A program made the position numbers and the translations under genes. The notes below the pieces were generated by a model. It saw nothing but the letters and a program-made list of their open reading frames with translations. It was not told the origin of the DNA and did not search any database. Below, piece by piece: positions 1-40,943 of a stretch of 40,943 nucleotides of DNA. The stretch comes from Verrucomicrobiota bacterium (GTDB lineage Bacteria; Verrucomicrobiota; Verrucomicrobiia; Limisphaerales; JADLHS01): NCBI GenBank assembly GCA_031423875.1, contig JANPGI010000565.1, forward strand, positions 1 to 40,943, written 5' to 3'. Within the stretch, counting starts at the first letter, position 1, and every line of letters begins with the position of its first letter.

Positions 1-1677
1 AAGAGCCGGAAACGAATCACGTTGCAGGTGTTCGCCACCGATCTCGACAAGGACGCGATAGACAAGGCGCGGCAGGGCGTTTACCCGGAAAATATCTCGG
101 CGGACGTTTCGCCCCAGCAGATGAGCCGGTTCTTCATCAAGGATGAACACGGCTGCCGGGTGACCGCCGAGATTCGGAAGATGGTCACCTTTGCCACTCA
201 GAGCCTCATCATGGACCCGCCGTTCACGAAGCTGGATTTTTTGAGCTGCCGCAATCTGCTGATCTATCTCTCGCCCGAGATGCAGAAGAAACTCATACCG
301 CTGTTTCACTACAGCCTGAGTCCCGGCGGCGTTTTATTTCTCGGCAGCGCGGAGACGGTCGGCAACTTCACCGATCTCTTTACTCCTTTGAACAATAAAT
401 TGCGGATCTTCCAGCGGACGCCTTCCGTGTTGCGTCCGGAGCCGATTGATTTCCCCTCGTCCTTCGCGCCGCCTTTGCCCGACGGAAACGAGCCGCAACC
501 CGTGCCAAAATCCACTCTCAGTCTTCAGGCGCTCGCGGATCAACTGGTCCTGGATAATTATTCCGCGCCTGCCGTGCTCGCGAATGACAAGGGCAACATC
601 CTTTATGTGAGTGGCCGCACCGGCAAATACCTCGAACCCGCCGCTGGCAAAGCCAACTGGAATATCTTTGCGATGGCGCGCGAAGGTCTGCGCTACGAAC
701 TGGGCAATGCGTTTCACAAGGCACTTGATCAGAAAATTCCCGTGGTGGTGCGCGGACTCAAGGTCGGCACCAACGGCGGCAAGCAGCATGTGGACATCAC
801 CATCCAGCGCCTCGAACAACCAGAGCCGCTGCGGGGCTTGGTGATGATTGTGTTCACGGACGTGGCCGCGCCGCTGGAATCAATTGCGACGAGCCGCCCG
901 GGCAAGGTGGGAAAAACTCCAGCCCGCAGCCTGCGGCAGGCGGAACTCGAACGAAAATTTCAGCAAGCCCGGCTTGAGGCGCAGACCATCCGCGAAGAGA
1001 TGCAGACTTCGCAGGAGGAACTCCGTTCCACGAACGAGGAACAGCAATCCACGAATGAAGAGTTGCAATCCACCAACGAGGAACTCACCACCTCCAAGGA
1101 GGAGATGCAGTCGCTGAACGAAGAACTCCAGACCGTGAATGCCGAGTTGCAATCCAAGGTGGAGGAGTTGTCGCGCTCCAACAACGACATGAAGAACCTG
1201 CTCAACAGCACGGATATCGCCACGTTGTTCTTGGATAAAAATCTGAACGTGCGCCGCTTCACCACGCAGGCGACCAAGATAATCAAGCTCATCCCCGGCG
1301 ACATTGGCCGCCCCATCACCGATCTTGCTTCCGATCTGCTCTACCCGGAACTGACCGCCGACGCCAAAGAGGTGTTGCGGAAACTGGGCTTTGCGGAAAA
1401 ACCCGTCAACGCGCGCGATGGCCGCTGGTTCACGGTGCGGATCATGCCGTATCGCACGCTGGATGATCGCATTGATGGCGTGGTGATCACCTTCGCGGAC
1501 ATCACGGTGGCGAAGACGTTGGAGGCGAAGTTGCGCGACAAGCACACCCTTCTTGAAAAACACGTCGCGGAAGATTCTGCGGAGCGCGCCAAAGTCAGTA
1601 AGCGGGTGCTGGCAGTTGCGACCGCCGCCAAACGAACCAACGGCAACGGCAAAGTGCGGCGCTCCCGCAAACCGTGA
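1..1677 (+). CDS. cheR: CheR-type methyltransferase with coiled coil and C-terminal PAS (C-terminal part of a probable CheB-CheR-PAS fusion); 5'-truncated by window edge
   Basis: Frame open from base 1. CheR motifs FATDLD..AI..AR.G.Y, DPPF..LD..SCRNLLIY, LFLGSAET; EELQSTNEEL heptads; PAS_10-like NLLNSTDIATLFLD..L.VRRFT. Confidence 0.9.
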   Translation, partial: KSRKRITLQVFATDLDKDAIDKARQGVYPENISADVSPQQMSRFFIKDEHGCRVTAEIRKMVTFATQSLIMDPPFTKLDFLSCRNLLIYLSPEMQKKLIPLFHYSLSPGGVLFLGSAETVGNFTDLFTPLNNKLRIFQRTPSVLRPEPIDFPSSFAPPLPDGNEPQPVPKSTLSLQALADQLVLDNYSAPAVLANDKGNILYVSGRTGKYLEPAAGKANWNIFAMAREGLRYELGNAFHKALDQKIPVVVRGLKVGTNGGKQHVDITIQRLEQPEPLRGLVMIVFTDVAAPLESIATSRPGKVGKTPARSLRQAELERKFQQARLEAQTIREEMQTSQEELRSTNEEQQSTNEELQSTNEELTTSKEEMQSLNEELQTVNAELQSKVEELSRSNNDMKNLLNSTDIATLFLDKNLNVRRFTTQATKIIKLIPGDIGRPITDLASDLLYPELTADAKEVLRKLGFAEKPVNARDGRWFTVRIMPYRTLDDRIDGVVITFADITVAKTLEAKLRDKHTLLEKHVAEDSAERAKVSKRVLAVATAAKRTNGNGKVRRSRKP

Positions 1678-3890
1678 AACATTCCGCCATGAAGACAAAT
1701 AAGCCCTCATCAACCAAAGCGGTCCGACTGCGCGGCCTCGGCGACAAGCATGGCCTCGGCCCGATGATGACCGAACTTTACCGCAAAGCCGAAGTGCATT
1801 TGCGAAAGCAGAAAAGGCAGCATGGGGCGAAGGCTGGCAAGGCAAAGGCCAGCCCTCCGGTTTTGGAAACGGACTCACAGCGGCAGTTCCACGAATTGCA
1901 GGTACATCAGGTGGAACTGGAGATGCAGAACGTGGAGTTGCTGAAAGTCCGTGAGGAACTAGAAGCCACGCTGGAGCAATTTACCGACCTCTACGATTTC
2001 GCTCCCGTGGGCTATTTCACGCTCGCCGCCGACAGCACCATCCAACAGGCCAATCTCGCCGGAGCCAGTCTTGTCGGCGTCGAGCGTTCCCGGTTGGTGG
2101 GGCGTTGCTTCGACCAGCTTTTTGCCGTCGGGCAACGACCAGCTTTCCGTGCCTTTCTCCAACGGGTCTTTGCTGGCCAGGCCAATCTGTCCGGCGACTT
2201 CGAGCTGTCGCATTCGGGCCAGCCGCTCCGGGACATCAACATCAAAGCCCAGCGCTCGCTCTACGGGGATTCCTGCCGCGTCGCGGTGATGGACATCACC
2301 GAACACAAGCGGGCCGAGGATAAAGTGCGCGTCTCGGAAATCCGCTACCGCCGCCTCTTTGAGACCGCGCACGACGGAGTGCTGCTGCTCGATCCCGCCA
2401 CGCGCAAGATCACCGATGCGAATCCCTTCATGACCCAACTGCTCGGTTACTCGCACGATCGGCTCGTGGGGAAGGAGATGTTTCAGATCGGCCTGCTCAA
2501 GGATGAGAACGCCAGCAAGGAGATGTTCCAGGAACTGAAACGTAACCATCAAGTCCGTTACGAGGATTTGCCCCTCAAGAGCAAAACCGGGAAGCATCAG
2601 GAAGTCGAAGTCGTGGCCAACCTGTATCAGGAGAACGGTCGCGCCGTCATCCAATGCAACATCCGCGACATCACCGCGCGCAAGCTGGTGGAGGATGCGT
2701 TGCGCGAGAGTGAGGAACGTTTCCGTGCGATGGCCAACGCGCTTCCGCAACTCGCGTGGATCGCCCGACCCGACGGCCACATCTTCTGGTACAACCAGCG
2801 ATGGTATGACTACACAGGCACCACCCTCAAACAAATGGAAGGTTGGGGCTGGCAGAGCGTCCACGACACCGTCGAATTATCGAAAGTTATGGCTCGCTGG
2901 AAATCTTCCCTCGCCACCGGCAAGCCGTTCGACATGACATTTCCGCTACGCGGTGCCGACGGCCACTTCCGGTCGTTCCTGACCCGGGTGTTACCGCTGA
3001 AGAACGCGGACCATCAGGTGGTGCAATGGTTCGGCACCAACACGGATGTGGAGGATATCAAGCGGGCGGAAGCAACGCAGCGCCGCGCGGAGGTGCTGGC
3101 CGCGTCGAACAAAAAGCTGGAACTGGAAATCGTCCGGCGTCAGGCGGTGGAGAAATCACTCACGAAAAGCGAGCAACACCAGATCGTGTTGCTGGAGCAG
3201 TCGCGCGTCTTACAGGATCAGTTGCGGCGACTGTCGCACCAAGTTCTGCACGCGCAGGAGGAAGAACGCAAACGCATCAGTCGCGAGTTGCACGATGTCA
3301 TCGCGCAGACGTTGACGGGCATCAACATCCGGTTGGCGGCTTTGAAAAAGGAAGCTGCACTCAACCGTGAAGGTTTTGACCACAGCATCACCCGCACGCA
3401 AAAGCTGGTGGAACATTCGGTGAACGTGGTGCATGAGTTCGCGCGCGAATTGCGCCCGGCGGTGCTGGATGATCTCGGACTGATCCCCGCGCTGCATTCG
3501 TTCGTAAAAATCTTTTCCCAGCGCACGCACCTTCACGTTGACCTGAAAGCTTTTGCGGGCGTGGAACAACTCGACAACAACAAACGCACGATCCTCTATC
3601 GCGTCGCGCAGGAAGCGCTCAACAATGTCGCCCGTCATGCGCAAGCCAGCCGCGTGGAAGTGAGCATCCAGAAACTTGCAGACGGCGGCATCGGCATGAA
3701 AATAAAAGACGACGGCAAATCCTTCCGCGTGGAGCGCGCTCTGCCCGCCAATGGCTGCAAGCGCCTCGGACTGGTCGGCATGAGGGAGCGGGTGGAGATG
3801 GTCGGCGGTAAATTTGCCGTCGCCTCCACGCCGGGCCAGGGCACGACCATCATTGCCCAAATTCCGCTCCTGAACGGAAAACGGGTTTAA
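1674..3890 (+). CDS. Multi-PAS sensor histidine kinase, NarX/UhpB (HisKA_3) type, no obvious TM segment
   Basis: HELQVHQVELEMQN coil, three PAS-like segments, H-box ERKRISRELHD, QEALNNVARHA, DDG, GLVGMRERV; GTGA overlap with cheR stop. Confidence 0.92.
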   Translation: MKHSAMKTNKPSSTKAVRLRGLGDKHGLGPMMTELYRKAEVHLRKQKRQHGAKAGKAKASPPVLETDSQRQFHELQVHQVELEMQNVELLKVREELEATLEQFTDLYDFAPVGYFTLAADSTIQQANLAGASLVGVERSRLVGRCFDQLFAVGQRPAFRAFLQRVFAGQANLSGDFELSHSGQPLRDINIKAQRSLYGDSCRVAVMDITEHKRAEDKVRVSEIRYRRLFETAHDGVLLLDPATRKITDANPFMTQLLGYSHDRLVGKEMFQIGLLKDENASKEMFQELKRNHQVRYEDLPLKSKTGKHQEVEVVANLYQENGRAVIQCNIRDITARKLVEDALRESEERFRAMANALPQLAWIARPDGHIFWYNQRWYDYTGTTLKQMEGWGWQSVHDTVELSKVMARWKSSLATGKPFDMTFPLRGADGHFRSFLTRVLPLKNADHQVVQWFGTNTDVEDIKRAEATQRRAEVLAASNKKLELEIVRRQAVEKSLTKSEQHQIVLLEQSRVLQDQLRRLSHQVLHAQEEERKRISRELHDVIAQTLTGINIRLAALKKEAALNREGFDHSITRTQKLVEHSVNVVHEFARELRPAVLDDLGLIPALHSFVKIFSQRTHLHVDLKAFAGVEQLDNNKRTILYRVAQEALNNVARHAQASRVEVSIQKLADGGIGMKIKDDGKSFRVERALPANGCKRLGLVGMRERVEMVGGKFAVASTPGQGTTIIAQIPLLNGKRV

Positions 3891-3932
3891 CGTCCATGCA
3901 ACGCCTCACTCTTTTATTCGCGGAAGCCCCGC

Positions 3933-4051
3933 CCCCGGAGCGCGGGCGGTCCCTCGCCCGCAGCGGTCCCGCCCGACAGAGGATGCCCGGATTCTCCAAC
4001 GCTAACTTTGCGATCCACGCGCTGCGACCGGGGACCGGTCGCGCTCCGGGG
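3933..4051. repeat. Palindromic REP/REPIN-like element (family A, copy 1)
   Basis: CCCC-GGAGCGCGGGCGGTCCCTCGCCCGCAGCG ... CGCTGCGACCGGGGACCGGTCGCGCTCC-GGGG; arms identical to 6807-6924. Confidence 0.85.
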
Positions 4052-4123
4052 AAAGCGCCTCGATATTTTCCGCAGCCCCAATTGCTGTCTTGTTCCACCC
4101 GCGTCCCTGAAGAAATGCTCTGA

Positions 4124-5887
4124 ATGAAAACAAAAACCAAACGTTCCCAACCCGCCACCTCGGCCACTCTTTTACCCAAGTCGCCCACGGGCATCCAGGG
4201 TCTCGATGAAATCACCGGCGGCGGATTGCCGCGCGGACGGCCCACGCTGATCTGTGGTGGTGCGGGTTGCGGCAAGACGCTGTTCGGCGCGGAATTTCTG
4301 GTGCGCGGGGCCACGCAGTTTGACGAACCGGGCGTGTTGATGGCGTTTGAGGAAACGGAAAAAGAACTCACGGCCAACGTCGCGTCACTCGGCTTTGATC
4401 TTGCCGGCCTCGTTCGCCGCAAAAAAATCGTGGTGGATTATGTTCACGTTGAGCGCAGTGAAGTTCAGGAGAGCGGCGAGTATGACCTCGAAGGATTGTT
4501 CGTCCGGCTCGGTCACGCGATTGATTCCATCGGCGCCAAGCGCGTGGTGCTGGACACGTTGGAGGTATTGTTCGCCAGCCTGCCGAATGAAGCCATCCTG
4601 CGCTCCGAGTTGCGTCGCCTCTTCCGCTGGCTCAAGGAGAAGGGCGTGACCGCCGTCATCACCGCCGAGCGCGGGCGCGAATCCCTGACGCGCCACGGAT
4701 TGGAGGAATACGTTTCCGACTGCGTCATCTTGCTCGACCATCGCGTCAACGATCAGATCGCCACGCGGCATTTGCGCGTGGTGAAATATCGCGGCGCGCT
4801 GCACGGCACGAACGAATTTCCATTTCTTATCGGCGCAGAAGGCATCAGCGTGCTGCCCATCACGTCGCTGGCGCTGAACCATCAGGTATCCACCGAGCGG
4901 ATTGCCACCGGCATCCCCCGGCTCGACGCGATGCTGGGCGGCAAAGGTTTTTTTCGCGGCAGCAGCATTCTGCTCACGGGCACGTCCGGCACGGGCAAGA
5001 CCATCATCGCCGCCAATTTTGCCCAGGCCGCCGGCAAGCGCGGAGAGCGCGTGCTGTTCTTCTCGTTCGAGGAATCACCCAACCAGATCATCCGCAACAT
5101 GCACTCCATCGGCCTGCGCCTGGAGCCGCTGGTCAAGCGCGACTTGTTGCGGTTTCACTCGCAGCGACCCTCGCTCTGCGGCCTGGAAATGCATCTGGCC
5201 ACGATGTTCAAGGAGATCGCCACGTTTAAGCCGCATGTCGTCATCATTGACCCCATCACCAGCTTGATGGATCTGGGCACCGACTCGGAGGGCAAAGGGA
5301 TGGTGACGCGGCTGATTGATTATCTAAAGGCCAACCAAGTCACCTCCTTCTTCACCAGTCTGACGCAGGGCGGCAAAGCGCCGCAAGAAAGCGAAGCCGC
5401 CATGTCCTCGCTCATGGATGCGTGGATTTTGTTACAAGACTTCGAGGGCAACGGTGAACGCAACCGCGTGCTCTATGTGCTCAAGGCGCGCGGGATGAAA
5501 CACTCGAACCAGATCCGCGAGTTCCTGATTTCGGATCACGGCATTGATGTGGTGGACGCCTACATCGGGGCGAGCGGCGTGTTGACCGGCTCCGCGCGCG
5601 TGGCGCAAGGCGATCTCGAAAAAGCCGCCGTGTTGTCCAGCCAGCAGGAAGCCGCACAGCTCAAGCGCGAAGTGGAGCGCAAACGCAAGGCGCTCGAACG
5701 CCAGATCAGCGATCTGCGCTCCGATTACGAAGGCGAAGCACTGGAACTCCGGCGCATCGCCGAACAGGTCGGCACGCGCACACTCCTGCTCGGCACAGAG
5801 CGGGCGGCCTCCGGCCTCTTACGTCAGGCGGATACGAAGGTGGCGGCCAGCACGCAGAGCAAACCCAAAACGGGGAGAAAAGCTTGA
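4124..5887 (+). CDS. kaiC: Circadian clock protein KaiC (double-domain, KaiC2-like, C-terminal coiled coil)
   Basis: Two P-loops GGAGCGKT and GTSGTGKT, two FEE catalytic motifs, VVKYRG / VLKARG, phosphosite region [11 protein letters not shown]. Confidence 0.96.
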
Positions 5888-6216
5888 TGAAAATCAAAAC
5901 CGTGAAGCACCCTGCCTCCGAAAACGGGCACCGGATCTCCAGTCTCTGGCAACTGCGCCTTTACGTCACTGGCCAGACGGGCAAATCGCTGACGGCGTTC
6001 GCAAACTTGAAACAGATTTGCGAAACCCATCTCAAGGGCCGCTATCGCATCAAGGTGATTGATCTGCTGAAACAGCCGCAGTTGGCCAAAGGCGACCAGA
6101 TTTTGGCGATACCCACAGTGGTGCGCAAACTGCCGAAGCCGGTGCGAACCATCATTGGGAATCTTTCCAACACCGAACATTTGCTCGTGGGTCTGGATTT
6201 ACGCGCGGCCAATTAA
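5887..6216 (+). CDS. kaiB: KaiB (first copy)
   Basis: [39 protein letters not shown]; ATG overlaps kaiC TGA. Confidence 0.95.
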
Positions 6217-6221
6217 CAAAG

Positions 6222-6584
6222 ATGAAAACTCCAAAGAAAAACAAGACCGTTCGCACGAAGCGGGTCACGGCGAAGTCCCCGGCCACCCGGTCCAAGGACA
6301 AATATGTCCTGCGACTGTTCGTGGCGGGCGCCACGGCGCGCTCGCGGCAAGCCGTCCTGCGCGTCCGGCAACTCTGCGAAGCGGAATTAAAAAATGGTTG
6401 TGACTTGAAAGTGATAGACATCTATCAGCAGCCCGAACTGGCGCGCGCGAACCAGATCGTCGCCACCCCGACGCTCATCATGGAATTTCCCAAACCGGTG
6501 CGCCGGTTCATCGGCAACCTGTCCAACACCGACGGCCTCTTCGTCGAGTTGGCCGTGACCACCAAAGGTAAAATCGCGCTGTGA
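6222..6584 (+). CDS. kaiB: KaiB (second, divergent copy)
   Basis: YVLRLFVAGAT.RS..AV, VIDIYQQPELA...QIVATPTL, FIGNLS. Confidence 0.93.
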   Translation: MKTPKKNKTVRTKRVTAKSPATRSKDKYVLRLFVAGATARSRQAVLRVRQLCEAELKNGCDLKVIDIYQQPELARANQIVATPTLIMEFPKPVRRFIGNLSNTDGLFVELAVTTKGKIAL

Positions 6585-6639
6585 AACAACTCGTTCAAAA
6601 CTTCGTAGCTGCCGTCGCTCTGCCGGGCGCATCCGGCAC

Positions 6640-6772
6640 GGAGCGCGGCTGTGTCGCAGCGACCAGCCGCAGCACGGACAACCGGCGCGAGGGCTTTGAT
6701 TTCACCTTGCGCGTCGCTCCTTGCGAAGCTGCTGCGGCTGATCCCGCACGGCGCGGGACACAGCCGCGCTCC
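6640..6772. repeat. Palindromic REP-like element (related family B)
   Basis: Terminal inverted arms GGAGCGCGGCTGTGTC ... GACACAGCCGCGCTCC with inner CAGCCGCAGCA / TGCTGCGGCTG. Confidence 0.8.
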
Positions 6773-6783
6773 GGAGGCAGGCG

Positions 6784-8091
6784 ATGAAAACTACGCGCGA
6801 AAAAATCCCCGGAGCGCGGGCGGTCCCTCGCCCGCAGCGCGTCGCCAGACCGGGACGCGCCGGAAAATTCCGCAGCCCTCGCCTTGATCCCGCGCTGCGA
6901 CCGGGGACCGGTCGCGCTCCGGGGGCGGAGCTCGTCAGTCTCCGCACCCGGCTTGCCATCGCAGACGAAACCCTCCGCGCCATCCGCAACGGCGAAGTGG
7001 ATGCAGTCATGGGTTCGGGCAAACAACGTGACCAAGTGTTCTCGTTGGAAGGCGCGGAACACGCCTACCGCCTGTTGATCGAATCCATGAACGAAGGCGC
7101 ACTGACGTTGACGGCGGACAAGATGATTCTGTTCGCCAACCAGTGCTTTGCCGACATGGTCAAGTGCCCGCTGGAACAGGTGACGGGCAGTTCGTTCCGC
7201 CGTTTTCTTTCCGCTGAAGACCGGGCGATCCTCCGCCCGCTCATGAAACGCGCCGCCCAATCCGGCTCTAAAATCCAGGTGCTGCTCCATGCCAGCGATG
7301 GTTCACTCATCCCGGCGCTGCTTTCTATTCGCGAACTGGCCAACGAAGGTTCCAAGGATGTGATCATCGGTATGGTGGTGACGAACATGACAGAAGCGCG
7401 GCGCAACGAGGAGATGTTGCGCGCCTTGACGCACCGCGTGGTGCAAGTGCAGGAGGCCGAACGCGCCAGCGTGGCCCTCGAATTGCACGATAACATCACG
7501 CAGTTACTTTGCGCCGTCCTCGTACGCAGTCAGACATTGGCGGATAAACTTTCGCCGCGCGACGGTTCATCGAAGAAAGAAGCGATCAAGCTCCGGGAAA
7601 TGCTCGGCCAGACCGCCGACGAAGTGGAGCGCATCTCGCGCAATCTGCGGCCCAGCGTTTTGGACGAGCTGGGATTGGTGGCCGTCCTGCGCGATACCAC
7701 CACGGAGTTCGCGGAGCGGACGGGCGTGGTACTCAAGTTGACATGCGTGGAGTTGACCGCGCGACTGCCCGCCGAGACCGAACTGGCACTCTACCGCATT
7801 CTCCAGGAAGCCTTGAAAAATTTGGAACAGCACGCCTGCGCCCGGCACGTGACGGTGCGACTGACGCAACCGGGCGACTTTGTGCAGTTGAATATCTCTG
7901 ACGACGGGATCGGCTTCGACGGCAAACATCATGCCGCCCGCCGAAAAGGGAAGAGCGTCCTTGGCCTGCTCGGCATGAGGGAACGCGCCGCCTATGTGGG
8001 CGGTGTCCTCACGGTCAAATCCGGTCGCCGCGCGGGCACAGAAATCGAGGCGCGCATTCCTCTGGCGACGGACATTACAACGACAAAATAA
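6784..8091 (+). CDS. PAS sensor histidine kinase (HisKA_3) directly downstream of kaiB
   Basis: GGAGG RBS at 6773-6777; ETLRAIRNGEVDAV N-terminal motif, PAS, ALELHD H-box, QEALKN, DDGIGF, GLLGMRERA. Confidence 0.92.
   Translation: MKTTREKIPGARAVPRPQRVARPGRAGKFRSPRLDPALRPGTGRAPGAELVSLRTRLAIADETLRAIRNGEVDAVMGSGKQRDQVFSLEGAEHAYRLLIESMNEGALTLTADKMILFANQCFADMVKCPLEQVTGSSFRRFLSAEDRAILRPLMKRAAQSGSKIQVLLHASDGSLIPALLSIRELANEGSKDVIIGMVVTNMTEARRNEEMLRALTHRVVQVQEAERASVALELHDNITQLLCAVLVRSQTLADKLSPRDGSSKKEAIKLREMLGQTADEVERISRNLRPSVLDELGLVAVLRDTTTEFAERTGVVLKLTCVELTARLPAETELALYRILQEALKNLEQHACARHVTVRLTQPGDFVQLNISDDGIGFDGKHHAARRKGKSVLGLLGMRERAAYVGGVLTVKSGRRAGTEIEARIPLATDITTTK
6807..6924. repeat. Palindromic REP/REPIN-like element (family A, copy 2), inside the kinase 5' coding region
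   Basis: Same terminal arms as 3933-4051, different spacer. Confidence 0.85.
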
Positions 8092-8100
8092 AACTGACTT

Positions 8101-8790
8101 ATGAAATCAAAAAAAATCACCGTCCTGCTCGCGGAAGACCACATGATCGTGCGCGAGGGATTTCGCAAGATGCTCGAACTCGAAGCTGACTTTGAAGTTG
8201 TGGGCGAAGCCCAGGATGGCCGCGCGGCGGTCACCATGGTTAAAAAATTACTTCCCGCCGTGGTGTTGATGGACATCGCCATGCCGTTGCTCAATGGATT
8301 GGAAGCCACGCGCCAGATTCTCAAAGCCGGGCCCACCAGCAAAATAATCATCCTCTCCGCGCATAGTGATGATGCGTATGTGAAAAACGCCATCGAGTCC
8401 GGCGCGGTGGGATTTTTGCTCAAACAAACTTCCGCCCACGACGTCTGCCGCGCGATCCGGGAAGTTCACGCCGGGAAAACTTTTTTCAGCCCCTCGATTT
8501 CCAAGCGGCAAGATCGTCTCCACCCACAAGTGCCAGACCGCACTGGCGCGCTGAAAAAGAAAGCCGCTGAATTGACTTCGCGAGAGATGGAAGTGTTGCA
8601 ACTCATCGCCGAAGGCAAGGCCAACAAAGAAACCGCCGGGGAACTTGGCATCGGCATCAAGACCGTCGAGAAACATCGCGAGCATCTCATGGAGAAGCTC
8701 GACATCCACGACACCGCCAGCCTCACCCGCTACGCCATCGGCGCGGGGATCATCGAGAGCAGCGTGCAGTTGACCATTAAACAGAGTTGA
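8101..8790 (+). CDS. NarL/FixJ-family response regulator (REC + LuxR HTH)
   Basis: LLAEDH, VVLMDIAMP, FLLK; LTSREMEVLQLIAEG..NKE.A..LGI..KTVEKHR. Confidence 0.95.
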   Translation: MKSKKITVLLAEDHMIVREGFRKMLELEADFEVVGEAQDGRAAVTMVKKLLPAVVLMDIAMPLLNGLEATRQILKAGPTSKIIILSAHSDDAYVKNAIESGAVGFLLKQTSAHDVCRAIREVHAGKTFFSPSISKRQDRLHPQVPDRTGALKKKAAELTSREMEVLQLIAEGKANKETAGELGIGIKTVEKHREHLMEKLDIHDTASLTRYAIGAGIIESSVQLTIKQS

Positions 8791-9066
8791 GAGCTTTTAT
8801 TGATACTCATGCAGGGTGTGACAGGGCGGGGTCTTCAGGGTGCTTCAGTCTTCATCGCATCGGCGAGGTTCGACTGTTCAAAATCTTGGGACGGTGAAGT
8901 GGTGATAACGCCGCCCTCCGCTCGCGGCAACCTCCTGTCACTCTGTATTACCAACCTCAATAGGTTTAAGGTTCTTCGTCTCACCCCAACTTTTCCCAGT
9001 CGCATCAGGTTTCACCCAGCACCATTCATGGCCTGCTGAGTAGAGGCTGTATTTCTCAAATCCGTC

Positions 9067-9112
9067 ATGGGTGGAACACCCCATAGCGACCTCGTGCGTG
9101 CCTATTTATTCT
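9067..9112 (+). promoter_or_regulatory. Regulon box 1 (AACACCCCATAG 9075-9086) plus -10-like TATTCT 9107-9112
   Basis: Exact 12-mer shared by six sites; fixed spacing to -10. Confidence 0.75.
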
Positions 9113-9202
9113 TTGGACGTTGGAATTAGTCAGTGTGGTTAGACCAACGCAAACCAAAAGAAAGAAACATGATCACAACCCAGCTTGAAAGGATCCAAAG
9201 CA

Positions 9203-10513
9203 ATGTTAACTAAATTAAATCCACGCGTCCAAATCCTCACTTTGTTTTTGCTGGGTCTGACCCTCCCGCACCAGTTCGCCACCGCAGCGCAAGCGCCCGT
9301 ACCCTTGGGAAGTGCTGGCAACTTCGGCGTGCTCGCCGCCTCCACTGTCACCAGCAGCGGGGCCACTGTCGTCACTGGCGACCTGGGAGTCTGGCCAGGT
9401 ACTTCGGTAGCCGGCTTCCCGCCCGGAAAGGTGGTTGGGACTATGCACGTCACCGATCCGGCCGCGCAGGCAGCACAGGGCGATCTTACCACCGCGTATC
9501 TCGACGCCGAAGGACGAACTACTGCTCCGGTTTCCGTTGCCGGAAATATCGGTGGCCAGACCCTGCCTCCAGGACTGTATAAGTCCACCTCCTCGTTGCA
9601 GATCTCATCCGGCGATCTGACGCTCGACGGACAAGGCGATCCCAATGCCGTCTTCATTTTCCAGATTGCCTCCACCTTGGTCACCACGTCTGGTCGTCAG
9701 GTGATCCTCATCGGCGGGGCACAGTCGGCTAATGTGTTTTGGCAAGTCGGCAGTTCCGCGACCATCGGAACCACCTCGGGCATGAAAGGCAACATCTTGG
9801 CCCTTGAGTCGATTGCCATTCAGACAGGCGCAACACTTCAAGGCAGAGCCTTGGCCCGAACTGCCGCAGTGACCCTCGAGGGCAATGAAATGACGGTGCC
9901 CACGCTTGGCGGGGGCGGTGGTGGCGGAGTCGTAGTGACTCCTTCGACCAACGTTTTTGTGAACGCCGTCTCGCCCATCACGTTGAATCCGCAGACCGGC
10001 CTGTTCGAGCAGACCGTTCGGTTGACCAACAGCAGTGCCAGCACCGTCGCGGCCGTCCAACTCCTTATCCAGGCCCTGCCGTCCGGCGTTCAGGTTTATA
10101 ATGCGAGCGGCAGCATCAACAGCACGCCCTTCGTGCAATATGGTTTTCCCCTCGCTTCTGCTGCGTCAGTTAATTTGTTGATCGAGTATTATCGCGCCAA
10201 TCGCCTGTCCATTCCCCAGCCGGCCTTTCTAGTTCGGGAAACCGCTCCACTCCCCGTGACCGCAACCGGCCCGGTTATCACAATCAATACAAACACGTTG
10301 GTGGCTGGACGGTTCCTGATCGAATTTTCAGCCACCCCGGGAGGCCGTTACGCGGTGCAGTACAGCAGCAACATGACAAACTGGAAAACCGCCGATCCCA
10401 TCATCACCGCCCCGGCCAATCGGGTGCAGTGGTACGATGACGGCCCGCCCAAAACTGAAAGCAAACCAACCACTGTCGGAAGCCGGTTCTACCGGATCAT
10501 GGTTCTACCTTGA
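9203..10513 (+). CDS. Secreted DUF3494 ice-binding-like protein with C-terminal domains
   Basis: Signal peptide; LGSAGNFGVLA, GDLGV.PGTSVAGFPPG, PGLYK, VFIFQI, NVFWQVGSSAT, GRALA; alternative TTG start 9185. Confidence 0.88.
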   Translation: MLTKLNPRVQILTLFLLGLTLPHQFATAAQAPVPLGSAGNFGVLAASTVTSSGATVVTGDLGVWPGTSVAGFPPGKVVGTMHVTDPAAQAAQGDLTTAYLDAEGRTTAPVSVAGNIGGQTLPPGLYKSTSSLQISSGDLTLDGQGDPNAVFIFQIASTLVTTSGRQVILIGGAQSANVFWQVGSSATIGTTSGMKGNILALESIAIQTGATLQGRALARTAAVTLEGNEMTVPTLGGGGGGGVVVTPSTNVFVNAVSPITLNPQTGLFEQTVRLTNSSASTVAAVQLLIQALPSGVQVYNASGSINSTPFVQYGFPLASAASVNLLIEYYRANRLSIPQPAFLVRETAPLPVTATGPVITINTNTLVAGRFLIEFSATPGGRYAVQYSSNMTNWKTADPIITAPANRVQWYDDGPPKTESKPTTVGSRFYRIMVLP

Positions 10514-10543
10514 GTCTCGTTAACCCCAAACATCCTAACCTCT

Positions 10544-11566
10544 ATGAATCGAGTTTTCCTTTCCACCACCCTCGCGCTCGCCGCAGCCACTCCGTTCGCC
10601 CTGCCCGGCGCGGATATTCCCGAGAACCCCAACCGCCTAAGCCTCGGTGCGCGCTTTGGCATGAACTTCAAAGCTGACTTCCGCAACAGCGCACCAGTCA
10701 ATCCCGGGCCTGCTGTCAGCGGCGCGGATCACATCTATAATGACGGTTACGTTCTTTTGGACAGCAGCGGAAACGCAGGCGGCCTCACCTGGAACTGGGG
10801 CTACCAAAACGCCTCTCAGGTGGTCGGCAACACCATGCAGTTCAATGCCATTGAGTCCAGTAGTCCTTCCGGCCTGACCGGTGACAACAGGGTCACCGGC
10901 GATCCACAATCCGGCGTCGAGCTGATCTACCAGCGTGTGCTAGGCCGGTTCGGGGCGGAAAGCAATGGTCGCTGGGGACTCGAAGCCGCCTTTGGCTACA
11001 CCGAACTCGACTTGAGCGACAGCCGCAGCGCGACTGGTCCCGTCACGGTCACAACCGACAGCTTTCCACTTAATGGTGTGATACCTCCCAGCGCTGGCTA
11101 TAATGGCTCTTTCCAGGGACCCGGCGCCCTGCTCGGCGACACCCCCACGCGAACCATCGCGTCCGGCACTGGCACCCTGACAACCCATCAAAAGTTGAGC
11201 GGACAGTTATATGGCATTCGTCTCGGTCCTTTTGCCGAATGGAATTTAACTTCCAAACTGAGCCTCGCCGCCAGCGTGGGCCTGACTTTGGCTCCGGCCT
11301 TGGTTGAATACGACTTCTCGGAAACCAGTACGGTGGCTGGCGGCAGCACATCCGTGGCGAGCGGTCATTCGTCCAAAAATAAACTGCTATACGGCGCCTA
11401 CGCGAGCGCGATGCTCCGTTACGACTTCAGCAAACATTGGGGCATCTTTGCGGGCGCACAGTTCCAAAGTTTGAACTCATTGGAGCAATCCATTGGCAAT
11501 CATACAGCCCGCCTTGACCAGGACGTCACGGTTTATGGCGTCGTGGGCATCAGTTGTGGGTTCTGA
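10544..11566 (+). CDS. Probable outer-membrane beta-barrel protein
   Basis: Signal peptide, alternating amphipathic strands in the C-terminal half, terminal Phe (YGVVGISCGF). Confidence 0.65.
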   Translation: MNRVFLSTTLALAAATPFALPGADIPENPNRLSLGARFGMNFKADFRNSAPVNPGPAVSGADHIYNDGYVLLDSSGNAGGLTWNWGYQNASQVVGNTMQFNAIESSSPSGLTGDNRVTGDPQSGVELIYQRVLGRFGAESNGRWGLEAAFGYTELDLSDSRSATGPVTVTTDSFPLNGVIPPSAGYNGSFQGPGALLGDTPTRTIASGTGTLTTHQKLSGQLYGIRLGPFAEWNLTSKLSLAASVGLTLAPALVEYDFSETSTVAGGSTSVASGHSSKNKLLYGAYASAMLRYDFSKHWGIFAGAQFQSLNSLEQSIGNHTARLDQDVTVYGVVGISCGF

Positions 11567-11798
11567 TGGGCTGGCCCAAGTTGCACGCAGTTGGCTCACT
11601 ACATGAATCGGCCAGCGGGCGTACCCAAGACGTACCTAGTCCGGAGATGAGGTGTTGTTCGTCAATGGCTGTTCGGATGTCATGGCACGACTGATTGATT
11701 ACGGGCGTCACCTCGCCGTAATGGCGACGCCAGACAAAGAAAGCGTGAACAACTTTCGCCCCCTCGTCACCATCACGCGCGACGACTCGCCACCCTTT

Positions 11799-12083
11799 AT
11801 GGATAGAAACAGCCTCGCTTTCTGGATGACTTTGGTGGGAACCGTTTGCTGGGGAGTTTGTTTTTGGTGGATGCACCGGATCTCCACAAAACAGAACACA
11901 CTTCTCGACCAGCTTCGCGAGCAGGGCAAACGAATCGAAAAATTATCCAAGATCGAACATGACCTCATCAAGGAAGTGCATCCCCAGGTCAGTGAGATCA
12001 AGGAAGGGATGGATGAGATGATCGCGGTGGTGAAGGAGAATTCTGGCAACCCGCTTCCGGCATCAAAAAAGAAACGGATATAG
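11799..12083 (+). CDS. Small single-TM coiled-coil hypothetical protein
   Basis: Hydrophobic/aromatic N-terminus followed by a heptad-like charged region; start chosen at MDRNS. Confidence 0.6.
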   Translation: MDRNSLAFWMTLVGTVCWGVCFWWMHRISTKQNTLLDQLREQGKRIEKLSKIEHDLIKEVHPQVSEIKEGMDEMIAVVKENSGNPLPASKKKRI

Positions 12084-12099
12084 CCTCATCAAATTCTGC

Positions 12100-12145
12100 A
12101 TGGGGTGATCACCCTATGGCACGCTCCGGCTTTTTGAATTATTTT
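12100..12145 (+). promoter_or_regulatory. Regulon box variant ATGGGGT-GATC-ACCCTAT (12100-12117) plus -10-like TATTTT 12140-12145
   Basis: Near-perfect palindromic version of the box; same spacing; ATG 7 nt after the -10. Confidence 0.65.
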
Positions 12146-12151
12146 TACCAC

Positions 12152-12880
12152 ATGAATTACGCAACCCAGGAATTTTCCCTCTCCGACCGTTTGAAAGCCG
12201 TTTTCACCCCGAACGGAGAAGTTGAAACCGCACCGTCCTCACCTCTCGATGATGAACCGTGCGGGCACTTCTGTCATCCCCATGCACTCGTGGATGCTGG
12301 CACTACGATTGGCAAAAGAACGCGGATATGGGCGTTTGCTCATGTTGCCACCGGCGCAACCATTGGCGAGGACTGTAACATCTGCGACCATACATTCATC
12401 GAGGGTGAGGTTCGCATCGGCAATCGCGTGACGCTGAAGTGCGGTGTGTTTTTGTGGAATGGCGTCTCTGTCGAGGATGATGTTTTCATCGGCCCCGCCG
12501 CCGTATTCACGAATGATTACCGCCCTCGTAGCAAACGCTATCTCCCGGATCTCAAAACTGTACTCAAGGAAGGTTGCAGCATCGGCGCCAACAGCACGGT
12601 GTTACCCAACCTGACTGTTGGCCGCTGGGCGATGGTCGGGGCTGGATCGGTCGTCACACGCAGCGTGCCGGATCATGCTTTGGTGGTGGGCAACCCCGCG
12701 CGGTGGCGTGCCTGGATTTGTCGTTGCGGAGAAAAACTGCCTCCCGCTTTCGGTGGTGTGCTGAAGTGCGACTGCGGAAATTCCTACGAGCAGATTTCAA
12801 ACAATGAAGTGCGAGCGGTTGTCATCAACGGCCACTCTGCCGCCAAGGGTCACGCAAGCTATCTAACCGATGACGTATGA
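12152..12880 (+). CDS. Hexapeptide-repeat N-acetyltransferase (WbpD/WxcM-like) with C-terminal Cys cluster
   Basis: IG..TRIWAFAHV..GA.IGEDCNIC, VFIGP.AVFTND, SIGANSTV, VGAGSVVT, VVGNPAR, WICRCG..C.CG. Confidence 0.88.
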   Translation: MNYATQEFSLSDRLKAVFTPNGEVETAPSSPLDDEPCGHFCHPHALVDAGTTIGKRTRIWAFAHVATGATIGEDCNICDHTFIEGEVRIGNRVTLKCGVFLWNGVSVEDDVFIGPAAVFTNDYRPRSKRYLPDLKTVLKEGCSIGANSTVLPNLTVGRWAMVGAGSVVTRSVPDHALVVGNPARWRAWICRCGEKLPPAFGGVLKCDCGNSYEQISNNEVRAVVINGHSAAKGHASYLTDDV

Positions 12881-13578
12881 AAAAAATCCACCTTTGGCTG
12901 ACTCTGATTGTCGTGCTGTCGCTCGCACTCATTGGCACAGCCTATCAACCAGACCCAGAGGTCGCACCCAATCCAGAGGTCATCTACATTGCGTTGGTGT
13001 TCGATGATGGGCCATTTCCCAATCATGCACCCCAGCTTCTGGCGTTGCTCGCCAAAGAACAGGTTCATGTGACGTTCTCCATGGTAGCATCGAACGTCCA
13101 CAGATTTCAGAGTACGGCAAAAGCCATCGTTGCCGGAGGACACGAGGTGGCCTGTCACTCCTATTCACATCGCCATCCAAAGGATTTGGACGATGCTGCG
13201 CTTGAACAGGAATTCGTGGGCGCGCAGAAAATAATCACCGAGGTGACGGGTCGCCCGGCAAAATGGTATTGGCCGCCCTTCCTTGAAATGGACGACCGGA
13301 TGCCAGCAATGGCCGACAAGGCAGGTATGGAAATCTATTCGCTCAAAAATGTCGTCGTCTCCAAGGATTACGACAGTGGCGTAGGCAGGAGAGGCATCAA
13401 GCGGAACGCCACGCGCAATGTCGTGGATGGATCAATCATCGTGTTCCATGAATGGAGGGAAGAAACCCGGGAACAGTTACCCGCCATCCTCGCCGAACTC
13501 CGACGGCAAAATTGCGCCTTCCTCACATTCAGCGAGCTGGCGGAGAAAGTTCGCGCAAAAAATCCGGCTGCAAAGTAG
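12877..13578 (+). CDS. Polysaccharide deacetylase (NodB/CE4), exported or membrane-anchored
   Basis: FDDGP, HEVACHSYSH, PPF, IIVFHE; hydrophobic N-terminus. Confidence 0.88.
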   Translation: MKKIHLWLTLIVVLSLALIGTAYQPDPEVAPNPEVIYIALVFDDGPFPNHAPQLLALLAKEQVHVTFSMVASNVHRFQSTAKAIVAGGHEVACHSYSHRHPKDLDDAALEQEFVGAQKIITEVTGRPAKWYWPPFLEMDDRMPAMADKAGMEIYSLKNVVVSKDYDSGVGRRGIKRNATRNVVDGSIIVFHEWREETREQLPAILAELRRQNCAFLTFSELAEKVRAKNPAAK

Positions 13579-13679
13579 ATGGCTCGATGGTTTCGCAGCC
13601 CCATGCCGCGCCGTCCAATCAAATGACGTTCGTGGCAGGAAGAGATGGCAATACGGAAAGCGGAGCGGTTACACAGGAT

Positions 13680-13726
13680 GGGGGTAGAACACCCCATAGC
13701 ACCCACAAGGCTCGTCTGGTTAGTTT
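13680..13726 (+). promoter_or_regulatory. Regulon box (13688-13699) plus -10-like TAGTTT 13721-13726
   Basis: Exact 12-mer; ATG 13733 is 7 nt after the -10. Confidence 0.75.
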
Positions 13727-13732
13727 ATGATT

Positions 13733-14686
13733 ATGAACGATACCCAAACTTTGTCGGCGACCAAAACAGGCGGCGCATCAGCACATTCTCCAAAGATTGA
13801 TCCCCATCGTATCCTCGTGGTAGATGACGATAGCGACATCCGTCATTTCAACGCCGACGTGTTGACTGGCTGTGGCTACGAGGTGGACACGGCTGAAGAC
13901 GGGGCTGCCGCTTGGGAGACTATTCAACTGAACAACTATGACCTCATGGTTACTGACAACAACATGCCGAATTTGTCAGGCATTGAGTTGCTCATAAAAC
14001 TTGATGCCGCCGGCATGTCGCTGCCGACCATCATGGCCACGGGAACATTGCCAACGGCTGAATTCGTGCTTTACCCTTGGCTACAACCTTCCATTACGCT
14101 GCTGAAGCCCTATACCCTCCAAGAGCTTTTGGAAGCAGTGAGAACCATATTCACAGCGGAAAGCACCTCCGCTTACTCCAAACTTTTGACGTCTCAAGAT
14201 TTGAATTATAAAAACATCCCGCAAGTGAGTGAGAGGGCCGTAGCATCGCAGAAATGCCCTGCAAATCCTGCTCATCGCATCCTTGTGGTGGATGAAGACC
14301 AAGACCTTCGCTGGCTGTATTCCGAGGTGTTGGCTGGTAGTGGCTACGATGTTGACGGCGCTCAAGATGGCATTGCGGGATGGGATGCGCTTCAGTCCAA
14401 CAGCTACGAACTGTTGATCACCGATCACGATCTATCCAAGCTGAACGGCATTCAACTTGTCAGAAAGCTGCGGGCTGCTCACATGACGCTTCCCGTGGTG
14501 ATGGCTGCAACAACTTTGCCAACGCATGAACTGCACAGGGATGTATCGCTTCAACTCGCGGCGACACTGCAGAAACCCTTTGGTATTGACGCGTTGGTGG
14601 ACACGGTGAAATCAGTCCTGCACGCGCCACTCTTGCCAGTGCGCAACTGGCAAGGCGAGCCAGCCGCCACCGGTTTCAGGTGCTGA
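13733..14686 (+). CDS. Tandem double-receiver (REC-REC) protein without output domain
   Basis: Two similar REC units HRILVVDDD..TDNNMP..LLKPY and HRILVVDED..TDHDLS..LQKPF. Confidence 0.88.
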   Translation: MNDTQTLSATKTGGASAHSPKIDPHRILVVDDDSDIRHFNADVLTGCGYEVDTAEDGAAAWETIQLNNYDLMVTDNNMPNLSGIELLIKLDAAGMSLPTIMATGTLPTAEFVLYPWLQPSITLLKPYTLQELLEAVRTIFTAESTSAYSKLLTSQDLNYKNIPQVSERAVASQKCPANPAHRILVVDEDQDLRWLYSEVLAGSGYDVDGAQDGIAGWDALQSNSYELLITDHDLSKLNGIQLVRKLRAAHMTLPVVMAATTLPTHELHRDVSLQLAATLQKPFGIDALVDTVKSVLHAPLLPVRNWQGEPAATGFRC

Positions 14687-15058
14687 CGATTGCGTGCGAG
14701 ATTTACGATCTCCCGCCATCAGCTTTGCCACCGTATCGCTGGACGAACCGCCTCCCGCTTTCGGTCGGGTGCTGAAGCGCGAGCGATTGCCACCAATGGT
14801 CATTGAGTCGGATTACTGTGGCCGTTCGCAAAACCCCCTTGGTTTTGAACGCAGACACCAAAGTAGAGCGTTGGACAAGAAGGGCCATGACAACGCAGCG
14901 CGTCATCGCTACCAGCTTTGGAGTTCGGGTCAATCGCGCATGAATAGCTTCGTCAACAAATGTCGCCAGCTCTTGGGTGAACTGAATTTGTATTCCCCGT
15001 GCAAGTTGATGATCGCAATCATCGGCAGCAGCGAGGCGCTGGTTGATGAAGCACGCTT

Positions 15059-15105
15059 GGTAGGGTAACACCCCATAGCATCAGCCAGTCCTTTCCAAGC
15101 ATTGT
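15059..15105 (+). promoter_or_regulatory. Regulon box (15067-15078) plus weak -10-like CATTGT 15100-15105
   Basis: Exact 12-mer, GGTAGGGT left arm. Confidence 0.7.
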
Positions 15106-15169
15106 GGGGATGAGAAAAGAGAACGCTCCGACAGAAGCAAGTGGGTTCTCTCCCGATGAATCGCCGACC

Positions 15170-15556
15170 ATGAAACACAACAAGAACCATGACAATGCTC
15201 CAGACGCAGCCCAAGCATTGATGCCGGTTCACTTTGAGTTCACTCACCTGACCGCTGTCACTGTTTGCGTTGCAGGCACGTTCAACAACTGGCATCCCAC
15301 CACCAAAGCCATGCACCCAGCCGGGAGCGGCCATTGGATGAAGGAAGCCTTCTTGCCACCCGGCAAATACGAATACTGCCTCGTAGTGGATGGCCAATGG
15401 ATTCCTGATCCAAGTGCTTTGGAAACCGTGCCCAATCCTTTCGGCGGAAGAAACTCGATCTTGAATGTGGCCTGCTCCCCGGAAGCCGCCCATCGCGCGG
15501 ACGCACAAAATCTACCGTTGAAAAACACAAACAAAAAGAACACCAAAAAAATATGA
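15170..15556 (+). CDS. Glycogen-binding (CBM48 / AMPK-beta-like) domain protein
   Basis: V.VAGTFNNW, LPPGKYEY..VVDGQW..DP....VPNPFGGRNS. Confidence 0.88.
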   Translation: MKHNKNHDNAPDAAQALMPVHFEFTHLTAVTVCVAGTFNNWHPTTKAMHPAGSGHWMKEAFLPPGKYEYCLVVDGQWIPDPSALETVPNPFGGRNSILNVACSPEAAHRADAQNLPLKNTNKKNTKKI

Positions 15557-15852
15557 GCAAAGAAACCCAAGCCATCAGTCATGACGTAAGCCAACTGGCC
15601 GAAGACGCCCGCGCGTTGATGACCGCCACCGCCGATGTCGCCGGAGAAAAAGTTGGCGAAGCCCGCAAACGCCTTGCCGCCGCCTTGGATCAGGGCAAGG
15701 AAATCTACGGTCGCGTCCGTGACAAAGCCGTCGAAGGCGCAAAGGTCGCTGACAAAACCGTCCGCGAGAATCCTTATCAAGCCATCGCCATCGGCGTCGG
15801 CGTCGGGGCGCTCGTCGGTTATCTCCTGGGACGCCGTTGCTCCCGCGATTGA
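15553..15852 (+). CDS. DUF883 ElaB/YqjD-family tail-anchored protein
   Basis: Amphipathic helix, D..VRENPYQAIAIGVGVGALVGYLLGRR. Confidence 0.9.
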   Translation: MSKETQAISHDVSQLAEDARALMTATADVAGEKVGEARKRLAAALDQGKEIYGRVRDKAVEGAKVADKTVRENPYQAIAIGVGVGALVGYLLGRRCSRD

Positions 15853-15859
15853 TCCCGTT

Positions 15860-16249
15860 ATGGAAGAATCCTCCGTCAGCTTCAAGCAACTGGCCGCGAC
15901 CTCGAAACAGTTCGCGCGCCGGCTGTTGACCATCGGTGAAAACCGGCTCGAATTGTTGACGGTGGAAGTGCAGGAGGAGCGTGAGCGTCTCCTGCACGCC
16001 ATTTTACTCGCGCTTGGCGTGGCGACATTTGGTCTGCTGACCGCCATCACCGCCACGGCGTTGGTCGTCGTTTTCTTCTGGGCCTATTCTCCCGTGCTGG
16101 CGCTCCTCGTTTTGACCGCGCTCTACGGAACGGCTGGTGTTTATCTTTACCTACAACTCACCGCTCGACTGCGGAACGCGCAGACACTCGCCGCCACTCT
16201 GGAACAACTCCGAAAGGACCGCGCATGTTTGGAAAAAGCTCTCGAATGA
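15860..16249 (+). CDS. YqjE-like (phage holin family) two-TM membrane protein
   Basis: RLELL.VE.QEER, two TM helices, TLEQLRKDR; typical position after DUF883. Confidence 0.82.
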   Translation: MEESSVSFKQLAATSKQFARRLLTIGENRLELLTVEVQEERERLLHAILLALGVATFGLLTAITATALVVVFFWAYSPVLALLVLTALYGTAGVYLYLQLTARLRNAQTLAATLEQLRKDRACLEKALE

Positions 16250-16551
16250 ATCCCCTCGCCACGCGTAAACAGATGTTGATTGCCGAAAGCGAACTCAACC
16301 GCGCGCACTTGGTTCAAGACTGGCAGACGATGGCGGGCGAAGTTCACGCGCTGGCTGATGAAGTGCAAACCCTCCGCTCCATGGCCTCTGCCGCTGGCTC
16401 ATTGGTAGCCGGTCTTGCCGCGTTGCGACGCAAGAAATCTGCGCCCGCTGAAAAACCGGCATGGTGGCAAACTCTTCTCAAAGGCGCGGGTCAGATTTCC
16501 ACACTCTGGTCGGCATTTCGTGCGCCTAGGCACGTTCCAAAAGACACTTAG
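16246..16551 (+). CDS. YqjK-like protein
   Basis: RKQMLIAESELNR..L motif; ATGA overlap; synteny with DUF883-YqjE. Confidence 0.65.
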   Translation: MNPLATRKQMLIAESELNRAHLVQDWQTMAGEVHALADEVQTLRSMASAAGSLVAGLAALRRKKSAPAEKPAWWQTLLKGAGQISTLWSAFRAPRHVPKDT

Positions 16552-16574
16552 TCGAACTTCAGAAATACAAATCT

Positions 16575-17288
16575 ATGTTACGCAGCATCAAACAACTCTA
16601 CGGAAACAAACTCGGCGCGACCGATGGCGAAATCGGTCATGTGAAAGATTTTTACTTCGACGACCAGAATTGGGCCATCCGTTATCTGGTCGTGGACACG
16701 GGCAACTGGTTGCCCGGACGACAGGTGCTCCTCTCGCCCTATTCGCTCGGACGTCTTGATCAGGTTGAAAAAGTCCTGCGCGTGAACCTGACCCGGAAAC
16801 AGATTGAGAACAGTCCTTCGATTGATCTGCACAAGCCGGTGTCGCGCCAATACGAGGAGGAGTATTACCGCTATTTCGGCTGGCCGTATTACTGGCAGGG
16901 TGAAGCGCTGTGGGGGCTCAGCGGCTTCCCGATTTTGGAAGCAGCGGGTCAACCGCTCCCGTACGAATCCGCCATGGCTAACAATCCGGCCACCGTTCCT
17001 CCTGACGCCCATCTGCGCAGCACGCAAGCCGTGAACGACTATCAAGTCCGCACGGGCGAAGACATGATTGGTCACGTCTGCGATTTCATGATGGACGCCG
17101 GGAGTTGGAAAATCGGTCAGTTGGCCGTCAAAACCGGCCACCGACTTTCCGGCATCGAGAAGCTGATCACGACAAAGGAAGTGGACCGCATCAGTTATGA
17201 GGAATCCACGGTGTTCGCGACTTTGACCCAGGAAGTTGTCGTGCCGAGTTCTACGCCCGACCCGGCGGCAACCGTTGCGTCACCTTGA
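16575..17288 (+). CDS. Double PRC-barrel domain protein
   Basis: L.G..L.ATDGEIGHVKDFYFDD..W.IRYLVVDTG.WLPGR.VLLSP; second barrel HLRST..V..Y....IGHV.DF. Confidence 0.88.
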   Translation: MLRSIKQLYGNKLGATDGEIGHVKDFYFDDQNWAIRYLVVDTGNWLPGRQVLLSPYSLGRLDQVEKVLRVNLTRKQIENSPSIDLHKPVSRQYEEEYYRYFGWPYYWQGEALWGLSGFPILEAAGQPLPYESAMANNPATVPPDAHLRSTQAVNDYQVRTGEDMIGHVCDFMMDAGSWKIGQLAVKTGHRLSGIEKLITTKEVDRISYEESTVFATLTQEVVVPSSTPDPAATVASP

Positions 17289-17408
17289 CGCCGTCATCCT
17301 ATCCTTGCCTTACGGGATTGGCGGGCCCGAAGACGTTGACACCGTTTGCTCGCGGAGGAAGTCCCCCCCGTCGTGACAACCGGGCGATTCCAAAATAGAT
17401 TTTACCGC

Positions 17409-17504
17409 ATGAACACCGTCGCCCTCTACGACACCAAACCTTACGACCGCGAATACTTTGAGCGCGCGCGGAAGCGAACCTGCTTCGCAGTTGAAAAGGG
17501 ATGA
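17409..17504 (+). pseudogene. Truncated copy of the ldhA 5' end (20 matching codons)
   Basis: 17409-17467 matches 23436-23494 at 55/59 nt (MNTVALYDTKPYDREYFERA), then diverges and stops. Confidence 0.85.
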
Positions 17505-17579
17505 AAGAAAAATCGCCCGAGTTTCCGGAGAAGGGAAATGAGATTCATTCCCAGACATAAGGCAGAAGGCAAAAGTAGT

Positions 17580-18479
17580 TCAGTCTGACAACGCCGCCCG
17601 AGCTTTCGACGTGATGGCGAGCACCGCCGGGTGCGTCAACTTGCGTTCGGCGCTGATGGCGTAGAATTGCTGGCGGCAATCCTCGGTGCGCCCGATGACT
17701 TGGAAGCCGTAGCGCGCGACCGCTTCTTTCACCACCAAGGTCGGCAAGGCGAAGAAGCCGAGGCCGTCCACCGCCGCCACTTTCATCAAGGCGGCGTCCT
17801 CGAATTCCGCCACGAGTCGCGGGCGAATATCTTCGGCTTGAAACCATTTCTCCAGTGATTGGCGCAGCGCGGCGTTGCTCGCGGGCAGCAGAACGGGCGC
17901 TTCGTTCAGTGACTTGGGAAATTTGCGCTTGAGGGTGGCAGCCAGTTTGCGCTCCGCGCAGAAGGTCACGCCACATTCGCCGAGCAGGTGGTTGAAAACT
18001 TTAATGGGGAGCGAACTGGGCGCAGGTTCGTCCGCCAGCACAATGTCCAGCCGATGGGCGGCCAGTTGGCCGAGCAGATCGGCGGCTTTGCCTTCACGGC
18101 AAACGGCTTGGATGGGCTGTTCCAGTTTGAAGATGGGTTTGATGATTTCGTAGCTGACCAGTTTGGGTAGCGAATCGGTGATGCCGATGTGGACGCGCAA
18201 CGGGCGTGCGCTGGGCTGTTGCCGGGCGGCGTCGAGTAACTCTTGCCCCAGCGAAAAAATCTCCTCGGCGTAGCTCAACACCCGGTGGCCAGCCTCGGTC
18301 AACGCCAGGGCGCGTCCACCGCGTCGAAAAAGTTTTTCCTCGAGCACGCCTTCCAGCGCCGCAATCTGCGCGCTGATGGTGGGCTGGGAGACGTGCAGTT
18401 TGTCCGCCGCCTTGCGCAAGCCGCCTTCTTTGGCGACCACCCAGAAATAACGCAGGTGATGGTAGTTCAAGAATTCCAC
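17580..18479 (-). CDS. nhaR: LysR-family regulator, NhaR type
   Basis: LNYHHLRYFWVVAKEG....AA..LHVSQPTISAQI, GITDSLPKL..Y, EFEDAALMK, FYAISAERKLTHPAV. Confidence 0.9.
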   Translation of the reverse strand: MEFLNYHHLRYFWVVAKEGGLRKAADKLHVSQPTISAQIAALEGVLEEKLFRRGGRALALTEAGHRVLSYAEEIFSLGQELLDAARQQPSARPLRVHIGITDSLPKLVSYEIIKPIFKLEQPIQAVCREGKAADLLGQLAAHRLDIVLADEPAPSSLPIKVFNHLLGECGVTFCAERKLAATLKRKFPKSLNEAPVLLPASNAALRQSLEKWFQAEDIRPRLVAEFEDAALMKVAAVDGLGFFALPTLVVKEAVARYGFQVIGRTEDCRQQFYAISAERKLTHPAVLAITSKARAALSD

Positions 18480-18490
18480 GCGGTCATGGT

Positions 18491-18557
18491 ATTCGCTTTA
18501 ACCTAAGAGTCCATTCCAAAAGTCATAATAGGCTAATGGTGATGCCGCCCCTATTCT
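18491..18557 (+). promoter_or_regulatory. Putative LysR binding sites (two ATTC-N9-TAA boxes 22 bp apart) and -10 TATTCT
   Basis: 18491-18506 and 18513-18528 each contain T-N11-A; divergent intergenic region. Confidence 0.45.
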
Positions 18558-18563
18558 GTCGCC

Positions 18564-18794
18564 ATGAAAACGACAATCACTTTGAAAGAGTTCGGTGACT
18601 TGCCACCAGTCGCGGTCCAGGTCACACACGCAACCGCGCCGGCAATCTCGGAGTCGTCACCCCAAATAACCCCGAGAGCGTCCAGGGTCTCCATGTCCCG
18701 CTGGACAGAAGCGACGAAAGCTTTCGCGAGTTGCCGCACCAACGCCACCCCGCTCCGTTTCCCTGCGAGTCGCCATATCAGCGGGGCGGGATAA
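18564..18794 (+). CDS. Small hypothetical leader ORF (76 aa)
   Basis: ATG 7 nt after TATTCT; no recognisable family. Confidence 0.35.
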   Translation: MKTTITLKEFGDLPPVAVQVTHATAPAISESSPQITPRASRVSMSRWTEATKAFASCRTNATPLRFPASRHISGAG

Positions 18795-18844
18795 ACGAGT
18801 AACTGAGAAGCGAACGCAAACCTCAACTACCGACATCACGCATC

Positions 18845-19207
18845 ATGAAAATCCAATTCCGAATTCGCGGCCTCAACGCCAATGCCAACCTGCGCGGCTG
18901 GTTGGAGAAACAACTCGAACGCTTGCGCAGCCTCATCCCCGTCTCCACCGCCGAAGTGGTGTTGGAACGGGAGCAGGACAGCGCGCCCGCCTTCCGCGCG
19001 CATGTGCATCTGGCCGTGCCCGGCCCGGACATTCATGCCGCCGCCCGCGACCACACGTTGGAAGCCGCTTGGCTGAAGGTGACCAATAACTTGCTCAAAC
19101 AAATCGAACGGCGCAAAACCCGGCAGCACCAAAAGCTGAAAAGCAACCGGCAGCGCCCGGTTATTGCAAGCCGCTGGTCAGGAGCGATGGCGGGTCAACG
19201 CGCGTAA
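18845..19207 (+). CDS. HPF/RaiA-family ribosome-associated protein
   Basis: MKIQFRIRGL, HLAVPGPDIHAAARDHTLEAAW..V...L.KQI.RRK. Confidence 0.8.
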   Translation: MKIQFRIRGLNANANLRGWLEKQLERLRSLIPVSTAEVVLEREQDSAPAFRAHVHLAVPGPDIHAAARDHTLEAAWLKVTNNLLKQIERRKTRQHQKLKSNRQRPVIASRWSGAMAGQRA

Positions 19208-19231
19208 GCCAGCAAATATTCAAAACGAACT

Positions 19232-20182
19232 ATGACTGAACAAGCTTGGCTCTGGCTCGGCTTCAACGTCTTCGTCCTCGCGATGCTGGCGCTGGACCTC
19301 GGCGTGTTCCACCGCAAGTCGCACGTCGTCTCGGTCCGCGAAGCCATGGCCTGGACGGTCGCGTGGATCACACTCGCGCTGCTGTTCAATCTCGGCGTGT
19401 GGCATTACTCGGGGGCGCAGAAGGCGCTGGAATTCACCACCGGCTATCTCATCGAGTATTCGTTGAGCGTGGACAACATCTTCGTCTTCGCGCTGCTGTT
19501 CTCTTATTTTGCCGTGCCGCCGAAGTTCCAGCACCGGGTGCTTTTCTGGGGCATCCTCGGCGCGCTGGTGTTGCGGGCCATCATGATCGGGGCGGGCACG
19601 GTGCTCATCGCGAAATTCGCGTGGATCATCTATGTGTTCGGCGCGTTCCTCATCCTCACCGGGATCAAGATGATCGTGAAACGCGAGGAGGAGATTCATC
19701 CCGAGCGCAACCCGGTCGTGAAGTGGTTCAAGAAGCTCATGCCGGTGACCAGCGACTATCGCGAGGACAAATTCTTCGTGCGCGAAAACGGCGTCCGCAT
19801 GGCCACGCCGCTGTTCTTGGTGCTGTTGCTGGTCGAAGTCTCCGACGTGATTTTCGCCGTGGACTCGATCCCGGCCATCTTCGCGGTCACGACCGATCCG
19901 TTCATCGTCTATACGTCGAACGTGTTCGCCATCCTCGGCCTGCGCTCGCTGTATTTCGCGCTGGCGGGGGTGATGGACAAATTCCATTACCTCAAGATCG
20001 GCCTGGGCGTGGTGCTGACATTCGTCGGCGTGAAGATGCTGCTGGCGCACACGGCTTGGAAGATTGACACGCTGGTGTCGCTGGGCGTGATCCTGTTCAC
20101 CCTGGCCATGTCGGTGGTGATGTCGCTGCTGCGCCCGAAGAAGAAGGTCATCCCTGCCGTGCCTCCCAAAGTGGTGAGTTGA
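19232..20182 (+). CDS. terC: TerC/Alx-family membrane protein
   Basis: LALDLGVFHRK, GYLIEYSLSVDNIFVF, QHRVLFWGILGA, DVIFAVDSIPAIFAVT.DPFIVYTSNVFAILGLRSLYF. Confidence 0.93.
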   Translation: MTEQAWLWLGFNVFVLAMLALDLGVFHRKSHVVSVREAMAWTVAWITLALLFNLGVWHYSGAQKALEFTTGYLIEYSLSVDNIFVFALLFSYFAVPPKFQHRVLFWGILGALVLRAIMIGAGTVLIAKFAWIIYVFGAFLILTGIKMIVKREEEIHPERNPVVKWFKKLMPVTSDYREDKFFVRENGVRMATPLFLVLLLVEVSDVIFAVDSIPAIFAVTTDPFIVYTSNVFAILGLRSLYFALAGVMDKFHYLKIGLGVVLTFVGVKMLLAHTAWKIDTLVSLGVILFTLAMSVVMSLLRPKKKVIPAVPPKVVS

Positions 20183-20184
20183 AC

Positions 20185-21393
20185 ATGGCCCAGCCCATAC
20201 ATCCCATGCAACAATTGATTGAAAGCGTCCGCCCTTCGCCGTCGGAGGCGCGGGCGGCGATCTCGCTCGGCATCATCGGCGGGGGGCAACTTGCTAAAAT
20301 GACCGCGCAGGCGGCGGCCCAATTTGGTTGCGAGGTGGTGATCTTGGAACGGCAGTCCGAGTTTCCTGCGGGCAGTCTCGCCACTCAAACACTCCTCGGC
20401 GACTGGGACGATCCGGATTCGTTGCTCGAACTCGCGTCGTTGGTGGATGTGGTCACATTGGAGAATGAATTCGTGGACGCCGCCGCGCTGGCCGTGCTGG
20501 AGCAGCGCGGCCACACGCTCTGGCCGTCGTCCGCCACGATGCGTCTCATCCAGGACAAACTTGTCCAAAAACAAACGCTCGCCAAAGCCGGTTTGCCCGT
20601 GCCCCGGATGCGCGCGGTGGAGCGGATTGAGGAAGTGGTGGCGACCGCGACCGAGTGGGGGCTTCCGCTCCTGCTCAAAGCCCGGCGCAACGCCTACGAC
20701 GGCAAGGGCAACGTGACCCTTCGTTCCATCGCAGAGATTGAAACGGCGTGGAATAAACTGGACGGCCACTACGGCAATCCGTTGTTTGCTGAAGATTTTT
20801 GTCCGTTCACCCAAGAGCTGGCCGTCATCGTCACTCGCGGTGTCAATGGCGATGTCGTGACCTATCCCGTGGTGGAAACCGTGCAGCGCGAGCATATCTG
20901 CCACCTCGTGAGCGCGCCTGCCTCGGTCGCGGAGGAAACTGCGCGGCGCGCGACCGACATCGCCCGGCGTGCAATCGAAGCGGTCGATGGTGTTGGCAGC
21001 TTCGGTGTCGAAATGTTCCTTATGCCCGGTGGCGAAATCGTCATCAACGAACTCGCGCCGCGCGTCCACAACTCGGGGCATTACACCATCGAAGCCTGCG
21101 CGTGTTCGCAGTTTGAAAATCACGTCCGCGCCGTGCTTGGCTGGCCGCTCGGTTCACCCGCGCTGCGCGCGCCTGCCGCCGTCATGGTCAACCTGCTGGC
21201 TAACGCCGATGGCCCAGGGACGCCGCAAGGTTTGGCGGGAGTCTTGCAAGTGCCCGGCGCGCACGTCCACATTTACGGCAAAGCCCGCAGCGGCAAAGGT
21301 CGCAAGATGGGCCATGTCACCGCGCTCGGCGCGACACCCGGAGAAGCGTTGGCCGTCGCCCAACGCGCCGCTGATTGCATTCGTTTCGGTTGA
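20185..21393 (+). CDS. purK: N5-carboxyaminoimidazole ribonucleotide synthase
   Basis: [54 protein letters not shown]....RKMGHV. Confidence 0.96.
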
Positions 21394-21398
21394 GCCAA

Positions 21399-21950
21399 AT
21401 GAAATCCAAGATTCGCAATCCAAAATCAAAAGCGCCGGCCTGCCCGCCGCAGGTCGGCATCATCATGGGCAGCGATTCCGACTGGCCGACGATGAAGCTG
21501 GCCGCCGACGCCTGCACCGAGTTCGGCATTGCGTGTGACGTGCGCGTCGTCTCCGCGCACCGCACGCCGCTGGACATGGTGCGCTACGCGCGCACGGCGC
21601 ACACGCGCGGACTGCGCGTCATCATTGCGGGGGCGGGCGGCGCGGCGCACCTGCCCGGCATGGTCGCCAGCCTCACGCCGCTCCCCGTCATCGGCGTGCC
21701 GGTCGAAAGCAAATCACTGACGGGACTTGATTCGCTACTGTCCATCGTGCAGATGCCAGGAGGCGTGCCGGTCGCGACCGTCGCGATTGGCGGCGGACGG
21801 AACGCCGGATTGCTGGCGGTGCGGATTCTCGGCGCGAACGATCCTGCGTTGTGGCTGCGCATGGTCTCCTTTCAAACCCGCCTTGCGAAGGAATCACGCG
21901 CCAAGGATCGAAAGCTACGGGCCGAAGTCAGAACCCAATACCGATTTTGA
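21399..21950 (+). CDS. purE: N5-CAIR mutase
   Basis: [51 protein letters not shown]. Confidence 0.96.
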
Positions 21951-21952
21951 CC

Positions 21953-22933
21953 ATGGAAATCCTCGACGCCATCCGCGCCAACCTGCTGTCGCCCGCCGTG
22001 CTGTTCTTCGCGCTCGGCCTCATCGCCGCGCTGATGAAAAGCGACCTCAAGTTTCCCGAGCCGCTTTACGTGGCGCTGACGATTTACCTGCTCGTGGCCA
22101 TCGGCTTCAAAGGCGGCGTGGCCATCGCTGCGGCCGGCCTCGCCAAGGTCTGGTTGCCTGCGCTGGCGGCCTTGGCACTCGGTGCGTTGATTCCGCTGTG
22201 GACCTATCCGCTGCTGCGCTTCGGTGGAAAATTTTCCGCCGTGGACTCCGCCGCCATCGCGGCGCATTACGGCTCGGTCAGCGCGGTCACGTTCATCGCA
22301 GCGACCAATTATCTGAAAGCCGTCAACCAACCTTACGAGGACTACGCCACGGCATTTCTCGCCGTGATGGAATCGCCCGCCATCCTCGTGGGTGTGGTGC
22401 TGGGCAAACTGGCCACGAAGACGGAGGGCGGAGGTGCGGGCGTGTCGCTTAAGCAAGTGATGCACGAGGCGATCTTCGGTCGCAGCATCTTCCTGCTCGT
22501 CGGCGCGCTCGTCGTTGGCGCGCTGTGCGGCAAGCCTGGCATGGAAAAGGTGGAGGCGTTCTTCGTCACGCCATTTCAGGGCGTGCTCGCGCTCTTCCTG
22601 CTGGAAATGGGCATGGTCGCCGGGCGGCGGCTGGAGGATCTGAAAAAGGTCGGGCTGTTCCTGCTCGGCTTCGGAGTGCTTGTGCCGTTGGTCAATGGCG
22701 CGCTCGGGGTTTATCTCGGCAAGTTCGTCGGGCTTGAACTCGGCGGGGCGACGTTGCTCGGCGTTTTGGCCGCGAGCGCGTCTTACATTGCCGCTCCGGT
22801 CGCCATCCGCATCTCACTGCCCGAGGCGAATCCGACGCTTTACCTCACGGCTTCACTCGCCATCACGTTCCCGTTCAACATCACGCTGGGCATCCCGATT
22901 TATCTGGAGATCGCCCGCCATCTCTACTCTTGA
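21953..22933 (+). CDS. sbtA: Sodium-dependent bicarbonate transporter, SbtA/DUF897 family
   Basis: NLLSP..LFF.LG, KSDL..P, YLL.AIGFKGG, AAHYGSVSAVTF, MESPAI, FLLEMG, SASYIAAP, TFPFNI.LGIP. Confidence 0.92.
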   Translation: MEILDAIRANLLSPAVLFFALGLIAALMKSDLKFPEPLYVALTIYLLVAIGFKGGVAIAAAGLAKVWLPALAALALGALIPLWTYPLLRFGGKFSAVDSAAIAAHYGSVSAVTFIAATNYLKAVNQPYEDYATAFLAVMESPAILVGVVLGKLATKTEGGGAGVSLKQVMHEAIFGRSIFLLVGALVVGALCGKPGMEKVEAFFVTPFQGVLALFLLEMGMVAGRRLEDLKKVGLFLLGFGVLVPLVNGALGVYLGKFVGLELGGATLLGVLAASASYIAAPVAIRISLPEANPTLYLTASLAITFPFNITLGIPIYLEIARHLYS

Positions 22934-22937
22934 AACC

Positions 22938-23240
22938 ATGAACACACACCCGATGAAACTGGTCACCATTGTCTGCGAAACCCACGCGCGGGACGCGGTA
23001 ACGAAACTTCTCCGCGAAGTTGGGGCGCATGGCCACACACTCTTCGCGGTGGAAGGCGACGGTTCGCAGGGCAAACGTCCGGGGGACATCCCCGAGTTTG
23101 CGAACATCCAGATCGAAGTCGTCGTGTCACCGGCAGTCGCAGACACTTTGCTAACGCGGCTGGAAAAGGAATTCTTTCCCCGCTATGCGATGATCGCTTT
23201 CGAGTGCGAGGTGCGGGTGTTGCGAAAGGAAAAATTCTAA
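22938..23240 (+). CDS. sbtB: PII-like protein (SbtB type)
   Basis: KLVTIVCE, GA.G.T...V.G.GS.G.R, NI.IEVVV, EV.VLR.EKF; directly after sbtA. Confidence 0.82.
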   Translation: MNTHPMKLVTIVCETHARDAVTKLLREVGAHGHTLFAVEGDGSQGKRPGDIPEFANIQIEVVVSPAVADTLLTRLEKEFFPRYAMIAFECEVRVLRKEKF

Positions 23241-23435
23241 CCGGACTTCGTACGATGCTTCGTTTCCGTAGATTGTTCGGCCTCCATTGGCTTGGTAATG
23301 TTCGCCGAGCCTGATAAGCATTTGGTCCGAATTGAAAACCGTTTTGCCCCACGGTGGCCTCGTTGACCCGCGCGAGCCGCTCCGCGACGAAGAGCCGTTG
23401 GGCTACCACACAATTCCTGAACAGAAATTTGCCAC

Positions 23436-24434
23436 ATGAACACAGTTGCCTTCTACGACACCAAACCTTACGACCGCGAATACTTCGAGCGCGCCGCCGA
23501 TGCCGAACAGTTACGTTGCCAGTTCCACGAATTCCGCCTCACCACGGAAACCGCCGCCAGTGTGAATGGCGCGCAGGCCGTCTGTGTGTTCGTCAACGAC
23601 CGGCTCGACGCCGCGTGCCTGAAGCAACTTCACGATGCTGGCGTCCGGCTCGTGGCGTTGCGCTGTGCCGGGTTCAATAATGTTGATCTCGCGGCGGCCA
23701 AGTCGCTTGGCGTCGCCGTCATCCGCGTGCCGGCGTATTCGCCGCACGCCGTGGCCGAGCACGCCATCGCGCTCCTGCTCGCGCTCAATCGTAAGATCCA
23801 CCGCGCTTACAATCGGGTGCGCGAACACAACTTTTCCTTGAGCGGTCTGGTTGGTTTCGATCTGCACGGCAAAACGGTCGGCGTAGTCGGCACGGGCAAG
23901 ATCGGCAAGATCGCGGCGCAGATTTTTCGCGGGTTCGGCACAGACGTGCTGGCCTACGATCCGTATCCCGCGACCGAATGGGCGGCGGCACTAAGCGTTC
24001 GCTACACCGATTTTGAAACATTGCTCGCCGCGAGCGACATCGTTTCACTGCACCTGCCGCTCACGCCGCAAACCCGCCATCTGCTCAATGCAGAAAACTT
24101 TGCGCGCATGAAGCCCGGCGCGTTCCTCGTCAACACGAGTCGCGGCAAACTGGTGGATACCACCGCGCTCATCGAGGCGCTCAAGAGCGGGCGGATCGGC
24201 GGAGTGGCGCTTGATGTTTATGAGGAAGAGGAAGGCGTCTTTTTCGAAGATCATTCCGGCGAGATATTGCAGGACGACGAATTGTCGCGCCTACTGACTT
24301 TCCCCAACGTGCTCATCACCGCCCATCAAGCGTTCCTCACGCACGAGGCGTTGAGCGAAATCGCGCGTGTGACTACGGAGAATCTGTTGCGCTCAGGCAC
24401 TGAAGACTATCTACCCGGCACCCGCCTTGCCTGA
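23436..24434 (+). CDS. ldhA: D-lactate / D-2-hydroxyacid dehydrogenase
   Basis: VCVFVND, ALRCAGFNNVD, VPAYSPHAVAEH, GTGKIG, NTSRG, LDVYEEE, FPNVLITAHQAFLT. Confidence 0.93.
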   Translation: MNTVAFYDTKPYDREYFERAADAEQLRCQFHEFRLTTETAASVNGAQAVCVFVNDRLDAACLKQLHDAGVRLVALRCAGFNNVDLAAAKSLGVAVIRVPAYSPHAVAEHAIALLLALNRKIHRAYNRVREHNFSLSGLVGFDLHGKTVGVVGTGKIGKIAAQIFRGFGTDVLAYDPYPATEWAAALSVRYTDFETLLAASDIVSLHLPLTPQTRHLLNAENFARMKPGAFLVNTSRGKLVDTTALIEALKSGRIGGVALDVYEEEEGVFFEDHSGEILQDDELSRLLTFPNVLITAHQAFLTHEALSEIARVTTENLLRSGTEDYLPGTRLA

Positions 24435-24485
24435 GAAACCGGCTGGCAGCCGAGCGAGTTCATCTGGACGTTGGCGACTTGTCGG

Positions 24486-24532
24486 ATGGGGTCAACACCC
24501 CATAGTGCCTATACTATTTTTCTGCTTACTTT
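24486..24532 (+). promoter_or_regulatory. Regulon box, perfect arms ATGGGGT-CAAC-ACCCCAT (24486-24503), plus -10-like TACTTT 24527-24532
   Basis: Exact 12-mer 24494-24505. Confidence 0.8.
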
Positions 24533-24540
24533 GTCAGGCT

Positions 24541-27500
24541 ATGACAGAGTACCAAATCCTTCGGGCGTGCGAATCAATCCGCGCTTCACTTCGATCCCAA
24601 ACAACGCGCATCCTTCGCGCTCTCGTTTCCAAAACAATGGTCGCAACCAGTGTGCTGGCCATGGCAATGACATTCCATTCCGCTGCGGCCACACTGCCGA
24701 GTGGCTTTACCGAATCTGTGGTGGCCACCGGACTCTCCAGTCCCACGGCGATGGAATTCGCGCCTGATGGTCGCTTGTTTGTGTGTCAGCAAGGCGGTCA
24801 GTTGCGAGTCATCAAGAATGGTGTTCTGCTCGCCGCGCCATTTCTCACCGTGACGGTGAGCGCAGGCGGTGAACGGGGATTGCTGGGCATTGCGTTCGAT
24901 CCGAACTTCGCGGTGAACCAGTATGTTTATATCTACTACACGGCCACGACACCCTCGATTCACAACCGAGTCAGCCGTTTCACAGCCAATGGCGACACAG
25001 TGGTCGCAGGCAGCGAGGTCGTCATTCTGGATTTGAACACACTCGGCGGCGCGCAAAACCATAACGGTGGTGCGATCCATTTCGGCGGCGATGGCAAGCT
25101 CTACATCGCTGCGGGTGAAAACGCCACCGCGAGCAACTCACAGTCACTCAGCACTCTGCTCGGCAAAATGCTGAGAGTGAACTCCGACGGCTCGATCCCG
25201 ACGGATAATCCGTTTTACAATACAGCCTCCGGCGCGAACCGGGCGATCTGGGCCATGGGCTTGCGCAATCCATTCACCTTCGCCGTACAACCCGGCACAG
25301 GCCGCATCTTCATCAATGATGTCGGGCAGGACACTTGGGAGGAAATCAATGAAGCAGTCGCCGGTGCGAATTACGGCTGGCCCAATTGCGAAGGCTTTTG
25401 CAGTCCGGCTAACGGCAGCTATCGCGATCCCATCTTTCGCTATCCCCACGGAACGGCCAGCACCTCGGGCAACTGCATAGCTGGCGGCACTTTCTACAAT
25501 CTGGCGACCGCCCAGTTCCCCGCAGCGTATTCGGGAGTGTACTTTTTTGCGGACTACGAAAGCGGTTGGATTCGGAAATTAGACCCGGCCAACGGCAATC
25601 AAGTGACGGCGTTCGCCACGGGCATCAATACGCCTGTGGACGTGAAGGTCAGTGCGGATGGTCGCCTCTACTATTTGGCGATGGGTAGCGGCGCGGTCTA
25701 TGCCATCAGTGCTACCGGCAGTCAGTCGCCCCAAATCACACAGCAGCCTGTGAATCGAACCGTGGCAGCGGGACAATCGGCGACGTTCACCGTGACCGCC
25801 TCCGGCACTTCACCGTTGAGCTATCGGTGGCAACGCAGCAACACCAACATCCCCAACGCCACAACAAGTTCTTACACGCTGACGTCCGTCACTGCTGCGG
25901 ATAACGGCATCGCCTTCCGCTGTGTAGTCACCAATGCTTATGGCGCGATCACCAGCAGTCCTGCCTATGTGTATGTTTCTAATAACAACCCGCCGCTCGG
26001 TACGATTGCATTTCCCACCAACGGCACTTTGTTCAGCGCGGGCAATACCATCTCATTTTCTGGCACGGCCACGGATACCGAGGATGGCAACTTGTCCGCC
26101 GCCGCGTTTAGTTGGACGATTGTTTTTCACCATGACATCCACACGCATCCCTTCGCAGGACCGTTCAACGGCGTAACGACCGGCTCTTTTGTCATTCCGA
26201 CACAAGGCGAGACAGCAGCCAATGTCTGGTATCGCATCAACCTAACCGTCACCGATTCGGCGGGACAGACGCACACCAGTTTTCGAGACGTGACGCCGCG
26301 CACCGTGAACTTGTCTCTGGCTACCAGCCCACCGGGTTTGCAGGCAACACTGGATGGCCAGCCCATAACGACGCCGGTTTCAATAACCAGCGTGGTCGGG
26401 ATGCAACGCACGCTGGGCGTCGTTTCACCGCAGACATTCGGCGGCACGACGTATCAATTTGTTTCCTGGTCGGACGGCGGCGCTGCGTCACATGTCATCA
26501 ACTCACCGGCATCAGCCACGACTTACACCGCCACCTATCAACCAGTCGCACAAGGAATGGTGCATTATGATTTCACTTACGCGAACCGAGCCAGCCTGCT
26601 GGCGGGCGGTTGGGATTTCCTGGCGCGGACGGCAGCCGGTGCGGCACGTAACACGGAGCAAACCATCGGCAATGTGGTGAACTTCGATCAAGCAGCGCAT
26701 CCGGGAGTACTGAGAATTCCCACAGACACGGGAGACTTATGGAGAGCGTCGAATGATTCGCGCAACAGTTTGTTCCGTACTCTGCCCGCCAATTGGACGA
26801 GCATCCGGCTGAAGTTGTCGTTTGCGCCCACGCAGAATTACCAGCAGGCAAGCATCGTGGCGTATCAGGACGATGACAACTATGTGCAGGTGACACGGGA
26901 ATTTAACGACGGGAACAAGATGGCTATCATACGGGAAACCGGTGGCTCACCCGCCATGCTTCAATACGTCAATGTCACGGCGACCGCTAATCTGTATCTG
27001 CGTCTGGATCGGGACGCGACAACAGAAAGGCTCACTGGCTATTACTCGCTGGACGGTGCGAACTGGACGGCACTGGGGAGCGGCGTTATTCAACCGCTGA
27101 ACAATCCACGACTCGCCATTTTTGTAGGTGCTTCACCCGGCGGTTTTCCGAATGCGGATATCCTCTGGGCGGAAGTTTTTTCTCCAGCGCCGTCGGGGCC
27201 GATGCTGACCGTGTCGCCAGCCAATTTCACTTTCTCAGTCACAGAAGGAAGTAGTCCGGCAAGCCAGTCGCTTGGGATAATAAACAGCGGAGGCGGAACG
27301 TTGAACTGGACGGCCGTGGCCGATGGAAGCGTACCCGCGTGGCTGACGGTGAGTCCGGTGAACGGGACGGGCAACGGAGCCGTGACTGTTTTAGTGGATA
27401 GCACAAGTCTCCCGCCGGGTGTTTACAGCAAGAGCATCACAGTGACGGCGACTGGAGCGACCAACAGTCCTCAGACAGTGACTGTGAACCTGACGGTCAA

Positions 27501-28410
27501 CACAGTCCCCAGCAGCGGAGGCGGCCACTTTGATTTTAATTACGCGAACCGTGCGAGCTTGCTTGCGGGCGGCTGGGATTTTCTGGCGCGGACAGCAGCC
27601 GGAGCAACGCGCAATACAGAGCAAACAACCGGAGCCGTGGCGAACTATGATCAAGCGGCGCATCCGGGTGTGTTGAGGATTCCGACCGATGTCGGTGACT
27701 TGTGGGGGACGGCGAACAATTCGCGCAACAGTCTTTTCCGAAATCTGCCAGCCAACTGGACAAGTCTCCGGCTGAAATTCTCATTTGCGCCTACGCAGAA
27801 TTATCAGCAAGTAGGACTGGTGGCTTATCAGGATGATAACACCTATGTGCAAGTGACGCGGATATACAACGGTGGAGACAAGGTCAGTTTCGTGCGGGAA
27901 AGCGGCGGATCGCCTGCCGTTCTACAGTCCGCCAACGTCACGGCCACCGCGAATCTGCATTTGCGCATCGATCGGGACGTGACGACGGAAAGGATCATTG
28001 GATATCACTCGCTTGATGGCGTGAGTTGGACTGGGCTGGGGAGTGGCGTCATCCAAGCCTTGAACAATCCCCGGTTGGCGATCTTTACAGGTGCTTCATC
28101 CGGCGGTTTTCCGAACGCAGATTTAGCTTGGGCGGAAGTTTTGACGTCGCAGACAGCAGTGGCCAGCGCAACTTCGGAATCAGCGGGCAGCCCTTTGACC
28201 GTCATCATCGCCCCTGGCATCGTCAACGATAAATTTGGGTTTGGTTTTATGACCCAATCCACCGCAAACTATCTGATCGAATACAAAAACGACTTGAGTG
28301 ACCCATCCTGGCAAACGCTGACAAATGTTCTCGGCACAGGTTCAGTTGTAGACTTTGTGGATCCATCCGAACTGAGCACCAGTCGGTTTTACAGGGTGCG
28401 CATTCCGTGA
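24541..28410 (+). CDS. Secreted PQQ-dependent sugar dehydrogenase-like (GSDH) protein with Ig-like, duplicated lectin/beta-sandwich-like and BACON-like domains
   Basis: GERGLLGIAFDPNF, HNGG.I.FG.DGKLY, GLRNPF, DVGQ..WEEIN; I-set repeat; 205-aa duplication; start uncertain (24541 or later; 24427 overlaps the promoter). Confidence 0.85.
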   Translation: MTEYQILRACESIRASLRSQTTRILRALVSKTMVATSVLAMAMTFHSAAATLPSGFTESVVATGLSSPTAMEFAPDGRLFVCQQGGQLRVIKNGVLLAAPFLTVTVSAGGERGLLGIAFDPNFAVNQYVYIYYTATTPSIHNRVSRFTANGDTVVAGSEVVILDLNTLGGAQNHNGGAIHFGGDGKLYIAAGENATASNSQSLSTLLGKMLRVNSDGSIPTDNPFYNTASGANRAIWAMGLRNPFTFAVQPGTGRIFINDVGQDTWEEINEAVAGANYGWPNCEGFCSPANGSYRDPIFRYPHGTASTSGNCIAGGTFYNLATAQFPAAYSGVYFFADYESGWIRKLDPANGNQVTAFATGINTPVDVKVSADGRLYYLAMGSGAVYAISATGSQSPQITQQPVNRTVAAGQSATFTVTASGTSPLSYRWQRSNTNIPNATTSSYTLTSVTAADNGIAFRCVVTNAYGAITSSPAYVYVSNNNPPLGTIAFPTNGTLFSAGNTISFSGTATDTEDGNLSAAAFSWTIVFHHDIHTHPFAGPFNGVTTGSFVIPTQGETAANVWYRINLTVTDSAGQTHTSFRDVTPRTVNLSLATSPPGLQATLDGQPITTPVSITSVVGMQRTLGVVSPQTFGGTTYQFVSWSDGGAASHVINSPASATTYTATYQPVAQGMVHYDFTYANRASLLAGGWDFLARTAAGAARNTEQTIGNVVNFDQAAHPGVLRIPTDTGDLWRASNDSRNSLFRTLPANWTSIRLKLSFAPTQNYQQASIVAYQDDDNYVQVTREFNDGNKMAIIRETGGSPAMLQYVNVTATANLYLRLDRDATTERLTGYYSLDGANWTALGSGVIQPLNNPRLAIFVGASPGGFPNADILWAEVFSPAPSGPMLTVSPANFTFSVTEGSSPASQSLGIINSGGGTLNWTAVADGSVPAWLTVSPVNGTGNGAVTVLVDSTSLPPGVYSKSITVTATGATNSPQTVTVNLTVNTVPSSGGGHFDFNYANRASLLAGGWDFLARTAAGATRNTEQTTGAVANYDQAAHPGVLRIPTDVGDLWGTANNSRNSLFRNLPANWTSLRLKFSFAPTQNYQQVGLVAYQDDNTYVQVTRIYNGGDKVSFVRESGGSPAVLQSANVTATANLHLRIDRDVTTERIIGYHSLDGVSWTGLGSGVIQALNNPRLAIFTGASSGGFPNADLAWAEVLTSQTAVASATSESAGSPLTVIIAPGIVNDKFGFGFMTQSTANYLIEYKNDLSDPSWQTLTNVLGTGSVVDFVDPSELSTSRFYRVRIP
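26563..28140 (+). repeat. Intragenic duplication of 615 nt (26563-27177 and 27526-28140)
   Basis: Both encode H.DF.YANRASLLAGGWDFLARTAAGA...GGFPNAD..WAEV. Confidence 0.9.
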
Positions 28411-28455
28411 GCAGGTCTGAATGAAACATCGCAGTCATCTACGAAATCAAACAGC

Positions 28456-30483
28456 TTGAAAAACCAACCGCGCCGGAAAATCTATGGCTTGGTGCTGATG
28501 GCATTGTTGTTGTGTCTCTCGCCATTCGCTCATGCGTTAGGGCAGGTGGCAGGCTTCACGAATTCTCCGGCGGCAGAGATGGTTGTTTTACCCAAATCCG
28601 TCCCCGATCCGCTCGAACCATTCAATCGGGTGATGTGGGGCTTCAACAAGGCGGTGATGACCGGCGTCATCAAGCCGACCAGCAGGGTTTATCGGTTTGT
28701 CGTTCCGAAACAGGTGCGGACCGGCATCGGCAATTTTGGCAAGAACCTCACTTACCCAGGACGCTTGATAAACAATGTGCTTCAGGGCAAGTGGAGCGGC
28801 GCGCGCGATGAATCCTACCGGTTCGTCTGCAACACCACGGTCGGAGTTGTTGGAATTTTTGACGTCGGAACAAAATGGAACATCCCGAAATCAGATGCGG
28901 ATTTTGGTCAGACGTTCGGCAAGTGGGGCTGGGATCCGGCGTGTTATTTGATGCTGCCGCTTTATGGGCCAAGCAACGAACGGGACGTGCTCGGTCTGGC
29001 CGCCGATACGGCGGCAAATCCGTTGCTCTACATCGCCCCCTACGACTTCGAGGCGGACAAGCCACTGACATGGCTCGGCCCCTACACTTATTTCAACTAC
29101 GCCGTCATGTATAACGATCTCACCGATACCGTCGGCGAATATGTGCGCTTCAGTCAGGCCGCGATGGACCCGTATTCCGAGATTCAATACGCGTGGACGT
29201 TCGCGCGAGCGAACCGTGTGGTGGATTTTCAGGTGAAAGGAGAACAAGACGAAGCCTCACTCGAAACCCTCGAATCTGTTTTCTTCACCTACAAAGACCC
29301 AGAGTTTCCCGGCCACGGCAAGACCCGTTCGGTTCTGATTCCCGCGACGGGGCAAAAATTACAATTCACATTCTGGTTGCAGCCAGGCAAAGCGAACGTG
29401 GTTTATATCCTGCCAGGACTTGGCTCGCACCGGCTCGCCCAACCCTCCATCGCTCTCGCCGAGTTGGTCTATAAAAACGGTTTCTCTGCGGTGTGCGTCA
29501 GCAGTGCTTTCAACTCCGAGTTCATGGAAAACGCTTCGACTGCGACGATGCCCGCTTATCTGCCGGTGGACGGTCGCGATGTGCATGTCGCGTTGACGGA
29601 GATTGATCACCACTTGCACCAGCAGTATCCGAATCGGTTGGGCAACAAAGCCGTGATGGGTTATTCCATGGGCGCGCTCCACACGCTATTTATTGCGGCC
29701 AATGAACCCACGAATCCGCCTCCGGCTAAAGCCATCTCGCGTTCGTGGTACCAGTGGCCGTTCCGCAGCCGCAATGCCGGCAGACCGTTGATCAAGTTTG
29801 ATCGCTACGTCGCCATCAATACTCCTGTCCGCATGGCGTATGGGATTTCTCAATTGGATGAGTTCTATCAATCGCCCTTGGGTTGGCCGGTCACCAACCG
29901 GACTGATAACATCGAAAATACTTTTTTGAAAGTAGCCGCCTTGAGCAAGAGCACACTCACGCCGCAAACCTCACTGCCGTTCAGCGCCATCGAGTCCAAG
30001 TTTCTCATCGGCCTGACATTCCGACTCAGCCTGCGAGATATTATTTTCAGCAGTCAACGGCGCAACAATCAGGGCGTCCTCCAACAGCCGATCAAAAATT
30101 TCCGGCGCGACCCTGTCTATCAGGAGATACTTCAATACTCTTACAACGATTACTACGAGAAGTTCGCGATCCCGTATTATTGGACACATGGCATGGACGC
30201 GACGGCGGAGACCCTGGAAAAGGCCGGCGACTTACGAACGTATGAAGCCGGTATGCGCGCCAACCCCAACATCCGGGTCATCGTCAATCAAAACGATTTT
30301 CTCCTGACGGACGAAGACCTCGGCTGGCTCTACACCACATTTCCAACGAATCAATTGACCGTCTTCGCCAAAGGCGGGCATCTGGGAAACCTTTTTAATC
30401 CGGGCGTTCAAAAATCTATTCTGGCCGCGCTTACTCCCATGAAGCCACCGGATCCCAAACCTGAAGTGCCGCTCAAGGATTGA
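28456..30483 (+). CDS. MlaA/VacJ domain fused to an alpha/beta-hydrolase (lipase-like)
   Basis: DPLEPFNR.M..FN, RF..NTT.G..G.FD, DFGQTFGKWG, YLMLPLYGPS..RD; then PGLGS, GYSMG nucleophile elbow, NDFL, GGHLG. Confidence 0.85.
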   Translation: MKNQPRRKIYGLVLMALLLCLSPFAHALGQVAGFTNSPAAEMVVLPKSVPDPLEPFNRVMWGFNKAVMTGVIKPTSRVYRFVVPKQVRTGIGNFGKNLTYPGRLINNVLQGKWSGARDESYRFVCNTTVGVVGIFDVGTKWNIPKSDADFGQTFGKWGWDPACYLMLPLYGPSNERDVLGLAADTAANPLLYIAPYDFEADKPLTWLGPYTYFNYAVMYNDLTDTVGEYVRFSQAAMDPYSEIQYAWTFARANRVVDFQVKGEQDEASLETLESVFFTYKDPEFPGHGKTRSVLIPATGQKLQFTFWLQPGKANVVYILPGLGSHRLAQPSIALAELVYKNGFSAVCVSSAFNSEFMENASTATMPAYLPVDGRDVHVALTEIDHHLHQQYPNRLGNKAVMGYSMGALHTLFIAANEPTNPPPAKAISRSWYQWPFRSRNAGRPLIKFDRYVAINTPVRMAYGISQLDEFYQSPLGWPVTNRTDNIENTFLKVAALSKSTLTPQTSLPFSAIESKFLIGLTFRLSLRDIIFSSQRRNNQGVLQQPIKNFRRDPVYQEILQYSYNDYYEKFAIPYYWTHGMDATAETLEKAGDLRTYEAGMRANPNIRVIVNQNDFLLTDEDLGWLYTTFPTNQLTVFAKGGHLGNLFNPGVQKSILAALTPMKPPDPKPEVPLKD

Positions 30484-31742
30484 CTCCTGTGAATTCGGAA
30501 TCCCCAGCCCTCGCCACGCGCAAGCAACTCTCGCCCGCCTGGATGCTGGTCATTCTCACCGGCCTCAACCTGTTCAATTACCTCGACCGCTATGTGCTCT
30601 CGGCGGTGCTGACGCCGCTGCAAAAAGACCTCGGCATCAATGACGGTCAAGCCGGACGACTCGTGACGGCATTCATGCTCGGTTACTTCGTCACGTCGCC
30701 AATTTTCGGCTGGCTCGGTGATCGGTGGTCGCGCAAATGGCTTATCGCTGGGGGGATTTTTGTGTGGAGCCTCGGGACACTCCTGACGGGCTTTGCGGGG
30801 ACGTTCGCGATGATGATCGCGTTTCGCGTACTCGTGGGCCTTGGCGAAGCCAGTTACGCGACCATCAGTCCGAGTCTGATTTCCGACACCCACCCTCCGG
30901 CAAAACGAAACAACGCGCTGACAATTTTCTACGTCGCCATTCCCGTCGGTGCAGCGCTGGGCACGATCATTGGCGGACTTATCGCCGCGAAATGGGGTTG
31001 GCGACACGCATTCATCTGGGCGGGCGTGCCGGGATTGTTCCTCGCGCTCGTGATGCTGCCATTCGCCGATCCCAAACGCGGCCAGGCCGAAGGCAAAACT
31101 GCTGAAGCTGCAAAACGACCTTCCGTCCGCGACATTCTGAATCTCTTTCGCATCCCGGATTATCTGCTCGTGGTGTTGGGTTACACGGCCTACACATTCG
31201 CGCTCGGCGCGTTCGGGCATTGGGGGCCGACGTTCCTGCATCGCACACACGGTGTAGCCGTGGACAAGGCGGCCACATTTTTCGGCGCGGTGCTTGTCGT
31301 CGCCGGACTTCTAGGCACATTGATCGGCGGGTTCGCAGCAACGGCTTGGCAAAAGCGCAATCGCGCGGGCTACGCGTGGACGCTGGGGCTTTCGGTGATG
31401 ATCGCTGTGCCGCTCGCGTTCGGCGCGTTCACCGCCACCTCAACATTCTGGTCCATGACGTTCCTAGCAGCGGCGATGTTCTTCCTGTTCCTCTCCACCG
31501 GCCCGGTCAACACGCTCATCTTGGAATCCGCGCCCGTGAACCTTCGCGCCAGCGCCATGGCCGTTTCCATTTTCACGATCCATCTCTTCGGCGACATGTG
31601 GTCGCCGGAAATTGTGGGACGGCTCGCGGATTCGTTCGGCGGAAATTTGCAGAAGGCCGTTCTGATTTTACCCGTCGCACTGATCGTGGCCAGCGCGCTG
31701 TGGCTCGCGCTCGCGTTCAAAACGAAACGTGGCAAAGGCTGA
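30480..31742 (+). CDS. MFS transporter, Spinster-like
   Basis: LNLFNYLDRY, G.LGDRWSRK, R.LVGLGEASYATISPSLISD, FY.AIPVG.ALG, IHLFGD..SP. Confidence 0.88.
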   Translation: MTPVNSESPALATRKQLSPAWMLVILTGLNLFNYLDRYVLSAVLTPLQKDLGINDGQAGRLVTAFMLGYFVTSPIFGWLGDRWSRKWLIAGGIFVWSLGTLLTGFAGTFAMMIAFRVLVGLGEASYATISPSLISDTHPPAKRNNALTIFYVAIPVGAALGTIIGGLIAAKWGWRHAFIWAGVPGLFLALVMLPFADPKRGQAEGKTAEAAKRPSVRDILNLFRIPDYLLVVLGYTAYTFALGAFGHWGPTFLHRTHGVAVDKAATFFGAVLVVAGLLGTLIGGFAATAWQKRNRAGYAWTLGLSVMIAVPLAFGAFTATSTFWSMTFLAAAMFFLFLSTGPVNTLILESAPVNLRASAMAVSIFTIHLFGDMWSPEIVGRLADSFGGNLQKAVLILPVALIVASALWLALAFKTKRGKG

Positions 31743-31807
31743 CACGAATTTCACGAATTGACGCGAATGCGGTGAATGATTTGCGCTGAAGGCGCTACGG
31801 AAATTAA

Positions 31808-31910
31808 CCTAGGGTTGCTCGCACAACGCAAGAGCTACCCTAGGTAATCGTCCCACAAAATAATTCTCCCTCTCCTCGCCAAACGAGGAGAGGGCCGGGG
31901 TCAGGAGTCG
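31808..31910. repeat. Composite REP-like element (left), two hairpins
   Basis: CCTAGGGTTGCTC..GAGCTACCCTAGG and CCCTCTCCTCG-CCAAA-CGAGGAGAGGG; reverse complement resembles 35625-35744. Confidence 0.8.
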
Positions 31911-31911
31911 A

Positions 31912-34900
31912 TTATTTTTTCCAGCCGCGCAGATAAAGCAGCTCTTCAAACTCTTTGAACTCAGGAGTTCCCGAGATTGTCTGCTTAAATTTGCTGTGAA
32001 GTTGCGAGTGATGTTCGTGAAGGAACGGATGATCCTCGCCTCTCGTAACCGCATTAACGTAGCGGCAGCTTTCTCTGGGAAAAGTGTCGAGCAGTGGACT
32101 CTTGAGCAATTTGTCGATGATGCTGTAAGCGAAAACTCCCTTGAGGCGCATTTGCACGATGCGTTGAACTGCTTCAGGAAAGACAGAACCCAAATAAAGA
32201 CACCAATCAGCCATCGCCTTTGTTTCTTGATCCAACAACGCGACTGGCACTCCGACCAGGCGTGAATCGAGGTATTCTTTTAGCCAAAGATTCCAGACTT
32301 CACCTGCCTTCTCAGTCGACGCTTCAAGAAACTTTCCCATTCCTTGCGCCAGCGAGCCGCGAACTTTTTCGGGCAGGCGAGGAAGAAAATCGCGGAAGAA
32401 ACCAGACGCTATAGGATTTTTTATTACACGCATTGCCAAGCCGGCCAGGTAGTGCCCGAGATTGTGCAAAGTGTGCTCATCAAATTGATCGGTTTTCTCT
32501 GGTGCATCCTTCAGCATGGCTGTGACCCGCTCAGAAACTTGCCGGTAATACGGCAACAATTGTTCCTCCAACTCAATGAATGTCGCCTGTCGGTAGTTCA
32601 GGAGCACCGACCATGTCTGCTGAGCCATCACGGCGTCTCGTTGCCAGTCGAGCAGCGGAAGAAAATGCTCGGTCGCGAATTTTTTGTCCCAGACAAAGAT
32701 GTAACCCATCCAAGGAGTCATCGCGATTCGAGCATAAACTTTGATTCGGCTCGTGCCTTGAATCGCTTCCTTCATTTTGGATTTCAGGCTCTGCGGTATT
32801 CCTTCCCATTCTTTCCCTGCCCGCTGTCGAAGATGGCTGCAATAATGCACCCAAAACTCTCCAATCCACCCGCCTTCGTGATTTATCGCGCTGGTTAACC
32901 ACTCTCGGTAACTGTCATCAGGTGTTTCTTCGACCTTGCTACATATTGCCCACGCTCGATCCATTAGGACGGCGGCTCTGCTGATAATTGCTTCCTCCGA
33001 TTTGATCTCGGCTTCCGCTCTCCAAATGTCGGAGATCAAGCTCGCCAAACCGGCAAATATTTCTGGAAGTTCTGGAAGCCCATCCACCACGCCTAGAATC
33101 CAAACCCAATCTTCCTTTGCTTTAGCCATTTGCTTCCATGCGGAAAAGACACCGTTCCAAATTTCTTTTGTCGCACCGTCCCTCTTTGAAAGCTCTTCGG
33201 TAAACTCTTTGCCCCACATTTTGTTTTTTCCGAAGAGCGCCTGCAAAAGACTCAAATGATCCCAACGATCTCGCCTCATTGAACTTTCAACGGCCCTCAA
33301 AAGACTGTCGACGAATCGAGAAGGCGGCTCAGAGAGTATTTCGTCGACGTTGAAACCCTCCGTGGGATCAATAAATCCTGCATCGCCACTCCAGTGATCA
33401 AAGGCGGGATGCTCGCGTTCTGCAAAGTTAGGATACGCTTTCCTAATCTTTTCAAGCGCATCGGCAACCAGAGAGCATTTCGTGTCTGCTTTGCGGAGCC
33501 ACATCAAGACGTTGAATTGTTCGTATGCGCCCGTCTCTGACCCGAGTCTCTTTTTGAGCGTCCCTTTGAACCCCTGTTCGATACGTCTCATCAATCTCTT
33601 GCGACTGGCTTCAGATGAACTTGGATACGCCACATTGAGGACATCGAACACTTCCTTCTTCATTCCCAAACGAAAGATGAGGTCATTGGTCAAGAGCCAT
33701 TCCAGACGTTCGTCACCGCTTGGCTTCGGATCAACTGAAATCCCGAAGACAGCCAGACGTTGCAGCAAGGGGAGTTTCGACGACCACCACGCCTCAACCT
33801 GTGTCCGCGCTCTCGCTGGATTGACCTGAAACCAGTGGAGCAACACGTCTCGCAGAAGGTCGATGAGCACCGACAAACATTCGTGCAGCGCATGGTGATT
33901 CTGTTCGTGTTCTGCTATCGAACTGCGCTGCCAACTGAGAATGTCCGTGTATTCATCTGCCTTGCCGACGCCGCGAAGCAATATGTGGGCAAGAGTAATC
34001 TGCTTAGTCGCGAGAAGTGCCAATGGTTCTGCTAGCAGATCCAGATTGGGCTTTAGCACTGTTTTCCACGCTTCATCAAGCCAGTGCCTCGATCCATCAG
34101 GCCAAACAATTTCGTAATCCACTTTCTTTTTCGACGTTTGTTTTGGTTTCTTCTCGCCGCCATCAGCGATCATCCCGGAAAAATCAAAATGTTTTCGCAG
34201 GTGGACTTGCGGTGTGGTCAACAATTCAAACAACCGCAAAGCGATGCCGGCGTCTTTGGGGATTCGGCATTTCTGGAGTAGATACGCCCACATGTCTTGC
34301 GATAGCGCTTGCTCACCTTGCGAAAGCAACAGTGAAACCCAGGTCGAAAAATGTGGGTCAGGAGATTTTTTATCTTCAGCCCAAACGACATGACCGAAAA
34401 TCTGTGTGAATGATCCGGAAAGGCGTTGATGCTGTGCTTGGATCATCTCCAAAAGCAACTCGGGATGCTTCCTGCGGACGAAAGTGGACAGCCAATGAGC
34501 GATAACACGTTGGTAATGCTGTAAATCCACTTTTGAATCGGCGAAGAAAACCTTGAAGTAGCCTTTGGCGTTCATCCAGCCAATCCATGCTGGATGCCGG
34601 ATCGCGTTACAGAAATCTTGAGCCAATTGAGGATGCCGCAAGCAGTAATCCAGATATTCAGAAACCGTCTCACTTTCGGGCGGTAAGCTCGCGGCAATGC
34701 TCTTCATCCTTCTTGAACGATGAAGAAGCGATTCTTTGTTGTTCTTCGCCCATCCGACAAAGTGATCGGTTAGTGCTTGATGCTTATTTTCGGCGTTCGA
34801 GGGATCGATCGGATATTGCTGCACGCTGATTTCCAAATGCGCCCATTGATCCACCTCCTCCTGGCCTAAATTTGAAGGCCTTAACGTCCAACGAGGTTTG

Positions 34901-35538
34901 ACCTGCGCCTGATTTAATCCACGCGCGAGATACGTTGTTGTAACGTCGTTATGGCTGTAGCCAACGAACAGCACCGTGTATTCCGAAAAAAGTGAGATCA
35001 GAAAATCACGCGCCCAGCCTCGCGTGAGATAGGCTGCTCCAAAATTCTTGTCCGTCAGCACCATCGTTTGCGGATTTTCTCTTGCCGAACCGTGGAGATA
35101 AACAATCCCATGAAAGTCATCGCCCAGTGGCAAAGCCGGAGCACAGAATTCTTTGACCGCTCGTTTTCGGAAAACACTCCGCGCCGCAGCAGAGAAATGG
35201 TCGTCAAAATTAGTTGTGACGATCCGCACCTTGTCTGGCGAGCCAAAAATTTTCAGAGCTTGCTTGTGCAACTCTGTGGGATGTGTTTTGGGATGGTAGA
35301 GGATTTTTGCCGCCACTGCGTGAACGTCAGTTCCATTGCGCGCCAGTTTTCCAAGCACTTGATCTTCCTTACCGGATGGAACTGAAGGCTGGCTGCAAAT
35401 TTGGCAAGCAAGCCCATTGAACAAAGGAAGATTCGATGGAGGCGGGAGTGAAACGCCTGCGCCTGCAAAAATAACCAATCGGCCTTCTTCCAAGGCTATT
35501 CTGATTTGATCTGGTAATCGGACACCTGCAAAAATCAT
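31912..35538 (-). CDS. SIR2-domain large protein (SIR2_2 + helical/DUF4020-like), probable anti-phage NADase, Dsr1-like
   Basis: IFAGAGVS, IVTTNFD, YLHGS, LFVGYSHND; 1208 aa; visibly more AT-rich than flanks. Confidence 0.8.
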   Translation of the reverse strand: MIFAGVRLPDQIRIALEEGRLVIFAGAGVSLPPPSNLPLFNGLACQICSQPSVPSGKEDQVLGKLARNGTDVHAVAAKILYHPKTHPTELHKQALKIFGSPDKVRIVTTNFDDHFSAAARSVFRKRAVKEFCAPALPLGDDFHGIVYLHGSARENPQTMVLTDKNFGAAYLTRGWARDFLISLFSEYTVLFVGYSHNDVTTTYLARGLNQAQVKPRWTLRPSNLGQEEVDQWAHLEISVQQYPIDPSNAENKHQALTDHFVGWAKNNKESLLHRSRRMKSIAASLPPESETVSEYLDYCLRHPQLAQDFCNAIRHPAWIGWMNAKGYFKVFFADSKVDLQHYQRVIAHWLSTFVRRKHPELLLEMIQAQHQRLSGSFTQIFGHVVWAEDKKSPDPHFSTWVSLLLSQGEQALSQDMWAYLLQKCRIPKDAGIALRLFELLTTPQVHLRKHFDFSGMIADGGEKKPKQTSKKKVDYEIVWPDGSRHWLDEAWKTVLKPNLDLLAEPLALLATKQITLAHILLRGVGKADEYTDILSWQRSSIAEHEQNHHALHECLSVLIDLLRDVLLHWFQVNPARARTQVEAWWSSKLPLLQRLAVFGISVDPKPSGDERLEWLLTNDLIFRLGMKKEVFDVLNVAYPSSSEASRKRLMRRIEQGFKGTLKKRLGSETGAYEQFNVLMWLRKADTKCSLVADALEKIRKAYPNFAEREHPAFDHWSGDAGFIDPTEGFNVDEILSEPPSRFVDSLLRAVESSMRRDRWDHLSLLQALFGKNKMWGKEFTEELSKRDGATKEIWNGVFSAWKQMAKAKEDWVWILGVVDGLPELPEIFAGLASLISDIWRAEAEIKSEEAIISRAAVLMDRAWAICSKVEETPDDSYREWLTSAINHEGGWIGEFWVHYCSHLRQRAGKEWEGIPQSLKSKMKEAIQGTSRIKVYARIAMTPWMGYIFVWDKKFATEHFLPLLDWQRDAVMAQQTWSVLLNYRQATFIELEEQLLPYYRQVSERVTAMLKDAPEKTDQFDEHTLHNLGHYLAGLAMRVIKNPIASGFFRDFLPRLPEKVRGSLAQGMGKFLEASTEKAGEVWNLWLKEYLDSRLVGVPVALLDQETKAMADWCLYLGSVFPEAVQRIVQMRLKGVFAYSIIDKLLKSPLLDTFPRESCRYVNAVTRGEDHPFLHEHHSQLHSKFKQTISGTPEFKEFEELLYLRGWKK

Positions 35539-35624
35539 GGTCAGGTTTGGTTTTCGTTCGGACTTCGCCCGTTACATCGTATTTCAAATGGAGTTGTGAG
35601 TAATCAAAAATCAGGCTGCGTTTT

Positions 35625-35744
35625 GACTCCTCACCCCGGCCCTCTCCTCGTTCGGCCCGCCTACGTCTAACTTCGGTGCGACGAGCGAGAAGAGTGAGAA
35701 TAATTTTGGGACGTTGACCCAAGGTAGCTCAGCGCAACCTTGGG
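35625..35744. repeat. Composite REP-like element (right, inverted relative to left) with a 30-nt nested insert
   Basis: GACTCCTCACCCCGGCCCTCTCCTCGTT..[35657-35686]..GAGAATAATTTTGGGACG..CCCAAGGTAGC..GCAACCTTGGG. Confidence 0.8.
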
Positions 35745-35782
35745 CTGATTGATTTCATCCCGTTGGGATAGTCGAACCTGTT

Positions 35783-37951
35783 TTATTTGTCCGGCGATGT
35801 GGGCGGAGCAGGTGACTTTTCTGCCGATTCCATCAGCGTCTGAAGCTCGCGGTGATTCACCTTGCCCGTGCCGAGCTTAGGAATCTCTTTCACCGTTTTG
35901 ATTTCGCGTGGAGTGCTGAGGTTCGTCAATCCCTTGGCTTTGATGGCGGCGCGAATTTCCTCCAAGGTCAGATTCGGTTCGTTGGTCACGGCGATGAGTG
36001 CTTCGCCTTTATTTTCATCGGGGCGTGTGATGACGGCGATCTGACAGCGCAGACCATATTGCGGAAACGCTCCCGCCAGTGCGTCCTCAACTGCCGTAAG
36101 ACTAACCATCTCGCCGCTCACTTTGGCGAAGCGTTTCAAGCGTCCCCGGATGTGCAGATAACTGTCGGCATCTACGCTGACGATGTCGCCAGTGTCATAC
36201 CAGCCGTCGAGGGCCAGAAATTTCGCGTTGGCGTCCGCGTTCAAGTAACCTTTCATCACGTTCGGCCCGCGCACGAAAAGACGTCCGCCTTCGTCCACGC
36301 CTTCTACCTTCTCCAATTTATATTCCATGCCCGGCAGCAACCGCCCCACGGAGCCGTTGCGCGGTTCGAGCGGCGTGTTGACGCTCACGCACGGCGCACA
36401 TTCCGTCGCGCCATAACCTTCGAGGATGCGGATGCCGTATTTCTGCGACCAGGTGAGCGCGGTGGTTTCCTGCAATTTCTCCGCAGCGGCAAACAGATAC
36501 CGGAGACTGCGGAAATCGTAGGGATGCGCTTTGCGCGCGTAGCCACTGAGAAAGGTGTTCGTGCTGAGAAAGATCGTGCAGTCGCGGTCGTAAAGCACCG
36601 ACGGCACGACGCGGTAATGCAACGGCGAAGGATAAAGAAAGACATACAGCCCGCGCACCAGCGGCAGGAACGTCCCGACCGTGAGTCCGAAACTGTGGAA
36701 AAGCGGCAGGCAGTTGAAGGCGCGGTCACGGTCGGTCAAATCGGTGACGGCCAGCATCTGACGGATGTTGGCGAGAATGTTTCCGTGCGTGAGTTCGACG
36801 CCCTTGGGCACGCCTTCGTAGCCACTCGTGAAAACGATCACGGCGGCGGAGTCGGCAGATAGAAGATGGGAGATCGGAGATGGGAAAAGAAAAGCGTGCC
36901 GGAGCGATGTGGATATTTTTTGAAAGCCAGAGATGCCTGCACGCACGTCTTCGAGATAGATCAGGTTGATGCCTGCTTTCACGAACTCGTCCACGTTGAG
37001 CCGGGCGCGTTCGAGAAAGGCGCGCGATGTGACTATGTGTTTCATTCCGGCCAGCTCCACACACGCCAGCATGGTGGGAATGCCCGAGGAGAAGTTCAGC
37101 ATGGCAGGGACTTTGCCCAGCCGCCACAAGGCGAGAATGACAACCGGCGTGGCGTTGACGTTGGGCAATAACAAGCCAACTCGCTCACTCTCTGCAACTT
37201 TACCGCTCAAGCCATCAGCCAGAACATCCGCTCCCACCATCAGTTTTCGGCAGGTCAACTTTTGCAGCGTCGCGTCTTCCAGAATGACTTGGCAGGGGTG
37301 TTTGCGGGCCGTCTCCGCCACCGCTGAGAAGACATCCTGTGCGCCAAACTTCATCTCGACCTCAAACCGTTGCTGCACGATCTGATCGCGCAGCCAGTTG
37401 GTCAACAGCGCGCGCGCGCGGGTGGTTCTGACGTCACCCAATTCAGGCGAAGTCAGCGCGGCACTGAAATGCGCGGTCACTTTTGGAAAACAGTTCTTCG
37501 CGTTTGGATTGGGGGAATACGGCAGGCGTTCCGCGCCACGCAGGTAAGCCGTGATGACCTTGGCTTTCGTTTTGAAAATCAAAAAACCGGTGCCATCGAA
37601 CAGCTTCATCAAGTTGCCCGTGCGCGACAGCCGGCCTTCGGCGAACAACACGAGGCGTCCGCCGCCTTTGAGAAACTCCGCCATGCGCTTCACCGCGTAG
37701 GGCGAGGCGGGATCAACCGGCAGCGAGTAGCGGTTGATCATTATTTTCCGATGCAGCCAACTCGTCTGCGCCGAGGTGCTCGAAGAGACCATCTTCCAAT
37801 CGTCATCGAGGCAGACCCAGAGAAACAGCCAGTCAAACCAAGAGGTGTGATTCGGGATCAACAAGACTGGCCCGGGAGTTTTCAACGCTTCCATATCGTA
37901 TGCACGGAAGCGGAACAAACCCCGGAGCAACAAGCGCAGGACAATTTTCAT
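35783..37951 (-). CDS. aas: Bifunctional lysophospholipid acyltransferase / acyl-ACP synthetase
   Basis: PNHTSWFD, FAEGR acyltransferase motifs; FTSG.EG.PKG, EGYGATE, WYDTGD, GRLKRFAK.SGEM, GTGK; start at MKIVLR. Confidence 0.9.
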   Translation of the reverse strand: MKIVLRLLLRGLFRFRAYDMEALKTPGPVLLIPNHTSWFDWLFLWVCLDDDWKMVSSSTSAQTSWLHRKIMINRYSLPVDPASPYAVKRMAEFLKGGGRLVLFAEGRLSRTGNLMKLFDGTGFLIFKTKAKVITAYLRGAERLPYSPNPNAKNCFPKVTAHFSAALTSPELGDVRTTRARALLTNWLRDQIVQQRFEVEMKFGAQDVFSAVAETARKHPCQVILEDATLQKLTCRKLMVGADVLADGLSGKVAESERVGLLLPNVNATPVVILALWRLGKVPAMLNFSSGIPTMLACVELAGMKHIVTSRAFLERARLNVDEFVKAGINLIYLEDVRAGISGFQKISTSLRHAFLFPSPISHLLSADSAAVIVFTSGYEGVPKGVELTHGNILANIRQMLAVTDLTDRDRAFNCLPLFHSFGLTVGTFLPLVRGLYVFLYPSPLHYRVVPSVLYDRDCTIFLSTNTFLSGYARKAHPYDFRSLRYLFAAAEKLQETTALTWSQKYGIRILEGYGATECAPCVSVNTPLEPRNGSVGRLLPGMEYKLEKVEGVDEGGRLFVRGPNVMKGYLNADANAKFLALDGWYDTGDIVSVDADSYLHIRGRLKRFAKVSGEMVSLTAVEDALAGAFPQYGLRCQIAVITRPDENKGEALIAVTNEPNLTLEEIRAAIKAKGLTNLSTPREIKTVKEIPKLGTGKVNHRELQTLMESAEKSPAPPTSPDK

Positions 37952-38005
37952 GGCTTGAGGAAGTGCATCATTGGAGAGTGCAGACTTCAAACAAAATGTG
38001 TTCCC

Positions 38006-38051
38006 GGTAGGGTAACACCCCATAGAGAAGCTCCCAACCATCCCGTAACGT
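38006..38051 (+). promoter_or_regulatory. Regulon box (38014-38025) plus -10-like TAACGT 38046-38051
   Basis: Exact 12-mer in the divergent intergenic region. Confidence 0.75.
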
Positions 38052-38078
38052 CACTCCAGAAACACACCACAACTGAAT

Positions 38079-38252
38079 ATGAAAAAAATCCTACTTTTAA
38101 CCGGCGTTGTTGCCCTCCTGACCACTACCGGATGTCTTATTACGGAAGGCGGAGGGCACGGAGGACACCGAGGGCACGGGAGACACGGAGGTCACTCGAC
38201 GATCATAGTGCCCGCTCCGGTCGTCGTTGTGCCGGTGATTCGTGGTCATTGA
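38079..38252 (+). CDS. Small His/Gly-rich lipoprotein (57 aa; absent from ORF track)
   Basis: MKKILLLTGVVALLTTTG-C LITEGGGHGGHRGHGRHGGHSTIIVPAPVVVVPVIRGH; lipobox-like TTGC. Confidence 0.75.
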   Translation: MKKILLLTGVVALLTTTGCLITEGGGHGGHRGHGRHGGHSTIIVPAPVVVVPVIRGH

Positions 38253-38326
38253 TGGGCGATCCGCTTGAAAAAACTTAACACAAAACTTAACATGAATAAC
38301 ACACTCACCCAACTTGGAGGCAATCC

Positions 38327-38524
38327 ATGTCTCTGATCTCTCTCGCTGTCACGCTGATTGTCATCGGCGTGTTGTTGTGGCTGGTCAACTCTTACATCCC
38401 GATGGATGGGAAAATCAAAAAGATTCTCAATGTCGTGGTGGTGATCTGTGTCGTCGTGTGGTTGTTATACGCATTCGGCATTCTGGATCGCTCCACCGAC
38501 ATCCGCGTTCCGCAGCTCCGGTAA
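38327..38524 (+). CDS. Small two-TM membrane protein (Thivi_2564-like)
   Basis: GGAGG RBS; LIVIGVLLWLVN.YIPMD.KIK.ILN.VVVI.VV.WLL..FG. Confidence 0.8.
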   Translation: MSLISLAVTLIVIGVLLWLVNSYIPMDGKIKKILNVVVVICVVVWLLYAFGILDRSTDIRVPQLR

Positions 38525-38550
38525 CAAAGGCTCTACCAACCATCACTCCT

Positions 38551-38910
38551 ATGATTCCCAATCACGAACAGTTCCTAGCCGCCATCAAAGATCGCAAAAA
38601 AGTCAACGTGCGGTTCTATTCCAAACCTGACAGTGGCGTGGTGGATCGCGTCTGTGTGCCGATGGATTATGGCCCGGGCGAGAATCCTGACGGATTGAAT
38701 CGCTACTGGCTTTGGGATGAAACGAGCGAAGCTAGCGATCACAAACTAGGCTTGGTGCCGCAGCAGATTGTGGACATGAGCATTCTGGGAGAGGTGTTTG
38801 ATCCGACACAATTTGTCGTGCCTCCTGTACCCGCACCAGTCGCAGTCGCGGCGGGACTGCCTCCCACAAGTGTCACTGAATCCGAAGTCATCCAACCCCC
38901 GGTGTTATGA
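38551..38910 (+). CDS. Hypothetical protein, WYL-domain-like
   Basis: AI..RKKV.V.FYS......R...P.DYG......YWLWD pattern; Pro-rich tail. Confidence 0.6.
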   Translation: MIPNHEQFLAAIKDRKKVNVRFYSKPDSGVVDRVCVPMDYGPGENPDGLNRYWLWDETSEASDHKLGLVPQQIVDMSILGEVFDPTQFVVPPVPAPVAVAAGLPPTSVTESEVIQPPVL

Positions 38911-39086
38911 AAACAGCCGGTGAAACTGATGACCGTAAGCTAAAATGGAATCCGACGACTCCCGAACGAATCCATTACAAGGCTTTTTCGCATGAAGTGT
39001 TGATGGCCTTCCCGACTCGGGATTCTGTTCGCGTCCGAATTGCCAGTCGCGCCGGGCGTGCATTGCTGATAGACATGGGGAAGTGA
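38907..39086 (+). CDS. 59-aa hypothetical ORF coupled at both ends
   Basis: ATGA overlap with upstream stop and GTGA overlap with downstream start. Confidence 0.4.
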   Translation: MKTAGETDDRKLKWNPTTPERIHYKAFSHEVLMAFPTRDSVRVRIASRAGRALLIDMGK

Positions 39087-39631
39087 AGGGCAAAGAACAG
39101 CAACCGCCAGACGCAGCCAGTCCCAAGACTCGCATTGAACAAGCGGAGGCTCGTACCGAGCAAGCCGAAGTCCGCACCGAGCAAGCCGAAGCGCGCACCG
39201 AACAGGCGAAGGCCCGCACCGAACAGGCGGAGACTCGTACCGAGCAAGCTGAAACCCGTACCGAACAGGCGAAGACGCGTACTGAGCAGGCTGAGACGAG
39301 AACCGAACGGGCCGAGACAGCTTTGGAAAACTTGAGCCATAAGGATGGGAATTTGCGGCGAGAAGTTTCTGCGACCACACACAAAGTTTTTCCTACGTCT
39401 GTCTCCAACGACCAACCTCATCCGCTCGAACAGTTGACGATCCGTCAGCGGGAAATCCTCCAATTGATCGCCGAAGGCCAGAACACCAAGCAGATCGCGG
39501 ATATTCTTAACGTCAGCCCGAAGACCGTCGAGTATCACCGCATGAAATTGATGGCGGGACTAAATCTACATGATATTCCCGGTCTGGTGCGATACGCCAT
39601 GCGCGTCGGTTTGATCCCGCCGGAAGGTTGA
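39083..39631 (+). CDS. LuxR-HTH regulator with N-terminal heptad-repeat coiled coil, no receiver
   Basis: (RTEQAE[A/T])x9, then LTIRQREILQLIAEG.NTKQIA..LNVSPKTVEYHR. Confidence 0.88.
   Translation: MKGKEQQPPDAASPKTRIEQAEARTEQAEVRTEQAEARTEQAKARTEQAETRTEQAETRTEQAKTRTEQAETRTERAETALENLSHKDGNLRREVSATTHKVFPTSVSNDQPHPLEQLTIRQREILQLIAEGQNTKQIADILNVSPKTVEYHRMKLMAGLNLHDIPGLVRYAMRVGLIPPEG
39131..39319 (+). repeat. 21-bp tandem repeat x9 (coding)
   Basis: CG(C/T)ACCGA(A/G)CA(A/G)GCN(G/A)A(A/G)NNN units. Confidence 0.92.
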
Positions 39632-39822
39632 CGCGCGAATCTTCAATTCGCCGTCGCACTATCGGACGACTAGTCCGTGTGTGGACGTTCGCTTAAAATG
39701 AATCTCACGTCTGATGCCTGCGAAGTGCCAGTGCCAGTGTCCCGAGTAGAGCGCTGCTGCCAGATGTAGGCAGGAGCGCCCCCAACATCGTTTGCTCAAG
39801 TAGAGAGTCATGGCTTTGGCTT

Positions 39823-40437
39823 TCAAGGTTGAGGATCACGAGTGCGATAGAACCGCTTGGAAAAACTTCCGGCGTTTGTGTTCGTATAATTTGCTGAACC
39901 ACTCGCCCCTGTGGTTACCGTGCCGAGGATCATCCACGTATTCAAATTCGTCGTGGTCTGGATTTCATACGTGTGAGCTGCTTTTCCCGTCACAGCGAGT
40001 ATCGCCTGCTTATTGGCTGCCACGAAAATCTGCTGTTTTGCAAGGCCGCCCGGCACGGTGTAAAAGATCTCGTTCGAGAATATGCTTTCCAGACCGATTG
40101 AATTATAAGCGACGACTGTGAAGTAATAAGTCGCGCCGATCAACAGGCCGGGGATTGAATTGGATGTCACGTTGCCCACCATGATGCTGTTCGTATAATT
40201 CCCGCTCACCGCGCCGTAATAAATGCGGTAGCCGGTGGCATCGGCACTGGAGCTGGCGTCCCAAGCCAGCGTCACGCCTAGAGCGGGTGCTGCTGCTGCG
40301 CTGAATGCCGTGCGGGGGCTGTGCATCAGTGCAACGGACAGCATCAATCCCAGAGCTTGACCGAGTCTTGCGATCCGTAAAACTCGACACAGTTTTTTTA
40401 CGCAACATGCAACCGTTGATCCAAATGTTTTTTGCAT
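39823..40437 (-). CDS. Secreted fibronectin type III protein with C-terminal RFYR-type domain
   Basis: Signal-like N-terminus; VTLAWD....ATGYRIYYG..SGNYT, L..GATYYF.V.AYN..G.ES..SNE. Confidence 0.82.
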   Translation of the reverse strand: MQKTFGSTVACCVKKLCRVLRIARLGQALGLMLSVALMHSPRTAFSAAAAPALGVTLAWDASSSADATGYRIYYGAVSGNYTNSIMVGNVTSNSIPGLLIGATYYFTVVAYNSIGLESIFSNEIFYTVPGGLAKQQIFVAANKQAILAVTGKAAHTYEIQTTTNLNTWMILGTVTTGASGSANYTNTNAGSFSKRFYRTRDPQP

Positions 40438-40687
40438 GATTACTGGTACGGCTCGCCATCTCTGGACGCGACTAGGGTGTTCCTTGCGATACAGGAAAAA
40501 CCCTTGGTGCAAAATGTCGGGGAACAATGAACGGCTGAACGGCCAGTAGCCGTGCTGCCAGATAGTGACGGCGACGTCCCTCGAGGAGAACAAACCGGTG
40601 CGGTGAAAAGAACGATGCGATGACGAGAGAGGGAACGGCGACAAAAGTAGAAGGTGCGTTTTAGGCCAGCCACCAGCATGTCTTTTC

Positions 40688-40730
40688 GGGTAACACCCCA
40701 TAGCTACCGCAGGTCATCCCACCGCACTAT
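40688..40730 (+). promoter_or_regulatory. Regulon box (40692-40703) plus weak -10-like CACTAT 40725-40730
   Basis: Exact 12-mer upstream of the second CBM48 gene. Confidence 0.7.
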
Positions 40731-40792
40731 GGCGATGTGAAGGGGAACGCATTTTCAAGATCAAGTGCGCCTCTCCCGATGAATCGCCGACC

Positions 40793-40943
40793 ATGAAACA
40801 CAACAAGAACCATGACAATGCTCCAGACTCAGCCCAAGCATTGATGCCGGTTCACTTTGAGTTCACTCACCTGACCGCTGCCACCGTTTGCGTTGCAGGC
40901 ACGTTCAACAACTGGCATCCCACCACCAAAGCCATGCACCCAG
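40793..40943 (+). CDS. Second copy of the CBM48 glycogen-binding protein, 3'-truncated by window edge
   Basis: 40771-40943 matches 15148-15320 with 3 mismatches. Confidence 0.88.
   Translation, partial: MKHNKNHDNAPDSAQALMPVHFEFTHLTAATVCVAGTFNNWHPTTKAMHP

Follow-up and report, generated by a model that had tools for sequence, protein, structure and literature searches.

A recurrent sequence element in the genome of a Verrucomicrobiota bacterium is best explained as the operator of a stress regulon, probably bound by a NarL/FixJ-type response regulator whose kinase input would be modular and, in this genome, would include a Kai cassette. We consider this combined explanation likely. The window, meaning the whole 40,943-nucleotide stretch of DNA analysed here, holds seven copies of the element, which we call the box. 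The host is described as a sediment bacterium. Its genome (G000) is 91.5% complete, so that a second regulator or kinase may be missing from the assembly.

A rare element with one invariant half

The 12-mer AACACCCCATAG occurs six times in the window, at 9075, 13688, 15067, 24494, 38014 and 40692, always on the + strand, just as a preliminary description of this DNA had reported; it did not appear in any of 100 dinucleotide-preserving shuffles. The chance estimate in that description covered the window only, but the 12-mer is also rare at the scale of the whole 4.12-Mb genome, which has eight exact copies, six of them inside the window. A relaxed scan of the genome returned 22 sites against 1 in the reversed sequence, with 16 of the 22 on two contigs. 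The box thus marks about 22 promoters; contig C279 carries 9 of these and the window 7.

Aligning 134 sites from 80 foreign loci and G000 gives a form of about 20 bp, GGGT-(0-2 nt)-W-ACACCCCAT-R-G-C, with the consensus (A)TGGGGTG-AA-CACCCCAT(A/G)G(C). Conservation extends beyond the 12-mer used for selection: GG is found at -4/-3 (133 and 126 of 134 sites, respectively) and C at +13 (100 of 134). Within this operator of roughly 20 bp, the 12-mer forms the half-site that is invariant and promoter-proximal. The left arm lies 3, 4 or 5 nt from the invariant half, and in a frequent variant its GGGT is shifted one base nearer. Just 60 of the 134 sites match a palindrome at six or more of ten positions. 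Variable arm spacing and so few palindromic sites are unusual for a rigid dimer, and they count against our preferred explanation. The perfect ATGGGGT-N4-ACCCCAT noted earlier is present at 24486-24503. The suggested likeness of the arms to NarL-family heptamers fails in both register and spacing when set against the NarL consensus.

Promoter geometry and predicted targets

The box is a promoter element with fixed geometry, and of this we are highly confident. A TAnnnT hexamer follows, with T, A and T at +33, +34 and +38 in 73, 81 and 92 of the 134 sites, respectively. In 42 of 124 sites, which are spread over many species, an ORF of at least 50 amino acids has its first start codon at +45 to +49, and in 31 of these the position is exactly +45 or +46; four of the seven window sites share the +45 to +49 geometry. 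The hexamer described 20-21 nt past the end of the box is found throughout the window, as TANNNT at five sites and CANNNT at two. No canonical -35/-10 pair accompanies any box within 8000-17500, and no TG extension of the -10 was seen in the 134-site alignment, which fits dependence on an activator. Because the -10-like hexamer and, at many sites, the start codon lie at fixed distances, we read the boxes as parts of leaderless promoters and place their centre near -44, the position put forward in the preliminary description. The operator would occupy a constant position within promoters of the sigma-70 type that have no -35 consensus. With TAnnnT beginning 33-34 nt past the box start, transcription would probably begin 45-46 nt past it, which gives the centre near -44; the predicted start would often be the A of the start codon, yielding a leaderless mRNA.

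All seven boxes are on the + strand, and Pfam agrees with the functions first proposed for the genes behind them. Box 1 (9065-9087; 12-mer 9075-9086 with left arm CATGGGTGG) has the -10-like hexamer TATTCT at 9107-9112 and is predicted to drive an ice-binding gene (start 9185 or 9203, end 10513), probably together with 10544-11566 and 11652-12083. Box 2 (12098-12120) is the variant seventh site, a near-palindrome CATGGGGTG-ATCACCCTATGG with TATTTT at 12140-12145 and an ATG at 12152 (+45, leaderless geometry); its predicted targets are a hexapeptide transferase (12152-12880) and a polysaccharide deacetylase (12877-13578). In the register of the other boxes, ATCACCCTATGG occupies 12108-12119, with two mismatches to W-ACACCCCAT-R-G, GG at -4/-3 and TATTTT at +33. 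The site is real in the sequence, and its class (two mismatches, GG and TAnnnT) has 18 real members against 1 in the reversed control.

Box 3 (13678-13700; TAGTTT 13721-13726) precedes an ATG at 13733 (+46) or 13727, and its predicted targets are a REC-REC protein (to 14686) and the ORF 14694-15068. Box 4 (15057-15079; CATTGT 15100-15105; ATG 15110, +44) is predicted to head a unit of AMPK1_CBM (to 15556), DUF883 (15553-15852), holin-X-like (to 16249), ORF 16225-16551 and PRC (16575-17288) genes. Box 5 (24484-24506), the site of the perfect inverted repeat, is followed by TACTTT at 24527-24532 and an ATG at 24541 (+48); a GSDH-Ig-GH43_C2-BACON protein (to 28410), MlaA (28456-30483) and an MFS protein (30480-31742) are its predicted targets. 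Box 6 (38004-38026; TAACGT 38046-38051) would serve a 57-aa ORF (38079-38252), the ORF 38314-38910 and probably a GerE-only protein (39083-39631). This gene order is repeated in G011 and G001, and in other relatives a kinase and a full REC-GerE regulator replace the GerE-only protein. Box 7 (40682-40704; CACTAT 40725-40730) lies divergent to an fn3 gene (39823-40701, - strand), and its predicted target, cut off by the window end, is paralogous to the 15110 gene.

The predicted targets resemble a general stress set, with BON, CsbD, OsmC, DUF883, PRC, ferritin-like and ice-binding families among them, and these families bear out the stress-like character proposed earlier. Among 117 ORFs downstream of boxes, BON and Response_reg each occur nine times and PRC four times. 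Several box-gene pairs recur across species: a CBM48-DUF883 operon in six genomes (the Box 4 pairing), an ORF-198 homologue in five, and REC-REC and MlaA in four each. The regulon would comprise BON/OsmY-like, CsbD, OsmC, ferritin-like, DUF883/ElaB, PRC-barrel, ice-binding, envelope and Mla lipid-transport genes, along with second-tier regulators of the REC-REC and GerE-only types.

A response regulator linked to the box

The product of 8101-8790 (+ strand), here RR-A, is a REC-GerE response regulator with the usual receiver residues D13, D58, S86 and K108. The preliminary description had named it as the binder, and it is the best candidate: conserved linkage, phyletic co-occurrence and a family-specific helix make it quite likely that RR-A recognizes the box. 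Across 80 orthologues, conservation of its recognition helix, KTVEKHRxHLMxKL, is at least 95%, and neither the remaining NarL-type regulators of G000 nor the GerE-only protein (KTVEYHRMKLM) share this helix. Among solved relatives VraR is nearest (5hev, E 2.1e-42), with 7ve6, 4gvp, DesR, NarL and DevR (3c3w, E 7.6e-23) also matching.

Around the 80 orthologues (65-88% identity), the pattern [AT]ACACCCCAT[AG]G occurs 120 times in 1,115,437 bases, where about 0.5 copies are expected, and 52 of the 80 loci have at least one box. Density peaks in the first kilobase past the RR-A stop codon (45 forward boxes at 37 of 73 loci), and boxes upstream of the regulator mostly face away. Among 41 relatives, nine encode an RR-A orthologue at 74% identity or more, and every one of these has 4-17 copies; of the remaining 32, 30 have 0-2 and two have at least four, the reversed-pattern control giving 0-2. 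In G011 none of the eight copies is farther than 10 kb from the regulator. Of 19 loci with regulator genes of greater divergence (56-76% identity), 12 have relaxed boxes. In the phylum sample, eight genomes have at least three copies, and RR-A matches at E <= 1e-75 in only five of them, with matches of 57-60% in two more. The association has exceptions, including the box-rich G003 and G009 discussed below, in which no orthologue was detected. G324 (93% complete) has three copies and no match, and G027, G028 and G031 have orthologues of 66-68% identity and only 0-1 exact copies. Comparison across genomes indicates that the regulator family and box are common to many Verrucomicrobiota and that the kinase input is modular. 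Phosphorylated RR-A would bind the box as a dimer and activate the roughly 22 G000 promoters in a class II manner.

Alternative explanations

Another transcription factor might bind the box, with RR-A merely lying near its own targets, though we think this quite unlikely. The protein could be the GerE-only product of 39083, which the preliminary description had also proposed for binding assays, one of its REC-GerE relatives, or an unrecognised protein. The 39083 gene is located between Boxes 6 and 7, its DNA-binding-domain relatives are found near boxes in G007, G019, G035 and G009, and no RR-A orthologue was detected in the box-rich G003 and G009 (eight boxes each; 85% and 78% complete). Set against this, full-length orthologues occur in only four of the nine box-rich genomes that carry an RR-A orthologue; G012, G023 and G028 have the REC-GerE relatives and no exact boxes; and the helix conserved alongside the box is not the one in this protein. 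Its gene lies downstream of a box in conserved order and so looks like a target instead. None of the 80 loci has a homologue of the window's LysR gene. If RR-A is the binder, it could still repress by blocking the -35 region, the genes being on when it leaves the DNA. The box overlaps the would-be -35 place, and position alone is compatible with either activity. Yet the promoters lack the recognisable -35 hexamer or extended -10 needed for unaided firing, and a fixed box to -10 phase is what contact between activator and polymerase requires. The nearest solved relatives, VraR, DesR, NarL and DevR, are mostly activators once phosphorylated. We therefore regard repression as unlikely and infer that RR-A probably activates.

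The invariant half, variable left half, fixed distance to the -10 region and single orientation relative to the gene would also suit a -35-type element of an alternative sigma factor, and sigma factors often drive general stress regulons in other systems. This reading is very improbable: the downstream hexamer is of the housekeeping type, conservation extends as far as about -53, and at C279:856-877 the palindrome is perfect (10-2-10). At this site, L105 and L107, matches on the two strands overlap and face ORFs on each side, and no sigma-factor family turned up among the scanned window ORFs or in the top 25 families of the 117 downstream ORFs. It is hardly credible that the box is a non-regulatory repeat (a miniature mobile element, REP-like sequence, RNA hairpin or terminator). 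A hairpin of 7-8 bp (ATGGGGTG/CACCCCAT) is possible in some copies, and the arms differ in spacing as they would if loops differed in size, but the commonest class, GGGT|TAC (56 of 134), allows a 4-bp stem only. Moreover, conservation is limited to about 20 nt with unrelated flanks, and copies stand upstream of orthologous genes in different species at fixed distances to the -10 hexamer and start codon.

Possible Kai and other kinase inputs

In most genomes, input to the regulator would come from a pair of RsbU_N-like HisKA_3 kinases. In G000 it would come from HK1 (1674-3890), a PAS-PAS-HisKA_3-HATPase kinase overlapping the stop of a CheR-PAS gene (1-1677), and from a KaiC-KaiB-KaiB-HK2 cassette between HK1 and the RR-A gene, all on the + strand. 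Over the kinase core, HK1 shares 68% identity with the usual kinase neighbour of RR-A in Kai-less genomes. KaiC (4124-5887) consists of a pair of KaiC domains with an extension at the C terminus, and its Ser-Ser site aligns with PDB 8dba; tandem KaiB genes follow (5884-6584; 5884-6216 and 6222-6584), and HK2 (6784-8091) is a coiled-coil-PAS-HisKA_3-HATPase kinase conserved from about residue 52. From 5884 to 8101 the genes overlap or are separated by 5-9 nt.

The preliminary description had proposed a circuit from Kai to regulon, and this stands in part. The KaiC-KaiB-KaiB-HK2-RR cassette is conserved, recurring in about 13 genomes, and HK2-type kinases (at least 60% identity) lie only beside Kai genes wherever the contig is long enough. 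The regulon, however, is not specifically a Kai output: Kai genes adjoin the regulator at only about 11-15 of 80 loci, and most orthologues are found with other kinases. No KaiC was detected in the near-complete G011 (96%, 8 boxes) and G035 (98%, 12 boxes), both of which have the regulator, so that the motif's presence in relatives without a detected KaiC tells partly against the link. In G001 the Kai-HK2 neighbour is a 64% regulator paralogue, and the 89% orthologue stands alone further on. Kai-linked regulators form no separate group in a quick, poorly resolved tree. Two further points weigh against the Kai step: HK1 carries the kinase core of the regulator's usual partner, and HK2 has no domain resembling KaiB. 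Synteny gives a slight preference to the view that HK2 passes the Kai state to RR-A in G000.

Comparison with known systems

DevR/DosR of Mycobacterium tuberculosis is a NarL-family regulator with more than one HisKA_3 kinase and a dormancy regulon partly clustered round its gene; its operator is a G/C-rich inverted repeat of about 20 bp (GGGAC...GTCCC style) whose promoter-proximal site overlaps -35. The system described here would resemble it in each of these respects, with a compact stress/dormancy-like regulon partly near the regulator gene. It differs in operator sequence and phylum, in its predicted leaderless promoters, in a CsbD/OsmC/BON-type stress set and in PAS, RsbU_N-like or Kai-linked kinases in place of haem-GAF domains, and the nearest solved relative of RR-A is VraR. 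VraSR/LiaRS, the nearest solved homologues, share REC-GerE architecture, HisKA_3 partner kinases and envelope-related targets, but they have membrane sensors rather than cytoplasmic PAS or Kai-linked kinases, another operator and a much narrower gene set. CsbD, OsmC, BON/OsmY, DUF883/ElaB, PRC-barrel and ferritin/Dps-like genes recall the sigma-S, sigma-B and alphaproteobacterial PhyR-NepR-EcfG regulons, whereas here a two-component activator, rather than an alternative sigma factor, would control promoters of the housekeeping type.

As in cyanobacterial SasA-RpaA, the Kai state would reach a histidine kinase and then a DNA-binding regulator with a defined regulon. RR-A, however, is GerE/NarL-type rather than OmpR-type, HK2 lacks a KaiB-like domain (N-terminal in SasA), no KaiA domain was found among the scanned window ORFs, KaiC is of the extended, Ser-Ser 8dba type, and the regulon is also present in relatives where no KaiC was detected. 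KaiC is closest to that of the Rhodobacter sphaeroides KaiBC hourglass (8DBA; PMC10076222; E 6e-187), in an alignment spanning the C-terminal coiled-coil extension and Ser-Ser site, and KaiB is adjacent in both. Compared with that system as presented in the main text, tandem KaiB paralogues and a dedicated kinase and DNA-binding regulator downstream are distinctive; 'histidine kinase' is absent from that main text, and 'output' occurs there twice, in one passage not in the signalling sense. Environmental Pseudomonas have KaiC-like/kinase/response-regulator modules which, as reported, lack KaiB and have single-domain regulators that do not bind DNA, with no cis-element or direct regulon defined (bioRxiv 10.1101/2022.01.26.477890). 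The box regulon offers an output that can be tested for a Kai system outside the cyanobacteria.

A conserved promoter element

Six exact copies of the 12-mer AACACCCCATAG occur in the window, at 9075, 13688, 15067, 24494, 38014 and 40692, all on the + strand as originally described; none appeared in 100 dinucleotide-preserving shuffles of the window. The variant seventh site is also real. It reads ATCACCCTATGG in register at 12108-12119 and lies within the near-palindrome CATGGGGTG-ATCACCCTATGG. Allowing the plain 12-mer up to two mismatches added no site in the window. Across the whole source assembly (4.12 Mb in 597 contigs, an estimated 91.5% complete), a genome-wide scan returned eight exact copies, six of them inside the window. 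A relaxed scan, which accepted exact copies, copies with one mismatch and GG at -4/-3, or copies with two mismatches, GG and a TAnnnT hexamer (positions counted from the box start), found 22 sites in this genome and one in the reversed genome. A second cluster, of nine sites, lies on another contig (C279), and one of its sites is a perfect 10-2-10 palindrome, CTATGGGGTG-AA-CACCCCATAG.

The same contrast holds among relatives. In the window together with loci L013-L117, exact matches numbered 174 in real and 0 in reversed sequence, one-mismatch matches 108 and 4, and two-mismatch matches with GG 95 and 4, raw counts that a few overlapping sequences from the same genome (L014/L105, L026/L098) inflate slightly. 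Tolerated changes fall mostly at positions 2, 3 and 12, and ACCCCAT is the hard core of the box. We consider the observation of the box to be robust.

Architecture and promoter geometry

Relaxing the pattern led to the consensus GGGT, 0-2 nt, W-ACACCCCAT-R-G. Base counts were taken around the selected 12-mer at 134 sites, from 80 foreign loci and the source genome. GG is present at -4/-3 in 133 and 126 of these sites, respectively, and C at +13 in 100. The left arm falls into a palindromic class, GGGGTG-AAC (45 sites), a class one base closer, GGGT-TAC (56), and a rare class, GGGTnn-AAC (6), with 27 sites unclassified. In the window, the box at 24484-24506 is palindromic and that at 15057-15079 is of a GGGT-AAC class. 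The strongest structural objection to a simple rigid-dimer site is this variable left-arm spacing. The arms had been likened to NarL-family heptamers, whose consensus is TACYYMT in a 7-2-7 arrangement. That comparison did not hold in detail: the core, ACCCCAT(A/G)G, has one C more than the heptamer, and the spacing from GGGT to ACCC, 3-5 nt, also differs. The box resembles a NarL site in style only.

Downstream of the box, a TAnnnT hexamer occupies +33 to +38 (T 73, A 81 and T 92 of 134), one base further on in a minority of sites, and is followed at +46 to +52 by an A-rich, ATG-like signal in the counts for the 134 sites. In 42 of 124 sites the first start codon opening a reading frame of at least 50 aa is found between +45 and +49, and 31 of these have it exactly at +45 or +46. 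Start codons in the window lie at +45 (12152), +46 (13733), +44 (15110) and +48 (24541), and the remaining three box units have leaders. A -10 hexamer followed after 7-8 nt by a start codon is the geometry of a leaderless mRNA. As a computational stand-in for the transcription start, this geometry (TAnnnT from +33/34, start codon from +45/46) would place the centre of the box near -44, in agreement with the class II activator placement first proposed. The fixed start codons at +45/46 suggest that leaderless transcription is in wide use across the box regulon.

Neither a TTGACA-like hexamer nor a TG extension was found at the box promoters, and so these promoters look activator-dependent. Box positions 10-15 read T-R-G-C-n-n, that is, a weak or absent -35 hexamer. 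No box promoter passed a consensus promoter scan of 8000-17500, a scan whose own counts of promoters and terminators were at chance level. An ECF-type promoter, with AAC as -35 and CGT as -10, was ruled out because the spacing to any CGT varies between sites.

Genes associated with the box

Pfam searches bore out the gene annotations of the preliminary description. The signalling block at the start of the window comprises a CheR-PAS protein (1-1677), the PAS-HisKA_3 kinase HK1 (1674-3890), KaiC (4124-5887; 366.7 bits in two stretches), two KaiB genes (5884-6216 and 6222-6584, both confirmed), the PAS-HisKA_3 kinase HK2 (6784-8091) and a REC-GerE response regulator (8101-8790). Boxes head units encoding an ice-binding protein; a hexapeptide transferase and a polysaccharide deacetylase; a REC-REC protein; AMPK1_CBM, DUF883, holin-X-like and PRC-barrel proteins; a GSDH-domain protein, MlaA and an MFS transporter; a 57-aa ORF, a 198-aa ORF and a protein with a GerE domain only (39083-39631); and, at the end of the window, a second copy of the AMPK1_CBM gene. 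The two AMPK1_CBM copies (15104-15556 and 40793-40943) each have their own box promoter and are identical in sequence over a stretch close to the 5' end.

Several of these box-gene pairs recur across species: the AMPK1_CBM-DUF883-holin-X-PRC operon in six genomes, the 198-aa ORF in five, and REC-REC and MlaA in four each. Elsewhere in the source genome, boxes head genes for a BON-domain protein (contig C20), an esterase, CsbD, OsmC, CHRD, a coiled-coil protein and an outer-membrane barrel, and ferritin-like, nitroreductase (C279), glyoxalase and MlaE/MlaD genes share a cluster with boxes. We scanned 117 of the 124 ORFs downstream of boxes, leaving out six window ORFs and one duplicate. In these other species, BON (9), receiver domains (9) and PRC (4) were the commonest families; ice-binding, fatty-acid desaturase and fasciclin occurred twice each, and most other ORFs had no Pfam match. 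General-stress hallmarks (BON, CsbD, OsmC, ferritin-like, nitroreductase, DUF883, PRC and ice-binding proteins) are thus found behind boxes, and we take the box-driven set to be the typical content of a general stress regulon. Not all stress-type genes here belong to it, since the hibernation-factor (S30AE) gene in the middle of the island (18845-19207) has no box at up to three mismatches.

Other genes of the window are of separate interest. A 1208-aa, defence-system-like protein (31912-35538, - strand) carries a SIR2_2 domain at its N-terminus and matches DUF4020 faintly; it has no box, and none of the 80 loci around regulator orthologues has a homologue. At 21851-23240, a gene for an SbtA-type bicarbonate transporter precedes one for a P-II-like protein, an arrangement familiar in cyanobacteria; the pair adjoins purK/purE and TerC and is not under box control. 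The window sequence was found in 10 DNA runs from three sediment metagenome studies, with no RNA run among them.

A candidate reader of the box

The response regulator at 8101 had been proposed as the protein that binds the box. It has an N-terminal receiver (Response_reg, 95.5 bits), with residues D13, D58, S86 and K108 present and kept across 80 orthologues, and a C-terminal GerE domain (62.8 bits, residues 157-212). Its nearest solved relatives, all full-length matches, are VraR, DesR, NarL and DevR, and by sequence it is nearest to the VraR/LiaR-type regulators.

Linkage between the regulator and the box is extensive. In 1,115,437 bases around the 80 orthologues (65-88% identity), the pattern [AT]ACACCCCAT[AG]G occurs 120 times, against about 0.5 expected, and is present in 52 of the 80 loci. 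Density is highest in the first kilobase past the regulator stop, with 45 forward boxes in 37 of the 73 loci that reach that far, and boxes upstream of the regulator are mostly in the opposite orientation. Of 19 more distant regulator genes (56-76% identity), 12 have relaxed boxes in their vicinity, and the recognition helix of this group is the same. Two single-contig genomes, G277 and G193, have the regulator with an exact or one-mismatch box close to it; a third, G100, has it with two-mismatch matches only. The helix, KTVEKHRxHLMxKL, with conservation of 95% or more across the 80 orthologues, is unlike those of the GerE-only protein and of five other NarL-type regulators compared in the source genome. 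In many relatives a box lies downstream of the regulator, at a distance of no more than 50-100 nt. In the window, a 285-nt gap containing a 79-aa TTG ORF, which has no homologue in the 80 loci, separates the regulator stop from the first box (8800-9074) and may be a remnant of rearrangement. Some public-bin labels at regulator loci appear to be misassigned: L038 and L053 ('Bifidobacteriaceae'), L051 ('Akkermansia muciniphila'), L084 ('Candidatus Kuenenia'), and L085 and L086 (Acidobacteriota) all carry a Verrucomicrobia-type regulator locus.

Co-occurrence points the same way. Nine of 41 relatives have an orthologue at 74% identity or more, and each of these genomes contains 4-17 copies of WACACCCCATAG. 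Of the 32 without such an orthologue, 30 contain 0-2 copies and two contain 8 (G003, 85% complete, and G009, 78%). A reversed-pattern control gave 0-2 copies in the 41 genomes. In one relative, G011, none of the eight copies is more than 10 kb from the regulator gene. Eight of 300 further genomes sampled from the phylum have at least three exact copies; with nine regulator candidates per genome scored, the regulator is present in five of these eight at E at or below 1e-75; of the remaining three, two yield matches of 57-60% and one yields no match. By hand addition, about 94 exact copies fall in the 300 genomes and 30 in the 23 regulator-positive ones. Such phyletic counts overstate statistical weight, since related genomes are not independent samples and many of the genomes are metagenome bins with parts missing.

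Together, linkage and co-occurrence make the 8101 regulator the probable reader of the box. Two other proteins encoded in the window were considered. A LysR gene (17580-18479) was ruled out as the box regulator, having no homologue in any of the 80 loci. The GerE-only protein was judged a less likely binder, given its differing helix, its conserved target-like gene order and the distribution of its orthologues, which are full-length in only four of the nine box-rich genomes carrying an 8101 orthologue. The order of box, small ORF, 198-aa ORF and GerE-only gene is repeated in G011 and G001, and in G019, G007 and G009 a kinase and a full REC-GerE regulator stand in place of the GerE-only gene. 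Because of its limited orthologues and its conserved position behind a box, the GerE-only protein looks like a conserved target and second-tier regulator.

The Kai cassette and the possible inputs to the regulator

KaiC is closest to PDB 8dba (E 6e-187), in an alignment of residues 17-549 that includes the C-terminal extension and the SS at 428-429. PMC10076222 describes 8dba as the KaiC of a Rhodobacter sphaeroides hourglass that is independent of KaiA, and it also defines the KaiC2-type KaiBC clade. The protein in the window belongs to this clade by its double KaiC/RecA-like domains, C-terminal extension of about 50 aa, Ser-Ser phosphosite and adjacent kaiB. The genes from 5884 to 8101 overlap or are 5-9 nt apart, the order KaiC-KaiB-KaiB-HK2-regulator is repeated in about 13 genomes, and HK2-type kinases (at least 60% identity) are found only beside Kai genes wherever the contig is long enough. 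This synteny is good evidence that the five genes form a functional cassette. The tandem KaiB paralogues (110 and 120 aa; 5884-6584) stay together in about 13 related loci, and each paralogue has invariant residues of its own. Some relatives have a cassette that looks degraded. In G019 (L098:1-2152 with L097:19211-19999) the KaiC match covers residues 171-504 only and the HK2 match only about 330 residues, diverging within the PAS region, and at L038:8736-9962 an in-frame stop lies inside the HK2 frame.

The regulon was initially suggested to be the transcriptional output of the Kai system. The recurrent cassette upholds a link; Kai as the defining input was not upheld, as most regulator orthologues are paired with other kinases and boxes occur without KaiC. 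The usual partner is a different kinase with a weak RsbU_N-like N-terminal match, upstream of which lies a second RsbU_N-like/HisKA_3 protein lacking an ATPase domain. No Kai genes were found within 10 kb of regulator orthologues paired with the RsbU_N-like kinase, and KaiC was not found in G011 (96% complete, 8 boxes) or G035 (98% complete, 12 boxes). In the Kai-less loci L018:7876-10001, L025:8151-9985, L054:8089-9991, L095:14274-16132 and L101:10979-12118, the partner is a kinase of about 385 aa with HisKA_3, HATPase and an RsbU_N-like match of 22-25 bits, below the 25.5 cut-off. A HisKA_3 protein of 232-317 aa without an ATPase domain precedes it in all four whose upstream gene was scanned (the five loci except L101), three of the four having the weak RsbU_N-like match; the two proteins could be a kinase/pseudo-kinase pair.

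The core of the usual partner kinase is 68% identical to HK1 and 36% identical to HK2. In the source genome HK1 and the regulator gene flank the Kai-HK2 cassette. In G019 a kinase of the HK1 type directly precedes a regulator paralogue and then a box, and in G001 the regulator adjoining HK2 is a 64% paralogue. The simplest reading is that a single master regulator takes several interchangeable inputs, of which the Kai-HK2 cassette is one. No second member of the regulator family was found in the assembled part of the source genome. The 8101 regulator is the likely substrate of HK2, if HK2 signals at all. A complex prediction for KaiB1, KaiB2 and HK2 residues 52-225 scored 0.01 against a mark of 0.32, a result that speaks neither for nor against an interaction. 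In a quick, poorly resolved tree of the regulators, the Kai-linked members are scattered as judged by eye; we set aside its figure of one change for the Kai label, which ignores 66 unlabelled rows. The Kai connection to the box regulon is plausible but unproven.

Discussion

From the features generally attributed to the DevR/DosR and lux-box regulons, the box system would work like these NarL-family activator regulons. It is not an output of the SasA-RpaA type, in which the kinase has a KaiB-like (thioredoxin-like) N-terminal domain and the regulator an OmpR-type winged helix: HK2 lacks such a domain, and the regulator has a GerE domain instead. Residues 1-100 of HK2 gave no alignment to KaiB1, and Pfam found only PAS, HisKA_3 and HATPase in HK2. 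The nearest published analogue that we found is a Pseudomonas module of KaiC-like protein, kinase and single-domain regulator, which affects stress resistance and, in the available part of the preprint, has no KaiB, DNA-binding regulator or defined operator (bioRxiv 10.1101/2022.01.26.477890).

In the literature outside supplements, our search found no description of the box and no Verrucomicrobial general stress (master) regulator. Nor did we find a Kai output in Verrucomicrobia. Synteny tables in the supplements to PMC11372060, PMC10076222 and the Pseudomonas preprint could list similar clusters. In the parts of the sources available to us, Kai homologues outside cyanobacteria are linked to stress phenotypes or to kinases, and for none did we find a link to a DNA-binding regulator whose operator is known.

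The boldest reading, which we regard as less likely than not, is that a KaiA-independent KaiBC hourglass gates, via its own PAS-HisKA_3 kinase, a general-stress master regulator in non-phototrophic sediment Verrucomicrobiota, the regulon providing freeze, desiccation and oxidative protection. If true, a Kai system outside cyanobacteria would for the first time have an output regulon defined at the level of DNA. The regulator and box would then be a so far unnamed general-stress master switch in a large part of the phylum, one operating without an alternative sigma factor and largely via leaderless mRNAs.

The locus bears on what KaiBC does in non-photosynthetic bacteria and on the route from Kai state to genome. 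It offers a testable chain, from KaiC-KaiB-KaiB through a kinase and a NarL-type regulator to a sharply defined 20-bp box and about 20 promoters. Apart from Kai, the box together with the regulator marks out a general-stress-like regulon that is conserved in Verrucomicrobiota, and the exact box is a simple genomic marker of its members, many of them small proteins of unknown function.

Follow-up and report, generated by a model that had tools for sequence, protein, structure and literature searches.

SbtA and SbtB are a textbook pair, and in cyanobacteria the sbtA–sbtB genes are controlled by NdhR/CcmR, a LysR regulator. We have compared the cyanobacterial genes (Synechocystis Slr1512/Slr1513, PDB 7CYE/7CYF; SbtA2/SbtB2 of marine Synechococcus) with a gene block from a Verrucomicrobiota genome, and observed that in both the permease gene is followed by that of the PII-like SbtB, that the TM4/TM9 crossover motifs of SbtA with Ser114 and Ser324 are common to both, and that control by a LysR regulator, predicted in our case, is a further shared property. 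Unlike the cyanobacterial system, however, the block has a host in which no carbon-fixing Rubisco was found, the proposed consumer being PurK, and its regulator is of the NhaR type, with 18–20% identity to CcmR.

The E. coli NhaR regulon (nhaA, osmC, pgaABCD; PMC6307784) shares with the block the NhaR equivalog model, a T-N11-A box and cargo of the alkaline-stress type (TerC/Alx, HPF). It differs in that here nhaA was found neither in the genome nor beside the loci, nhaR is divergent from its targets, the predicted targets include carbon-uptake and purine genes, and the A-rich E. coli consensus is replaced by the palindromic TTCGG-N5-CCGAA. The purEK operon found in E. coli, as in most bacteria, encodes the same two enzymes, whose catalytic motifs are intact here; unlike the usual operon, ours is an accessory second system beside a housekeeping purE without PurK, has the order purK–purE, is joined to a permease and lies away from the rest of the pur genes. 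DAB (DabAB) pumps with LysR genes, in H. neapolitanus and heterotrophs, are likewise carbon pumps occurring in Rubisco-less genomes, where they are thought to supply heterotrophic carboxylases, and the LysR genes are needed in air (bioRxiv 10.1101/476713, accessible part). These pumps are a transporter other than SbtA, and that part of the preprint holds no purK or NhaR link. No description of an sbtA–purK operon, or of NhaR control of carbon genes, was found in the literature searched, most subscription journals and supplements lying outside it.

The window, that is the whole stretch of DNA analysed, comprises 40,943 nt (contig JANPGI010000565.1); the features of interest are collected in Table 1. 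All eight genes named in an earlier, sequence-only reading of this DNA are real according to Pfam and NCBIfam profile matches, and its observation that further pur genes, Rubisco and nhaA are absent from the window was borne out among the 35 window ORFs scanned. The 67-nt direct repeat described below, the 43-nt predicted operator and the 76-codon ORF are additions to that reading.

Table 1. Features of the gene block and its borders (positions in the window)
Feature	Position	Strand	Remarks
Left-border remnant	17365-17467	+	P-type ATPase gene, last codons; an ldhA, first 20 codons
NhaR-type LysR regulator, 299 aa	17580-18479	-	NCBIfam NF008284, 221.3 bits, narrowly above the equivalog cut-off of 219
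Conserved putative LysR-type operator, 43 nt	18490-18532	.	Aligned upstream of nhaR in relatives
T-N11-A palindromic box	18492-18506	.	Inside the predicted operator; consensus TTCGG-N5-CCGAA
76-codon ORF, candidate first gene of operon	18564-18794	+	No family; no Pfam match
HPF/RaiA-family ribosome-associated protein	18845-19207	+	PF02482; TIGR00741 37.5 bits, slightly below cut-off 40.9
TerC/Alx-family membrane protein	19232-20182	+	TIGR03718 449 bits
PurK, N5-CAIR synthetase (ATP + HCO3-)	20185 (or ATG 20206)-21393	+	TIGR01161 384 bits, cut-off 318
Class I PurE (N5-CAIR mutase), Met-type	21399-21950	+	Second genome copy; TIGR01162; HLPGM motif
SbtA-family permease, predicted HCO3- importer	21953-22933	+	PF05982 393 bits, full length
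SbtB, PII-like regulator	22938-23240	+	PF00543; 4 nt downstream of sbtA
ldhA-like D-lactate dehydrogenase with upstream remnant	23405-24434 (gene 23436-24434)	+	D-2-hydroxyacid dehydrogenase, below every NCBIfam cut-off

The genes hpf–terC–purK–purE–sbtA–sbtB are separated by 24, 2, 5, 2 and 4 nt, and the closely spaced core purK–purE–sbtA–sbtB recurs in other genomes. The 76-codon ORF is likely to be the first gene of the operon; partial homologues occupy the same place in the relatives' loci L020, L073 and L069. A sigma-70 promoter scan gave no site between nhaR and hpf, its lone site (17373–17401) being at chance level, and no Rfam family matched at gathering score anywhere in the window, the yybP-ykoY riboswitch upstream of terC included. 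In one RNA run, a small share (0.05) consisted of contigs of a relative over purK–sbtB, which is not proof of transcription.

The permease matched Synechocystis SbtA (7CYE) with an E-value of 1e-31. Among the residues around the docked HCO3- of Synechocystis SbtA1 (PMC8352866), Ser114 and Ser324 are kept in our alignment, whereas Tyr140 is replaced by Leu and Ser327 by Ala. Judged by sequence, the window SbtA lies outside the cyanobacterial SbtA1 subfamily. SbtB also departs from its cyanobacterial counterpart, as the C-terminal CGPxGC hairpin is missing; it matches SbtB structures and TTHA0516. PMC4275256 reports no activity in E. coli for the one non-cyanobacterial SbtA-like protein that it covers, that of Labrenzia.

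In the PurK alignment the motifs GGGQL, YDGKG, YGK and RKMGH are present, as are those that contain the active-site residues named in PMC3261824. A housekeeping purKE elsewhere in the genome, the existence of which the sequence-only reading had left to be checked, was found by half: there is a second purE, and no second purK was detected. A second purK may have escaped assembly, since genome completeness is 91.5% and contamination 5.7%. Both PurE copies score above the TIGR01162 cut-off and have the SAHR and AAHL loops of class I; the housekeeping copy (on C192) is 60% identical to that of the cassette. An assignment of this C192 copy to class II, the direct AIR carboxylases, judged by the class II loop sequence and by similarity to PAICS/Treponema-type PurE, was considered and excluded, as the copy is class I-like (GAAHLAGV). 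In the PurE tree the cassette copy belongs to a clade of 19 rows from 7 families (support 97/97), separate from the housekeeping clade of its own family. We also observed that one PurE residue, Met as against Val or other, tracks the presence of PurK: within the order, Met was found in 23/23 genomes with PurK and in 0/26 without it, and a blind test in the phylum gave 15/15 versus 0/15.

Co-occurrence was counted in two samples, 61 genomes from the bacterium's own order within the Verrucomicrobiota and 301 from the phylum. In the order sample purE is present in 60 genomes, purK in 22 plus one partial copy at a contig edge, and sbtA in 16; purK accompanies sbtA in 15 of these 16, compared with 8 of the 45 others. 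Both DabA genomes of this sample carry purK, as do all ten genomes having at least two purE genes. Across the phylum sample purK was counted in 87 genomes, which include every one of the 28 that have sbtA; leaving aside the present genome, the coordinates place purK next to sbtA in none of the remaining 27. This co-occurrence may reflect common oxic habitat and kinship. With regard to linkage, purE or purK–purE adjoins sbtA in 9/15 relatives' sbtA loci. At 80 further SbtA loci, purK lies on the same strand within 2.5 kb of sbtA in 20, which is above chance, carbonic anhydrase lies within 2.5 kb in 25, and PEP carboxylase was found at 3.

The proposal of the sequence-only reading, inorganic-carbon supply for a heterotrophic carboxylation, is supported by these results, with PurK as the carboxylation. 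We consider it probable that the block is a mobile low-CO2 rescue module, made of an NhaR-type activator, a likely HCO3- importer SbtA–SbtB, and PurK with its own PurE. PurK is required at low CO2, according to PMC10880623 and PMC3261824. The Val-type housekeeping PurE, having no PurK partner, would make CAIR from non-enzymatic N5-CAIR and so would need plentiful CO2. When free CO2 is low, probably at alkaline pH, the NhaR-type activator would switch the block on; SbtA would raise cytoplasmic HCO3-, PurK would then fix it onto AIR, and SbtB would throttle SbtA according to the adenylate state. HPF and TerC, as alkaline/ion-stress cargo, may have stood behind the same promoter for longer. The genome also encodes two beta-carbonic anhydrases, and SbtA may for this reason be unneeded for HCO3- supply. 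If the rescue module is real, the bicarbonate importers of bacteria without carbon fixation would have a concrete sink in purine synthesis, NhaR-type regulators without nhaA would gain a target set, and a single residue, at the Met/Val position of PurE, would mark purine synthesis that is independent of PurK. Growth of most members of the order, which is abundant and rarely cultured, would then depend on raised CO2 or purines, and that of the cassette carriers would not.

What the regulator senses is a separate matter. It is possible, and to us less probable than pH or Na+, that in the same module the NhaR-type protein responds directly to inorganic carbon or a reporting metabolite, like NdhR/CcmR. 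The neighbourhood survey is in line with such sensing. The tie between such a regulator and inorganic carbon in the sequence-only reading is supported: in several phyla NhaR-type genes lie with sbtA, with carbonic anhydrase and with purKE. Genes of this type face sbtA or purKE in Planctomycetota, in proteobacteria and in further Verrucomicrobiota, and in several lineages sbtA, carbonic anhydrase or purKE is faced directly. The sister LysR clade (support 0.965) adjoins dabBA in 4/4 plasmid loci opened and lies near sbtAB–purKE or carbonic anhydrase in 17 of the 80 SbtA loci, and a Pseudomonas plasmid cassette joins sbtAB with pyrC, ilvD, sua5 and a Mur ligase gene, the products of which are CO2/HCO3--dependent enzymes. 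Moreover, nhaA (PF06965) was not found in this 91.5% complete genome, which has a single NhaR-type gene; it is annotated at none of the 8 NhaR-type plasmid loci opened, one of which has an unnamed cation:proton antiporter nearby, and adjoins no nhaR locus examined. Against carbon sensing, the commonest cargo at 38 nhaR loci of the order is HPF (23/38), Zn peptidase (15/38) and TerC (13/38), carbon genes occurring at 6/38 (DNA fetched; many contigs short), and the majority of nhaR loci have HPF/TerC stress genes only. A fold search of the regulator placed CcmR first, but at 18–20% identity and barely above OxyR and DarR, and the search identified no ligand. E. coli NhaR is induced by Na+ and high pH (PMC6307784). 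A wider proposal, which we offer as speculation, is that NhaR-type regulators and the sister clade serve heterotrophs widely as an inorganic-carbon switch turning on SbtA, DabAB, carbonic anhydrase and spare PurK–PurE, PyrC, IlvD and Sua5, mobile genes by which CO2 dependence would be cured, and at the same time that Met versus Val in PurE marks the bacteria needing high CO2 for purines.

Next to the regulator gene, the predicted operator scored 54.5 bits with a matrix of 21 sites, 13 of 34 upstream regions having been left out as weak, off-position or near-duplicate. It is likely that the NhaR-type regulator binds there. The next site in the genome scored 20.1 bits, and the genome-wide scan for an NhaR regulon gave no second strong site. 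In other genomes the predicted operator precedes carbonic anhydrase in 4/35 regions (34.0 and 34.6 bits where it lies between purE and the carbonic anhydrase gene) and terC in 3/31, always in the same orientation, compared with a background of 0.0009 per region; it was found before purK in 0/39 regions and before sbtA in just 1/80, and the matrix gave nothing useful at proteobacterial plasmid loci. These data also bear on the idea that purKE–sbtAB was caught by chance behind the promoter of an nhaR–hpf–terC stress island, and that either it is self-expressed or SbtA moves another anion. Gene order is indeed very fluid, terC–sbtA being joined without purKE in some records and purKE–sbtAB standing without a nearby nhaR at L026, L030 and L032, and the SbtA substrate residues are divergent. 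We nevertheless regard chance capture as unlikely: operator copies lie immediately before carbonic anhydrase–sbtA, the gaps from terC to sbtB are so short, and the nhaR–sbtA–purKE adjacency is repeated in an unrelated class. In a class sample built around a betaproteobacterial record, nhaR is within 3 kb of sbtA in 4 of the 15 genomes with both genes, and two of these four nhaR genes face sbtA–purE–purK or purK–purE–sbtA.

The sequence-only reading had counted ldhA as a member of the unit, and here we disagree with it. As an eight-gene operon for pH homeostasis, the locus would use LdhA to acidify the cell at alkaline pH. The gene is co-oriented, no plus-strand terminator was called between sbtB and ldhA, and P-type ATPase and USP genes, its usual neighbours, also occur at nhaR loci, so read-through into ldhA is possible. 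However, sbtB and ldhA are 195 nt apart, compared with 2–5 nt from terC to sbtB, their junction is unique, and no operator precedes ldhA. None of the relatives' 15 sbtA loci has the gene, and the 80 further loci gave one distant match (32%), on the strand opposite to sbtA, and no co-oriented one. We find a pH operon very improbable. The borders tell the same: a 67-nt direct repeat (91%) joins 17401–17467, on the far side of nhaR, with 23428–23494 at the ldhA 5' end; the left remnant matches the native ldhA upstream region of relatives G003 and G015 at 93% and 91% over 100 nt, and the closest ldhA genes come after P-type ATPase/USP genes. The ldhA gene is a neighbour, probably left by insertion, and the block sits between two copies of its 5' end.

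A part in an autotrophic CO2-concentrating mechanism, the setting from which SbtA/SbtB are best known in cyanobacteria (PMC8352866), can practically be dismissed: in agreement with the sequence-only reading no true (form I/II) Rubisco was found in the 91.5% complete genome, the sole Rubisco-family gene being Rubisco-like, closest to OiaX and beside an OiaK-like kinase gene, and DabA, SulP/BicA and PEP carboxylase were not found in the genome. A PF00485 profile match is present (E 2e-12).

Between cassette and a genome of another family, DNA identity is 88% over 3.1 kb, and the similarity of relatives to the cassette ends at 23251. Horizontal transfer of the block (17468–23404) is likely. A contig from run X1 joins 17235 to 24487 with the intervening letters unread and a likeness below 95; it hints at what is perhaps a block-free sister strain.

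Family profile searches recovered all eight genes that the sequence-only reading had assigned to one bicarbonate/alkaline-pH operon, and their arrangement is listed in the table. The window is an entire contig of a 4.1-Mb assembly (completeness 91.5%, contamination 5.7%), and identical contig pieces in sequencing run X1 back the assembly at both block borders. The runs holding at least 0.39 of the window are sediment or freshwater-sediment metagenomes from two studies, one of which may be its source. No Rfam family matched in the window, so terC stands here without a detectable riboswitch.

Coordinates of the cassette, its borders and other features of the window
Feature	Position	Observation
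kaiC-kaiB-kaiB	4124-8790	flanked by PAS histidine kinases, CheR/PAS protein and LuxR response regulator; non-cyanobacterial Kai signalling cluster
Ice-binding-like (PF11999) protein, then ORF	9185-10513	ORF of 340 aa, no assigned family
CBM48-like, DUF883, holin-X-like, PRC-barrel genes	15104-17288	general-stress type string
Repeat of ldhA start	17401-17467	91% identity
nhaR divergent from hpf-terC-purK-purE-sbtA-sbtB	17468-23404	gaps from hpf to sbtB 24, 2, 5, 2, 4 nt
Candidate LysR-type operator	18490-18532	upstream of nhaR; conservation among relatives
76-codon ORF	18564-18794	after the operator, ahead of hpf; partial conservation at this place in three relatives; ORF split in one
End of match to four relatives' cassettes	23251-23254	
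ldhA	23436-24434	
SIR2-like domain protein, 1208 aa	31912-35538	GC-poor stretch (48-51% GC)

The inclusion of ldhA in the operon did not hold. A gap of 195 nt separates it from sbtB, it is near sbtA at 0/15 relatives' loci, and the similarity to the relatives' cassettes ends ahead of it. Together with the bases preceding it, the left copy of the ldhA start aligns with the native ATPase-end/ldhA junction of two relatives at 93% and 91%. From the repeated ldhA start, this junction match and the limits of the cassette matches, the block likely arrived at an ldhA 5′ end, or via recombination through one. Transcriptional read-through into ldhA is possible, as a local matter only.

We observed that sbtA keeps company with purK. 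Among 61 genomes of the order, 60 had purE, 16 sbtA and 22 purK (and one relative, G014, an incomplete purK at the edge of a contig); purK was present in 15 of the 16 sbtA genomes vs 8 of the 45 others, and in a 301-genome sample of the phylum each of the 28 sbtA genomes fell among the 87 with purK, although kinship and habitat inflate both sets of counts. The exceptional sbtA genome has just a 3′ sbtA fragment. Two of the eight purK genomes without sbtA are the only DabA genomes of the order sample, and two have purK-purE-carbonic anhydrase. All 10 order genomes with at least two purE copies have purK. Direct purK-sbtA adjacency was seen in 0/27 phylum sbtA genomes besides that of the window; purE or purK-purE adjoins sbtA at 9/15 relatives' loci. 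Among the 80 best SbtA loci (from a scan over 23/64 parts of the collection, a few duplicating relatives' loci), purK adjoins sbtA at 20, and carbonic anhydrase lies within 2.5 kb of it at 25. PEP carboxylase, another HCO3− user, was seen at five loci (L028, L081, L149, L172, L181), either close to sbtA or terminally in an nhaR cassette. Two Chloroherpetonaceae loci (L187, L191) pair carbonic anhydrase with two tandem sbtA genes. At locus L032, ilvD sits between purK and purE.

A PurE tree (60 rows from 49/61 order genomes) separated two kinds of the enzyme. The cassette clade (19 rows, support 97/97) spreads over seven families and is distinct from the housekeeping clade of the window's family (21 rows, support 99/91). 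Along 3.1 kb, the cassette DNA shares 88% identity with a genome from a different family, and the housekeeping PurE of that genome falls into a distant clade; this points to transfer. The position that follows the AAHL(P/A)G loop held Met in a copy of 23/23 purK genomes and in 0/26 purK-less ones; in the 10 genomes with several copies, the copy standing alone carries Val. In a blind phylum test, with 15 purK-positive and 15 purK-negative genomes picked before the residue was seen, Met occurred in 15/15 and 0/15, respectively. Met vs Val/Ile/Ala/Thr, four residues past the AAHL histidine, splits PurK-partnered from PurK-less PurE in 79/79 genomes (PurE of L106-L145 and L226-L255). Class I-like PurE without PurK is described as dependent on high CO2 in excerpts of PMC3261824, and those of PMC10880623 state likewise for Chlorobiota and cyanobacterial purK mutants. 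Given these reports and the PurE types, the lineage's own way to purines probably depends on ample CO2, to which the cassette would add a bicarbonate route with its supplier.

A second housekeeping purKE, for which the sequence-only reading had proposed a search, was found by half: a second class I purE, 60% identical to the cassette copy, lies on contig C192, but a genome profile search returned a single purK, with none beside this purE on its short contig. The genome also has purC and two beta-carbonic anhydrases. The search for Rubisco returned one family member (L279, contig C180), closest to OiaX and adjoining an OiaK-like kinase, both below NCBIfam cut-offs, and we therefore take it for a sugar-acid enzyme. 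Searches of this 91.5% complete assembly detected no NhaA, DabA, SulP or PEP carboxylase.

The 43-nt element directly upstream of nhaR is strongly conserved and contains a T-N11-A palindrome. With a matrix built from 21 sites (background 0.0009 per region), we located additional copies, whose orientation to the gene that follows is always the same: ahead of carbonic anhydrase (4/35; in relatives G015 and G009 between purE and the anhydrase, at 34.0 and 34.6 bits), terC (3/31), the Zn peptidase (3/11) and sbtA (1/80). None preceded purK (0/39) or ldhA (0/2). Of other genes 6/505 scored, five of the six facing nhaR.

NhaR-type genes occur in 31/61 order genomes. The survey of nhaR-HPF neighbourhoods bore out a recurring linkage to sbtA, carbonic anhydrase and purKE, but at the 38 order nhaR loci, many on short contigs, HPF (23), Zn peptidase (15), TerC (13) and other membrane-stress genes prevail, with carbon genes at just 6. 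CBM48-like genes occur at three nhaR loci too (L069, L073, L074). An NhaR-type gene accompanies 13 of the 80 best SbtA loci and runs on the opposite strand in 12; among the 13 are records of Luteolibacter, Chthoniobacteraceae and Schlesneria. In a proteobacterial sample of 301 genomes (from the class to which a record with the title Betaproteobacteria belongs), sbtA was present in 41/301, nhaR in 46/300 and both in 15 vs about 6 expected. In four of these 15, nhaR is within 3 kb of sbtA: it faces sbtA-purE-purK, purK-purE-sbtA or sbtA-sbtB, and precedes DUF533-sbtA. At 8 opened of 18 NhaR-type plasmid loci, HPF was present at 4, TerC at 2 and a gene named nhaA at none. A Pseudomonas plasmid locus (L282, NZ_CP070507.1 233833-245100) carries nhaR, raiA, terC, DUF6671, pyrC, ilvD, sua5, Mur ligase, sbtA and sbtB, with sua5 and the Mur ligase frameshifted; an integrase borders the set on one side and a Tn3 transposase on the other. 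Enzymes of these kinds depend on CO2/HCO3− as carbamylated lysine or substrate. On an Aureimonas plasmid (L283, NZ_AP025033.1), IS elements flank a LysR gene and, divergent from it, overlapping terC and sbtA genes.

A LysR clade sister to NhaR (support 0.965; best model NhaR, below cut-off) lies at 17 of the 80 best SbtA loci and adjoins dabBA at 4/4 plasmid loci opened, of 88. Its members (L203 7018-7902, L165 2898-3773, L261-L264), from Verrucomicrobiota and Alphaproteobacteria, have dabBA, sbtAB-purKE or carbonic anhydrase as neighbours, and their palindromic box resembles that of NhaR-type loci. This clade is a candidate dedicated carbon-uptake regulator.

The anatomy, its recurrence, the conservation of the operator, the PurE clades and the residue rule are observations. 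Beyond them, the activator would switch on one transcript from the operator, SbtA would import HCO3−, PurK would perform ATP-driven carboxylation and the Met-type PurE the mutase step. Against the importer step, 2/4 docked HCO3− residues (from PMC8352866) differ in the aligned cassette SbtA, and a Labrenzia SbtA-like protein was inactive in E. coli according to PMC4275256; the related SbtA2 family, though, is active according to PMC13187645. The main rival for the trigger is that the NhaR-type regulator senses inorganic carbon directly; a fold search gave CcmR as its top match, but was not discriminating. High pH strips free CO2 while supplying HCO3−. We prefer alkaline pH with Na+ as the trigger because of this chemistry, because the commonest cargo concerns ion/membrane stress, and because E. 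coli NhaR responds to these conditions (PMC6307784, in excerpt). Excerpts of PMC10003395 also link E. coli NhaR to rmf/rsd.

The cassette observation is real, and its individual parts are already known. Among main texts, no paper turned up that describes an sbtA-purKE linkage or control of carbon genes by NhaR. Cyanobacteria are known to place sbtAB under LysR control. The locus adds the joining of sbtA-purKE and NhaR-HPF-TerC under one candidate operator, the finding that this joining recurs in proteobacteria, and the rule on the PurE residue. Sections of bioRxiv 10.1101/476713 leave open what carbon pumps do in heterotrophs, and those of PMC4885859 present elevated CO2 as helping the cultivation of Acidobacteria, explained by pH.

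Elsewhere in the window, the SIR2-like gene is possibly an anti-phage gene.
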